Shown: positions 1 to 32,000 of the stretch, piece after piece
Layout: every line of letters begins with the position of its first letter
How positions within the stretch are numbered: the first letter of the stretch is position 1
DNA from: Paracoccus suum
GTDB taxonomy: Bacteria > Pseudomonadota > Alphaproteobacteria > Rhodobacterales > Rhodobacteraceae
Reading direction: 5' to 3'
Length of the DNA: 32,000 nucleotides
Assembly: GCF_003324675.1 (NCBI RefSeq)
Contig: NZ_CP030918.1
Location: forward strand, 1,740,001-1,772,000
Position numbers and translations under genes: made by a program
The notes under the pieces: generated by a model
Database searches by the model: none
The model's input: the letters and a program-made list of their open reading frames with translations, nothing else
Told to the model about the DNA's origin: nothing

Positions 1-316
1 GGGGCAACAGCCCCTCAAACCGCTCCCCCGTCTCGGGTAGTTCGGCCGACACCCGCGGATTGCCGGGATGGACCTCGGCGCCGACATGGTGCGCGACGAG
101 TCGTACGATCCGTTCGCCATCTGCGGGCGCCAGACGCTCGCCTGTGTCGGACAATCCTTCGGACAGCCGGTCGATCCAGAGCCGGCCGTCAGGATTGAGC
201 ATCACCTCGACGATCGACGAATCTTCCAGAAACCGCGCGATGGCCGGTCCAAGGGCTGTGCGCAGCATGCGTGCGCCGCGCGTGATCGCGTCCGATTTCT
301 GGTGAGATGCCGCCAT
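1..316 (-). CDS. trbB: Conjugal transfer ATPase TrbB (VirB11 family), N-terminal ~105 codons; the gene continues beyond the left edge of the window
   Basis: Absent from the ORF track because it runs off the window. My own translation from the ATG at 316 (AAGGGGA 4 nt upstream) gives [51 protein letters not shown]..., which is typical of TrbB/VirB11 N-termini. Track ORFs 68..586(+) and 189..494(-) over the same DNA look like shadow frames. Confidence 0.8.
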
Positions 317-585
317 GTCGTCCCCTTGCGGCCAGGGACCGTTCAGCCGGCCCTGGATCGGGGACGATTAAAAGAGCCCGAAGTTGGGCTGATTCAACAA
401 GTCTTTGTCGGAGTAGTAGCGTGGCGTGCAAATACAGGAGAATGGCGGTTAAGCTGGAAGCCGCTATGGTCTGCGCCCAGACGCCCGAATCCATACGCCA
501 TGCGCGTTGCTATACCTACCTCTCGCCATGATCGCCCGGTTCACCGGCGTGGTCATTTGCTGAAATTGCCAAGAAAGCATCTTTG

Positions 586-1203
586 ATGAGCAAACTCCCT
601 GTCGCGCCGAAAGGTTGTTCGGAGATCCCAGGCGGCCACATCGCTACCATCGTGACAAATCTTGAGATGTTGCAGAAGCCGTTGCTTCGGCCGGCAACTA
701 TGCCGGAAGACGTCACCTTTGTGCGGATGGTCGATCCTGACCTGAGTGAATACCGGGCATTGTTTCTCAAGGTTGGCGAACGCTGGATGTGGTTCTCCCG
801 GGTGCTGATGGAAGACGGCGCCTTGCGGGAAATTCTGACCAATCCGAAAGTAGAGAGTTTCGAGATCCGTGAGGGGAACGAGGCGATCGGCTTGCTTGAA
901 CTCGATTTCAGTGAACTCGACCAGTGTGAGTTGTCATTTCTTGGTCTCACCGCCGCGGCGACGGGAAAAGGGCTCGGGCGCGCGATCATGAATGTCGCCG
1001 TCGAACAGGCCTGGTCTCGGCAGATCAGGCGATTCTGGGTGCATACTTGCACGTTTGATCATCCAGCAGCGCTCGAATTCTACATTCGAACGGGCTTTAC
1101 GCCCTTCAGTCGGCAACTAGAGGTGGTGCCTGACCCGCGACTGAGCGGTGTCCTACCCATGCACGCTGCACCCCACGTGCCGATCATCCAGCCGCAACCA
1201 TGA
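586..1203 (+). CDS. GNAT-family N-acetyltransferase (cargo)
   Basis: ORF 583..1203 (ATG at 586). GLTAAATGKGLGRAIM resembles the acetyl-CoA-binding Q/R-x-x-G-x-G/A motif, and the C-terminal AALEFYIRTGF is typical of the GNAT fold. Confidence 0.75.
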   Translation: MSKLPVAPKGCSEIPGGHIATIVTNLEMLQKPLLRPATMPEDVTFVRMVDPDLSEYRALFLKVGERWMWFSRVLMEDGALREILTNPKVESFEIREGNEAIGLLELDFSELDQCELSFLGLTAAATGKGLGRAIMNVAVEQAWSRQIRRFWVHTCTFDHPAALEFYIRTGFTPFSRQLEVVPDPRLSGVLPMHAAPHVPIIQPQP

Positions 1204-1400
1204 CCTTCGGACGATTTCGAGCGCAGCATCATGCAACGGGACCGAATTCCCAATCGAAACTTTGTGCCTAAGGTGAGAAGATAGATGTCTGTGGGGAACC
1301 TTCTCTGATGTGGTGGGACGTATATTGCCCACGTCGCTGGAGCGCACATCGTAACCCTCAAATGCGTTGCATCATCGTCGACCTTTAAGGGAATAAGAGG

Positions 1401-2645
1401 ATGCGTTTCTCCATCCACACGCTCGGCACGCGCGGCGACTTTCAGCCTTATCTGGCGCTCTCCCGTGGGCTCAAGGCGCGCGGGCACGAGGTGCTGATTG
1501 TTGCACCAGCTCAATTCGCCGAGATGGCAGCGGCCGAGGGCGTTGCGTTTGCGCCTTTGCCAGCCGAGTTCCTGGATCTGCTCGAAACCGCCGAAGCGAA
1601 AAAGGCTATCGGCAGCTCGGGCGCTGGTTTTGCAGCCGGCTTTAAGCTGCTGCGGTATTATCGCGAGATAGGCCGAAAGCTGCTTGATGCCGAGTGAGAT
1701 GCCGCTCGCATGTTCGCTCCCGAAGCAATCTTGTTCCACCCCAAGGCGCTAGGCGCACCCCATATCGCGGCGAAGCTCGGCGTACCACTCTTCCTCGCAC
1801 CGCCGCTGCCGGGCTTCACCTATACGTCGGCTTTTCCGACACCAATCCTCCCGTTCGGTTCGCTTGGACCGCTCAATCGAATAAGTCATGCCCTGATGAT
1901 CCACGGCGGGCCCACGCTGTTTGCAAAGACGATCCGCGCATGGCGAGCCGAGGCGCTCGGGACCTCCGCTCGCGGCAAAGCGGCTCCGCTGACTGGCACA
2001 CTCTATGGTTACAGTCCGCACGTACTGCAAAAGCCGAAAGACTGGGGCGCAGAGGTTGCAGTGACCGGCTACTGGTTCCTCGATACGCCGGATTGGAAGC
2101 CTGACGCGGAGCTTGCTGATTTCCTCGCGGCTGGCGATCCGCCGATCTATATCGGCTTCGGCAGCATGCCCGGTGTTGATCCGCAACGGCTGGCAAGTCT
2201 CGTGGTCGACGGTTTGAAGCGAGCGGGCAAGCGGGGGTTGCTCGCGACCGCGGGCGGTGCGCTCGGGCAGATCGAGCCGAGTCGGCATATCCATGTCATC
2301 TCGGGCGCTCCGCACGATCGGCTCCTTCCGCTTATGCACGCAACGCTACATCACGGCGGTGCTGGGACCACTGGCGCTGCTTTGCGTTCGGGCAATCCCA
2401 CGGCCATTTGTCCATTTCTCGGTGATCAGCCCTTCTGGGCGCGTCGCGTCGTTGCTCTTGGGGTGGGGCCAAAGCCCCTCGGCAAGGATGCGATGACAGT
2501 AGAGGACCTGGCTTCTGCCTTTCTGGCGATGGACGATGTCGGCATGCGCGCCCGTGCCGCCGAAATTGGAACAGCTATCCGTGCCGAGGATGGGGTCGCG
2601 GCCGCCATCGACTTTATCGAGAGAAAGCTGAACCAAGCCAGATGA
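1401..2645 (+). pseudogene. GT1-family (MGT/UDP-glycosyltransferase-like) glycosyltransferase interrupted by one in-frame TGA at 1695..1697
   Basis: ORFs 1401..1697 and 1710..2645 are in the same frame. The N-terminal part has GTRGDFQPYLALSRGLKARGHEV, and the C-terminal part has the HHGGAGTTGAAL...GDQPFWA nucleotide-sugar signature. Reading through the stop gives LLDAE*DAARMFAPEAILFHPKA, where homologues as I recall them carry a Trp. Confidence 0.75.
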
Positions 2646-2687
2646 CAGCAATGTGCTCAAAAGCCGTCGCTGCCACCCCGCCACTCT

Positions 2688-3110
2688 TCAGCTCTCGCGT
2701 TGATCGTCCGAACCGATATCGTCGGGTATCTCACGCAAGAAGCTCTGACCCTGTTGGAGGCGCCGTCCGATCGTCTCGATAAACCCTTCGTAGCGTTCGC
2801 GGCCCCTCGCCTGCGCAGCTGAGTTGGCGTCGCCGGTCAGCGGCGGCGTGACCGACAGCCAGAAGCGAACGTATAGGGCAAGCGTCTCGGCCGTGATGCC
2901 GAGATCGCGTTCGATGCGGTGGATCTGCCTGGTCATGCGGTCGAGACGGCGTGTGAGGGCGGCTTCGCGCTTGTCTGCTCCATCAGGCGAAAGAAACGAT
3001 GCGACCGCAGCCTCGACGATCGCCGAGCGCGAGATCTTCTTGCGGTCCGCGAGGTCGGCGATCTGGCGCAGCATCTCAGGCGGAAAGTACACATTCATGC
3101 GGTCGCGCAT
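2688..3110 (-). CDS. Ribbon-helix-helix (CopG-like) protein downstream of traG
   Basis: MNVYFPPEMLRQIADLADRKKISRSAIVEAAVASFL fits a beta-strand/helix/helix RHH pattern. The start lies 3 nt after the traG stop. Confidence 0.7.
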   Translation of the reverse strand: MRDRMNVYFPPEMLRQIADLADRKKISRSAIVEAAVASFLSPDGADKREAALTRRLDRMTRQIHRIERDLGITAETLALYVRFWLSVTPPLTGDANSAAQARGRERYEGFIETIGRRLQQGQSFLREIPDDIGSDDQRES

Positions 3111-3113
3111 GGC

Positions 3114-5105
3114 TCAGAGCTCCATATTGTCGTTGGGGTCCATGGAGACCTGGCGGGCGATTCCAGTCATGTGGCGGCGAAGCGCTTGCCGTTGGCGCGC
3201 GGCGTCCTCGGGTTCGTCGTCGAGCAGAGCTTTGAACTCGTCGGCAGGGTTCGGATCGGTCGTTTCCTTGACGATGGCGACATGATCGGGAAGCTCGGGT
3301 TCTCGACGAAGGCCGCTATTGGCCGCGTCTTGCTCGGCCTTCTGGATCTCGGCGAGCAGCGCAGCGTCCGGCGCCTGCGGCTTCAGCTCTGTCCAGGCGT
3401 CCTTGCGCGTCGTGCGACTGGTTTGGGCCGGGTCCGGCGGGGGCAGTACGCGCTCGACGAAGCGCTTGTCCTCGAAGTAGCGCGCCTTGTTGGCCCGGAT
3501 CGGCGGGGTAGCCGCCAACATGACGATTTCATCGTTGGGCGGAAGCTGCATGATCTCACCGGGGGTCAGCAGCGGACGCGCGGTTTCAGAGCGCGACACC
3601 ATGAGATGACCGAGCCAGGGCGACAGACGGTGCCCGGCGTAGTTTTTCATCGCCTTCATTTCGGTGGCTGTGCCGAGCGCATCCGAGACGCGCTTTGCGG
3701 TGCGCTCGTCATTGGTCGCAAAGCTCACGCGGACATGGCAGTTGTCGAGGATCGAGTTATTGGCGCCGTAGGCCTTTTCGATCTGGTTGAGCGACTGGGC
3801 GATGAGGAAGGCTTTCATGCCGTAGCCGGCCATGAAGGCGAGCGCGCTTTCGAAGAAGTCGAGGCGGCCGAGAGCCGGAAACTCGTCGAGCATCATCAGC
3901 ACGCGGTGCCGCCGGGCCTTGGTGTGCAGATCCTCGGTCAGGCGGCGACCGATCTGGTTGAGCACAAGCCGGATCAACGGCTTGGTGCGCGAGATGTCGG
4001 ATGGCGGGACCACCAGGTAGAGGGTGGCCGGCAGCGCGTCCTCGATCAGGTCGGCGATGCGCCAGTCGCAGCGGCGTGTCACTTCAGCAACAACGGGATC
4101 GCGGTACAGGCCCAGAAAGGACATGGCGGTGGACAGGACGCCGGAGCGCTCGTTGTCGGATTTGTTGAGCAGTTCGCGGGCCGTTGAAGCGATGACGGGG
4201 TGGGGGCCGGCCTCGCCGAGATGTGGCGTGGTCATCATCGCCGCCAGCGTGGTCTCGATCGGGCGCTTCGGGTCGGACAGGAAACCTGCGACGCCGGCAA
4301 GGGTCTTGTCCTTCTCGGCATAGAGGACGTGAAGGATGGCGCCGACCAGCAAAGAGTGACTGGTCTTTTCCCAGTGATTGCGTTTCTCCAGCGAACCCTC
4401 GGGGTCGACCAGGACGTCAGCGACGTTCTGGACGTCGCGCACCTCCCACTCGCCGCGCCGCACTTCGAGCAGAGGATTGTAGGCGGCCGATTTCGGATTG
4501 GTGGGGTCGAATAGCAGCACCCGACCGTGCTTCGAGCGGAAGCCGGCGGTGAGCTGCCAGTTTTCGCCCTTGATGTCGTGAACGACGACGGAGCCCGGCC
4601 AGGTCAGCAGGGTTGGCACGACGAGGCCGACACCCTTGCCGGATCGGGTCGGAGCAAAACACAGAACATGCTCCGGTCCGTCGTGGCGAAGATAGTCACG
4701 ATCGAGCTTACCGAGGACGACGCCGTCAGGGTTGAGCAGGCCAGCCGCCTTCACCTCCTGCGGCTTCGCCCATCGAGCCGAGCCATAGGTTTCGATGTTC
4801 TTCTGTTCGCGAGCGCGCCACACCGACATGCCGATGGCGACCGCGATGGCGATGAAGCCGCCTGATGCGGCGATGACGCCGCCCTTGGCGAACACGCCCG
4901 GCGCATATGCGTCGAAGAAGTACCACCACCAGAAGATTGCAGGGGGATAATAGATCGGCGTCCCGGCAAGCTCGAACCATGGTGTGCCGAGCTGGGCCTG
5001 ATAGCCAAGTTGCCAGGCGACATATTGCGTCGCGCCCCAGGTGGTGAGGAGGATGATCAGAAAGACGGTGAGGATCTGGCCCCAGAGGATTTTGGTGGCG
5101 GACAT
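3114..5105 (-). CDS. traG: Type IV coupling protein TraG (VirD4 family)
   Basis: 663 aa with N-terminal TM helices (MSATKILWGQILTVFLIILL...), Walker A APTRSGKGVGLVVPT and Walker B-like VLMMLDEFPALG. Confidence 0.95.
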   Translation of the reverse strand: MSATKILWGQILTVFLIILLTTWGATQYVAWQLGYQAQLGTPWFELAGTPIYYPPAIFWWWYFFDAYAPGVFAKGGVIAASGGFIAIAVAIGMSVWRAREQKNIETYGSARWAKPQEVKAAGLLNPDGVVLGKLDRDYLRHDGPEHVLCFAPTRSGKGVGLVVPTLLTWPGSVVVHDIKGENWQLTAGFRSKHGRVLLFDPTNPKSAAYNPLLEVRRGEWEVRDVQNVADVLVDPEGSLEKRNHWEKTSHSLLVGAILHVLYAEKDKTLAGVAGFLSDPKRPIETTLAAMMTTPHLGEAGPHPVIASTARELLNKSDNERSGVLSTAMSFLGLYRDPVVAEVTRRCDWRIADLIEDALPATLYLVVPPSDISRTKPLIRLVLNQIGRRLTEDLHTKARRHRVLMMLDEFPALGRLDFFESALAFMAGYGMKAFLIAQSLNQIEKAYGANNSILDNCHVRVSFATNDERTAKRVSDALGTATEMKAMKNYAGHRLSPWLGHLMVSRSETARPLLTPGEIMQLPPNDEIVMLAATPPIRANKARYFEDKRFVERVLPPPDPAQTSRTTRKDAWTELKPQAPDAALLAEIQKAEQDAANSGLRREPELPDHVAIVKETTDPNPADEFKALLDDEPEDAARQRQALRRHMTGIARQVSMDPNDNMEL

Positions 5106-5135
5106 TCGCCGGGTCCTTTCTTGCTGCTTGTGGTG

Positions 5136-6899
5136 CTAGAGGCCCAGGCCGCGCTGGCGACCCAGGCTCCACTCGATGCCGCCATGCCCCTTGGCGACGC
5201 CGGCGATATGCTGGCCGAGCTTCTTTTCGAGCGGCGGTGTCCAGGGCACGAGCTGGAAGCCGAGCCCATTGTCGATCATGGCGAAGCGGCCCGAGGTGAG
5301 CGCGATACGCTGGCGATAGACACCGGCGACATGCTCGCCGGCCTGCGCTTTCTGGTACGGCAGTCCGTGTTCGCTCTGGAGCTTCGTGCCAACGGCATCG
5401 AGCTCGCGCTGTCGCAGCGTATTGAGGAGATCGCGTTGCAGCAGGATGCGTTGGCCCTGCCGGCGGGCAAGGCCTTCATCGGCTAGATGCTCGGCGCGCG
5501 CCTGCATGGCGTCGCGCACCTCGGCGCCGAAGCCTCCCATCGACATGGGCATCGCCTCGCGCTCAACCAGGCGATGATCCAGCCAGGTCGCGCCCGGCGC
5601 CGTGATCTGGCGGTTGAGATCGAAGTCCGATCGGTTGGCGAGCGCCAGCGTCGGCCGGGGATCGTCGGGGCCGCCGAAGCGACGTACCTCGACGATGCCG
5701 CCAATCGGGGGCGCATGCTCGAAGGCCTCGATCCCGCGGAAGCGGACATGGTGCGCGCGGCCGTCCGTGCCGTCGATCACGGCATAGGCTTCGCCGGTCA
5801 GCTCGTCATGCAGGCCGCGATCGACCAGGCGGCCAATAACGGGTGAACCCGCCCCGCCGCCGTCGATCGTGTAATCGCTGACGCCGCGATCCTGACCACG
5901 CTCGGTGAAGGCGCGGTGCATGGTCTTGATGATGTCGCCGCGAATGCCGAGATCGCGCAGTGTGCGTTCGGCCTGCAGCCCGACGGTCCATTCCCCTGGA
6001 GCGCCTTGTGCCGCGAGCTCCATCCTTTCGAGATGCTGGAGTCTGCCGATCATCAGGCGGCGCAGCGAGGGATCGGTCTTGCGGTTCGCCTCGGGGCGCA
6101 GGTCGATAAAGCCGGTCTCGTCGGCGGCGATGCGGATTTCAACATCGAGCCGTGTCCAGCGCTCGGCGGTGACTTCCTTTTCCAGCGCGTTGCGGATTTC
6201 ATGTTCGGGCTTGGGGCCGAGTTCGATGGAGACAAGATCCTCGGCGCGGGAGCGCAGGCCGCGGCTGATGTAATCGCGCGAGATGACCAGATCGGCGCCG
6301 GTCTCGTCGACGCCGCGCACAAGCAAATGCACATGCGGATTGTCGGTGTTCCAGTGATCGACGGCGACCCAGTCGAGCTTGGTGCCCAGATCCGATTCCA
6401 TCTGGTTGGCGAGGTCGCGGGTGAACTCTCGCAGATCGGTCATGTCCCCCGCGTCTTCGGGCGAGACGATGAATCGAAAATGATGCCGGTCATCCCTGCA
6501 TCGGTCGGAGAAGGCGAGATCGTCGGCGCGCTCGTTCGTCGCGTCGAACAAGACCCCCTTCTCCCCATCACGGCTGACGCCTTCGCGCTTCAGGTAGGAC
6601 ACATGAGCCGAGAGTGGCGCGGAGCGGAATGACGTGCCCTGATGGCGGACCACGCGCGCCTTGATGACGACACGGCGCGAAGCGCTGAATATGCGCGAAC
6701 GGCTGAAGCTGGTGCGTCCACGCCCGAAGGTTGAATGACCACGGCCGGCGCTTCTCTTGGCGGTCTGCCCTTCGCCAGAGCTGTGCCCGGCCTTCTTCGA
6801 GGCCCTCAGCACTTGATTGATGAAGCTCTTGGACTTGGGTGCGCGCGTGGATTTGATGCGTCCTGGGCGGACGCGGAAATCGCTGTCGCCCTCGCTCAT
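5136..6899 (-). CDS. Relaxase/mobilisation nuclease (VirD2/MOBP-like with a DUF3363-type C-terminal region)
   Basis: His-triad motif HWNTDNPHVHLLVRG, Tyr region AHVSYLKREGV and conserved N-terminus MSEGDSDFRVRPGRIK preceded by GGGAGG. The track ORF extends to 7019, but that extension has no SD and does not look protein-like. Confidence 0.9.
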   Translation of the reverse strand: MSEGDSDFRVRPGRIKSTRAPKSKSFINQVLRASKKAGHSSGEGQTAKRSAGRGHSTFGRGRTSFSRSRIFSASRRVVIKARVVRHQGTSFRSAPLSAHVSYLKREGVSRDGEKGVLFDATNERADDLAFSDRCRDDRHHFRFIVSPEDAGDMTDLREFTRDLANQMESDLGTKLDWVAVDHWNTDNPHVHLLVRGVDETGADLVISRDYISRGLRSRAEDLVSIELGPKPEHEIRNALEKEVTAERWTRLDVEIRIAADETGFIDLRPEANRKTDPSLRRLMIGRLQHLERMELAAQGAPGEWTVGLQAERTLRDLGIRGDIIKTMHRAFTERGQDRGVSDYTIDGGGAGSPVIGRLVDRGLHDELTGEAYAVIDGTDGRAHHVRFRGIEAFEHAPPIGGIVEVRRFGGPDDPRPTLALANRSDFDLNRQITAPGATWLDHRLVEREAMPMSMGGFGAEVRDAMQARAEHLADEGLARRQGQRILLQRDLLNTLRQRELDAVGTKLQSEHGLPYQKAQAGEHVAGVYRQRIALTSGRFAMIDNGLGFQLVPWTPPLEKKLGQHIAGVAKGHGGIEWSLGRQRGLGL

Positions 6900-7149
6900 G
6901 GGAGGGCCTCCCGAGACGGCGCGAAGGCGCACAGTGCCGAAAACACTGTTGAAATCGCTGGGTAAAACAGCAGTCGCGGCACGCGACCCGACCGACCAGC
7001 ACGCCAAAAGCCAAGCCATGTCAATGGCTTGTGCGAATATGGCGAGGCCCTTTTATCTCGCCGTCCTGCTGTCGTTGCTCTCTGCTCCTCCCACCCTTGC
7101 GCACAACGCTCTCTGGAACACGCCAAGCTGCGCCATGATGCGAACCGGC
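6900..7149 (+). promoter_or_regulatory. Candidate oriT / rlx promoter region
   Basis: 250-bp gap directly upstream of the relaxase gene. Inverted repeats GTCGCG-GCA-CGCGAC (6973..6987) and CAAGCCAT-GTCA-ATGGCTTG (7012..7031). Plus-strand GTCCTGC (7063..7069) resembles the MOBP nic core ATCCTG/C. Confidence 0.35.
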
Positions 7150-7935
7150 TCATTGCGGGTCTCCATCGTCGGCACGGGCAACGAAAATGCTGCCGCTTTG
7201 CACAGAATTGGCGGGACCTTCGCCCGATGACGGCGCAGTCCGGGCGTCGTTGTCTTGCGGTTCGGATACCATTTTGCGCGCATCCAGACCGTGGGCTGAC
7301 GGCGTGACGAAGAGCGGAGCTCGTCGCCAAGCGTGCGGATCGGCGGCGGCAACATCGACGGTCCCCGGTGCGGGTGGCGACAGGTGAGCCCCGCCGATCA
7401 ATGGCGCGAGCGTGGCGACATAGGCGCGGGTTTCTGCCGGAAGGGGGCGGCCCGCGAGGTATTCCTCATAGCGTCCGGGTCCAGCGTTATAGGCTCCAAG
7501 AAAGCCCGGCGATCCGTAGCTATCGTACATTTCGCGCAGATAGGCCGTACCAGCGATGATGTTGTCGCGCGGGTCGAACGGATCGCGTCCAAGGCCATAA
7601 CGGACGCGCAATTCCGCCCAAGTGGCGGGCATGACCTGCATCAGGCCCATTGCTCCCGCCGATGAGACGGCGCGCGCGTCATCGGCGCTTTCGACGCGGC
7701 GCACCGACCTGATCCAGTGTTCGGGAATACCGAAACGCTGTGAGGCTTCGGTCACGAAGGCGGCGTGAGGATCGTGGGTTGGCTGCGCGATCGACGGAGC
7801 GCTCTGCGCCAGTACGGCGAGCGGCGGCGCGGCGGAAACAGACAGGCCGGAAAGGAGGAAGAGGATGATGCACCGGGCAGCGCGAGGCCGCCCGGTTGAC
7901 ATCGGCGATGCGGGGGTCGTGCGAGCGATCCGCAT
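7150..7935 (-). CDS. Lytic transglycosylase (SLT domain) with signal peptide
   Basis: VESADDARAVSSAGAMGLMQVMPATW and AYNAGPGRY motifs; N-terminal hydrophobic signal (alternative start at 7902). Confidence 0.9.
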   Translation of the reverse strand: MRIARTTPASPMSTGRPRAARCIILFLLSGLSVSAAPPLAVLAQSAPSIAQPTHDPHAAFVTEASQRFGIPEHWIRSVRRVESADDARAVSSAGAMGLMQVMPATWAELRVRYGLGRDPFDPRDNIIAGTAYLREMYDSYGSPGFLGAYNAGPGRYEEYLAGRPLPAETRAYVATLAPLIGGAHLSPPAPGTVDVAAADPHAWRRAPLFVTPSAHGLDARKMVSEPQDNDARTAPSSGEGPANSVQSGSIFVARADDGDPQ

Positions 7936-7938
7936 GCG

Positions 7939-8277
7939 CTATTCCCGTTCGCCGCGCTTCTGAGGGCGGCTCCAGTGCAAAGACCAGGAGGTCGTATCAG
8001 CCCCGTTCTGGAACAGGCGGGCACGGATCGGCTGCGCAAAGCTGGGGTCGTCGATCAGCAGTGACAGATATTCACCAGCCTTTTCGCTGGACTCCGTCCA
8101 GGCCGCGCCGATCTCCGGTGCGTTGTCATCCGCGCCGTGATGGACGCGGTAGCTCGGCGCGTTCTCGACGTCCGAGGGATCGACGGGAACGATGGTGATC
8201 TCGCGAAATAGGGTGAGCGTATGAATGCGGCCGGTGAAGCCGGATTCCTCGCGGGTGAATTCGCCGATTTGCGGCAT
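7939..8277 (-). CDS. DUF736 family protein
   Basis: MPQIGEFTREESGFTGRIHTLTL...APSYRVH...IGAAWTE...GEYLSLLIDDPSFAQPIRARLF is the characteristic DUF736 pattern found in conjugative elements. Confidence 0.85.
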   Translation of the reverse strand: MPQIGEFTREESGFTGRIHTLTLFREITIVPVDPSDVENAPSYRVHHGADDNAPEIGAAWTESSEKAGEYLSLLIDDPSFAQPIRARLFQNGADTTSWSLHWSRPQKRGERE

Positions 8278-8345
8278 GGCGGTTTCCTTTCAAGATGCGG
8301 TGGAGAAGGATTGGGCGAGCAGCGCGCCCGCCCCAGGCGAAGCGA

Positions 8346-8891
8346 TCACCGCGTTGGCGCCCGCCATTCGAAGCGGCCGTGGCCGTCCTCGTCGGTCCAC
8401 AAGGGAACCGCGCGGCCGATGACGGCGCTGGCCGGGATCGGGCCGAAGTAGCGGCCGTCCAGACTGTCGGGAACGTCCCAGTTCATGAGGAAGACCTCGC
8501 CGTCCGCGACGATCCGGCAGCCCTGCCAATCGGGGAGCGGGCGGTCGATTCGGTCGCGTTGGAGAGCCGTTCCCATCGCGACGCCGTCGACACTGATCAG
8601 GACGCCGGAGCGGCAGACGGTCTGCCCGGGAAGGCCGAGGACCCGTTTTAGGAGTGGCGTGTCGCGCGGCAGGTATCCGCCGTCGGCGAGAAAGCTCGCA
8701 ATCGGTTCCGGCGCAGTGACGGCGACCAGATCGGTGACTTCGAGCCGCTTTGCAGGTTCGACCGAATAGAAACCGATCGGGGTGCTGGCCGAGGCATTCC
8801 AGATGAGTTTGGTGGGGGCGTCGATCCACGTCGTCACGGCGATCGCGCTGGACGCTACGAACGTCGCCATGGCCCATTTGAGGTCGGTCAT
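8346..8891 (-). CDS. traF: S26-family conjugative signal peptidase TraF
   Basis: N-terminal TM segment, NASASTPIGFY serine region and DSLDGRYFGPIP box. ATGA overlap with the upstream gene. Confidence 0.9.
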   Translation of the reverse strand: MTDLKWAMATFVASSAIAVTTWIDAPTKLIWNASASTPIGFYSVEPAKRLEVTDLVAVTAPEPIASFLADGGYLPRDTPLLKRVLGLPGQTVCRSGVLISVDGVAMGTALQRDRIDRPLPDWQGCRIVADGEVFLMNWDVPDSLDGRYFGPIPASAVIGRAVPLWTDEDGHGRFEWRAPTR

Positions 8892-9409
8892 GGCACGATC
8901 CTCCGGCGCTTAAGCCACGCCTGGTGCTGATCGCGCGAGTAGCGGCGTGCGTCCTGGCCGGCGCTCAGTCGGTTGTGTACATGCCGCCAATAGTCTGGCG
9001 CGGCGTCGGCCGGATCGAGCGAAAGGGCCTCGATCGCGTCGATGAGCTGCAGCACGCGTTCGACCTTCGGCCAGCTTTCGATCTTGAGCAGGATGTCGCC
9101 GCCGGGGCGCACAAAGGGCAGCGTCTGATAGGACTCGCCGGGCGTGATGGCGCGCACGATATCGATGCGCGAGATGATCGTGCCGAAGTCGTTGGACGCC
9201 CACCGGACGAAGGCGAAAGTCGTGCCGGGCCTGAACGAGAGGACGCGGCGGCGGCGATCAAGGATCGTCTCCTGCACGTCTTGACCGAACCTGATCCAGT
9301 ATTCGATCTGCTTTTCCACCCATGTCAGCTCGACGTGGGTGAGACGGTCGGTTTGGAAAGACGACGGCATCGAGCCGCCGCGCATGCGGGGGGCCGCGAT
9401 GCCGGTCAT
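8888..9409 (-). CDS. DUF2840 family protein
   Basis: LTHVELTWVEKQIEYWIRFG...FAFVRWASNDFGT...LPFVRPGGDILL is a typical DUF2840 sequence. ATGA overlaps at both ends. Confidence 0.8.
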   Translation of the reverse strand: MTGIAAPRMRGGSMPSSFQTDRLTHVELTWVEKQIEYWIRFGQDVQETILDRRRRVLSFRPGTTFAFVRWASNDFGTIISRIDIVRAITPGESYQTLPFVRPGGDILLKIESWPKVERVLQLIDAIEALSLDPADAAPDYWRHVHNRLSAGQDARRYSRDQHQAWLKRRRIVP

Positions 9410-9660
9410 GACGGGTCTCCTGGTGATTGGGGGAATTCGCGCGCGAGCAATTCGCGAAGCATGTCGGCGACGGTGACGCCGCGTTGAAAGGCGGCGATCT
9501 TGATGCGACCGCGCACCTCCGGCGTGACGTCGATGGTCAGCCTAGCGGTGAAGCCCGTGCTGGAAGCTGGACCAGGCGACACCGGTTCGGCGGACTTGAT
9601 CCAGTCGTCTGGGTCGGAAGGACGCGCGACGAAGCCGCGCCGGGCGCTGGCTTTGGTCAT
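9406..9660 (-). CDS. Ribbon-helix-helix ParG-like partner of ParA (putative centromere-binding protein)
   Basis: Disordered N-terminus followed by RLTIDVTPEVRGRIKIAAFQRGVTVADMLRELLAREF (RHH pattern). ATGA-coupled to parA. Confidence 0.7.
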   Translation of the reverse strand: MTKASARRGFVARPSDPDDWIKSAEPVSPGPASSTGFTARLTIDVTPEVRGRIKIAAFQRGVTVADMLRELLAREFPQSPGDPS

Positions 9661-10295
9661 GGCGCCAACCTCCCGACTTCCGCAGTCAGGGCGGCGATCT
9701 CGCGCGCGGCCGCGCTATTGTCGTCGGCCTCAAAAACGAGGCACCCGGACTGTGCTAGGTCGGCGAAGGCGACACGCTGGCCGATCGTCGCCGACAGCAG
9801 GGGCGGATCGTGGTCGGCCAATGTCTCGGCGGTCTCGCGGGCGATGACGGTGCGTGCAGTGCAGCGGTTGAGTACGAAGCGAGCCATGAGTTGCGGCCGA
9901 TAGATTTGGGCCTCTGCGAGCAGCGCCAGCATTTCGGCCGAGGCCCAGCCATCGAGCGGTGACGGCTGCACAGGGATCAGGACAAGATCGGCGGCGAGCA
10001 GCGCCGAACGCATAAGACCTGCAACGCGTGGTGGTCCGTCGATGACGATGTGATCGGCGTCACGCGCGAGCTCGGGCGCTTCGCGATGAAGTGTGTCGCG
10101 CGCCAGGCCGATGACGCCGAACAGGCGAGGCAGGCCCTCGCGGGTGCGTTGCTGCGACCAGTCGAGCGCCGATCCCTGTGGGTCGGCATCGATCAGGGTG
10201 ATGCGCTTGCCTTCAAGCGCCCATTGACCAGAAAGATGCAGCGCGAGCGTCGTTTTGCCGACGCCGCCTTTCTGATTGAGAAGCGCGACGATCAT
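9657..10295 (-). CDS. parA: ParA-family partition ATPase
   Basis: Deviant Walker A MIVALLNQKGGVGKTTLALHL; 212 aa. Confidence 0.95.
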   Translation of the reverse strand: MIVALLNQKGGVGKTTLALHLSGQWALEGKRITLIDADPQGSALDWSQQRTREGLPRLFGVIGLARDTLHREAPELARDADHIVIDGPPRVAGLMRSALLAADLVLIPVQPSPLDGWASAEMLALLAEAQIYRPQLMARFVLNRCTARTVIARETAETLADHDPPLLSATIGQRVAFADLAQSGCLVFEADDNSAAAREIAALTAEVGRLAP

Positions 10296-11452
10296 TTCGC
10301 GCCTCCAGGCTCGTCGCCGAAGGTGCGATGCGCGTGGCCGGAAGAGCGGTCCGTACAGGCGGAGCTACGAAGAGCCTGATCGGTTACATGCGCTTGAAGT
10401 GATGGCTTTTTGGCCTGGTTCGGCCGCCTTCCGGCGACGTTTTCCACATCGCGCGCGCGCTCTTCAAAGTTAGATTCTTGGTTAGACTCTAAGTTAAGGG
10501 CGCGATTTCGCTTTTTGTTTCCAGAGCTTACACCCTGTTTCGGTTCCCGATAGCACGAGCCTCCGGTTCCCGATAGCACGATAGGTCGGGTTCCTGATAG
10601 CACGAGGCCGTCCACAGGTTGTCCACAGGCCGCCGATGGTTCGAAAGCAAGCAGCAACCGGCCGCCGACTTCGACCTCAAGGAACAGCGAGTAGCCAGGC
10701 AATGGCTGGCGGCGAATGATGTCGCGCAGCTCGAACGCGAAGCGTTTTAATGGCGAAAGACTGCCGGATTTCTGATGCAGGTGGCGGAAGTCGAAGCGCC
10801 AGCCATTGCGTTGTTTGCCGCCATGCTTGCGCACAATGCGGTAGAGCCAGCGATCGAGGCCTCCAGTGAGACCGAAATAGTCCCGGTCGATGGTCAGGAC
10901 GAGCGCATCGTCGAGAACGGCGCGGTAGAACCAGTCCGGCACGATCAGTTCGATGCCAGCGGGACGCCCTTGGCGATCGGTGCGCTCCTGCCATTCATTG
11001 ATCCAGGAGAAACGGTGGCGGCGTCCTTCGGCCGCTTGCCGTATTGAGGTTGCGACCGTGGTCGACTGCAGCCGGTCGAGTGCAGCCTTGAGGCGCTGAT
11101 AATCGCGCATCGATACGCCGCGACCGATGAAATTGAGGATCTCGTAGGGGGTGGCGGCCATCAGGCGCGAAGTGCGAAGACCCTTGTCGCGCGCTTCGAC
11201 GATCTGGCTCGCCGCCCAGATGAGGATGTCGGCATCCCAGATTGTGGCCATGCCATGATCGGGAACCGCCTCGACGCGGATGCTCACGTCGCCGGCGACG
11301 AAATCGATCGGCGCGGTGCGGTGTGACTTGGAGAGGGAGAAGAACGGATAGGCCATGAGGTCCTGCGCATCGCGGGGCGCGAAATCGCCAGGGAGCGCGT
11401 GGAACAGATCGAGTTGTCCGCGCTCCGGAGATGGGCGATGCCGCGTCGTCAT
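10292..11452 (-). CDS. repA: Replication initiator protein A (RPA family) with a long low-complexity C-terminal tail
   Basis: N-terminus LDLFHALPGDFAPRDAQDLMAYPFFSLSKSHRTAPIDF is typical of the family. The stop overlaps the parA start (ATGA). The last ~100 codons run across DNA repeats. Confidence 0.85.
   Translation of the reverse strand: MTTRHRPSPERGQLDLFHALPGDFAPRDAQDLMAYPFFSLSKSHRTAPIDFVAGDVSIRVEAVPDHGMATIWDADILIWAASQIVEARDKGLRTSRLMAATPYEILNFIGRGVSMRDYQRLKAALDRLQSTTVATSIRQAAEGRRHRFSWINEWQERTDRQGRPAGIELIVPDWFYRAVLDDALVLTIDRDYFGLTGGLDRWLYRIVRKHGGKQRNGWRFDFRHLHQKSGSLSPLKRFAFELRDIIRRQPLPGYSLFLEVEVGGRLLLAFEPSAACGQPVDGLVLSGTRPIVLSGTGGSCYREPKQGVSSGNKKRNRALNLESNQESNFEERARDVENVAGRRPNQAKKPSLQAHVTDQALRSSACTDRSSGHAHRTFGDEPGGAK
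10469..10498. repeat. AT-rich pocket with 12-bp phased GTTAGA(T/C)TCT / GTTAAG repeats
   Basis: GTTAGATTCT (10469..10478), GTTAGACTCT (10481..10490) and GTTAAG (10493..10498). Preceded by (GC)5 at 10451..10460. Lies ~175 bp upstream of the parA start, inside the repA tail. Confidence 0.6.
10541..10629. repeat. Iteron-like direct repeats: 3 x CGGTTCC(C/T)GATAGCACGA plus 2 x GTCCACAGG
   Basis: Copies at 10541..10558 and 10564..10581 (identical) and 10587..10605 (one substitution, one extra G), period 23-24 bp. Tandem GTCCACAGG at 10610..10618 and 10621..10629. Confidence 0.8.
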
Positions 11453-11469
11453 TGAAAAGACCGCGCGGA

Positions 11470-11751
11470 TCAGCGGGCGTGACGGCCGGCATGGGATGCC
11501 GGTGCGGGCTCATGGCGTTTCGCGGGTAGCACGCTGCCCCGCGGATCGGAGGTGGACGTCACGGCGCCGCGTTCAGCCCATGCCTCAAGCTCATTGACAG
11601 AATAAACGACGCGCCCGCCAAGCTTGCGATAGGCCGGCCCGGTGCCGTAGGTCCGGTGCTTTTCGAGGGTACGGGCCGAGAGACTGAGGAATTCGGCGGC
11701 TTCCTTGGTGCGGAGGAAGCGCGGCGGCAGGGTCGCGAGATTGGCGTTCAT
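11470..11751 (-). CDS. Excisionase-family HTH (HTH_17/MerR-like) protein; RdfS-like candidate recombination directionality factor
   Basis: FLRTKEAAEFLSLSARTLEKHRTYGTGPAYRKLGGRVVYSVNELEAWAE is a typical excisionase-type winged helix. GGAGG lies 5 nt upstream. It sits immediately downstream of the FseA-like gene. Confidence 0.75.
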   Translation of the reverse strand: MNANLATLPPRFLRTKEAAEFLSLSARTLEKHRTYGTGPAYRKLGGRVVYSVNELEAWAERGAVTSTSDPRGSVLPAKRHEPAPASHAGRHAR

Positions 11752-11886
11752 GGTGGCCTCCGTGGCTTTCGCGGGAGCCGCTGGCGATCAGCGGCGAACG
11801 AAGGCCACGGTGGCGAAGAAGAATAGCGAAGGGGGAGTGCGAACTTGGGGGGGCCTAATTCGCACACCTTGCCCTAGTAGCGCAGG

Positions 11887-12658
11887 TTACGAACGACGGC
11901 GGTGGCGAAGAAGCTTGCGGTAACCGCCGTCGATCATCGCGAAGCCGTCCTTGACCAGATCGAGGACAGCGTCCCGGAGCGCGGACGTTTTCCAGGGGTC
12001 GCTGGCAACGCGTTCAACTCCGAAAATCGCTTCGGCGATCTCGCGATAGTCGGCATTGTGCAAACGGCCGTCAGCGGCGCGCAGCATGTTTTTGAGACGA
12101 CGGCGCTGCTGCGCCGTCATCCGGCTGTCCTGTGGCACAGGCAGGCCGTGAAGGCTTCGCCAGAGTCTGATCAGTGACTGGACACGATCCAGGCTGTGGG
12201 CGTCGAGCGGAATGATGGCGGCGATGGACTGCGTCGGCTCGAGACCCGCTCTCGAGACAAGGTGCAGGCGACCGCTTCCGGTGAGAACCGATATATGCAG
12301 TCCTTCCTCTGAACTGCGGCTGATTTCCGAGCGAATATCCTCGAAAATGCGAGGGCTGACCTGCTCAATTTCCGGGGCGGGTCCGATATGGACTACGCTG
12401 GTGTCAGCTTCCGGCGTCCAGAAAACCGGTTGTTCGAGTGCATTCAGGCTCGGCCTGGCGGGGAAATCGGAGACCCCAGCGATCGCCGATCGCTTCGGTC
12501 TCAGGCCCGAGTTCGGAGGCCGTGCGGATGGAGTTTGCGTAGTCGCGCTGGTAATCGAGATTGCGCCGAAGGCACTCCCACGCCAGTGCATCTACATCTG
12601 CCCGATCGAGATAGTCGTATGTAGTTGATGATCGCCATTCTCTTGTATCGGGCGTCAT
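11887..12658 (-). CDS. fseA: FseA-like transfer activator (DUF6499 N-terminal + DUF2285 C-terminal) encoded in two overlapping frames; predicted +1 frameshift near 12460..12466
   Basis: ORF 12404..12658 (WRSSTTYDYLD...LAWECLRRNLDYQRDY...RWGLRFP) is the DUF6499 part. ORF 11887..12591 (...PVFWTPEAD...MTAQQRRRLKNMLRAADG...YREIAEAIFG...GGYRKLL) is the DUF2285 part and lies +1 relative to the first. GGAGG precedes the ATG at 12658. Confidence 0.75.
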
Positions 12659-12770
12659 TTAATCCTCCCCGTTCAGCGAATACGCGTACAGAGCGAATTG
12701 ATTCCGGGGATTCTATTTCTTGGGAAGGTTGCAAGGCGCAACAGGCGTTGCACTTGAGACAACACGGGAT

Positions 12771-13034
12771 CTAATGAGGCCGGCCGCGCCTGAGCTGCCG
12801 GTAGCCATGCTCGGTCATCCAGTGTGCGCGAGCCAGATGGCTGTCGTGGACGCGGCGAGCGCGGTCCGGCTCAGTCCTTGGACAGATGCCGAAAAGAACC
12901 TCGGCCGCTTCCCGCCAGTCTGCTCCATCTGCCTCTGCGTCCAGCAGACGTGCATAGAGTTTAATGTGCTGTCGGTCATATTCGGTGAGCGACAGCATGG
13001 AAGGGGCTTCGTCGAGGAAATCAATTGTGGTCAT
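12771..13034 (-). CDS. Small stand-alone DUF2285-like protein (QseM-like candidate anti-activator)
   Basis: The 87-aa DWREAAEVLFGI...HLARAHWMTEHGYRQLL parallels the C-terminal YREIAEAIFG...GGYRKLL of the neighbouring FseA-like protein. Confidence 0.6.
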   Translation of the reverse strand: MTTIDFLDEAPSMLSLTEYDRQHIKLYARLLDAEADGADWREAAEVLFGICPRTEPDRARRVHDSHLARAHWMTEHGYRQLRRGRPH

Positions 13035-13128
13035 TAGTCGGCACGTGACACTCTGGGATGGCGGTTGCTATTCTTAAGCACCATTACAGCGCGACGATGA
13101 CAAGCGGGAGGCGGTAGAAGGGTGGGAA

Positions 13129-13389
13129 TTACCGGACTCTGCTGCGTTCGGCTGCTTCGTGCACATCGACAAGCATAACCCCTTCGTTGCGGCCCGATCT
13201 GATGAAGGCGATTCCTTCGGCCTCAAGCGCTCTGCGGACCTGGTCGCTGGTGCTTTCATACACACGCAGTTCAGCGGCCGACTCCATGCGCTTGAGCGCC
13301 GTCAGCGAAACCTTGGCCTTGTCAGCGAGCATCTCCTGTGTCCAACCCAGTAATGCGCGCGCGGCCCGTGTTTGTCGGGAAGTGATCAT
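13129..13389 (-). CDS. XRE/Cro-family HTH transcriptional regulator (QseC-like by position)
   Basis: SRQTRAARALLGWTQEMLADKAKVSLTALKRMES is a canonical XRE HTH. GGAGG lies 9 nt upstream. Confidence 0.85.
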   Translation of the reverse strand: MITSRQTRAARALLGWTQEMLADKAKVSLTALKRMESAAELRVYESTSDQVRRALEAEGIAFIRSGRNEGVMLVDVHEAAERSRVR

Positions 13390-13399
13390 GCATGATCAC
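13382..13399. promoter_or_regulatory. Perfect 18-bp palindrome GTGATCATGCATGATCAC overlapping the XRE start codon (candidate operator)
   Basis: Read directly from the sequence. The centre of symmetry is between 13390 and 13391, and the ATG of the XRE gene is at 13389..13387. Confidence 0.6.
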
Positions 13400-13623
13400 C
13401 TCCCACCGTGCGTCAACGTCACGCCAGAACTACGACTATTATAGACGGAGTTTGAGTGGAAAGCGACCCAGAATCGGTGTTCCTAGAGATTTGACGTCTG
13501 GTCAGTGGCGGGGGCGATTCGGGCAGTGCTAGGCTCTCTCTCCGCAAGCCAAGGCGAGCAGGAGAGATTGTTCGAGGCTTATCGTGCTGCCGGGAGACGA
13601 CGACTCATGCCAGGAACGCCAGA

Positions 13624-13657
13624 CAATTAGGAAATCCCGGCGGCTTACGCCGCCGGG
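13624..13657 (-). terminator. Rho-independent terminator after ssb
   Basis: Minus sense: CCCGGCGGC-GTAA-GCCGCCGGG followed by ATTTCCTAATTG, 16 nt after the ssb stop. Confidence 0.7.
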
Positions 13658-13672
13658 CTCCCGGTATCCCGC

Positions 13673-14074
13673 TCAGAACGGGATGTCATCGTCGTCGATG
13701 AACTTGCCGTCGTCGTTCTGGGTCTGCTTTGCCCGGCTGAGGAAGTCCACCGTCTCGGCAATGATCTCGCAGCCGTAGCGCTCGACGCCCTGCTGATCGG
13801 TCCACTTGGTGTAGTGGATGCGGCCGCGAACCAGAACCTTCATGCCCTTCTCGCAATGCTGCTGGATCGTCTTGCCGAGGCCGTTGAAGGCGGTGATCCG
13901 GTGCCACTCGGTGTCCTGGACGCGATAGCCGTCCTTGTCTCGGACAACCTTGCCTTCCGAGTAGCGGGGGCGCGAGGTGGCCAGCGTGAAGTGGGTGATC
14001 GAGGTGCCGCTCTGGGTGTTGCGGGTTTCGGGGTCCTGGCCGATGTTGCCGGCAAGAATGACGATGTTCTGCAT
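13673..14074 (-). CDS. ssb: Single-stranded DNA-binding protein
   Basis: OB-fold sequence MQNIVILAGNIGQDPETR... with the canonical acidic tail DDDDIPF. ATG at 14074 preceded by GGAGA; the track start at 14128 is probably too far upstream. Confidence 0.95.
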   Translation of the reverse strand: MQNIVILAGNIGQDPETRNTQSGTSITHFTLATSRPRYSEGKVVRDKDGYRVQDTEWHRITAFNGLGKTIQQHCEKGMKVLVRGRIHYTKWTDQQGVERYGCEIIAETVDFLSRAKQTQNDDGKFIDDDDIPF

Positions 14075-14783
14075 TGTAAGTCTCCGTTGCTTCTCGAAGG
14101 GACCATCCCTCCGACGAGACCCGGCCAAGGCCGTCGGGAGACGCCAGCAAGCGCCGCCTTGGCGGCACCTCGCCCTTAAGGCCCGGAGTGGAGCGGGCAG
14201 CCGCGCTTGCGCGGCAACACGGTCCGGAGCCGCGGGGGTTGCGGTCGGAAACCGAACGGACTTAGGGGATCAGTCAGTCGGAGGGATTGGCGCCTCGGAA
14301 AGCTCACACCGGGGACGCACAGCAGAACCGTTCGTCCTTCCCGGCAACGAGGGCGCTACAGGCCCCGATATGAAACCCGCATCAGAGCGGGGTGCGCGCC
14401 GCAGGGATCGCCGTCACGAGCCTCAGCACGCCGCCAGTCGGAAGGCAAGCCGGGACCAGGACGAACGGCTATTGGGCTCCAGGATGTATGGCGTTGTTCC
14501 ACCCCGTCGGCCGAAGGTGCGATCTAGTGAATTGCAGGGCTGGAGAGCATGAAGGTTCTGGTTCGCGGACGCCACGATACGGAGGGGAACGAAGCAGAGA
14601 GTGGCGACCTTGCTAAGGCTGGAAGGGTATCAGCCGATGACCGACTTCCACAGCGGGGCCAATCGGAGCGAAGACCCTGGCAGTTACAGCGCTGGTGACG
14701 CCATTCCTCAGAGCAGGATGCCGGAAGCCCGACGGTGCAAGCCGCGCAAATTTCTTCGTGACCAGCGGCGATTCGCGATCGCA
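14075..14783. other. ~700-bp ORF-free, hairpin-dense intergenic region upstream of ssb
   Basis: No credible ORF in any frame. Hairpins at 14107..14140 (9 bp with a bulge plus inner CGGCC/GGCCG), 14153..14166 (GCCGCC-TT-GGCGGC), 14200..14215 (GCCGCGC-TT-GCGCGGC), 14230..14244 and 14375..14390. Confidence 0.6.
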
Positions 14784-15200
14784 TCAGCGAGACAGGACGC
14801 CTGTGCCGAGCGCATTGAGATTGAGCATCGCCGCTATGCCGATGAAGAGACCGCCCGCGCCGCCGAGCAGGTTCAGCATAATCGTCGAGTCGACGAAGTT
14901 CTTCGTGACGCCATGCACGAGCGCATAACCGGCGATCATCGCCGGCACCGCGAATACGGCGAGGGCGATGAGCCGCAAGGCTGGGTTCTTGGCAAAGCCT
15001 ACGACGGCGATGACCAGCGCCACGGATAGCAGCGCCGCGCCGAGGGCGGCGAGCGCCGACAGCAGGAAGCCGGCCTCCATTCCATAGACATATTGAAAGG
15101 CCGTCAGCCCGACCATGAACGGCAAGGCGTAGATGGCAAAGTTGTAGGCGATGACGCAAAGCGCGATCGTCAGGGAGATGGCAAGCAGGATGAGGGTCAC
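14784..15200 (-). CDS. Small integral membrane protein (about 4 TM helices), function unknown
   Basis: 138 aa, almost entirely hydrophobic helices. GTG start preceded by GGAGG. Confidence 0.7.
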   Translation of the reverse strand: MTLILLAISLTIALCVIAYNFAIYALPFMVGLTAFQYVYGMEAGFLLSALAALGAALLSVALVIAVVGFAKNPALRLIALAVFAVPAMIAGYALVHGVTKNFVDSTIMLNLLGGAGGLFIGIAAMLNLNALGTGVLSR

Positions 15201-15364
15201 GGCAGCCTCCGCATGAACGATTGAGGATCACCACAGGCTGCCGGATAATACGCTCCGCCTGCGACTATGCCAGTTCGCCGTTGCTGCAAATATTCTTCAA
15301 GAAAGCCATCAACCTCGTGTTCAGTCAAGTAGAGGCGGCTGGCAGGCCGCCGAGCGGCGGCGCT

Positions 15365-16333
15365 TTACGCGCCGCCGTCGAACTTCATGACTGGAATGCC
15401 GAGCTTGCGCGCCTTATCCGCAAGGTTCTCCTGAATCCCGGTGCCGGGGAAGACCAGGACGCCGACCGGCAGGACATCGAGCATGGCGTCGTTGCGCTTG
15501 AAGGGCGCGGCCTTGGCGTGCTTCGTCCAGTCGGGCTTGAAGGCGACCTGCGGCACCTTGCGACTGTCAGCCCAGCGGGAGGCGATCAGTTCAGCGCCCT
15601 TCGGCGAGCCGCCGTGCAGGAGCACCATGTCCGTGTGCTTGGCATGAACCTGATCGAGCTTCGTCCAGATCAGGTTGTGATCGTTGAAGTCCGCACCGCC
15701 CGTGACGGCGACTCTGGGACCGGCGGGCAGCAGCACCTCCGTCTCGGCCCGGCGCTTAGCGGCGAGGAAATCGCGGCTGTCGATCATTGCCGAGATGAGG
15801 TTGCGATGGTTGACCATCGAACCGCTGCGCGGCCGCCAGGGCGTGCCGGTGTGGTGCTCGAAGGCGTCCGCCGAGAGGTCGCGGAAGAGTTCCATGCTGT
15901 TGCGCCGTTCGACCAGGGTCTGTCCCTCCGCCGTGAGGCGTTCGAGTTCGACGCTCTTGACCTCGCTGCCATCCTGTTCCCGCTGAAGGCGGCGCTGCCC
16001 CTGCTCGTTGTCGTCCAGTTCGCGTTCGACCCGGTCGGCGGCGCGATGGAAGAGATTGACCGTCGACCAGAGGAGATCGTCGAGATCGGGTTCGAGGCGG
16101 GTGTCGCCGAGCGTCGAGACGAGGGCGTCGAAGATGTCTGCGACGGCTGCGGCGACGGTGTTGCCCTCCGGCAGCGGACGCGGATCGGGTTCGTCCTGGA
16201 AGGGGCGGTAGCCATAGAGCTGGAGTTCGGTGAGGACGTGATCGGTGGGGGATGAGGTGTGGACCGGCTCGAAGCCTGTGTCATCGTCTTCGTTCATCAT
16301 CGGGAGCATCCTTCGTCTGGAGACCGCGCCCAT
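15365..16333 (-). CDS. DUF2493 (SLOG/Rossmann-like) domain protein
   Basis: The C-terminal VAVTGGADFNDHNLIWTKLDQVHAKHTDMVLLHGGSPKGAELIASRWA...VLVFPGTGI matches the DUF2493 pattern common on conjugative elements. The start is uncertain (16333, 16309 or 16300). Confidence 0.7.
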   Translation of the reverse strand: MGAVSRRRMLPMMNEDDDTGFEPVHTSSPTDHVLTELQLYGYRPFQDEPDPRPLPEGNTVAAAVADIFDALVSTLGDTRLEPDLDDLLWSTVNLFHRAADRVERELDDNEQGQRRLQREQDGSEVKSVELERLTAEGQTLVERRNSMELFRDLSADAFEHHTGTPWRPRSGSMVNHRNLISAMIDSRDFLAAKRRAETEVLLPAGPRVAVTGGADFNDHNLIWTKLDQVHAKHTDMVLLHGGSPKGAELIASRWADSRKVPQVAFKPDWTKHAKAAPFKRNDAMLDVLPVGVLVFPGTGIQENLADKARKLGIPVMKFDGGA

Positions 16334-16631
16334 CGCGGCCTTCGCAGGCGTCGAAGCTCACGGGCGGGACGGCCTGGCAGCCCTCGTGCTCCCGCGAGGG
16401 CCTTGATGGCCAAGCCGGCTATTTTGCTTCGCGATGCAAAGGCGGGGCTTGCCCCGCTGGCGGAAAATAGCCGAAAGCGCAGCGCCATTGCCCGGCTGGC
16501 CCGTTTGTGAGCCGATCGCCCTCTCAGAAGGCCGTGGGCGCCCTCTCCGACGCGGGAAGGGTGTTCCCGATGATGAGTGGAGACGGCAGGCGGAGCCATT
16601 CAGAGCTTTGCCCCATCCCCCGCCGATCCTC

Positions 16632-17669
16632 TCACCCCTCCATGAACCGGCTGACGTCCACGGGATGAAGCTGATCCTTCAGGGCCGCCCGGAGGGCATC
16701 GACGCCGCGCCAGCGCAGATCCTCGTTGAAGTCCTCGCGCGCTGGCGACATCGCAACCGCTTCGATCCCGACGCTCGCAGCTCGGGCGATCAGGCTGTCT
16801 CTCGCGCCGTCCCCAGCCGGATCACGATCGCGAAGGACATAGAGCCTGCGCAGCGTCGCCGGGAACAGGATGGCGGCGAGGTGTGCGGCCGAGAGCGCCG
16901 CCAGCATCGGCATGTGCGGCAGAACCTGACGGGGCGACAGCACGGTCTCGATGCCCTCTCCGGCGACCAGCACATCGCCGGCAACGCCAAAATGGACGCC
17001 GTGTCCGAGAAGGTCGCCCATCGCCCGCCTCGGCGTTTCGACAGGCGCCTTGCCCGAGCCGTCCGGGGCGAGCCAGGTGCGGTGCGCGCCGGTCTGTCGC
17101 CCGTCAAGGTCGGTGACGGACGCGATCATCGCCGGCCAGATCTCCGTGGGCGAATGCTCGTCGGGCCGGTAATAGCACCGGGGATGGTAGCGCAGTGCGG
17201 TGCCGCCGATGAGCGACGTGATTGCCCGCCCGCTGAGGTAGATTTCCGCAAGCGTGCCGCCAATCGGCTGCGACACGGCGAACAGCCGCCGCGACGCTTC
17301 GGGCGAACCGACGGCAATGCTCGATGTCCTGCCGGTCGGTGTCCCGGTCTGTTCCGGCAAGGGATGCGGGAGACTGAGGAAACGGCGCGCTTCCTCGGCC
17401 ACATCCGTGAAATCGACGAGGCCAAGCGCCTCGCGGATGATGTCGAGCAGATCGCCATGGTCGCCGGTGGCGGCGTCGGTCCATTTCCCGGCCGGACCTT
17501 TGGGGGTGTCCCTGAGTCGGACATAGAGGGAGCGGCCGGGGCTGTTCTGCGCGTCCCCGACCTGCCAGTAATTGCCTGCCCTCCGACCGGAGGACAGGTA
17601 TTCGCGGCAGACCGCCTCGGCCTCGCGGCCGAGGCGATGCGCCAGTTCCGAGGCGTGACGCGAAGCCAT
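16632..17669 (-). CDS. Toprim-domain protein (DUF7146/primase-like)
   Basis: Toprim Glu in VAGEGIETVLS and DxD in VLRDRDPAGDGA. The N-terminal region resembles the zinc-binding/DUF7146 module. The ATG directly abuts the stop of the upstream gene (TAAATG). Confidence 0.8.
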   Translation of the reverse strand: MASRHASELAHRLGREAEAVCREYLSSGRRAGNYWQVGDAQNSPGRSLYVRLRDTPKGPAGKWTDAATGDHGDLLDIIREALGLVDFTDVAEEARRFLSLPHPLPEQTGTPTGRTSSIAVGSPEASRRLFAVSQPIGGTLAEIYLSGRAITSLIGGTALRYHPRCYYRPDEHSPTEIWPAMIASVTDLDGRQTGAHRTWLAPDGSGKAPVETPRRAMGDLLGHGVHFGVAGDVLVAGEGIETVLSPRQVLPHMPMLAALSAAHLAAILFPATLRRLYVLRDRDPAGDGARDSLIARAASVGIEAVAMSPAREDFNEDLRWRGVDALRAALKDQLHPVDVSRFMEG

Positions 17670-20600
17670 TTATGCGGCCTCCCGTTCGCCGATGCGTTCG
17701 ACCGGCCAGCGGTCGAAGAGCTTGCCGATGATTACCGGCCCCTGAGCGTCCACCGGCACGAAGAAGCGCAGCTTCCACGAGATGATCTCGTGATAGAGGC
17801 CATAGGCCGTGAGGCGCTGGCGCATCGTGTCGGTGAAGCCGGTGAGTTCGATGCGCAGCGCGCCCATGACGCGGACCCGGCGAAGCTGAAGGCCCTCGGC
17901 GAGATCGAGGATCGTCTTTCCGTCCATAAGGGCGGTGAAGGCATCCTCCGGCGTGATCGACGCGACGCCGATCGCGGTCGCGTGGGCAACCCAGGCAGGC
18001 GAAACGCGGCGGCCGATGATCCGCTCGCCAGCATCGGTCTGGAGCCGATAGACGCGGGTGGATTCGTTCGGCAACCGCTTCCAGATAGGCAACAGGAGAC
18101 CTGTCACCATATGCAGGGTGCTGTCGGAAAACTCCGGCACCTCGGCAATCTCGGCATTCCAGGCAGAGGCGAAGGCGTCCCGGTCGGCTTCGACCCAATG
18201 GGTCTCGGGCATGGTCTTGACCGGGATGTTGTGCGCTTCCGTCGGCCGGATCAGTCGGACACGGCGCTCGATCTCGCCATCGTCCAGCATGACGCTGGTG
18301 GTCGGAACCTGCACGGCGGCGCGGCCCGACCGCTCGTTTACCAACAGTACCGCGCGCGGATCGTCCAGGTTGCCTATGGCCTCCGACAGCGTGACCGGAT
18401 GGTTGCGCTTGCGCTCGATGATGGTCAGCAGGCGGGTCTGGGCGCCGGTTCGCGGATGGGTATAGATTGTTTGACGGTCGGTGACGGTAAAGCTCTCCGC
18501 TCGCAGCGTCTCCAGCCCGGCGTCATAGGTGCCCGACGCGATGGCGCCCTCGATGCGCGCCGTCAGAAGTTGCTCGAAGGCGGTGAACAGCACGCCCTGA
18601 AGCTCAATCGTCAAGGCCAGCAGCCGGTTCAGGAAGGTCGTGATGGCCGGGAGGTCATCCTTGATGCCGTTGGAGTCCATCAGCTTCAAGCCGGTGGCGC
18701 TCTCAAAGCGGTCGAGCGTGCATCCCTCGACCTTGCCGCGGACCAGCAGCAGGTAGAGCTGGCGCAGCGCGTCGCGGGCGTAATGCGATTCCAGATTGTC
18801 TTCGGGCCGAAACAGGCCCTGACCGGCGGTCTGGCGCTGGCCGCGCGTGATCGCGCCCAGGGTGTCGAGACGGCGGGCGATGGTCGAAAGGAAGCGCTTT
18901 TCGGCTTTGACGTTCGTGGTGATCGGCCGGAACAGGGGCGCTTGCTTCTGGTTGGTCCGGTGCGTTCGGCCAAGCCCCTGGATCGCAGTATCGGCCTTCC
19001 ATCCGGCTTCGAGCAGGTAATGGACGCGCAGCCGCGTGTTCCGTGCCGACAGTTCGGCATGATAGCTGCGGCCTGTGCCGCCGGCGTCGGAGAACACCAG
19101 AACCTGCTTGCCGTCGTCCATGAACGCTTGGGTTTCGGCCAGGTTGGCCGAAGCTGCGCGATTCTCGACGACAAGGCGATCAACAGTGACGCCCTTGCCA
19201 GCCTTGCGGATGATGCGCCGCAACCGGCCCGTCACTTCAGCCACGGTATCGGTGCCGAACTGCTGGATGAGCTGGTCCAGCGCACCGGGGACCGGCGGCA
19301 GGCTGGCGAGCTTTGCGATCAGCTCGTCGCGGCGGGCGACCGCTTCGCGGCTTTCGACGGGCCGGCCGTCGCGCATGACGGGCCGCGATGACGTATTGCC
19401 CTCCGAGTCGGTGAACGGCTCGTAGAGCTGCACCGGGAAGGAATGGGCAAGGTAGTCCAGGACATATTCCCTCGGGGTGATGTCCACGCGGACGTCGTTC
19501 CATTCCTCGGTCGGCAGCTCGGCCAGCCGGCGTTCCATAAGCGCCTCGCCGGTCGAGACGATCTGGATGACGGCCGAATGGCCCGCCTCCAGATCGGCTG
19601 CGATGGAGCGGAGCAGCGTCGGGGTTTTCATGCTGGTCAGGAGATGGCCGAAAAACCGCTGCTTGGCCGACTCGAAGGCCGAGCGCGCGGCGGATTTCGC
19701 CTGCCGATTCAGGGTGCCGGTGCTGCCGGTGATATTGGCCGCTTCCATCGCCGCATCCAGATTGTTGTGAATGATGGCGAAGGCCCCGGCATAGGCATCG
19801 TAGATGCGGGTCTGTTCCGGGGTCAGCTCATGCTCGACCAGCTCGTATTCGACGCCGGCGAAGGACAGCGACCGGGCGGTGTAGAGGCCGAGGGCGCGCA
19901 TGTCGCGGGCCAGAACCTCCATCGCCGCGACGCCGCCGCCCTCGATGGCCTCGACGAATTCGGTCCGCGTGGCGAACGGGAAATCCTCGCCGCCCCAAAG
20001 GCCAAGGCGCTGGGCATAGGCGAGGTTGTGGACCGTAGTGGCGCCGGTCGCGGAGACATAGACGATGCGGGCGTCCGGCAGGGCGTGCTGGAGGCGAAGC
20101 CCGGCTCGGCCCTGCTGGCTGGCGGCGACATCGCCCCGTTCTCCCTTGCCGCCTGCGGCGTTCTGCATCGAATGCGCCTCGTCGAAGATGATCACTCCAT
20201 CGAAATCCTCGCCCAACCATTCGACGATCTGCTTGACGCGGGAAACCCTATCGCCGCGGTCGTCTGAGCGTAGCGTGGCATAGGTCGTGAAAAGGATGCC
20301 TTCGGGCAGCGTCACGGGCTTGCCCTGCGGGAAGCGCGACAGCGGCGTAACCAGGAGGCGCTCCATGCCGAGCGCCGACCAGTCGCGTTGTGCGTCTTCC
20401 AGCAATTTGTCGGATTTGGAGATCCAGACGGCCTTGCGGCGGCCCTGCATCCAGTTGTCGAGGATGATGGCGGCGGATTCCCGACCCTTGCCGACGCCGG
20501 TGCCGTCACCGACGAAGAAGCCTTGCCGGAAGCGGACGGCGTTCTTGGCGTCCTCGGCCGCCGCGCTGACCACATCGCAGGTCTCGTCGACGGTCCAGGC

Positions 20601-22016
20601 CCCGGCGAGATGGTCGGCATGGGCCTGGCCGGCATAGATGACGGTCTCAAGCTGCGCGTCGGACAGAAGACCAAGAATGGTCTTCGGCAGATGCGGTCGG
20701 TAGCCGGGCTTCGGCGGGGCGACGCTCGCCATCGCCGCCGACTGGACGAGCTGGGTTGGATGAGGCTGGGCGCCGGGAATACGGATGACCTGAAGCGCGT
20801 ATTCCTCATAGATGGCGTCGGTGATGTGGCCGCCCTCGGCCGGCTGCCAATCGACAATCTCATAGTCGAGCGGTGCGGCTTCCGGCTCGGTCTGCGGCGC
20901 CGGGCGGGCGGCTTTCGCCGTGGCGGCGATATAGCCGCGCACGGTGCGAGGCGTAGGCGCTGCGGCAACCGGGACAACGACTGAAGGATCGACAGGCTGA
21001 CGCGCGGGCAGGCTCGCGCCGATCCAGACCATCAGGGTGGCGGCATCCGGTGCGGCGCCGGGAGAGGTCGGGAAGACTGCCGGATCGTCGGCGGGCAGCT
21101 TGTCGATGACGGTGATCCGGGTATCGATCGTCGTGCCATGCTTGGCATAGACAGAACCATCGACTGCGGCGGAGAAGACCACGCGACCGCGCTCCTGCAG
21201 CCGGACGAAGGCCGGGGTCCAGGCAGGATTATCGGGGGCGAAGCTCGCGCCGGTGATCGTCACCAGCCGCCCGCCGGGCGCAAGGCGCGCAAGCGCCGAA
21301 GCGACGTGGCGGAAGGCGGCATCGGCGACGCGGCCCTGGACATTCGCCAGCGCCGAGAACGGCGGGTTCATCAGCACCACGGACGGGACCAGGGCAGGAT
21401 CGAGGTGATCGTCGATCTGCGCCGCGTCGAAACGCGTGACGGACAAGGCGGGAAAGAGGGAGGAAAGAAGACCGGCGCGCATCTCGGCCAGCTCGTTGAG
21501 GACGAGCGCGCCGCCGGCGATCTCGGCCAGGATGGCGAGCAGTCCGGTCCCGGCCGAGGGTTCCAGAACCCGGTCGGCGGGCGTGATGGCGGCGGCAGTC
21601 GCGGCCGCCAGCCCCAGCGGGATCGGGGTGGAGAATTGCTGGAAGGTCTGCGCCTCCTCCGAGCGGCGTGTATGGGTCGGCAGCAGCCCGGCGATCCGCG
21701 TCAGCAGCGGCAGGCTATCGGCTGGCGAACCGGCTTTACGGAAAAGCGCCTTTCCGTACTTGCGCAGGAACAGGACGATCGCGGCCTCGCTGGCGTCATA
21801 GGCGGTTTTCCAGTCCCAGGCGCCAGCGGTATCGGACGCGCCGAAGGCGGTTTCCATCGCGCTGCGAAGCGTGGCGGCGTCGATGCGCTGGCCGCGCTCG
21901 AGGTGAGGCAGAAGAAGACCTGCCGCCGAAAAGACGGACGTGGCGGCATGGCTGTCGGGGACAAGCGGAAGCGGCCCGGCGACCGATGCCGCCGCGGATG
22001 CGGAAATCATGTTCAT
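17670..22016 (-). CDS. Large fusion of an N6-adenine-type SAM methyltransferase and a strawberry-notch/SNF2-like helicase
   Basis: Motif I LEPSAGTGLLA, motif IV NPPF, P-loop GDGTGVGKGRE and DEAH box IIFDEAHSMQN. Probable start MNMISASAA at 22016 (GAGG upstream); the track ORF extends to 22133. Confidence 0.9.
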   Translation of the reverse strand: MNMISASAAASVAGPLPLVPDSHAATSVFSAAGLLLPHLERGQRIDAATLRSAMETAFGASDTAGAWDWKTAYDASEAAIVLFLRKYGKALFRKAGSPADSLPLLTRIAGLLPTHTRRSEEAQTFQQFSTPIPLGLAAATAAAITPADRVLEPSAGTGLLAILAEIAGGALVLNELAEMRAGLLSSLFPALSVTRFDAAQIDDHLDPALVPSVVLMNPPFSALANVQGRVADAAFRHVASALARLAPGGRLVTITGASFAPDNPAWTPAFVRLQERGRVVFSAAVDGSVYAKHGTTIDTRITVIDKLPADDPAVFPTSPGAAPDAATLMVWIGASLPARQPVDPSVVVPVAAAPTPRTVRGYIAATAKAARPAPQTEPEAAPLDYEIVDWQPAEGGHITDAIYEEYALQVIRIPGAQPHPTQLVQSAAMASVAPPKPGYRPHLPKTILGLLSDAQLETVIYAGQAHADHLAGAWTVDETCDVVSAAAEDAKNAVRFRQGFFVGDGTGVGKGRESAAIILDNWMQGRRKAVWISKSDKLLEDAQRDWSALGMERLLVTPLSRFPQGKPVTLPEGILFTTYATLRSDDRGDRVSRVKQIVEWLGEDFDGVIIFDEAHSMQNAAGGKGERGDVAASQQGRAGLRLQHALPDARIVYVSATGATTVHNLAYAQRLGLWGGEDFPFATRTEFVEAIEGGGVAAMEVLARDMRALGLYTARSLSFAGVEYELVEHELTPEQTRIYDAYAGAFAIIHNNLDAAMEAANITGSTGTLNRQAKSAARSAFESAKQRFFGHLLTSMKTPTLLRSIAADLEAGHSAVIQIVSTGEALMERRLAELPTEEWNDVRVDITPREYVLDYLAHSFPVQLYEPFTDSEGNTSSRPVMRDGRPVESREAVARRDELIAKLASLPPVPGALDQLIQQFGTDTVAEVTGRLRRIIRKAGKGVTVDRLVVENRAASANLAETQAFMDDGKQVLVFSDAGGTGRSYHAELSARNTRLRVHYLLEAGWKADTAIQGLGRTHRTNQKQAPLFRPITTNVKAEKRFLSTIARRLDTLGAITRGQRQTAGQGLFRPEDNLESHYARDALRQLYLLLVRGKVEGCTLDRFESATGLKLMDSNGIKDDLPAITTFLNRLLALTIELQGVLFTAFEQLLTARIEGAIASGTYDAGLETLRAESFTVTDRQTIYTHPRTGAQTRLLTIIERKRNHPVTLSEAIGNLDDPRAVLLVNERSGRAAVQVPTTSVMLDDGEIERRVRLIRPTEAHNIPVKTMPETHWVEADRDAFASAWNAEIAEVPEFSDSTLHMVTGLLLPIWKRLPNESTRVYRLQTDAGERIIGRRVSPAWVAHATAIGVASITPEDAFTALMDGKTILDLAEGLQLRRVRVMGALRIELTGFTDTMRQRLTAYGLYHEIISWKLRFFVPVDAQGPVIIGKLFDRWPVERIGEREAA

Positions 22017-22110
22017 GGGGAGACCTCGGGAGAGCAGGACAGGATCGAGCCGCGCAGCGCTCTCTCTCGACCGCACAGGCTCAAACCCGTCCCGGCCTCC
22101 TCTGACTCTC
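22017..22110 (-). promoter_or_regulatory. Conserved structured leader element, copy a (upstream of the methylase-helicase gene)
   Basis: mRNA sense: GAGAGTCAGAGGAGGCCGGGACGGGTTTGAGCCTGTGCGGTCGAGAGAGAGCGCTGCGCGGCTCGATCCTGTCCTGCTCTCCCGAGGTCTCCCC-ATG. It shares the GAGAGT(G/C)AGAG box, the GACGGG/C(C/U)UGUC helix and the GAGAGAG hairpin with copies b-d. Confidence 0.65.
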
Positions 22111-22133
22111 GAAAGGTAGGCCGTGGCCGGCAT

Positions 22134-22165
22134 TCAAAAAGCGCCCTGCCTAATGGCAGGACGCT
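22134..22165 (-). terminator. Rho-independent terminator
   Basis: Minus sense: AGCGUCCUGCC-AUUA-GGCAGGGCGCU (11 bp including one U-G) followed by UUUUUG, 9 nt after the stop at 22174. Confidence 0.8.
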
Positions 22166-22173
22166 TGCAGGGT

Positions 22174-22818
22174 TCAACCGAAGCGGCGGCCGGTTGCCGT
22201 GAACGTGTATTCGTTGGCGGTGATCGCCTCGTCGACGGCCTCGTCCGAGGTGAGATACTCGTATTCGCGTTCGAGCTGCCGGTAGAGCCAACGGGCCAGG
22301 TCGCGCAGCGCCTCGGCCACGGCGTCTTCCGCATCGGCCGTCATATCCTGATAGGTTGGACTGTCGCGCTCGACCGAGATCGTCATGCAGTATTCGTGGT
22401 AGTAGTGACCGCGATGGCTCGCCTCGGCGCGAAGCTGGTAGAAATTACGCCGCTGGACCGCCTGAAGCGCCTCGGCGATGCGGTGCAGTTCGGCGTCTTG
22501 CGGCGCGTGTTCCCTGATCCGGCGCGGGGCGTTTTTCCGGTAGGAATAGAAGGTCTCGAAGCAGGCGCCGTCGCCCTGGCTCCAGAACCCCCGAAACCAG
22601 ATGCAGGGCTTCTGCCGGGAGCCGACGCCGTTGAGCCGCATGCTGCGGGTTTTCAGCCGAAGGCCGAGGATTTCCGCGATCTGTTGGAAATCCTCGTAAA
22701 CGGCATCATACCAGTCGTAGTCGAAGCCGCCTTCGCGATACCAATCGCGGGCCTTCTCCTTGGCGGCGTCAGCAAGCTCGTCGAGCTGATAGACCGTGGT
22801 TTCGATGACCTTACTCAT
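22174..22818 (-). CDS. Conserved conjugative-element protein of unknown function (214 aa)
   Basis: MSKVIETTVYQLDELADAAKEKARDWYREGGFDYDWYDAVYEDF...CIWFRGFWSQGDGACFE. GGAGG lies 8 nt upstream of the ATG at 22818, which overlaps the upstream gene by 8 nt. From memory this family is sometimes labelled an antitoxin-like stability protein; I cannot verify that here. Confidence 0.7.
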   Translation of the reverse strand: MSKVIETTVYQLDELADAAKEKARDWYREGGFDYDWYDAVYEDFQQIAEILGLRLKTRSMRLNGVGSRQKPCIWFRGFWSQGDGACFETFYSYRKNAPRRIREHAPQDAELHRIAEALQAVQRRNFYQLRAEASHRGHYYHEYCMTISVERDSPTYQDMTADAEDAVAEALRDLARWLYRQLEREYEYLTSDEAVDEAITANEYTFTATGRRFG

Positions 22819-23227
22819 CTGAGCCGCCTCCATCGAGAACCTGGGCGAGCCAGCCATCGGTGTAGGTCCATGCCACCGTCTCGCCGGTGGCGAGGTCGAG
22901 GACATGAGCGCCGCCGCCGAAACCGTCGAGGCGTGGCCGCGAGCAGGTGTTGGCGTATTGGAAGCCCCAGAGACCACTGAGGCGGAACTCGGTCGCGCAG
23001 ATCTTCACGAACCGCAGCAGACGCTCGGGATCGCCTGTCTGGTCATCGCGCATCCAGAGCCGGGCACCCCCGTGCTCCGGCTGGATCGATAGGAGAAACC
23101 CCTCGGACGGCGGTTCGTCGGAAGCGCCTTCCTCCGAAAGCTTGTTGTAGAGGTCAAGCGCTCGGGCGGCATTATCGGGCGTGCCGACGTCAAGCAGGCA
23201 CGAGAAATGGGTAAAGTAGTTGGCCAT
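22811..23227 (-). CDS. Hypothetical protein (138 aa)
   Basis: MANYFTHFSCLLDVGTPDNAARALDLYNKLSEEG..., ATG at 23227 preceded by AGGAG. The N-terminal part of track ORF 22811..23527 is a spurious extension. Confidence 0.65.
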   Translation of the reverse strand: MANYFTHFSCLLDVGTPDNAARALDLYNKLSEEGASDEPPSEGFLLSIQPEHGGARLWMRDDQTGDPERLLRFVKICATEFRLSGLWGFQYANTCSRPRLDGFGGGAHVLDLATGETVAWTYTDGWLAQVLDGGGSDE

Positions 23228-23238
23228 GTCAGGCTCCT

Positions 23239-23269
23239 GAAACGAGAAAGCCCGGCGCGATGGCCGGGC
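23239..23269 (-). terminator. Rho-independent terminator
   Basis: Minus sense: GCCCGGC-CAUCGC-GCCGGGC followed by UUUCUCGUUUC. Confidence 0.65.
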
Positions 23270-23301
23270 GAGGTTCAAGGGATGGACGCGGTGCGGAAGC
23301 G

Positions 23302-23505
23302 TCAGAGGCGGAACTGCGCCACAAGCCGCTGGGCATCGGCATGGTGGCGCAGCATGTCGCGATAGAACCGCTTTCGCGCGCCCCGCAGTGCGGGATCGCG
23401 CCGGGCCGATAAAGCCAGCTTGCAGCGCGCGGCGCGGATTACGGCGCGCTGGCTGTCCCAGACCAGGATGTCGAGGCGCAGGTAGGTCGCATACATCGCC
23501 ACCAC
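23302..23505 (-). CDS. Small hypothetical protein (64-67 aa)
   Basis: Helical-looking ORF YATYLRLDILVWDSQRAVIRAARCKLALS... The GTG at 23505 abuts the upstream stop; there is an alternative ATG at 23496. Confidence 0.45.
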   Translation of the reverse strand: MVAMYATYLRLDILVWDSQRAVIRAARCKLALSARRDPALRGARKRFYRDMLRHHADAQRLVAQFRL

Positions 23506-23906
23506 CTAGACGTTGATGCGTTCGCACAGAGCGTCGATACGAGTCGGATCGAGGCCGGTATGCGCGCCGTCATTGGTGACGATCTTTTCGAGCGCAGGTT
23601 CGAGATCGCCGCGCCCAAGGGCGAGCTGGAGGAGGCGCAGCCCCGCCAGCAAGGCGTCGCGCTCCTGGGCGGTGATGCCGATGGTAGGAACGCCTCGACG
23701 GCTTCACCGTCGTCGAGGAGGCGAACGCCGCTGTGCTCGTCGATCTCGTAATCGTCGAACTCCTGCACATAGCCGGTGGGGAGCCATGCGCCTTCGTAAT
23801 GAACGCTCCGGACGAGACTTCGCGCCTCTTCGGGCGTGTCGGCCTCTAGGACGGTTTCGTAATAGACGAAGGCGTCGTGGCCTTTGCTGACGACGAATTT
23901 CTGCAT
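23506..23906 (-). pseudogene. Small conserved-looking gene split by a -1 frame change (about 132 aa if repaired)
   Basis: The N-terminal frame MQKFVVSKGHDAFVYYETVLEADTPEEARSLVRSVHYEGAWLPTGYVQEFDDYEIDEHSGVRLLDDGEAVEAF turns into P/S/R-rich junk. My own translation of the -1 frame from 23703 gives ...PTIGITAQERDALLAGLRLLQLALGRGDLEPALEKIVTNDGAHTGLDPTRIDALCERINV ending at TAG 23508..23506. Confidence 0.6.
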
Positions 23907-23928
23907 GGGAAAACTCCATAGGTGAGAA

Positions 23929-23950
23929 CCCGGCGAAGCGAAGCGCCGGG
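23929..23950 (-). terminator. Hairpin (possible terminator) between two minus-strand genes
   Basis: CCCGGCG-8 nt-CGCCGGG, followed in minus sense by UUCUCACC. Confidence 0.4.
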
Positions 23951-23978
23951 TCGGATGGGTGGAAATCGGGGGATGGGA

Positions 23979-24536
23979 TCAGGCGGCCTGAGGCAGCCGG
24001 AGCAGATCGGCGGCGGCCTCGCGCCAGAAGGGGTCGACCAGGCGTGCTTCGAGCAGGCCGACCTGGTGGCGATGATTGCGGGCCGCACCCTGCTCGCCCC
24101 GGCCGGAGGCGGCGAAAGCCAGTCCGCGCAGGCGGCTGGCTTCGATCACGATCCGACGGGCCTCGCCGTCGCTGGCGACAGGCTGTTGCCAGAGAATGAT
24201 CCCGGCGCGGATTTCGCCGGCCAGAACCAGATTCTGATCGTTGTCCTGGATGACGGCGAAGCGTGGATGAAAGCGCAGCGTCTTATCTTGTCCCACGCCA
24301 ATGCCGCCGCGCCTGACCGAAACGGCCGCGAAGCTGGTGGCGTTCTCCAGCGACGGGCGGTCGCCGAGAAAGACGCTGCGGTCGAAGCTGTCGGCCTCGT
24401 CGGTGCCGGCATAGCGGGCCGTGCCGATGCAAGTGATGCGCAGCGGCAGCTTCGCGGCAAGGCGCAGCCGGGGCAGGATCTGATGCGCGAGGATGTCGCC
24501 GATCGGGGCGAAGGTGGTTTGAGGTGCATGGGCCAT
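23979..24536 (-). CDS. Hypothetical protein (185 aa)
   Basis: MAHAPQTTFAPIGDILAHQILPRLRLAAKLPLRITCIGTARYAGTDEADSF... The ATG at 24536 sits directly after leader copy b (GGAG 11 nt upstream). Confidence 0.6.
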   Translation of the reverse strand: MAHAPQTTFAPIGDILAHQILPRLRLAAKLPLRITCIGTARYAGTDEADSFDRSVFLGDRPSLENATSFAAVSVRRGGIGVGQDKTLRFHPRFAVIQDNDQNLVLAGEIRAGIILWQQPVASDGEARRIVIEASRLRGLAFAASGRGEQGAARNHRHQVGLLEARLVDPFWREAAADLLRLPQAA

Positions 24537-24622
24537 CGCAGGATGCTCCAGGACGGGCGCCGGGAGCTCTCTCTCCGGCAACCAACCCGTCACGGAAAAC
24601 CCGTCCGCACTCTCACTCTCCC
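24537..24622 (-). promoter_or_regulatory. Conserved structured leader element, copy b
   Basis: mRNA sense: GGGAGAGTGAGAGTGCGGACGGGTTTTCCGTGACGGGTTGGTTGCCGGAGAGAGAGCTCCCGGCGCCCGTCCTGGAGCATCCTGCG-ATG. Confidence 0.7.
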
Positions 24623-24731
24623 TTGTCGGGGCATGAGCCGGTGCCGCTGCCGGCGATGAGCGGTAGCGCAGCGCTGAAGGCCCGGACGCGATCTTGCGCT
24701 CCGAGCCGTCGGGGTGAGGCGCTGTCGCGCC

Positions 24732-24896
24732 TCAGCCGAAGGGATCAAGTTCCAGCCTGACCATTTCTTCGTCGCCATCGAATTCGTTGGCGGGCATGGC
24801 GCCGTGAGTGCCGTCCCCGGCCTGGTAGACGATAATCGAAACCATCAGCGTGGTGGCTAGGCTTGCGGCGAAAGCGGTGGCATCTGCATAGGACAT
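24732..24896 (-). CDS. Small hypothetical protein (54 aa)
   Basis: MSYADATAFAASLATTLMVSIIVYQAGDGTHGAMPANEFDGDEEMVRLELDPFG, with AGGAG 8 nt upstream of the ATG at 24896. Confidence 0.5.
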   Translation of the reverse strand: MSYADATAFAASLATTLMVSIIVYQAGDGTHGAMPANEFDGDEEMVRLELDPFG

Positions 24897-24977
24897 GGTT
24901 CCGGCTCCTGTCTTGGGAGGCGGGGGACCATCCCCCGCGCGACAGGCGCCCGAAGTGTCTGACCGGCTCTGCAATCA

Positions 24978-25014
24978 CCCTCGGGCGTTCGGACGTTTTC
25001 CGAATCCCCGAGGG
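24978..25014. other. Strong 37-nt imperfect hairpin (8 bp + 6 bp)
   Basis: CCCTCGGG-CG-TTCGGA-CGTTT-TCCGAA-TC-CCCGAGGG. No flanking T/U run on either strand. Confidence 0.6.
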
Positions 25015-25350
25015 CGGCACGCGCGCGTAAGCCGACCCCTTGCGGGTTGATTGATAAGGAGACGGATCGGACCAAGGTTGCGAATGGAAGCGGGATGGTG
25101 TCCGCCATCAGACAAAAGCCGGATCATCAATCTAAAAGGGTGCCATCGCCCCCCGCACTTCCCGCCTGTTGGTGAAGCGAAGATGTTTGAGGGTGTGAGC
25201 TGTCCGGGCACGAGCTTGGCCCGCTATGGCGTTTCATGGCGCCGAGGTCGACCGGTGGAATTGATGAAAATACTATGAGCGGCCGGTTGCGTCAGGATGG
25301 AATTCATACGCGCTCGAAGCTTTGATTGGGCCTCTTGTTGAGGTGAAGCC

Positions 25351-25500
25351 ATGAGCAGAAATGCACTTTTGCGGGCAACGATGAAGACGAACGAGAGCAG
25401 CCGATCATCCTGGCGTATGGCGATGACGGTTATCGGAGCGGCGTTTGGGGTCTGGACGAAGTCCGACACACCGAATCAACGAGGCGATCGACACTCATGA
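25351..25500 (+). CDS. Possible small membrane peptide (49 aa)
   Basis: My own translation: MSRNALLRATMKTNESSRSSWRMAMTVIGAAFGVWTKSDTPNQRGDRHS. GAGGTG lies 5 nt upstream, and the stop overlaps the next start (ATGA). Confidence 0.35.
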   Translation: MSRNALLRATMKTNESSRSSWRMAMTVIGAAFGVWTKSDTPNQRGDRHS

Positions 25501-25709
25501 TGAATGGGTATGTGACGGGTAAGTCCGCCAATGTCGGTGGAGAGCGACGGCGTTATACGGTCATTGAGAAGCCCGATGGGTGGTGCGTTAGCCTGAACGG
25601 GATGACAACGGGGGCGTTTCCGAACCGGGCCGCGGCTGCAACTGTGGCGAGGAGCCTCCAGCACCAAGCCGATAACCTCAATCACGTCTACGAGCGGAAA
25701 TCCCACTGA
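25497..25709 (+). CDS. Small DUF2188-like protein (70 aa)
   Basis: RRYTVIEKPDGWCVSLNGMTTGAFPNRAAAATVARSLQHQ fits the DUF2188 pattern (Y-x-V...GW-x-V...f.t..eAi..Ar). Confidence 0.5.
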   Translation: MMNGYVTGKSANVGGERRRYTVIEKPDGWCVSLNGMTTGAFPNRAAAATVARSLQHQADNLNHVYERKSH

Positions 25710-25776
25710 GAGGGGAACCGGCTACCGCCATTTGACGGCCGGCTGGTAGATATATGTCGGAGGTGGGAGTTCCCTG

Positions 25777-25812
25777 AAAATGAAAAAAGGCCCGACGACG
25801 GATCGCCGGGCC
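25777..25812 (-). terminator. Rho-independent terminator (second of a tandem pair after the parB-like gene)
   Basis: Minus sense: GGCCCG-12 nt-CGGGCC followed by UUUUUUCAUUUUC. Confidence 0.75.
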
Positions 25813-25831
25813 TTGAAGCTGAAGATGAAGA

Positions 25832-25859
25832 CGGCGGGGCGGCTTCGACCGCCCCGCCG
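25832..25859 (-). terminator. GC-rich 11-bp hairpin directly after the parB-like stop
   Basis: CGGCGGGGCGG-CTTCGA-CCGCCCCGCCG, followed in minus sense by UCUUCAUCUUC. Confidence 0.5.
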
Positions 25860-25923
25860 GGGTTTGGCGTCATTCCGCGGCGATCATCGATGGCGCCTCG
25901 GCTTCCGGATCTTCGGCGGTTTC

Positions 25924-28017
25924 CTAGTCCTCGTCCTCACCGGCAAGGAAGGCTGGGAGCGCCGTCTCGGCCTCGCCTTCCGAGGCATCGGACGTGGTCG
26001 GCTCGTCATAGTCGATCAGGCGCAGCGGCTCCGGTAGCCAGCCACTGTCGGCCAGCAGGCGTTCGGCCTCCTTGGCCATGTCGCCCTTCTTCAGGTGGTC
26101 GACGAGCTGGGCCGCGCGTTCGCCCGCGCCTTCGCGGACGGCCGCAAGAATGCGGGGCTTGGTGACGCGGCCGAGATAGTTCTCGACCGTGGGTCGGAAG
26201 CCGACGTCCACCATGTCGAGGCCGGTGGCGCGGGCCAGTCGATCGGCCTCTGCCATACGCCGGTCGAGGCCCGACTGCGACACGCCGCTGCCGCTGTAGG
26301 GATTGGGCCGTTCATAGAGGGCGTTGATCCCATAGCTGACGCAATGCGCTAGCAGCGCCATGCGGCTGGCGTCGTCGAGCACGGCGAGCCAGTCCCACAG
26401 CGCATCCTCATCGGCTGGTAGGTCAGCCTTCCAGTCCTCATGCCGCTGGGTGACGGACTTGGCATAGGCCGTCTCGGCGAGATCCTTGCCTTGTTCGCGG
26501 AAGAAGACGTGATTGACGGACGCCTGCAGGCTCGCGCCGGAGGTGCCCGTCCGCTGGAAGGTGTCGCGCACGAGCTTGTGCAGCAAGGCGGTAAACGCGA
26601 CCTGGGGATTGGCGCCCACGGCATCGCGGAGCGCCAGGGTGCGGTGCGCCGTCAGTTCGGTAACGAGCCGTTCGGGCAGCGGCTTGATGACGTCTTCCTC
26701 GTCGTCATCCTCCGGTTCGGCCGACTGGCCGTCGATGGTGATGACGGCGCGCTGGACGGTGCCTGCAGCCGCGACTTCGGTACCGGTGGTTTCGGCCTCG
26801 CCGTCGGGGTCGTCGACGCCGACCAGCGTCTCGTCCTCCGGGCGCACATAGCCGCGATCGACGACGGGCTCGCCATCGCGGTCGACGCTGATGAAGACGC
26901 CGCCACGCGCGATGTCGGCCGGATCGTAGATGACCGGGCGCTTTTCAAAGGCTTCGAGCGCCGTCTCGATCTCGCCGAGACGCTGGTCGATCTCGTCCGG
27001 CAGCTCGTCGGCTTCCGAGTATTCAGCTTCGATCCGTTCGTATTCCTCACGCAGGGCTTCGCGGGCCGCGCGCTCGTCATCGTTCAAATCGACCAGGGTG
27101 AAGTCGAGCGCCCGAAGCCCCTGGTCGTAGCCATAGGGCAGATCGGTATCGACGGCGATCCACTTCCAGCCCTCGGCGGCAATTTCATCGGCGAGGGTCT
27201 TGAGCTTCTCGCCGACCAGACGGTCGAGAAGCGCGGGGTCCTGAAGCCAGCCGCCTCCATCGGTCTGGAAGAGATCGCGCAGCACGCTGCCGCCCGCCTG
27301 CTCATAGGTTTCGATGCCGATGAACAGGGCGCGCTTGTCGGTGGCCGGCACCGTGGTTTCAGTGAGCAACTGGCGGATATACCAGGGCTGGCGATTGTGG
27401 GAGGTCTGGACCGTCTCCCAGACCTGCTCCTGGCGGGCATGGTCGGGATTGACGGTGAAGGCCATCAGCTCTTCGAGCTTCATGCCGTCCTCGGCATAGA
27501 TGTCGAGGAGCGTGGGCGAGACAGAGGCCAGACGCAGGCGCTGCTTCACCACCTGCGCGGTCGTGAAGAAGGCCGCAGCGATCTCCTCCTCGCTCATGCC
27601 CTTGCGGCGCATGTCGTAGAAGGCCCGGAACTGATCGAGAGGATGCAGCGGCACGCGCTGGGTGTTTTCGGCGAGGCTGTCGTCCTCGGCGAGAATCGAC
27701 GTGGAGGGATCACGCACGACGCAGGGCACAGGCGCGGTCCTGGCGAGACGCTTCTGCTTCACGAGGATGGCGAGCGCCTGATAGCGGCGACCGCCGGCGG
27801 GAACTTCATACATGTCGGTCTCATCGCCCCTGGCGTCGAGGACCGGGCGGACATTGAGGCTCTGGAGGAGCGTGCCTCGGCGGGCGATGTCCTCGGCCAG
27901 TTCCTCGACCGAGACGCCGGCCTTGACGCGTCGGACATTCGATTGGCTGAGCACGAGCTTGTTGAAGGGGATGTCGCGGGAAGGCGACAGGATGATTTTC
28001 TGGGCGGCAGTAGCCAT
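25924..28017 (-). CDS. Large ParB/Srx N-terminal-domain protein (697 aa; KorB/ParB-like, not adjacent to parA)
   Basis: LSQSNVRRV...YEVPAGGRRYQALAIL carries the ParB GxxRxxA/arginine box. Long acidic central and C-terminal regions. Confidence 0.85.
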   Translation of the reverse strand: MATAAQKIILSPSRDIPFNKLVLSQSNVRRVKAGVSVEELAEDIARRGTLLQSLNVRPVLDARGDETDMYEVPAGGRRYQALAILVKQKRLARTAPVPCVVRDPSTSILAEDDSLAENTQRVPLHPLDQFRAFYDMRRKGMSEEEIAAAFFTTAQVVKQRLRLASVSPTLLDIYAEDGMKLEELMAFTVNPDHARQEQVWETVQTSHNRQPWYIRQLLTETTVPATDKRALFIGIETYEQAGGSVLRDLFQTDGGGWLQDPALLDRLVGEKLKTLADEIAAEGWKWIAVDTDLPYGYDQGLRALDFTLVDLNDDERAAREALREEYERIEAEYSEADELPDEIDQRLGEIETALEAFEKRPVIYDPADIARGGVFISVDRDGEPVVDRGYVRPEDETLVGVDDPDGEAETTGTEVAAAGTVQRAVITIDGQSAEPEDDDEEDVIKPLPERLVTELTAHRTLALRDAVGANPQVAFTALLHKLVRDTFQRTGTSGASLQASVNHVFFREQGKDLAETAYAKSVTQRHEDWKADLPADEDALWDWLAVLDDASRMALLAHCVSYGINALYERPNPYSGSGVSQSGLDRRMAEADRLARATGLDMVDVGFRPTVENYLGRVTKPRILAAVREGAGERAAQLVDHLKKGDMAKEAERLLADSGWLPEPLRLIDYDEPTTSDASEGEAETALPAFLAGEDED

Positions 28018-28100
28018 CGTGGTAGTCTCCGCGACGGGCGCCGAGAGCCTCTCTCTCGACCCGAACCCGTCACGAAAATCCCCACCTCCCTCTCACTCTG
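28018..28100 (-). promoter_or_regulatory. Conserved structured leader element, copy c
   Basis: mRNA sense: CAGAGTGAGAGGGAGGTGGGGATTTTCGTGACGGGTTCGGGTCGAGAGAGAGGCTCTCGGCGCCCGTCGCGGAGACTACCACG-ATG. Confidence 0.7.
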
Positions 28101-28223
28101 CTGGTCGGACCCTGTCGTCTGGCTAGGGGCGAGAACGGAACGGCGATGTTCAGGACTGTCTTCCTGTGCCATAGGGATTGCATCGCCTGCGGCTTGAGCA
28201 CCGCATCGATCGCATCAAGCGTT

Positions 28224-28330
28224 TGAACACTGGGTCACCGACTATGTCGGGCGGCCCACGGAATAGAATACCCATCAGCGTCGGGCTTGCCCGGCGTGGG
28301 AAATACGTGGGGCGCGGTTCCCAGTGTTCA
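28224..28330. repeat. Perfect 11-bp inverted repeat TGAACACTGGG / CCCAGTGTTCA separated by 85 bp
   Basis: Arms at 28224..28234 and 28320..28330, plus an extra direct half-copy GTGTTCA at 28334..28340. Lies upstream of the plus-strand orphan gene. Confidence 0.7.
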
Positions 28331-28378
28331 CGCGTGTTCAACCGTCCCGGCGCCAGTCGGGGCGGCGGGGAATTGTCT

Positions 28379-28681
28379 ATGGACGCTATGATTTCTGGCT
28401 TTAGAAATCCGCCCTGGGCGGACTTGGCGCGCGTTCTGCGCCGATGGCTGGGCGCGTCGCCAGCCCGCCATGTCCGCTTTTCCGAGGCGGACCGGGCCGT
28501 CATCACCGCGCAGGGCAAGGCACTGATGCTGTTGGCGACAATGCTTCACGCACGGGGCGTGATGGATATGGAGGAGTTCGCCGGCACGCTCGGCGTGTTC
28601 AGCGTAGTTGTCGCTGAGGACAACGCGGCCGAAGGCGACATTCTCGCTGTCTGGGCAGGGTTGATGAAGGACGGCCGGTAG
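28379..28681 (+). CDS. Hypothetical protein (about 100 aa) on the opposite strand to the surrounding operons
   Basis: MDAMISGFRNPPWADLARVLRRWLG...ITAQGKALMLLATMLHARGVMDMEEFAGTLGVFSVVVAEDNAAEGDILAVWAGLM is protein-like with G/C-rich third positions. The track ORF start at 28178 is probably too far upstream. Confidence 0.5.
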   Translation: MDAMISGFRNPPWADLARVLRRWLGASPARHVRFSEADRAVITAQGKALMLLATMLHARGVMDMEEFAGTLGVFSVVVAEDNAAEGDILAVWAGLMKDGR

Positions 28682-28717
28682 GCTGAGCGTCGTAGCGCAA
28701 AGCTGCAAGCTGACGAG

Positions 28718-28797
28718 CCGGAAACGCGGAAAACCGCAGAACCGGACACCCGGAAAGACGGAAAGCCGGAGAAGCGGCTTTGCGCATCTGCGGCTTT
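28718..28797. repeat. Ten phased 8-bp units (NCGGAAAN type)
   Basis: CCGGAAAC GCGGAAAA CCGCAGAA CCGGACAC CCGGAAAG ACGGAAAG CCGGAGAA GCGGCTTT GCGCATCT GCGGCTTT. Lies between two convergent genes. The period is not a multiple of 3. Confidence 0.8.
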
Positions 28798-28804
28798 CAG
28801 GGAA

Positions 28805-29746
28805 TCAGACCCCGCACATGCCCTCGCACTCGTTCGGCCAGAGATCGAGCTGGCCGCGGTCGGCGGCCGTCGATAGGTGGGCTTGGTCGAGCGGCACGGC
28901 GGAGCGGTGCAGATAGACTTCGGCGCGGATGCCGCGGAAACCGGTGCGGATGGCGGCGTCGACCGACACGGCGTCCGCCCAGGCTTCATGGTCGCGCATC
29001 TGTCGCCAGTGATCGTCGGAATGAAACGGACACCCGATGCAGGCGCTTTTGGGCGGCAGCGGATAATCATGCCGTTCCAGCCAGCGCAGACAATCCCGGC
29101 GGGTCAGGCCCCGCTCGATCAGGGGCCAGCGGTTGACCTGCCAGCTCTCGAAAGAGGGTTTCATGCGAAGCGCCTCGTCGAGCGAAATCCCGATCCATTG
29201 CTCGGCGACCGGCGACGTGGGCGAGCGCCGCCCTGCGATGCCGAGCAGCTCGCGCACTTTCCGCTTGATCGGCACGATCTTGTAGTCTCCGGTGCATTGG
29301 CAGCGGATCATGCCGATGCTGGCCCGCTCGGTCGCCACGATGCGGGAGCCGACGACGACGAGATCGCCGTTTTCATCCTCGTCATAGACGGGAAGCTCGC
29401 TCCCGGCAGGCGTCACGGTGCGGGTGAAGGCTGGAATGGAGGCCCAACGCTCGCCCTGTGCGCCGGCGATGAGGTCGGCGCGCAGATCCCCGCCTGAGAC
29501 GATATGGACGGGAAACGGCAAGACATTGGGCGACCGCAGCCAGGCGAGATGGTCATAGACGGCCTGCGGCTCCCACCCGGTGTCGGCGAAGATGGCGCAA
29601 TCGGGCATGGGGCCGACTTCGCCATGCGCCGCCATCAGCGCCAGCGTGGTGGACTGGACGCCGGCGCCCAGGCTGAGGACGCGCAGGCGGATGTCGGCCG
29701 ACTGCGCGGGGTCGGGGACGAAACCCGGAAAGGCGAGCGCGTTCAT
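28805..29746 (-). CDS. PAPS-reductase/PP-loop ATP-pyrophosphatase-like protein with C-terminal Cys cluster
   Basis: PP-loop-like LSLGAGVQST, plus CIGCPFH and a C-terminal ECEGMCGV. The ATG at 29746 overlaps the ardC TGA by 1 nt (alternative GTG at 29749). Confidence 0.75.
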   Translation of the reverse strand: MNALAFPGFVPDPAQSADIRLRVLSLGAGVQSTTLALMAAHGEVGPMPDCAIFADTGWEPQAVYDHLAWLRSPNVLPFPVHIVSGGDLRADLIAGAQGERWASIPAFTRTVTPAGSELPVYDEDENGDLVVVGSRIVATERASIGMIRCQCTGDYKIVPIKRKVRELLGIAGRRSPTSPVAEQWIGISLDEALRMKPSFESWQVNRWPLIERGLTRRDCLRWLERHDYPLPPKSACIGCPFHSDDHWRQMRDHEAWADAVSVDAAIRTGFRGIRAEVYLHRSAVPLDQAHLSTAADRGQLDLWPNECEGMCGV

Positions 29747-30699
29747 CACGCCGCCTCCTGCTCGTCGTCGTTCTGGTCGATGCTGCCGGCATGCGGCAGG
29801 AAGCTGAGAAGCCAGTCGGCCGCCTTGCTGGCCTGCGAGGCGGCTCGGACGATGGCGCGGTTGTCCTCGCGCAGCACCTCCAGCCAGGAGCCGATATAGT
29901 CGGCATGGCGCACGGTCGGGACGATCCCGAGCGCGGCGCAGCTATAGGCCGAGATCAATTCGGCGGTGATTTCCTCGACCGAATAGAGCTTCGAGCCGAA
30001 GGAGCCTGAGAGGTTCCGGTTCAGCCGGTGCTCTGCGCCGCTCGCGTGACCGAGTTCATGCAAGGCCGTCCGGTGCCAGTTGATCGGCTCGAAATAGGCG
30101 GCTGGCGGAGGGACTTGCACGTAGTCGAGCGACGGAACGTAGAACGCCCGGTTGCCGCCAATGCGGAAATCGATGCCGGTCGCTTTGATGAGCGCCTCCA
30201 CCTGGGGCTCGATCATGCCGGGCGGCGGCGGCGGCGCGGTCGCCTCGATGTCTTCGGGCAGGTCGTCGCATTGCGCCGTGTTGAACACCGTGAAGCGCTT
30301 CAGGAACGGGATCGCCTGCGCTTCCTCGCCAGCCTCGAAGGCGCGGCGCTTCTCGTCCTCCGGCGTGAAGCGGTCGGCATAGACGACGGTGGTGCCGCGC
30401 TCGCCCTTGCGGACATGGCCGCCGAGCGACAGTGCCTGGCGGAAGGTGAGCCAGCCCTGGCCGGGAAAGCCGTGCTCGATGACGGCTCCCCAGAGGATCA
30501 GGACATTGATGCCGCTGTAGCTTCGCGAAGTTGCGGCGTTGCGCGGCAGGCCAAGCGGGGCCTTGGCCGCCGACGTGCCCCAAGGCTGGACCCACGGCAC
30601 GCGGCCAGCTTCCAGCTCCCCGATGATCTTGTCGGTGATTTCGTCATAGAGGTTCGCCCGGTCGGCTCCGGCACGAACGCGGCGATCGTTTCTGGACAT
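29746..30699 (-). CDS. ardC: ArdC-type antirestriction protein (ssDNA-binding N-domain + zincin metallopeptidase)
   Basis: N-terminal LYDEITDKIIGELEAGRVPWVQPW and C-terminal HEXXH (ALHELGHASG). Confidence 0.9.
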   Translation of the reverse strand: MSRNDRRVRAGADRANLYDEITDKIIGELEAGRVPWVQPWGTSAAKAPLGLPRNAATSRSYSGINVLILWGAVIEHGFPGQGWLTFRQALSLGGHVRKGERGTTVVYADRFTPEDEKRRAFEAGEEAQAIPFLKRFTVFNTAQCDDLPEDIEATAPPPPPGMIEPQVEALIKATGIDFRIGGNRAFYVPSLDYVQVPPPAAYFEPINWHRTALHELGHASGAEHRLNRNLSGSFGSKLYSVEEITAELISAYSCAALGIVPTVRHADYIGSWLEVLREDNRAIVRAASQASKAADWLLSFLPHAGSIDQNDDEQEAA

Positions 30700-30782
30700 C
30701 GCGGCTCTCCGCGACGGGCGCCGGAAGCCTCTCCTCCAGCTCTCTACCCGTCACGGCAAAACCGGTCCGCACTCTCACTCTA
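30700..30782 (-). promoter_or_regulatory. Conserved structured leader element, copy d
   Basis: mRNA sense: TAGAGTGAGAGTGCGGACCGGTTTTGCCGTGACGGGTAGAGAGCTGGAGGAGAGGCTTCCGGCGCCCGTCGCGGAGAGCCGCG-ATG. Confidence 0.7.
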
Positions 30783-30857
30783 ATAGTTCAGGCACTGCAT
30801 CGTGTGGTCGGGCAGCGCCATGATCGGCGCGGTGCGATCAAGTGAAACGGCGCGTGA

Positions 30858-31115
30858 TCAAGCAGTGCGCTCGGACCGCCAGTGGCCATCTTGGCCCTTG
30901 GCGAGCCGCCAGTTCTGCACGGTTACGAGCGTGCCGCGGGCGGTGCGATAGTCGGGAACGGTGAGACGGATGGAATCGCCTTCGGCGCGCCATTCCGCGA
31001 TGACGGTGACGCCGTCGCCGAACTCGACCAGGCAGTCGGGCGCGGCCTTCCCATCATCGTCGACGGTGACGCGGCCTTTCCGAAAGGCATGGCTATGAGG
31101 AAACAGGAAACGCAT
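30858..31115 (-). CDS. Small hypothetical protein (85 aa)
   Basis: Strong SD AAGGAGAAAG upstream of the ATG at 31115. Beta-rich-looking sequence; no family recognised. Confidence 0.6.
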   Translation of the reverse strand: MRFLFPHSHAFRKGRVTVDDDGKAAPDCLVEFGDGVTVIAEWRAEGDSIRLTVPDYRTARGTLVTVQNWRLAKGQDGHWRSERTA

Positions 31116-31271
31116 TCGGGCGCTTTCTCCTTCTCGGCGTCTTACGCCTTGAAGATCGCGCTGGACGATCGCCTGACAAGGGGGCGTTGCGGGGTCTCCC
31201 CGCAGAAGGGGGTGTGCCGGCGACCTTGGCGCCGGCCAGGGGGAAGGCTTTCCCCCTTCACCTGAATTTGC

Positions 31272-31649
31272 TCACCTGGTCCCGGCCTGCTTCCGACGAC
31301 GGGCCACGGTACGAACGCCAGCACTATCGCCCATGGTCATGTCACCCAGGCTATGGAGATGAAGCGCCGGATGCGATGGCAGCGTCACCGTAAGTTCGAG
31401 CTTGCCGCCGACGGCCTCGACATAGCTGCGCAGCGTCGAGAGATACATATCCGCCTGCTTTTCGATCTTGGACACCGACGGCTGCTTGATGTTGAGGGCC
31501 GAGGCGATGTCTTCCTGCGCTTTGCCGGCGATCTGGCGCAGCTCGCGCAGACCCTCGACCTCCTGCCGCAGTTCCTGATAGCGCGCTTCGATAGCTGCCT
31601 GTTCGTCAGCAGGAAGCCCGGCAATGATTTCGTTCAGGCTCCGAGCCAT
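31272..31649 (-). CDS. XRE-family HTH antitoxin (HigA-like)
   Basis: MARSLNEIIAGLPADEQAAIEARYQEL...LRELRQIAGKAQEDIASALNIKQPSVSKIEKQADMYLSTLRSYVEAVGGKLELTV is the typical antitoxin partnered with RelE/ParE(HigB/Gp49)-type toxins. Confidence 0.8.
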   Translation of the reverse strand: MARSLNEIIAGLPADEQAAIEARYQELRQEVEGLRELRQIAGKAQEDIASALNIKQPSVSKIEKQADMYLSTLRSYVEAVGGKLELTVTLPSHPALHLHSLGDMTMGDSAGVRTVARRRKQAGTR

Positions 31650-31650
31650 C

Positions 31651-31788
31651 TCAACGTCCCTTCTTTGCGGATTTCAGGCTTTCCACATGCTCGGAAAACC
31701 GTAGATCCGCTTTTGCGATGAGCTGCCGGTAGAACCGCTGCTGACTCTCGCCGGATGCATCGCCCGCTACGCGCCCGATAGTGCTATT
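31651..31788 (-). pseudogene. 5'-truncated RelE/ParE-superfamily toxin remnant (C-terminal ~42 codons only)
   Basis: My own translation: ...VAGDASGESQQRFYRQLIAKADLRFSEHVESLKSAKKGR*, stop at 31653..31651, 1 nt before the antitoxin ATG. It matches the conserved GDKSG-x-x-Q/E-K-RFY-x-x-LI-x-x-AD C-terminus of this toxin family. There is an in-frame TGA at 31791..31789, no start codon, and no N-terminal homology in any frame upstream. Confidence 0.6.
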
Positions 31789-32000
31789 TCAACGTTCATA
31801 GCCTCAAAGCTATACCGGATCAACAAAACCACACGCGACCAAGCGAGTGATCATCCACCGTGGAGTACCGCCCCGATCGCTAGACACTTTATCGAGCGGA
31901 CTTTCAGATCGTGAAAGCGGGTCTCGGTCCCGGCCAATCGGGATCGGTTTCCATCTGGCTTGCGAGATCGGCTGCTGCGACCCGCCTCAGGCTAGACGCC

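Follow-up and report, generated by a model that had tools for sequence, protein, structure and literature searches.

A two-frame FseA-family activator gene of a conjugative element in Paracoccus suum, with a predicted +1 ribosomal slip on UUU_C

The window, that is, the whole stretch of 32,000 nucleotides of the Paracoccus suum contig NZ_CP030918.1 that was analysed, carries on its reverse strand the two domains of a putative transfer activator in two overlapping reading frames, and the question raised by this locus is whether, and by which step, a single protein is made from them. Very probably, the locus encodes an activator of the FseA family, belonging to a conjugative element of the ICEMlSymR7A/Tn4371 type and made by a +1 slip of the ribosome on UUU_C. 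An event of this kind is already known, and the present locus adds one more example to the FseA +1 frameshifts described in the literature. The +1 frameshift site of the FseA family was reportedly described by Ramsay in 2015. The parts of the gene are as follows.

12663..12670, reverse strand: Shine-Dalgarno sequence GGGGAGGA for the frame-0 start (ATG 12658), by direct reading of the sequence.
12464..12658, reverse strand: frame-0 part of fseA, M1 to F65, with the DUF6499 domain and its AWECLRRN motif (PF20109).
12461..12478, reverse strand: predicted +1 recoding motif UGG GGU CUC CGA UUU CCC, composed of a G-rich Shine-Dalgarno-like run, a rare CGA and the slippery UUU_C (logo of 68 contexts).
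12463, reverse strand: base skipped by the proposed slip.
Up to stop 12404, reverse strand: unshifted frame-0 extension, a non-conserved tail of 19 aa (4-119 codons in relatives).
11887..12462, reverse strand: +1-frame part of fseA, P66 to S256 plus stop, with a middle domain and the DUF2285 extended-turn helix-turn-helix (PF10074).

Three-frame translation and the list of open reading frames demonstrated that the frame-0 ORF (ORF1) extends from 12658 to 12404 on the reverse strand, starts with an ATG at 12658 and encodes 84 aa, and that the +1 frame of the same strand, which is free of stops between 12594 and the stop codon 11889..11887, contains its first ATG at 12591; the overlap of the two frames amounts to about 190 nt. 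ORF1 matches PF20109 (DUF6499, now 'Trans_reg_dom') along the full length of the profile (positions 1-60 of 60) with an E-value of 1.9e-23, and the +1 ORF matches PF10074 (DUF2285, now 'RovC_DNA-bd') likewise along its full length (positions 1-107 of 107), with an E-value of 2.8e-35. The arrangement that the earlier note, made from the letters alone, had described, namely a DUF6499 half and a DUF2285 half lying in frames 0 and +1 with an overlap of this length, is confirmed by the translations, the ORF list and Pfam. A predicted fusion of 256 aa, joined at ...WGLRF-PARPSL..., matches both PF20109 and PF10074. Its frame-0 part contains LAWECLRRN (residues 25-33), which resembles the AWEFLRRN-like alpha-2 motif, and its DUF2285 part (residues 148-256) has a pI of 11 and a net charge of +8. 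The predicted junction peptide of this fusion is RFPARPSLNALEQPVFWTPEADTSVVHIGPAPEIEQVSPR, or sub-peptides thereof, and is identical whether the slip occurs on the Phe or on the Pro codon. The AlphaFold2 model obtained for the fusion with a 5-sequence alignment was of poor quality (mean pLDDT 60), only the DUF2285 part being confident, and it therefore gives no support for interdomain packing.

The junction was compared across related loci. Genomes were scanned, one for each species, which provided 80 loci, to which one locus from a plasmid record and the window itself were added, making 82 loci. The same 0/+1 split is present at the same codon in 80 of them, the switch always coming after the peptide WGL(R/Q)F, and the two single-ORF loci are L011 and L058. 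The match strength of both domains is far beyond chance. When the fusion was used as the query of a protein search, most matches corresponded to the C-terminal part only, with a query cover of about 60-77%, as expected when gene callers split such a gene, and single-ORF proteins with two domains were few. In the alignment of four of the latter (P0004, P0027, P0029 and P0050) with the fusion, no indel is present at the junction. An alignment with single-ORF DUF6499-DUF2285 homologues had been proposed in the earlier note as a way of placing the junction; the junction turned out to be colinear with them, and the predicted 256-aa fusion (...WGLRFP-ARPSLN...), which contains both Pfam domains, was upheld.

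Two of these single-ORF relatives keep recognizable traces of the two-frame form. Indeed, (i) P0004 (L082/L083) carries TGG GGT TAC GAT TTC GCC, which is the motif of the two-ORF genes minus one G of the G-run and reads WGYDF, and (ii) P0050 (L084/L085) keeps CGA TTT CCC in frame and has a compensating change a few codons downstream. The nucleotides CGAUUUC are thus retained in both, and by their sequence the single-ORF relatives look derived from the frameshift motif. These differences point to an interconversion of fused and frameshift-dependent forms through single-base indels beside the site.

In the mRNA of the window, the junction reads UGG GGU CUC CGA UUU CCC CGC, with UGG GGU CUC CGA UUU C at 12478..12463 and CGA UUU CCC CGC at 12469..12458, which is exactly the position given in the earlier note. 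A logo of 68 distinct sequence contexts, anchored on the UGG codon, has the consensus UGG GG(G) YUN CGA UUU C(C/G)C, in which UGGGG is invariant. In brief, (i) the slip tetranucleotide is UUU_C in 62 contexts, UUU_U in 5 and UGU_C in 1, (ii) the codon 5' of the slip is CGA in 57, CAA in 7, CGC in 3 and UGC in 1, (iii) the Gly codon is GGG in 52 of the 68 contexts, and (iv) the frame-0 codon after UUU is CCC in 32, CGC in 29, UCC in 4 and another codon in 3. In the window's Pfam-supported ORFs, taken as background, CGA represents 5.9% of Arg codons (84% at the motif), UUU 13% of Phe codons (99% at the motif) and GGG 10% of Gly codons. Since codons that are rare in the background are kept at the motif, synonymous choice is constrained at the nucleotide level. 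Furthermore, the position of low conservation (wobble) is the third position of the frame-0 codons up to logo position 14 and the third position of the +1 codons from logo position 18, and this shift between positions 14 and 18 places the frame change inside UUU C(C/G)C.

At 12467-12469 of the reverse strand and at the matching position of L001-L081, the codon is mostly the rare CGA, with the counts given above for the 68 distinct contexts, and this constraint may belong to the recoding signal. A possible role for the constrained CGA or CAA 5' of UUU_C is that the weak I:A pairing of the tRNA leaving the E site could favour the slip. In two Xanthobacter spp. loci (L070 and L073), CGA UGU CGC is found in place of CGA UUU C and the +1 arrangement is kept; these may be inactive copies or may use another route.

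Some features of the site speak against the slip on UUU_C as the best explanation: the slip codon is separated from the Shine-Dalgarno-like run by 6 nt and not by 3 nt as in prfB, the G-run in the window is GGGGU whereas GGGGG is usual in the family, and no conserved RNA structure was predicted around the slip site with RNAalifold on the 68 sequences. The segment of the window at the slip site likewise folds no better than shuffled sequences (z -0.7). The frame-0 CCC after UUU is not a rare codon, so that there is no obvious hungry A-site codon to explain a pause.

The earlier note had attributed the event to the next codon, with a peptidyl-tRNA-Pro on CCC re-pairing on the overlapping CCC (CCC_C). 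The prediction that the two halves are joined by a +1 shift stands, the site and the motif matching those of published FseA; the assignment of the slip to tRNA-Pro does not. CCC_N is a +1-prone sequence in bacteria, UUU CCC C is present in the window and in its closest clade, and the product would be identical, because both slips yield RFPARP and leave the predicted protein unaffected. However, CCC is the next codon in under half of the contexts, and CGC, which is unable to re-pair, occupies this place in the 29 contexts listed above, so that a Pro slip cannot be the family-wide mechanism; UUU_Y is found in 67 of the 68 contexts. In R7A, the site was mapped to UUUC, where tRNA-Phe shifts from UUU to UUC downstream of a conserved G-rich region with an efficiency of 4-13% (PMC4755241). 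It was also reported that an SD-like UGGGGG codes for WGL and that about 61% of 4709 curated homologues have a conserved +1 PRF site (Jowsey 2023, PMC10359603), and conservation of the site across alpha-, beta- and gammaproteobacterial homologues is stated in the literature. From the sequence comparison, the conserved slip of the family is accordingly assigned to UUU_C and tRNA-Phe, as published, CCC_C with tRNA-Pro being non-conserved. A slip taking place mainly on CCC_C, or shared between both adjacent codons, is unlikely as an account of the locus. In the clade of the window a second shift-prone codon may follow the first, giving UUU_CCC_C, and a minor Pro contribution is possible there.

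A reading in which the locus consists of two separate genes, one for a small DUF6499 protein and one for a DUF2285 protein translated from a start of its own (ATG 12591 or an internal GTG), agrees with the annotation pipelines, which still name two genes, a 'DUF6499 protein' and a 'DUF2285 protein', and with the presence of an ATG at 12591 in the +1 frame. This ATG, however, lies inside the DUF6499 ORF, 42 codons upstream of the conserved sequence, no Shine-Dalgarno sequence comparable to that of the frame-0 start was seen ahead of it, and the leader that follows it is not conserved. Among the relatives, the N and C parts are conserved but the frame-0 tail (4-119 codons) and the +1 leader (7-63 codons) are not, either in sequence or in length. 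In 36 of the 68 contexts, there is no ATG, GTG or TTG in the +1 frame between the last stop and the junction, and the first +1 start past the junction is found between 2 and 125 codons in, where it would cut off conserved residues. With +1 starts that are variable or absent, the DUF2285 half has no conserved start of its own. The earlier note had named halves that are always separate, each with its own start, as a finding that would speak against a joined product; the contexts lacking an upstream start and the colinearity of the single-ORF forms over the junction show another picture. In addition, no bona fide DUF6499 domain has been reported without an adjoined DUF2285 domain (PMC10359603). 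Taken together, the existence of two independent genes is very improbable.

Even less credit can be given to an artefact or to decay of the gene, that is, to an indel introduced into T3C4 by sequencing or to a pseudogene formed by a frameshift mutation. The short homopolymers at the junction would be compatible with it. However, an identical split is present in three independent assemblies whose contigs are 97-98% identical to the window at the nucleotide level, so that neither an indel from local sequencing error nor an inactivating mutation private to this locus can account for it; in addition, the split is shared by the 80 loci mentioned above, which come from many genera, the synonymous positions of the motif are constrained, and each half is under protein-level conservation in its own frame. 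Slippage of the RNA polymerase on T3C4, giving a transcript one base shorter and the same protein by a non-ribosomal route, is just as implausible: nothing specific favours it, the sites at which transcriptional slippage is known are far longer than runs of 3 U or 4 C, and the C-run is not conserved. The published event was moreover described as ribosomal and was measured with reporters and protein products (PMC4755241).

The proposed +1 slip of the ribosome on UUU_C is compared hereafter with known systems. The closest is FseA (msi172-msi171) of ICEMlSymR7A from Mesorhizobium japonicum R7A, which was also the comparison drawn in the earlier note. FseA of R7A has the same N-terminal DUF6499 domain with AWExLRRN and the same C-terminal DUF2285 domain, its halves likewise lie in frames 0 and +1, and the slip takes place at WGL-R-F on UUU_C after a G-rich SD-like run. 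Both systems also share a hexamer inverted repeat of the box type, spaced by about 15-16 bp, upstream of rdfS, and homologues of QseM and RdfS. The domains, the motif and the QseM/RdfS neighbours all agree with an FseA-type identity and with the published +1 PRF site (PMC4755241, PMC10359603). Differences from R7A, whose FseA is known here from its published description, are nevertheless apparent. The motif is AWECLRRN here and AWEFLRRN there. In R7A, fseA is located within a quorum-sensing locus in which qseC and qseM are divergent (PMC4755241), whereas the XRE gene, the qseM-like gene, fseA and the rdfS-like gene are adjacent on one strand here (11470-13389, reverse strand), fseA lying directly upstream of the rdfS-like gene and in the same direction. 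More distantly, RovC of Yersinia (6XZ5), an activator of a type VI secretion system (T6SS), belongs to the same two-domain fold family, with weak matches on the AWECLRRN helix and on the DUF2285 HTH; the similarity is remote (E 8e-4), no requirement for a frameshift has been reported for RovC, and its target is a T6SS and not the transfer of a mobile element.

Regarding the slip itself, prfB (RF2) is a known parallel. There, too, a P-site tRNA shifts by +1 onto an overlapping cognate codon (CUU_U, against UUU_C here), stimulated by a Shine-Dalgarno-like G-run located upstream. Unlike prfB, the present site has no in-frame stop and no obviously slow A-site codon, and its SD-like run is at 6 nt, against 3 nt in prfB. 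The purpose would also differ, being the limitation of an activator here and autoregulation by termination efficiency in prfB.

The genes surrounding fseA are consistent with this identity. The ones that matter for its regulation are listed below.

13129..13389, reverse strand: XRE-family HTH gene upstream of the qseM-like gene, QseC-like by position (PF01381 HTH_3, E 8e-6).
12771..13034, reverse strand: qseM-like gene for an 87-aa DUF2285-only protein, predicted FseA antiactivator (PF10074; PDB 7UQT).
11470..11751, reverse strand: rdfS-like gene for an HTH_17 winged-helix excisionase/regulator, first of the transfer operon (PF12728; PDB 8DGL).

The product of the rdfS-like gene matches RdfS of M. 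japonicum R7A (PDB 8DGL) with an E-value of 5.8e-10, and that of the qseM-like gene matches QseM (PDB 7UQT) with an E-value of 2.3e-18 over 75 aligned residues. With the PF01381 match of the XRE gene, these results bear out the regulatory context that had been proposed, i.e. an RdfS-like gene downstream and a stand-alone DUF2285 protein and an XRE regulator nearby. The qseM-like product lacks DUF6499 and has a net charge of -2 and a pI of 6.3, against a pI of 11 for the DUF2285 part of FseA; QseM is likewise a DUF2285-only protein, acidic to neutral in contrast to the basic DUF2285 of FseA. As a difference from QseM, the gene is located just upstream of fseA and in the same direction, and TraR, the second known target of QseM, is not among the ORFs scanned. 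No LuxR/LuxI (TraR/TraI) homologue was found among the approximately 30 ORFs scanned against Pfam; the upstream signal may be unlike that of R7A or may lie beyond the window, past which the element may extend. Many elements with FseA and QseM have no quorum-sensing genes (PMC4755241). NCBIfam contains no model for FseA, QseM or RdfS.

From 11751 to 3114, the genes are ordered as follows: HTH_17, RPA (repA), ParA, RHH, DUF2840, S26 peptidase (traF), DUF736, SLT, a relaxase (RlxS-like) and TraG. The relaxase scores 576 bits with the RlxS model of NCBIfam, which is below the cut-off of 850 bits. Upstream, the genes code for an SSB, a SLOG protein, a Strawberry-notch helicase, a ParB-like protein and ArdC. 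The order described for ICEMlSymR7A/Tn4371 elements is rdfS ... traF - SLT - rlxS - traG, non-symbiosis members having repA and DUF2840 after rdfS and before traF (PMC8627217), and by its gene order the backbone of the window is that of the non-symbiosis ICEMlSymR7A/Tn4371 group of ICEs and plasmids. No integrase or att site was found in the window, and the tRNA and Rfam scans of the window were empty.

Three contigs (L001, L002 and L003), from Methylopila jiangsuensis, a Sphingobium MAG and Enterovirga aerilata, have the same split and share with positions 5890-18664 of the window 10.2-12.8 kb of conjugation/regulation backbone at 97-98% nucleotide identity. This identity over such a length suggests that one element spread recently across alphaproteobacterial orders. 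Sizeable ORFs that have no Pfam match are located at 14784-15200, 22174-22977, 23439-23906, 23979-24593 and 28805-29749, all on the reverse strand; the translation of the first one (14784-15200) is strongly hydrophobic.

Two further elements are predicted between fseA and the rdfS-like gene.

11837..11865, reverse strand: candidate FseA box, inverted repeat GTGCGAA-N15-TTCGCAC (pattern and conserved position).
11756..11814, reverse strand: predicted structured leader of the rdfS-like mRNA (folding and covariance model).

The candidate box starts 21 nt past the stop codon of fseA, since fseA is immediately followed by the rdfS-like gene in the same direction, and lies about 86 nt upstream of the ATG of the latter, whereas this distance is about 62-67 in the logo that was published. 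Many relatives have, at approximately this position, an inverted repeat whose hexamers are separated by 14-17 bp, and from one clade to another both arms vary in step (GTGCGA/TCGCAC, GGGAGA/TCCCCC and TGAGGG/CCCTCA). The published FseA box consists of inverted hexamers 15-16 bp apart beside a -35 element (PMC10359603), and the sequence of the candidate box fits this architecture. A scan of 11400..13700 for sigma-70 and terminator patterns returned nothing useful.

The leader is predicted to fold in three tiers with a minimum free energy of -39.2 kcal/mol (z -6.2): an outer stem, formed by GCC.CCGUGGC and GCCACGG.GGC, in which the Shine-Dalgarno sequence GGAGG would be paired, a middle stem that varies, and the hairpin GCCGCUG/CAGCGGC at the apex. 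Of 43 distinct leaders from homologous loci, 41 were predicted to adopt this fold. A covariance model, searched against 71 sources, gave in 63 of them one strong sense-strand match directly downstream of fseA, antisense scores being much lower. Double-sided changes were counted in 16 leader pairs against 9.3 ± 1.1 in shuffled alignments (0 of 500 reach 16), in an alignment that was fitted to the model and leans toward structure; slid controls had far lower covariation than the leader. The many G-U pairs argue for an RNA on the sense strand. The element corresponds to no Rfam family, and the paper on the structure of RdfS makes no mention of a leader, a hairpin or a UTR (PMC11963761). On the folding and covariance models, the rdfS-like excisionase may be gated at translation as well as transcription, through a leader that pairs its Shine-Dalgarno sequence. 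Put more broadly, two post-transcriptional layers could be added to the published scheme, a CGA/CAA stimulator within a three-part linear motif and the SD-sequestering leader of rdfS; this proposal is tentative and rather less likely than not.

The preferred mechanism, a +1 slip on UUU_C, could operate as follows. Translation from the ATG at 12658 would mostly yield an 84-aa DUF6499-only product ending at 12404. In a minority of passes, the peptidyl-tRNA-Phe on UUU (12466..12464) would re-pair on UUC (12465..12463), likely helped by the upstream SD-like UGGGGU and by the rare CGA just 5' of UUU. After the slip, CCC GCC AGG ... would be read in the +1 frame, giving the 256-aa protein. Full-length FseA, probably as a dimer, would bind GTGCGAA-N15-TTCGCAC just past its own stop codon and thereby switch on the promoter of the rdfS-like gene and of the transfer operon (repA, parA, DUF2840, traF, SLT, rlxS, traG). 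The 87-aa QseM-like protein would block this activation by binding to the DUF6499 domain. It is by analogy with R7A that the shift is taken to be ribosomal and of an efficiency as low as that measured there, and that DNA binding and antiactivation are expected of these proteins.

In summary, the comparative data settle which codon carries the conserved slip, and UGGGGN-YUN-CGA-UUU-C is specific enough for the automatic repair of split annotations. Two testable additions arise from this locus, the constrained CGA codon and the predicted SD-sequestering leader upstream of the rdfS-like gene, which may both take part in the control of this element. The published FseA +1 frameshift limits the activation of ICE excision and transfer, a rare slip keeping transfer off in most cells.

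Follow-up and report, generated by a model that had tools for sequence, protein, structure and literature searches.

Does the block of genes at 13673–31115 of this locus, in which ssb and ardC lie together with many small genes of no assignable function, represent the part of a conjugative element that enters a recipient first? The window analysed here is the whole stretch of 32,000 nucleotides from the Paracoccus suum chromosome, and by its gene content the host element is an ICEMlSymR7A/Tn4371-like ICE (MOBP, MPF_T): the backbone genes identified are those for a DUF3363 relaxase, TraG, an SLT transglycosylase, DUF736, TraF, DUF2840, ParA, RepA, HTH_17 and DUF2285 proteins, and the island genes have exact protein matches at Paracoccus suum locus tags DRW48_08560-08625. 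The gene order is identical in K. vulgare pYP1, typed as MOBP/MPF_T. This backbone has been published (PMC8627217), and in PMC8627217, PMC11963761 and PMC10359603 such ICEs share with the window the order rdfS-like HTH, traF, transglycosylase, oriT, rlxS-like relaxase and traG, together with DUF736 and DUF2285 (FseA-like) genes and a MOBP-type relaxase. The subjects treated there are excision, quorum sensing and trb genes; PMC8627217 lacks the terms ardC, ssb, toprim and 'leading', as PMC10359603 lacks ardC, and a literature search found no published description of the establishment module or its leaders. We consider it reasonably likely that this 17-kb block is a conserved module for establishment and anti-restriction, the "first-in" part of a conjugative element widespread in Alphaproteobacteria, situated on the leading side of oriT; its layout is of a known kind, and its structured control elements have no match among the Rfam 15 families.

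The recognizable genes named in the first-pass annotation (ssb, ardC, a methyltransferase-helicase, a ParB-like gene and toprim) are all confirmed by Pfam, NCBIfam, PHROGs and PADLOC; coordinates here and below are on the minus strand unless stated. The ssb gene (13673–14074) matches PF00436 with E = 6e-29, and its ATG at 14074 fits an SSB domain from residue 3, with a TTG at 14128 as a possible extension. At higher coordinates are genes for a DUF2493/YAcAr SLOG-family protein (15365–16333; Pfam E = 3e-32), a primase-like DUF7146 plus Toprim_3 protein (16632–17669; Pfam) and a 1487-aa fusion of an N6-methyltransferase-like domain with a Strawberry-notch (Sno) helicase (17670–22133; AAA_34 E = 1e-121, Helicase_C_4 E = 1e-97). 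Residues 162–332 in the N-terminal part of the fusion match the mad2 model of PADLOC (E = 2.7e-12), in our reading a methyltransferase component, and an NPPF motif is seen in the translation of the fusion. A 697-aa ParB-like protein (25924–28017; ParB_N E = 4e-4, PRTRC_parB E = 1.4e-12) and ArdC (29746–30699; ArdcN and MPTase-PolyVal, E = 5e-43 and 3e-47) follow, and between them is an accessory 314-aa PAPS-reductase/SspD-like enzyme (28805–29749; phrog_424 E = 1.6e-41, SspD E = 1.8e-5), a gene absent from the earlier listing. That such a gene set is typical of leading regions, as had been proposed, agrees with Samuel et al. 2024 (PMC11541004), who report an enrichment of anti-defence, methyltransferase and SSB genes, encoded on the T-strand, among the first 30 ORFs.

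The ORF listing and third-position GC also bear out the uniform orientation that had been described from ssb to ardC, toward the relaxase and oriT; within 13673–31115 the credible genes are all on the minus strand, bar one plus-strand cassette that had been missed. This cassette (25351–25709, plus strand) comprises a 49-aa ORF (25351–25500) and a 70-aa DUF2188-like ORF (25497–25709), the stop codon of the first overlapping the start of the second; a Pfam scan of the cassette in the window gave no match, and the relatives' counterpart of the second ORF is annotated 'DUF2188 domain-containing protein'. The minus-strand run spans 2688 to 31649 with the cassette as its sole exception, and it includes the relaxase and coupling-protein genes beyond oriT as well as donor-function genes (traF, transglycosylase, rdfS-like). 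Co-orientation alone is thus weak evidence, since it does not single out the block.

The oriT core (7012–7062, plus strand) consists of an inverted repeat, with arms at 7012–7019 and 7024–7031, followed by a conserved nick-region motif, CTTTTATCTCGCC, at 7050–7062 on the plus strand, the core of which is TATCTCG|CC at 7054–7062. We compared the transglycosylase-relaxase gaps (125–135 nt) of 38 distinct relatives; CTTTTATCT[CT]GCC is present on the window's plus strand in 36 of the 38, and the inverted repeat on its 5′ side retains pairing across sequence changes. For MOBP the nick consensus is (C/T)ATCCTG(C/T), preceded by an inverted repeat (PMC3772185), and the occurrence of a MOBP-like motif on the plus strand with a repeat on its 5′ side suggests that the plus strand is nicked, probably at about 7060|7061; the candidate relaxase target on that strand contains TATCTCGCC. 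Both nick site and polarity are drawn by analogy with RP4 TraI and VirD2. An oriT near 7 kb with a nicked plus strand had been predicted, and its location is supported by the ICEMlSymR7A layout, in which PMC11963761 places oriT between msi107 and rlxS, and both location and strand by the 36 conserved gaps; the exact site is another matter, as the GTCCTGC at 7063–7069 originally proposed is not conserved in relatives.

Should the polarity be the opposite, or oriT lie elsewhere, the block would be transferred last and a leading-region reading would be wrong. We regard this as quite improbable, even though nic is placed in this element by its motif and the window's version, TATCTCGC, departs from the consensus YATCCTG|Y in two places, the canonical TATCCTGCC being present in one relative. 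In 29 of the 38 relatives the form YATCYYGY lies on the strand that is plus in the window and in one on the opposite strand, the inverted repeat is on the 5′ side as in RP4, and the oriT of the paradigm element adjoins rlxS (PMC11963761). The hairpins of the leaders described below fold on the minus (sense) strand and could be single-strand signals were that strand transferred, but they are in fixed register with the Shine-Dalgarno sequences and ATG codons of five gene families, which fits a role in mRNA. The orientation of the motif would have the plus strand transferred, placing the island on the leading side with the incoming strand as the template of its genes. The earlier expectation of early entry is upheld to that extent, with the qualification that nic is 6.6 kb from the island and eleven ORFs precede ssb.

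Comparison of 51 full loci, in which the genes are on the same strand throughout, distinguishes a core, with ParB in 51, Sno in 47, Toprim in 45, ArdC in 41, SLOG in 39 and the 138-aa gene in 37, from accessory genes encoding the 214-aa (19 loci), 185-aa (11), 314-aa (6), 64-aa (5) and 85-aa (2) proteins; the ParB-like gene is found in 80 of 80 related loci. The accessory slots of relatives hold DUF2958, DUF6117, DUF4326 and RadC genes (Pfam), along with one for a protein of about 400 aa that we take, from its sequence, to be DUF932-like. On mobile elements, genes of the RadC, DUF4326, DUF2958 and DUF932 families lie close to anti-restriction genes.

Eight small genes had been singled out as unassigned, and seven of them are real, conserved ORFs called in many genomes; profile and structure searches (Pfam, NCBIfam, PHROGs, PADLOC and PDB) matched none of the eight to a known anti-defence or defence family, in keeping with their description as unassignable. 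They include a hydrophobic, multi-pass membrane-like protein of 138 aa (14784–15200; relatives with 27–31% identity in 20–24 loci) and a 214-aa PHROG 5162 member with 4605 homologues (22174–22818), for which the putative NCBI name is 'antitoxin of toxin-antitoxin stability system'. The AlphaFold model of the 214-aa protein (pLDDT 86, pTM 0.80) has no match in a structure search of the PDB and resembles uncharacterised phage proteins (best TM 0.59). Its gene is overlapped by 8 nt by that for a second 138-aa protein, a backbone component (22811–23227; 47 loci, 1806 homologues) whose homologues are without a Pfam domain and for which a PDB search gave no match. Next are a basic helical accessory protein of 64/67 aa (23302–23505; mostly 64 aa among relatives), a 185-aa accessory protein (23979–24536; 479 homologues, all hypothetical) with a confident AlphaFold model (pLDDT 88) and no match in PDB searches, a semi-core 54-aa protein with one hydrophobic helix (24732–24896; 40 loci) and a rare accessory protein of 85 aa (30858–31115). 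The remaining candidate, 23506–23906, is 401 nt long and is ruled out as an intact ORF; it belongs to a frameshifted copy (23439–23906) of an accessory gene that encodes an intact 133-aa protein in three relatives (L002-L004), the window having a 1-nt gap after which the frame shifts at about residue 74. The earlier ranking of the eight as prime anti-defence candidates is not supported: the 138-aa and 54-aa genes belong to the conserved backbone and not to the variable set, one of the eight is a pseudogene, and no family match points to defence or anti-defence.

That one small ORF is frameshifted, that a few percent of relatives at most have several of the others and that none has a domain match would suit a view in which these ORFs are filler, decaying or without function, and contribute nothing to establishment. 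We think this very improbable, as full length is kept in hundreds to thousands of homologues, two proteins have confident models, third-position GC is coding-like, and a conserved structured leader precedes both the 185-aa and the 54-aa genes.

The first of these, the class-1 leader, is an 82-nt hairpin that hides part of the ribosome-binding site, and it has three copies in the window: before the 185-aa gene (24537–24619; 83.1 bits), the parB-like gene (28018–28099; 95.6 bits) and ardC (30700–30781; 94.3 bits). Searches with nhmmer gave 174 matches in 81 sources, positioned before ArdC (63), ParB (about 82), the 185-aa gene (17), DUF932-like genes (8) and the 314-aa gene (1). Pairing is retained in 98.2% of cells, compared with 34–51% in slid controls, with double changes at 12 pairs and none of 500 shuffles reaching the observed value; G-U pairs make up 19.1% and A-C 0.9%. 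In 133 of 134 copies the sense strand is the more stable. The class-2 leader, before the 54-aa gene (24897–25075), is conserved in 43 loci and has its Shine-Dalgarno AGGAG within a stem; 10 of its 43 pairs have double changes (G-U 9.1% vs A-C 1.6%). A conserved three-hairpin element (31178–31256) lies directly upstream of the ardC/DUF932 leader in at least 41 relatives, in the window with the 85-aa gene between them. Judged by their sequences, the repeated leaders are hairpins of the sense-strand RNA rather than T-strand promoters, and expression of the genes that share them may thus need double-stranded promoters; on inspection, no -35/-10-like hexamers were seen in the hairpin-forming elements.

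A different kind of structure, a conserved imperfect hairpin of about 190 nt (16339–16530, strand open), separates the Toprim and SLOG genes. It has 57 pairs, 21 of them with double changes, and is 96.5% paired (no shuffle out of 500 attains the observed value), and its covariation is almost purely Watson-Crick (G-U 0.6%, A-C 1.4%). The plus strand folds better by about -6.5 kcal/mol, but because the island-wide strand bias is -2.45 +/- 3.53 this is only about 1 SD beyond background and is not decisive. The hairpin is a candidate single-strand DNA signal similar to Frpo/ssi, the single-strand promoters of F and ColIb-P9 (Masai and Arai 1997, cited by PMC11541004). Like these it belongs to a leading region, where it precedes a stretch ending in ssb, and keeps its Watson-Crick pairs while folding better on the predicted T-strand; unlike them it has no -35/-10 hexamers seen in the stem, and the likeness drawn here is one of structure.

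A competing account is that SSB, Toprim, the helicase and the ParB-like protein join RepA and ParA in a vegetative maintenance module that replicates and partitions an excised ICE or a plasmid, the orientation reflecting operon structure and the small genes accessory cargo. These four proteins could equally serve an excised element, RepA (PF10134) and ParA are in the same co-oriented backbone, orientation is uniform on either side of oriT, the module is also carried by large replicating plasmids, and the 138-aa and 54-aa genes are backbone-conserved and not variable. Nonetheless we judge it unlikely: ArdC belongs to an anti-restriction family, the slots hold RadC, DUF4326, DUF2958 and DUF932-like genes, the placing of the block with respect to the nick motif is that of a leading side, and the ParB-like gene, at 15 kb from parA, has a leader in common with ardC, not with parA or repA. 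The preferred reading, an establishment module on the leading side, resembles the plasmid anti-defence islands of PMC11541004 in its predicted place on the first-entering side of oriT with the T-strand as template, and in having, among the first 30 ORFs, ssb, ardC and an orphan methyltransferase along with many small genes that are uncharacterised. It differs in belonging to a chromosomal ICE of Alphaproteobacteria, in the eleven backbone ORFs between nic and ssb, in its sense-strand RNA leaders and one Watson-Crick-covarying hairpin in place of visible -35/-10-like hexamers, and in a co-orientation that extends beyond the leading side to the whole backbone.

Under such a reading the relaxase would nick the plus strand within TATCTCG|CC, and the strand would enter the recipient 5′ to 3′, toward higher coordinates, bringing first the eleven backbone ORFs (transglycosylase, traF, parA, repA, rdfS-like, fseA-like and others) and then the island as ORFs of about 12–27, with the incoming strand as template for nearly all of them. 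If expressed early, SSB, the SLOG (DprA-superfamily) protein, the primase-like Toprim protein, the methyltransferase-helicase, the ParB-like protein, the PAPS-reductase-like modification enzyme and ArdC could act on incoming single-stranded or unmodified DNA. The variable slots that separate ardC, parB and the helicase gene would house small accessory genes with possible anti-defence roles, here those for the 214-, 64-, 133- (frameshifted), 185-, 314- and 85-aa proteins and in relatives DUF2958, DUF932, DUF6117, DUF4326 and RadC; the shared mRNA leader may couple expression of ardC, the parB-like gene and the 185-aa gene, and of DUF932 in relatives, while the long hairpin that precedes the SLOG, membrane and ssb genes may exert its effect on the single strand. 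ArdC of IncW/pSa plasmids and the 'polyvalent protein' domains of phages and conjugative elements reportedly offer a parallel, in that ArdcN with a zincin-like MPTase-PolyVal domain, a Strawberry-notch helicase-methyltransferase fusion, ParB and Toprim are said to recur among them; unlike the one giant protein of that description, the domains here are separate genes in one co-oriented array.

The island between 13673 and 31115 is probably a module for establishment and anti-restriction, situated on the leading side of an ICE oriT, with post-transcriptional control shared among its genes. Judged by gene content, the backbone of the window is that of an ICEMlSymR7A/Tn4371-like ICE: an RdfS-like protein, TraF, a transglycosylase, oriT, a MOBP relaxase and TraG are common to both, together with DUF736 and DUF2285 proteins, and such a backbone has been described (PMC8627217 and PMC11963761). 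Read in the direction of transcription (right to left), the array starts with an XRE regulator, an 85-aa protein (30858..31115), ArdC, a 314-aa PAPS-reductase/SspD-like protein (28805..29749) and a 697-aa ParB-like protein; next come proteins of 54, 185 (23979..24536), 133 (frameshifted), 64 (23302..23505), 138 (22811..23227) and 214 (22174..22818) aa, followed by a 1487-aa methyltransferase–Strawberry-notch helicase, a DUF7146+Toprim protein, a DUF2493/SLOG protein, a second 138-aa protein that is membrane-like (14784..15200), and SSB. The ICE backbone comprises, in order, HTH_3, two DUF2285 proteins, HTH_17 (RdfS-like), RepA, ParA, an RHH protein, DUF2840, TraF, DUF736, an SLT transglycosylase, a DUF3363 relaxase, TraG and a CopG-like protein. 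Family scans bear out the genes named in the first-pass annotation, with SSB, the anti-restriction gene ardC and the orphan methyltransferase all present; both the ArdcN ssDNA-binding domain of ArdC (146.5 bits) and its zincin-like metallopeptidase domain (160.1 bits) exceed the Pfam cut-offs, and the ATG at 14074 is the more likely start of SSB. By exact-sequence look-up, the small island proteins correspond to P. suum locus tags DRW48_08560 to 08625.

The GC content of the window is 60–70%, and from 2688 to 31649 all ORFs with coding-like third-position GC lie on the minus strand; co-orientation is thus not limited to the island but spans the entire backbone, on both sides of oriT. The island had been described as uniformly oriented, which holds for its minus-strand genes but overlooks a plus-strand cassette of two ORFs (25351..25500 and 25497..25709), the one exception to 15 minus-strand ORFs between 13673 and 31115. 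The stop and start codons of the cassette overlap (ATGA), and it sits within an intergenic interval of some 950 bp in which GC is lower; its first ORF encodes 49 aa with a hydrophobic stretch, and the second a 70-aa protein named DUF2188 in relatives. Another amendment concerns 23506..23906, previously listed as a gene, which belongs to a frameshifted copy (23439–23906, minus strand) of a 133-aa gene; three related loci (L002–L004) have that gene intact. The alignment shows 98.6% identity and one gap, a 1-nt indel after which the frame is lost at about residue 74, so that the P. suum genome has either a pseudogene or an error of sequencing at this place.

Comparison with relatives was based on 80 genomic loci encoding a ParB-like protein of 66–98% identity, 51 of which are full-length. 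Across the 80 loci the array ArdC – slot – ParB – slot – helicase – Toprim – SLOG is kept on one strand. Core genes are present in most of the 51 full loci (ParB in 51, helicase 47, Toprim 45, ArdC 41, SLOG 39, and the 138-aa gene at 22811..23227 in 37), and the accessory genes in fewer (214-aa in 19, 185-aa 11, 314-aa 6, 64-aa 5 and 85-aa 2); the slots of relatives hold genes assigned by Pfam to DUF2958, DUF6117, DUF4326, RadC and a HEPN-like protein, along with a protein of about 400 aa that we read from its sequence as DUF932-like. These counts and slot contents therefore describe the island, at the level of gene content, as an unchanging framework with slots in which the small genes vary, and such slots would be consistent with, without proving, a role in an arms race.

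The small proteins that had been left without assignment still lack one after HMM searches; with 23506..23906 set aside as frameshifted, seven intact ones stand. Scans of the small proteins against Pfam, NCBIfam and PADLOC gave no match, and when all of the unassigned proteins were scanned against Pfam, NCBIfam, PHROGs and PADLOC, only the 214-aa protein (PHROG 5162, of unknown function) and the 314-aa protein (PAPS-reductase/SspD) could be placed. The 214-aa protein has 4605 homologues and a confident AlphaFold model (pLDDT 86, pTM 0.80), which in BFVD matches uncharacterised phage proteins only; the 185-aa protein (model pLDDT 88) has 479 homologues, every one alphaproteobacterial and hypothetical, and no domain was found among the 1806 homologues of the 138-aa protein at 22811..23227. 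Sequence searches of the PDB returned nothing below E = 0.1 for family profiles of the 138-, 214- and 185-aa proteins or for the single 314-aa sequence, and the Foldseek search proposed earlier, run with the 214-aa and 185-aa AlphaFold models, gave no PDB fold for either (best E = 0.2, TM below 0.3). The NCBI name of the 214-aa protein, antitoxin, was considered and set aside: the protein has no Pfam, NCBIfam, PADLOC or PDB match, and by tblastn in the 51 full loci the upstream 138-aa gene is present in 37 versus 19 for the 214-aa gene, so that their pairing is not obligate. The seven intact small proteins, two of which have confident models unmatched by any PDB fold, form a list for experiments together with three cis-elements that are open to reporter assays.

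The oriT of ICEMlSymR7A sits between msi107 and rlxS (PMC11963761), and MOBP nick sites have an inverted repeat upstream and follow the consensus 5'-(C/T)ATCCTG(C/T)-3' (PMC3772185). From 80 metagenomic relatives of the relaxase we obtained 38 distinct transglycosylase–relaxase gaps, all 125–135 nt in length. The nick site suggested previously, GTCCTGC at 7063–7069, is not conserved among them; the conserved motif lies at 7050–7062, where CTTTTATCT[CT]GCC is found in 36 of the 38 gaps when these are aligned in the plus-strand orientation of the window. The canonical TATCCTGCC occurs in 1 of the 38, and YATCYYGY is present in plus-strand orientation in 29 and on the opposite strand in one. An inverted repeat (7012–7019/7024–7031) lies 5' of the nick-like motif, and its pairing is kept despite sequence changes among relatives. 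We infer a nick in the plus strand at about 7060/7061; that strand would then leave 5' to 3', heading for higher coordinates, with the island entering the recipient as about ORFs 12–27 and the relaxase gene last, and the incoming strand would be the template for minus-strand genes. Both earlier proposals on polarity are favored by these predictions, in that the conserved MOBP-like motif and its 5' inverted repeat would put the island on the leading side (3' of the predicted nic on the plus strand), and its minus-strand encoding, set against a predicted plus-strand T-strand, would make the incoming strand its template. For plasmid leading regions an enrichment of anti-defence, methyltransferase and SSB genes, encoded on the T-strand, is reported within the first 30 ORFs (PMC11541004); the island is like them in early-ORF position and T-strand coding, here as a computational prediction. 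Should the island be shown to follow this logic, the rule would reach chromosomal ICEs of a different bacterial class.

The main alternative is that these genes form a vegetative maintenance module, which we consider unlikely. Transfer with the opposite polarity is a good deal harder to credit, as the 29-to-1 strand bias of the nick-like motif stands against it, and it seems least probable of all that the small ORFs are simply filler, because their conservation and the confident AlphaFold models argue otherwise. An establishment and anti-restriction module remains our preferred reading. Its layout belongs to a kind already known. Neither the leader families nor the Watson-Crick-only hairpin found within it are represented in Rfam 15, and these are the part most worth following up.

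The class-1 leader is an 82-nt sequence present in three minus-strand copies (24537..24619, 28018..28099 and 30700..30781), directly before the ATG of the 185-aa, parB-like and ardC genes respectively, and a covariance model run against the window picks up no others. Using nhmmer we identified 174 copies in 81 sources, two or three per element, all of which precede an ArdC, ParB, 185-aa, DUF932-like or 314-aa gene. An alignment of 134 sequences folds as a two-stem hairpin, the 3' strand of which ends in the GG of a GGAG Shine-Dalgarno sequence 7–10 nt before the ATG; 98.2% of cells are paired, with double changes in 12 pairs, and none of 500 shuffles reaches the observed value (slid controls give 34–51%). 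Because G-U wobbles make up 19.1% of cells versus 0.9% for A-C, and the sense strand is the more stable in 133 of 134 copies, the class-1 leader is, on this covariation evidence, an mRNA structure; the same wobble and strand tests rule out the leaders as Frpo-like T-strand promoters. A class-2 leader of about 180 nt (24897..25075, minus strand) precedes the 54-aa gene and is kept across 43 loci; of its 43 predicted pairs 10 show double changes, its AGGAG lies within a stem, and G-U stands at 9.1% versus 1.6% for A-C. By covering part of the ribosome-binding site, the class-1 leader may gate translation of the ardC, parB-like, DUF932 and accessory genes, which could constitute a single establishment regulon, expressed for example as a burst on entry. 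The timing of establishment genes is most readily approached through this shared leader.

A long hairpin (16339–16530), between the Toprim and SLOG genes, is conserved in about 50 loci. It comprises 57 pairs, 21 of which show double changes, and the share of paired cells is 96.5%; again not one of 500 shuffles attains the observed value. Unlike the leaders it is nearly without wobble (G-U 0.6%, A-C 1.4%), and the alignment has indels whose lengths are not multiples of three, which argues against coding. Folding as ssDNA gives -65.3 kcal/mol (z = -3.47) for the plus strand versus -58.6 (z = -1.32) for the minus strand, and the strand opposite the genes is the more stable in 26 of 26 homologues. 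Since the whole island favors the plus strand, by -2.45 ± 3.53 kcal/mol, this asymmetry is close to background and only suggestive, which weakens it as proof of a T-strand function. The hairpin is a candidate Frpo/ssi-like signal. Frpo/ssi promoters are long T-strand hairpins with -35/-10 hexamers in the stem; here a covarying, plus-strand-favored hairpin is present, and no such hexamers were seen in the stem by eye. On the transferred single strand it could act as a promoter or as a priming site for the adjacent primase-like protein, and to our knowledge a single-strand signal of this kind has no description outside enterobacterial plasmids. That an undescribed two-part control layer, made up of the RBS-covering leader of about 82 nt and the 190-nt hairpin, runs the island is a tentative suggestion that we think rather doubtful. 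At the leader positions and at 16339–16530 Rfam 15 gave no match at E <= 1 to 10, and searches of a paper library for the class-1 leader sequence, and for the leaders and the hairpin in general, found nothing relevant.

Other structured elements are also present. A GC-rich, 78-nt element of three hairpins (31178–31256, minus strand; hairpins shown by manual realignment) is kept in 41 or more relatives, where the ardC or DUF932 leader follows immediately downstream of it; the window has the 85-aa gene between the element and the ardC leader. Its middle hairpin covaries (GGCCGAG/CTCGGCC, GCCGGCG/CGCCGGC, GTCGGCA/TGCCGAC). Right after the parB-like gene are two tandem GC-rich terminator hairpins (25787–25859, minus strand), which account for weak mmgR/suhB and BjrC80 Rfam matches; the mmgR/suhB-like match, at 25774–25850, is best read as these terminators. 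At 28246–28359 (plus strand) there is an sRNA-Xcc1 match below threshold (33.9 bits versus a gathering score of 53), the conservation of which extends only to near-identical relatives and, in part, to two further related loci (L018/L019); the 700-nt gap that holds it is strongly structured (ssDNA z = -5.26). The gap upstream of ssb (z = -0.17) and that between the 54-aa and parB-like genes (z = +0.59) fold as ssDNA no better than shuffles.

Among Alphaproteobacteria this ICE backbone is very frequent; hundreds to thousands of homologues exist for its proteins, and related elements are carriers of symbiosis or catabolic traits. Near-identical island proteins are shared among Rhodobacterales, Caulobacterales, Hyphomicrobiales and Sphingomonadales, and copies of the small proteins with at least 90% identity are present in Brevundimonas, Devosia, Enterovirga, Methylopila, Ochrobactrum and Hephaestia, fully identical ones being found in Paracoccus, Brevundimonas, Devosia, Enterovirga and Hephaestia. 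Between the window and L002–L004 the ParB-like protein shows 98% identity, and several small island proteins are identical; such near-identity across alphaproteobacterial orders points to a very recent broad-host-range spread of the ICE. A plasmid relative, K. vulgare pYP1, matches the window in gene order and types as MOBP/MPF_T. Some relatives have a tyrosine-recombinase-like ORF upstream of ardC (cluster 17), and the integrase, att sites and trb mating-pair genes of the ICE lie outside the window. In pYP1, ATP-dependent endonuclease and UvrD-helicase genes (24560–28388 of that locus) lie on the far side of ardC from the island, about 3.5 kb off; this pair looks like Gabija, and would therefore place a defence system close to the anti-restriction module in that plasmid. 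Beside the ICE backbone of the window, the N- and C-terminal halves of a glycosyltransferase lie in adjacent plus-strand ORFs at 1401–2645 (GT28_N at 1401..1697, EryCIII-like_C/UDPGT at 1710..2645), which suggests a disrupted cargo gene. Within the repA ORF, at 10541–10605, are three direct 18-nt repeats, CGGTTCCCGATAGCACGA, spaced at 23–24 nt, which look like iterons or a partition site.

Follow-up and report, generated by a model that had tools for sequence, protein, structure and literature searches.

Within the 32,000-nucleotide stretch of Paracoccus suum DNA analysed here (the window), a structured leader recurs four times, which raises the question of whether these repeats act as DNA or as RNA, and to what end. 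Taking the evidence of homologue comparison and predicted folding together, we consider it probable that they are new cis-acting structured mRNA 5' leaders that gate the translation of establishment and anti-restriction genes.

Two related subtypes of leader

All four copies were recovered where the original prediction had placed them, on the minus strand, each terminating at the ATG of an open reading frame; the refined spans given here count that ATG in. Copy d (30697..30784, box at 30781..30772) leads into ardC (29746..30699), an anti-restriction gene with N-terminal and zincin domains (Pfam ArdcN, 5e-43; MPTase-PolyVal, 3e-47). Copy c (28015..28102, box at 28099..28090) precedes the gene of a 697-aa ParB-like protein (25924..28017), which shows a weak ParB_N match and has full-length orthologues in 80 loci. 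Copy b (24534..24622, box at 24619..24610) is followed by the gene of a 185-aa protein without a Pfam match, a family that stands behind the leader in 17 related loci, and copy a (22014..22112, box at 22109..22100) by that of a 1448-aa Sno-type helicase (17670..22016; AAA_34, 1e-121; Helicase_C_4, 1e-97), all four genes being on the minus strand. The box, AGAGTSAGAG, occurs at exactly these four sites and at no other in the window.

The four copies had been taken for one shared element. They are indeed related, but they fall into two subtypes. Copies b, c and d scored 74.2, 94.1 and 71.9 bits, respectively, against the type I covariance model (R1), with E-values of about 1e-18 to 1e-24 (8e-24 for c, 9e-18 for d). 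Copy a scored 104.7 bits with the type II model (R2) and no more than 15.8 bits with R1, which makes it a sister subtype of the b/c/d family. With filters off, the best R1 match in the window after these four copies scored 14.7 bits. The proposed architecture, with helices P1 and P2, a GAGAGAG tract and a GGAG 7-11 nt before the ATG, is borne out in b, c and d. In copy a, the Shine-Dalgarno (SD) sequence is GAGG (22027..22024) and the GAGAGAGAG tract is located in the apical loop.

In Rfam 15, there was no match at gathering thresholds in the window and six related loci, in line with the earlier remark that this is no named RNA family, and at E-values up to 10 no match overlapped any of the four leaders. 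Our literature search found neither a description of the leader nor transcript or reporter results for it.

The leaders are carried by an alphaproteobacterial conjugative element related to Tn4371, which is broad-host-range and present in many genera. The leading region is putative for this element; it is suggested by the position of the relaxase gene and by the oriT of a Tn4371-family ICE, experimentally mapped to traF-traI (PMC11448139). The covariance-model search of related elements that the original prediction called for returned 169 type I copies and 79 more of type II in 80 related alphaproteobacterial loci; every one of them lies on the gene strand. All 169 type I matches terminate in ATG, as do 112 of the 113 further type I copies in a separate metagenome and viral-contig set, the remaining one ending in GTG. 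The leader is present upstream of orthologous genes in these relatives, for example before the ParB-like orthologue in 79 of the 80 loci. Across the related loci and the metagenome and viral-contig set, the genes behind type I leaders are ParB-like (79+44), ArdC (61+39), the 185-aa protein (17+4), DUF932-like (9+14), RadC (1+1) and one PAPS-reductase-like gene, and type II leaders stand before the helicase gene. Anti-restriction and establishment genes thus share the leader, as had been proposed, in this element and in each of the relatives examined.

Elements differ in which genes carry a leader and in how these genes are ordered, and the hairpin is strand-specific. Both observations would suit a recombination junction, in which the 90-nt leader serves as a homology or hairpin site for swapping establishment-gene cassettes, in the manner of integron attC. 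However, an integron-type integrase and attC core motifs are absent, the SD pairing described below and the ATG junction indicate a role in expression, and any shuffling of cassettes would follow secondarily from the repeated homology. We regard such a junction as extremely improbable.

A two-part hairpin of the mRNA-sense strand

A type I leader opens with an unpaired purine box, AGAG-N2-AGAG(G). A variable stretch then leads into a two-part hairpin (about 22 bp), and the SD sequence lies before the ATG. The hairpin combines P1 (13 bp) and P2 (8-9 bp), coaxial on the 3' side and separated by a 4-nt bulge on the 5' side, and its stems are GC-rich (GACGGG/CCCGUC, GAGAG/CUCUC). In the minimum free energy structure of copy c, the U-tract and the 5' arm of P1 (UUUUCGUGACGGGU) occupy 28065..28078 on the minus strand, the P2 hairpin (GUCGAGAG, an AGAGG loop and CUCUCGGC, with the GAGAGAGAG tract) 28040..28060, and the 3' arm of P1, which includes the SD GGAG (28030..28027), 28026..28039. 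Compared with shuffles, the predicted sense-strand RNA folds have z -3.8 in copy a (-53.8 kcal/mol), -1.9 in copy b, -4.2 in copy c (-41.5 kcal/mol) and -4.9 in copy d (-42.1 kcal/mol).

Standard pairs fill 97.4%, 95.3% and 95.5% of the cells in the type I helices, the last figure coming from a plain MAFFT alignment unfitted to the model, compared to 41-53% in slid controls. The lower helix, P1, shows strong sequence conservation with fixed U-G wobbles and 98.8% standard pairs among 130 distinct homologues. P2, the upper helix, displays GAGAGAGAG at its tip and is the part that covaries: its pairs alternate between G-C and A-U, with two-sided changes at 6 of 8 pairs among the 130 homologues and at 8 of 8 in the metagenome set. 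The observed covariation score was reached by none of 500 shuffles. In type II leaders, two-sided changes affect 18 of 29 pairs. The covariation of P2, first read from four copies, was thereby upheld on 130, 113 and 76 distinct homologues. An alternative fold through a second GACGGG had also been suggested; it exists in about a third of the copies, but since only 81 of 242 show the second GACGGG, it is not a defining feature. A P0 extension, in which the variable segment would pair with the SD-ATG spacer, is weakly supported.

The earlier argument from G-U wobbles for the mRNA strand also stood on the larger sets. Read in the sense orientation, wobble cells comprise 538 G-U/U-G against 35 A-C/C-A, and the sense strand is the more stable one in 241 of 242 leaders (-42.0 vs -29.6 kcal/mol), or in 239 of 242 with DNA parameters; the complementary strand of the four window leaders folds poorly. 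The strand that folds is accordingly the mRNA-sense strand and not its complement, although covariation cannot tell RNA from single-stranded DNA of the same strand.

The strand assignment bears directly on single-stranded DNA promoters or priming signals. The Frpo and ssi elements (classes 1-3), found in the leading regions of IncF and IncI plasmids, are long, imperfect hairpins that form in the DNA of the transferred (template) strand and thereby reconstitute the -35 and -10 boxes (PMC12672017, PMC11541004). Like them, the leaders are repeated structured elements directly before early anti-defence and establishment genes, in a setting where a conventional double-stranded promoter is not evident. 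A simple scan found no sigma-70 promoter in 21.9-32 kb, copy a included, as predicted, although such a scan is a weak test for Alphaproteobacteria. All genes are, moreover, oriented towards the presumed oriT side. A hairpin in the entering transferred strand might then recruit RNA polymerase or primase and allow early expression before complementary-strand synthesis. However, a promoter hairpin must form in the template strand, where each sense G-U becomes an A-C mismatch (538 vs 35) and where folding is worse in nearly all leaders, as counted above, the transferred strand itself being a matter of inference; template-strand DNA folds of the window copies are weak (z +1.6 to -2.5). Furthermore, inspection and the sigma-70 scan of the same 21.9-32 kb revealed no -35/-10-like hexamers in the stems, and the element overlaps the SD, with a constant spacing to the ATG. 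Unlike Frpo and ssi, the leader thus folds in the mRNA-sense strand, lacks promoter hexamers and includes the SD, and a function of this type appears highly improbable.

The ribosome-binding site as part of the fold

The original prediction placed the GGAG simply 3' of the structure. This has to be revised: the helix runs into the Shine-Dalgarno sequence, so that the GGAG is part of the fold. In type I leaders, the SD GGAG, 7-11 nt 5' of the ATG, is paired at the foot of P1 with a conserved stretch of U and C; of 130 sequences, 123 have Y opposite the G, 120 have U opposite the A and 130 have Y opposite the second G of its GAG. Across 151 leaders, the predicted unpaired probability is 0.13 for the SD, 0.55 for the AUG and 0.68 for the AGAG box. 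Because the pairs facing the SD are weak (U-G, U-A, U-G) and the SD itself is invariant, the occlusion of the SD is supported by a pattern of constraint rather than by compensatory change. The arrangement is that of ribosome-binding-site-occluding leaders in general, namely a conserved sense-strand structure that takes in the SD and lies immediately before the start codon. We infer that the leader acts as RNA and that SD occlusion is its functional output.

In fourU RNA thermometers, a short U/C tract at the hairpin foot holds the SD by weak U-G and U-A pairing. The leaders are similar in that their U/C tract faces the GAG of the SD through weak pairs at the hairpin base. Unlike fourU elements, they form a long and very stable hairpin (about -40 kcal/mol), carry strongly conserved sequence boxes and occur in several copies per element. 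With respect to the melting expected of fourU or ROSE elements, the leader plus 12 nt has a mean of -46.6 kcal/mol, and only the lowest 3-4 pairs are weak. The association of fourU and ROSE elements with heat-shock or virulence genes does not extend to the leaders, which precede conjugative-element genes (ArdC, ParB-like, DUF932-like, RadC and helicase).

Under the translation-gating model that we favour, the hairpin would keep the ribosome-binding site closed, often together with the start codon, so that the translation of each leader-bearing cistron would be gated alike. For the hairpin to open, a common trigger would be required, with the conserved single-stranded AGAG motifs or P1 as its target. 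It might be an RNA-binding factor of the element or the host, a standby 30S subunit or a cut in the helix. On the other hand, P1 is conserved in sequence well beyond the needs of pairing, which points to recognition by a partner.

Cistrons, terminators and the module upstream

The leaders had been described as lying directly 5' of operons. They do lie directly 5' of genes, but these are individual cistrons and need not be operons: among 90 pairs of consecutive leaders, 30 have the second leader beginning no more than 150 nt (median 75) after the previous stop, and 24 of these 30 short gaps contain no run of four or more T. Judging from these gaps, several leaders are probably internal to one transcript. 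Such a polycistronic setting fits a translational role for each cistron better than a promoter role.

Leaders between closely spaced cistrons without terminators could also serve RNA processing or stability. The coaxial hairpin of about 22 bp would then be an RNase III-type site or a 5' stabiliser, through which a long early transcript yields cistron-sized mRNAs, and a cut in P1 would also free the SD. In the early transcript of phage T7, RNase III sites precede the early genes, including the anti-restriction gene 0.3, and in the lambda N leader, RNase III processing frees an occluded SD. The leaders resemble these hairpins, being conserved, two-part and about 20 bp long, and standing before successive early cistrons, the first of which is an anti-restriction gene. 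The features expected of an RNase III site, a two-turn helix with an internal loop in an intercistronic position, are found here as 13 + 8-9 bp, a 4-nt bulge and the 30 of 90 short gaps, and reliance on a ubiquitous enzyme of the host would be fitting for an element of broad host range and many genera. However, RNase III makes few demands on sequence, whereas P1, the AGAG box and the GAGAGAGAG tract show strong sequence conservation, far above this requirement and unlike the T7 and lambda N hairpins. We consider a role in processing or stability unlikely, although it is compatible with translation gating and does not exclude it.

The terminator expected just upstream of copy a is visible as GCGUCCUGCC-AUUA-GGCAGGGCGC-UUUUU at 22164..22136 on the minus strand, 23 nt upstream of the leader. 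A comparable terminator lies 5' of the type II leaders in most related loci inspected, and one also follows the ParB-like gene.

At the head of the array lies a 77-nt module of three hairpins (31180..31256, minus strand; 3' end CCCCGCAACGCCCCC). Exactly one copy is present in 45 of the 80 loci, never more than one per locus and always on the gene strand, and its middle hairpin covaries. The module's own upstream neighbours are variable and often divergent, which suggests that it may start the transcript and so place the box inside the RNA.

These observations bear on processive antitermination. In lambda nut and HK022 put sites, a linear box is followed by a hairpin with a purine-rich loop at the heads of early transcription units. 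The leaders share this layout, a linear box and then a hairpin with a purine-rich loop, in repeated form. By modifying RNA polymerase, they might permit read-through of the terminators before leader a and after parB, in a region where promoters are not visible. However, every leader copy is fused base-exactly to an SD and ATG at a fixed distance, a relation that nut and put lack and do not need, and a Pfam scan of 28 window ORFs found no N-, Q- or NusG-like genes. Antitermination by the leaders is accordingly very unlikely; it fits better the upstream module, which heads the array at most once per locus.

The box itself is kept as sequence rather than structure, with AGAG-like halves six bases apart in 228 of 242 copies. 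It stands at the 5' edge of conservation, and leader homology in plasmids starts at the box. The element also encodes an FseA-like DUF2285 regulator and an HTH protein. A repressor or activator might thus bind the AGAG-N2-AGAG box, and possibly the GACGGG repeats, as a double-stranded operator, leading to zygotic induction. There is a precedent in Reg576 of the Bacillus plasmid p576, where double-stranded heptamer repeats in promoters, bound by an RHH repressor, precede ardC and other establishment genes and co-ordinate them (PMC6294495). As in Reg576, one conserved motif recurs before several establishment genes, including ardC, but the leader unit is an RNA-type hairpin with covariation. An operator would leave unexplained why P2 changes in a compensatory way, why the wobbles are asymmetric and why the SD is paired, and in most ArdC and DUF932-like copies the box lies directly behind the covarying three-hairpin module. 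Operator binding as the explanation of the leaders is quite unlikely, although for the box by itself it could apply in addition to the RNA structure. The whole element as a Reg576-like operator was rejected, the pairing constraint being shown by compensatory changes and wobble asymmetry.

Returning to translation gating, we tentatively suggest a broader scheme, possible though doubtful at present, in which the leaders and the upstream module constitute a dedicated RNA-level control of zygotic induction in those alphaproteobacterial conjugative elements that are GC-rich. One factor, supplied by the element or by the host, would bind the AGAG and GAGAGAGAG motifs and the invariant P1, and would license translation, so that all anti-restriction and establishment cistrons would be translated only in the fresh transconjugant. 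If so, the leader system would be the post-transcriptional counterpart of the single-stranded DNA promoters of enterobacterial plasmids.

In most relatives, the upstream module directly adjoins the first leader's AGAG box; in the window, an ORF of 85 aa (31115..30858) lies between the module and leader d.

Two leader subtypes and their distribution

The original prediction described a single conserved leader in four copies. All four elements are present on the minus strand of the window, each ending at a start codon (a, 22112..22014; b, 24622..24534; c, 28102..28015; d, 30784..30697), but copy a belongs to a separate subtype. The box AGAGTSAGAG occurs exactly at these four sites and nowhere else in the window. 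With filters off, the covariance model R1, for which the four window copies were combined with 37 non-redundant homologues of copy c, scores 94 bits for copy c, 74 for b and 72 for d, but only 15.8 bits for copy a, with everything else on both strands of the window at 14.7 bits or less. Copies b, c and d are hence denoted type I and copy a type II, the latter with its own model, R2, under which it scores 104.7 bits. The sense-strand RNAs of the four copies fold at −38 to −54 kcal/mol (z −1.9 to −4.9), and their complementary strands fold poorly as DNA.

A blastn comparison of copy c with plasmids matched 262 records, in which homology extends from the AGAG box (AGAG-N2-AGAG) onward into the ParB-like gene. 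The annotations under these matches are protein genes only, which says little about novelty because the gene table omits RNA genes. A protein-guided scan with one genome per species yielded 80 related loci, from many genera of Alphaproteobacteria and from one Dyella. In three of the loci (Enterovirga, with E. aerilata DB1703, Devosia, with D. equisanguinis CIP 111628, and Brevundimonas), identity to the window reaches 98%. As anticipated, the element lies upstream of orthologous genes in these relatives: R1 detects 169 copies across the 80 loci, each of them on the gene strand and with a terminal ATG, preceding genes for ParB-like proteins (79), ArdC (61), the 185-aa family (17), weakly DUF932-like proteins (9) and, once each, a PAPS-reductase-like protein, RadC and a 135-aa protein. 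Type II, located before the helicase gene, is a conserved family of its own, with 79 further copies detected by R2 in the 80 loci, invariably on the gene strand. A pattern scan of metagenome contigs gave at least 120 stretches, and four contigs from viral collections matched; these sets add at least 113 R1 matches with the same gene set as in the 80 loci, and 112 of the 113 matches listed have the terminal ATG. The leader range covers at least 80 species-level genomes (Alphaproteobacteria, plus one Dyella), the 262 plasmid records and more than 120 metagenome contigs. An additional gene family putatively under leader control, encoding about 120-135 aa with the motif HLSIGRGGF..YG.G..L.GYD and assigned to no known family, was observed at L071:1080-1156, L204:3673-3762 and L135:580-666 among the related elements.

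No Rfam family overlaps the leaders in the window and six loci, at gathering or permissive thresholds, in accord with the initial failure to recognise a named family, and neither topic-based nor sequence-string searches of the literature found a description of the leader. We regard the leader as a new family of a known kind of element, the structured leader that occludes the ribosome-binding site.

Covariation and the strand of the fold

In type I, standard pairs account for 97.4% of 2727 cells, compared to 44-50% with slid partners, and both sides change at 10 of 21 pairs, in raw counts that ignore phylogeny; the observed values were reached by none of 500 shuffles. When the sequences are simply aligned with MAFFT, independently of the model, the figure is 95.5% compared to 41-48%. 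For type II, the corresponding raw counts, again with phylogeny ignored, are 82% paired compared to 34-59%, with both-side changes at 18 of 29 pairs. The metagenome set is 95.3% paired and shows both-side changes at 14 pairs; because this set was chosen by the sequence of the lower helix, P1, it is informative mainly for the upper helix, P2, where all 8 pairs are among the 14, bearing out the covariation originally suspected there. Most of P1 is invariant and its U-G wobbles are fixed; P2 alternates freely among G-C, A-U and G-U. Given the clear covariation and the two subtypes, the leader could enter RNA family databases.

Other pairings fared worse. The alternative fold through a second GACGGG, proposed originally for copy b, does not generalise, as only 81 of 242 copies carry this motif. 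In type II, an outer helix joining the second AGAG of the box to a downstream CUCUCC finds little support, with pairs 15-96 and 16-95 mostly unpaired in 76 sequences, and the RNAalifold alternative (GAGAGCG with CGCUCUC) involves invariant columns only. A P0 helix, in which the variable segment would pair with the SD-ATG spacer, was not adopted, since cognate duplexes exceed non-cognate duplexes in stability by only 0.6 kcal/mol.

The AGAG box, retained in 228 of 242 copies, and the GAGAGAGAG tract, half-paired in type I and wholly within the apical loop in type II, are conserved as sequence. A double-stranded operator could account for the AGAG box alone but does not explain the covariation, and we consider it unlikely. 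That P1 and the purine motifs are so strongly conserved in sequence argues for a shared partner that would recognise them. A trans-acting CUCUC partner was sought in the window, where the CTCTCTC runs are the leader complements and one run at 13534 whose surroundings lack leader-like features. In related loci, the ardC-parB intergenic regions of about 75 nt (L010:9842-9914 and equivalents) contain extra inverted repeats, CGGAAAGGCG..CGCCUUUCCG, as well as GCGCUGCCCUC..GAGGGCGGCGC flanking the AGAG box, such that in one subgroup the box can sit in the loop of an additional hairpin; copy c of the window lacks this arrangement.

The sense orientation contains 538 G-U/U-G cells as opposed to 35 A-C/C-A, and of 242 distinct leaders, 241 fold more stably as the sense strand with RNA parameters (−42.0 compared to −29.6 kcal/mol) and 239 do so with DNA parameters. 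The structure can thus be assigned to the mRNA-sense strand, as originally proposed. In RP4, the relaxase gene enters last; should this hold here, the transferred strand would be the plus strand, that is, the poorly folding template. In the Tn4371 family, oriT has been experimentally mapped to the traF-traI intergenic region (PMC11448139). There is no enrichment of the RP4-type nick motif ATCCTGY, and none of its matches lies in the intergenic region that precedes the relaxase gene, at about 7020-7150.

To our knowledge, the timing of anti-restriction and establishment genes in conjugative elements outside Enterobacteria is largely unknown. Known solutions include the repressor operators of p576 (PMC6294495) and the single-stranded DNA promoters of IncF and IncI (PMC12672017, PMC11541004). 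That the leader is such a single-stranded promoter is highly improbable, as both the strand asymmetry and the missing promoter hexamers speak against it. A sigma-70 consensus scan of 21.9-32 kb, a weak test for Alphaproteobacteria, found no promoter, in line with the original reading of copy a.

Predicted occlusion of the ribosome-binding site

At its lower end, P1 runs on into the Shine-Dalgarno (SD) sequence. Opposite the G, A and G of GGAG, U/C, U and U/C are found in 123, 120 and 130 of 130 sequences, respectively, a pattern as would be expected under maintained pairing. Partition-function folding of 151 distinct leaders with 12 coding bases predicts unpaired probabilities of 0.13 for the SD, 0.37 for the spacer, 0.55 for the AUG and 0.68 for the AGAG box. 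The best-supported interpretation is that the leader is a cis-acting mRNA element that would occlude the SD, gating translation and thereby co-ordinating a set of cistrons for establishment and anti-restriction. An RNase III-type processing or stability signal, to which we assign a small but appreciable chance, is compatible with SD occlusion. A nut/put-like antitermination site leaves the fixed SD/ATG junction unexplained and appears very unlikely, and the probability that the leader is a recombination junction is almost negligible. The leader would provide a concrete, mutable handle on establishment-gene timing in a very widespread group and would flag establishment-gene arrays, with their start codons, in unannotated elements.

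Of 90 consecutive leader pairs, 30 have the second leader starting within 150 nt of the preceding stop (median 75), and T runs of at least 4 occur in only 6 of these 30 short gaps between cistrons, so that several leaders are probably internal to one transcript. Unlike these closely spaced leaders, those of type II begin about 20 nt after a terminator, as noted originally for copy a.

An upstream module and the surrounding element

In the window, an 85-aa ORF lies between leader d and a 77-nt module of three hairpins (31256..31180, minus strand). This module comprises, in order, GGGGAAAGCCUUCCCC, a covarying middle hairpin and GCGGGG-N3-CCCCGC, followed by AACGCCCCC. The module occurs exactly once in 45 of the 80 loci, always on the gene strand (for example, L010:8728-8805), and in most ArdC and DUF932-like leader copies it lies 2-5 nt before the box, usually that of the first leader. 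Because the genes upstream vary and are often divergent, and conservation begins abruptly at GGGG, the module probably marks the transcript start, in which case the AGAG box would be inside the RNA. The leader is possibly part of a larger RNA-based control system. The module folds without strand bias and matches no Rfam family, and some plasmids carry a match to it without a leader. In about 12 loci (L006, L010, L015, L020, L023, L024 and others), a divergent gene pair lies some 20-1500 nt upstream of the module and, judged by eye, presumably resembles the AbiEi/AbiEii toxin-antitoxin; its counterpart in the window is an HTH gene in the orientation of the module.

The minus strand of the window carries the backbone genes of a Tn4371-related conjugative element. 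By decreasing coordinate, it encodes the HTH protein (31649..31272), the 85-aa ORF, ArdC (30699..29746), a 314-aa protein, the 697-aa ParB-like protein (28017..25924), the 185-aa protein (24536..23979), a 1448-aa Sno-type helicase (22016..17670), DUF7146-Toprim and YAcAr proteins, then a DUF2285/RovC-type regulator, RepA, ParA, DUF2840 and SLT proteins; the DUF3363 relaxase (7019..5136) and TraG are also on this strand. The protein at 11887-12591 (minus strand) contains a RovC_DNA-bd domain (formerly DUF2285), as do FseA-type activators of transfer in Mesorhizobium ICEs, and is a candidate regulator of the element.

Upstream of leader c, within 700 nt that hold no convincing ORF, positions 28246-28359 (plus strand) give a sub-threshold match to sRNA-Xcc1 (RF02221; 33.9 bits compared to a gathering threshold of 53, E 0.002), antisense to the element genes. 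On the 3' side of the ParB-like gene, two tandem terminator-like hairpins with a CU-rich linker, GUCUUCAUCUUCAGCUUCAA, (25774-25859, minus strand) jointly form a sub-threshold suhB/mmgR match (33.5 bits compared to 41). The ParB-like protein itself is 98% identical in the Enterovirga, Devosia and Brevundimonas genomes (L001-L003), which suggests that the element was recently transferred between alphaproteobacterial families.
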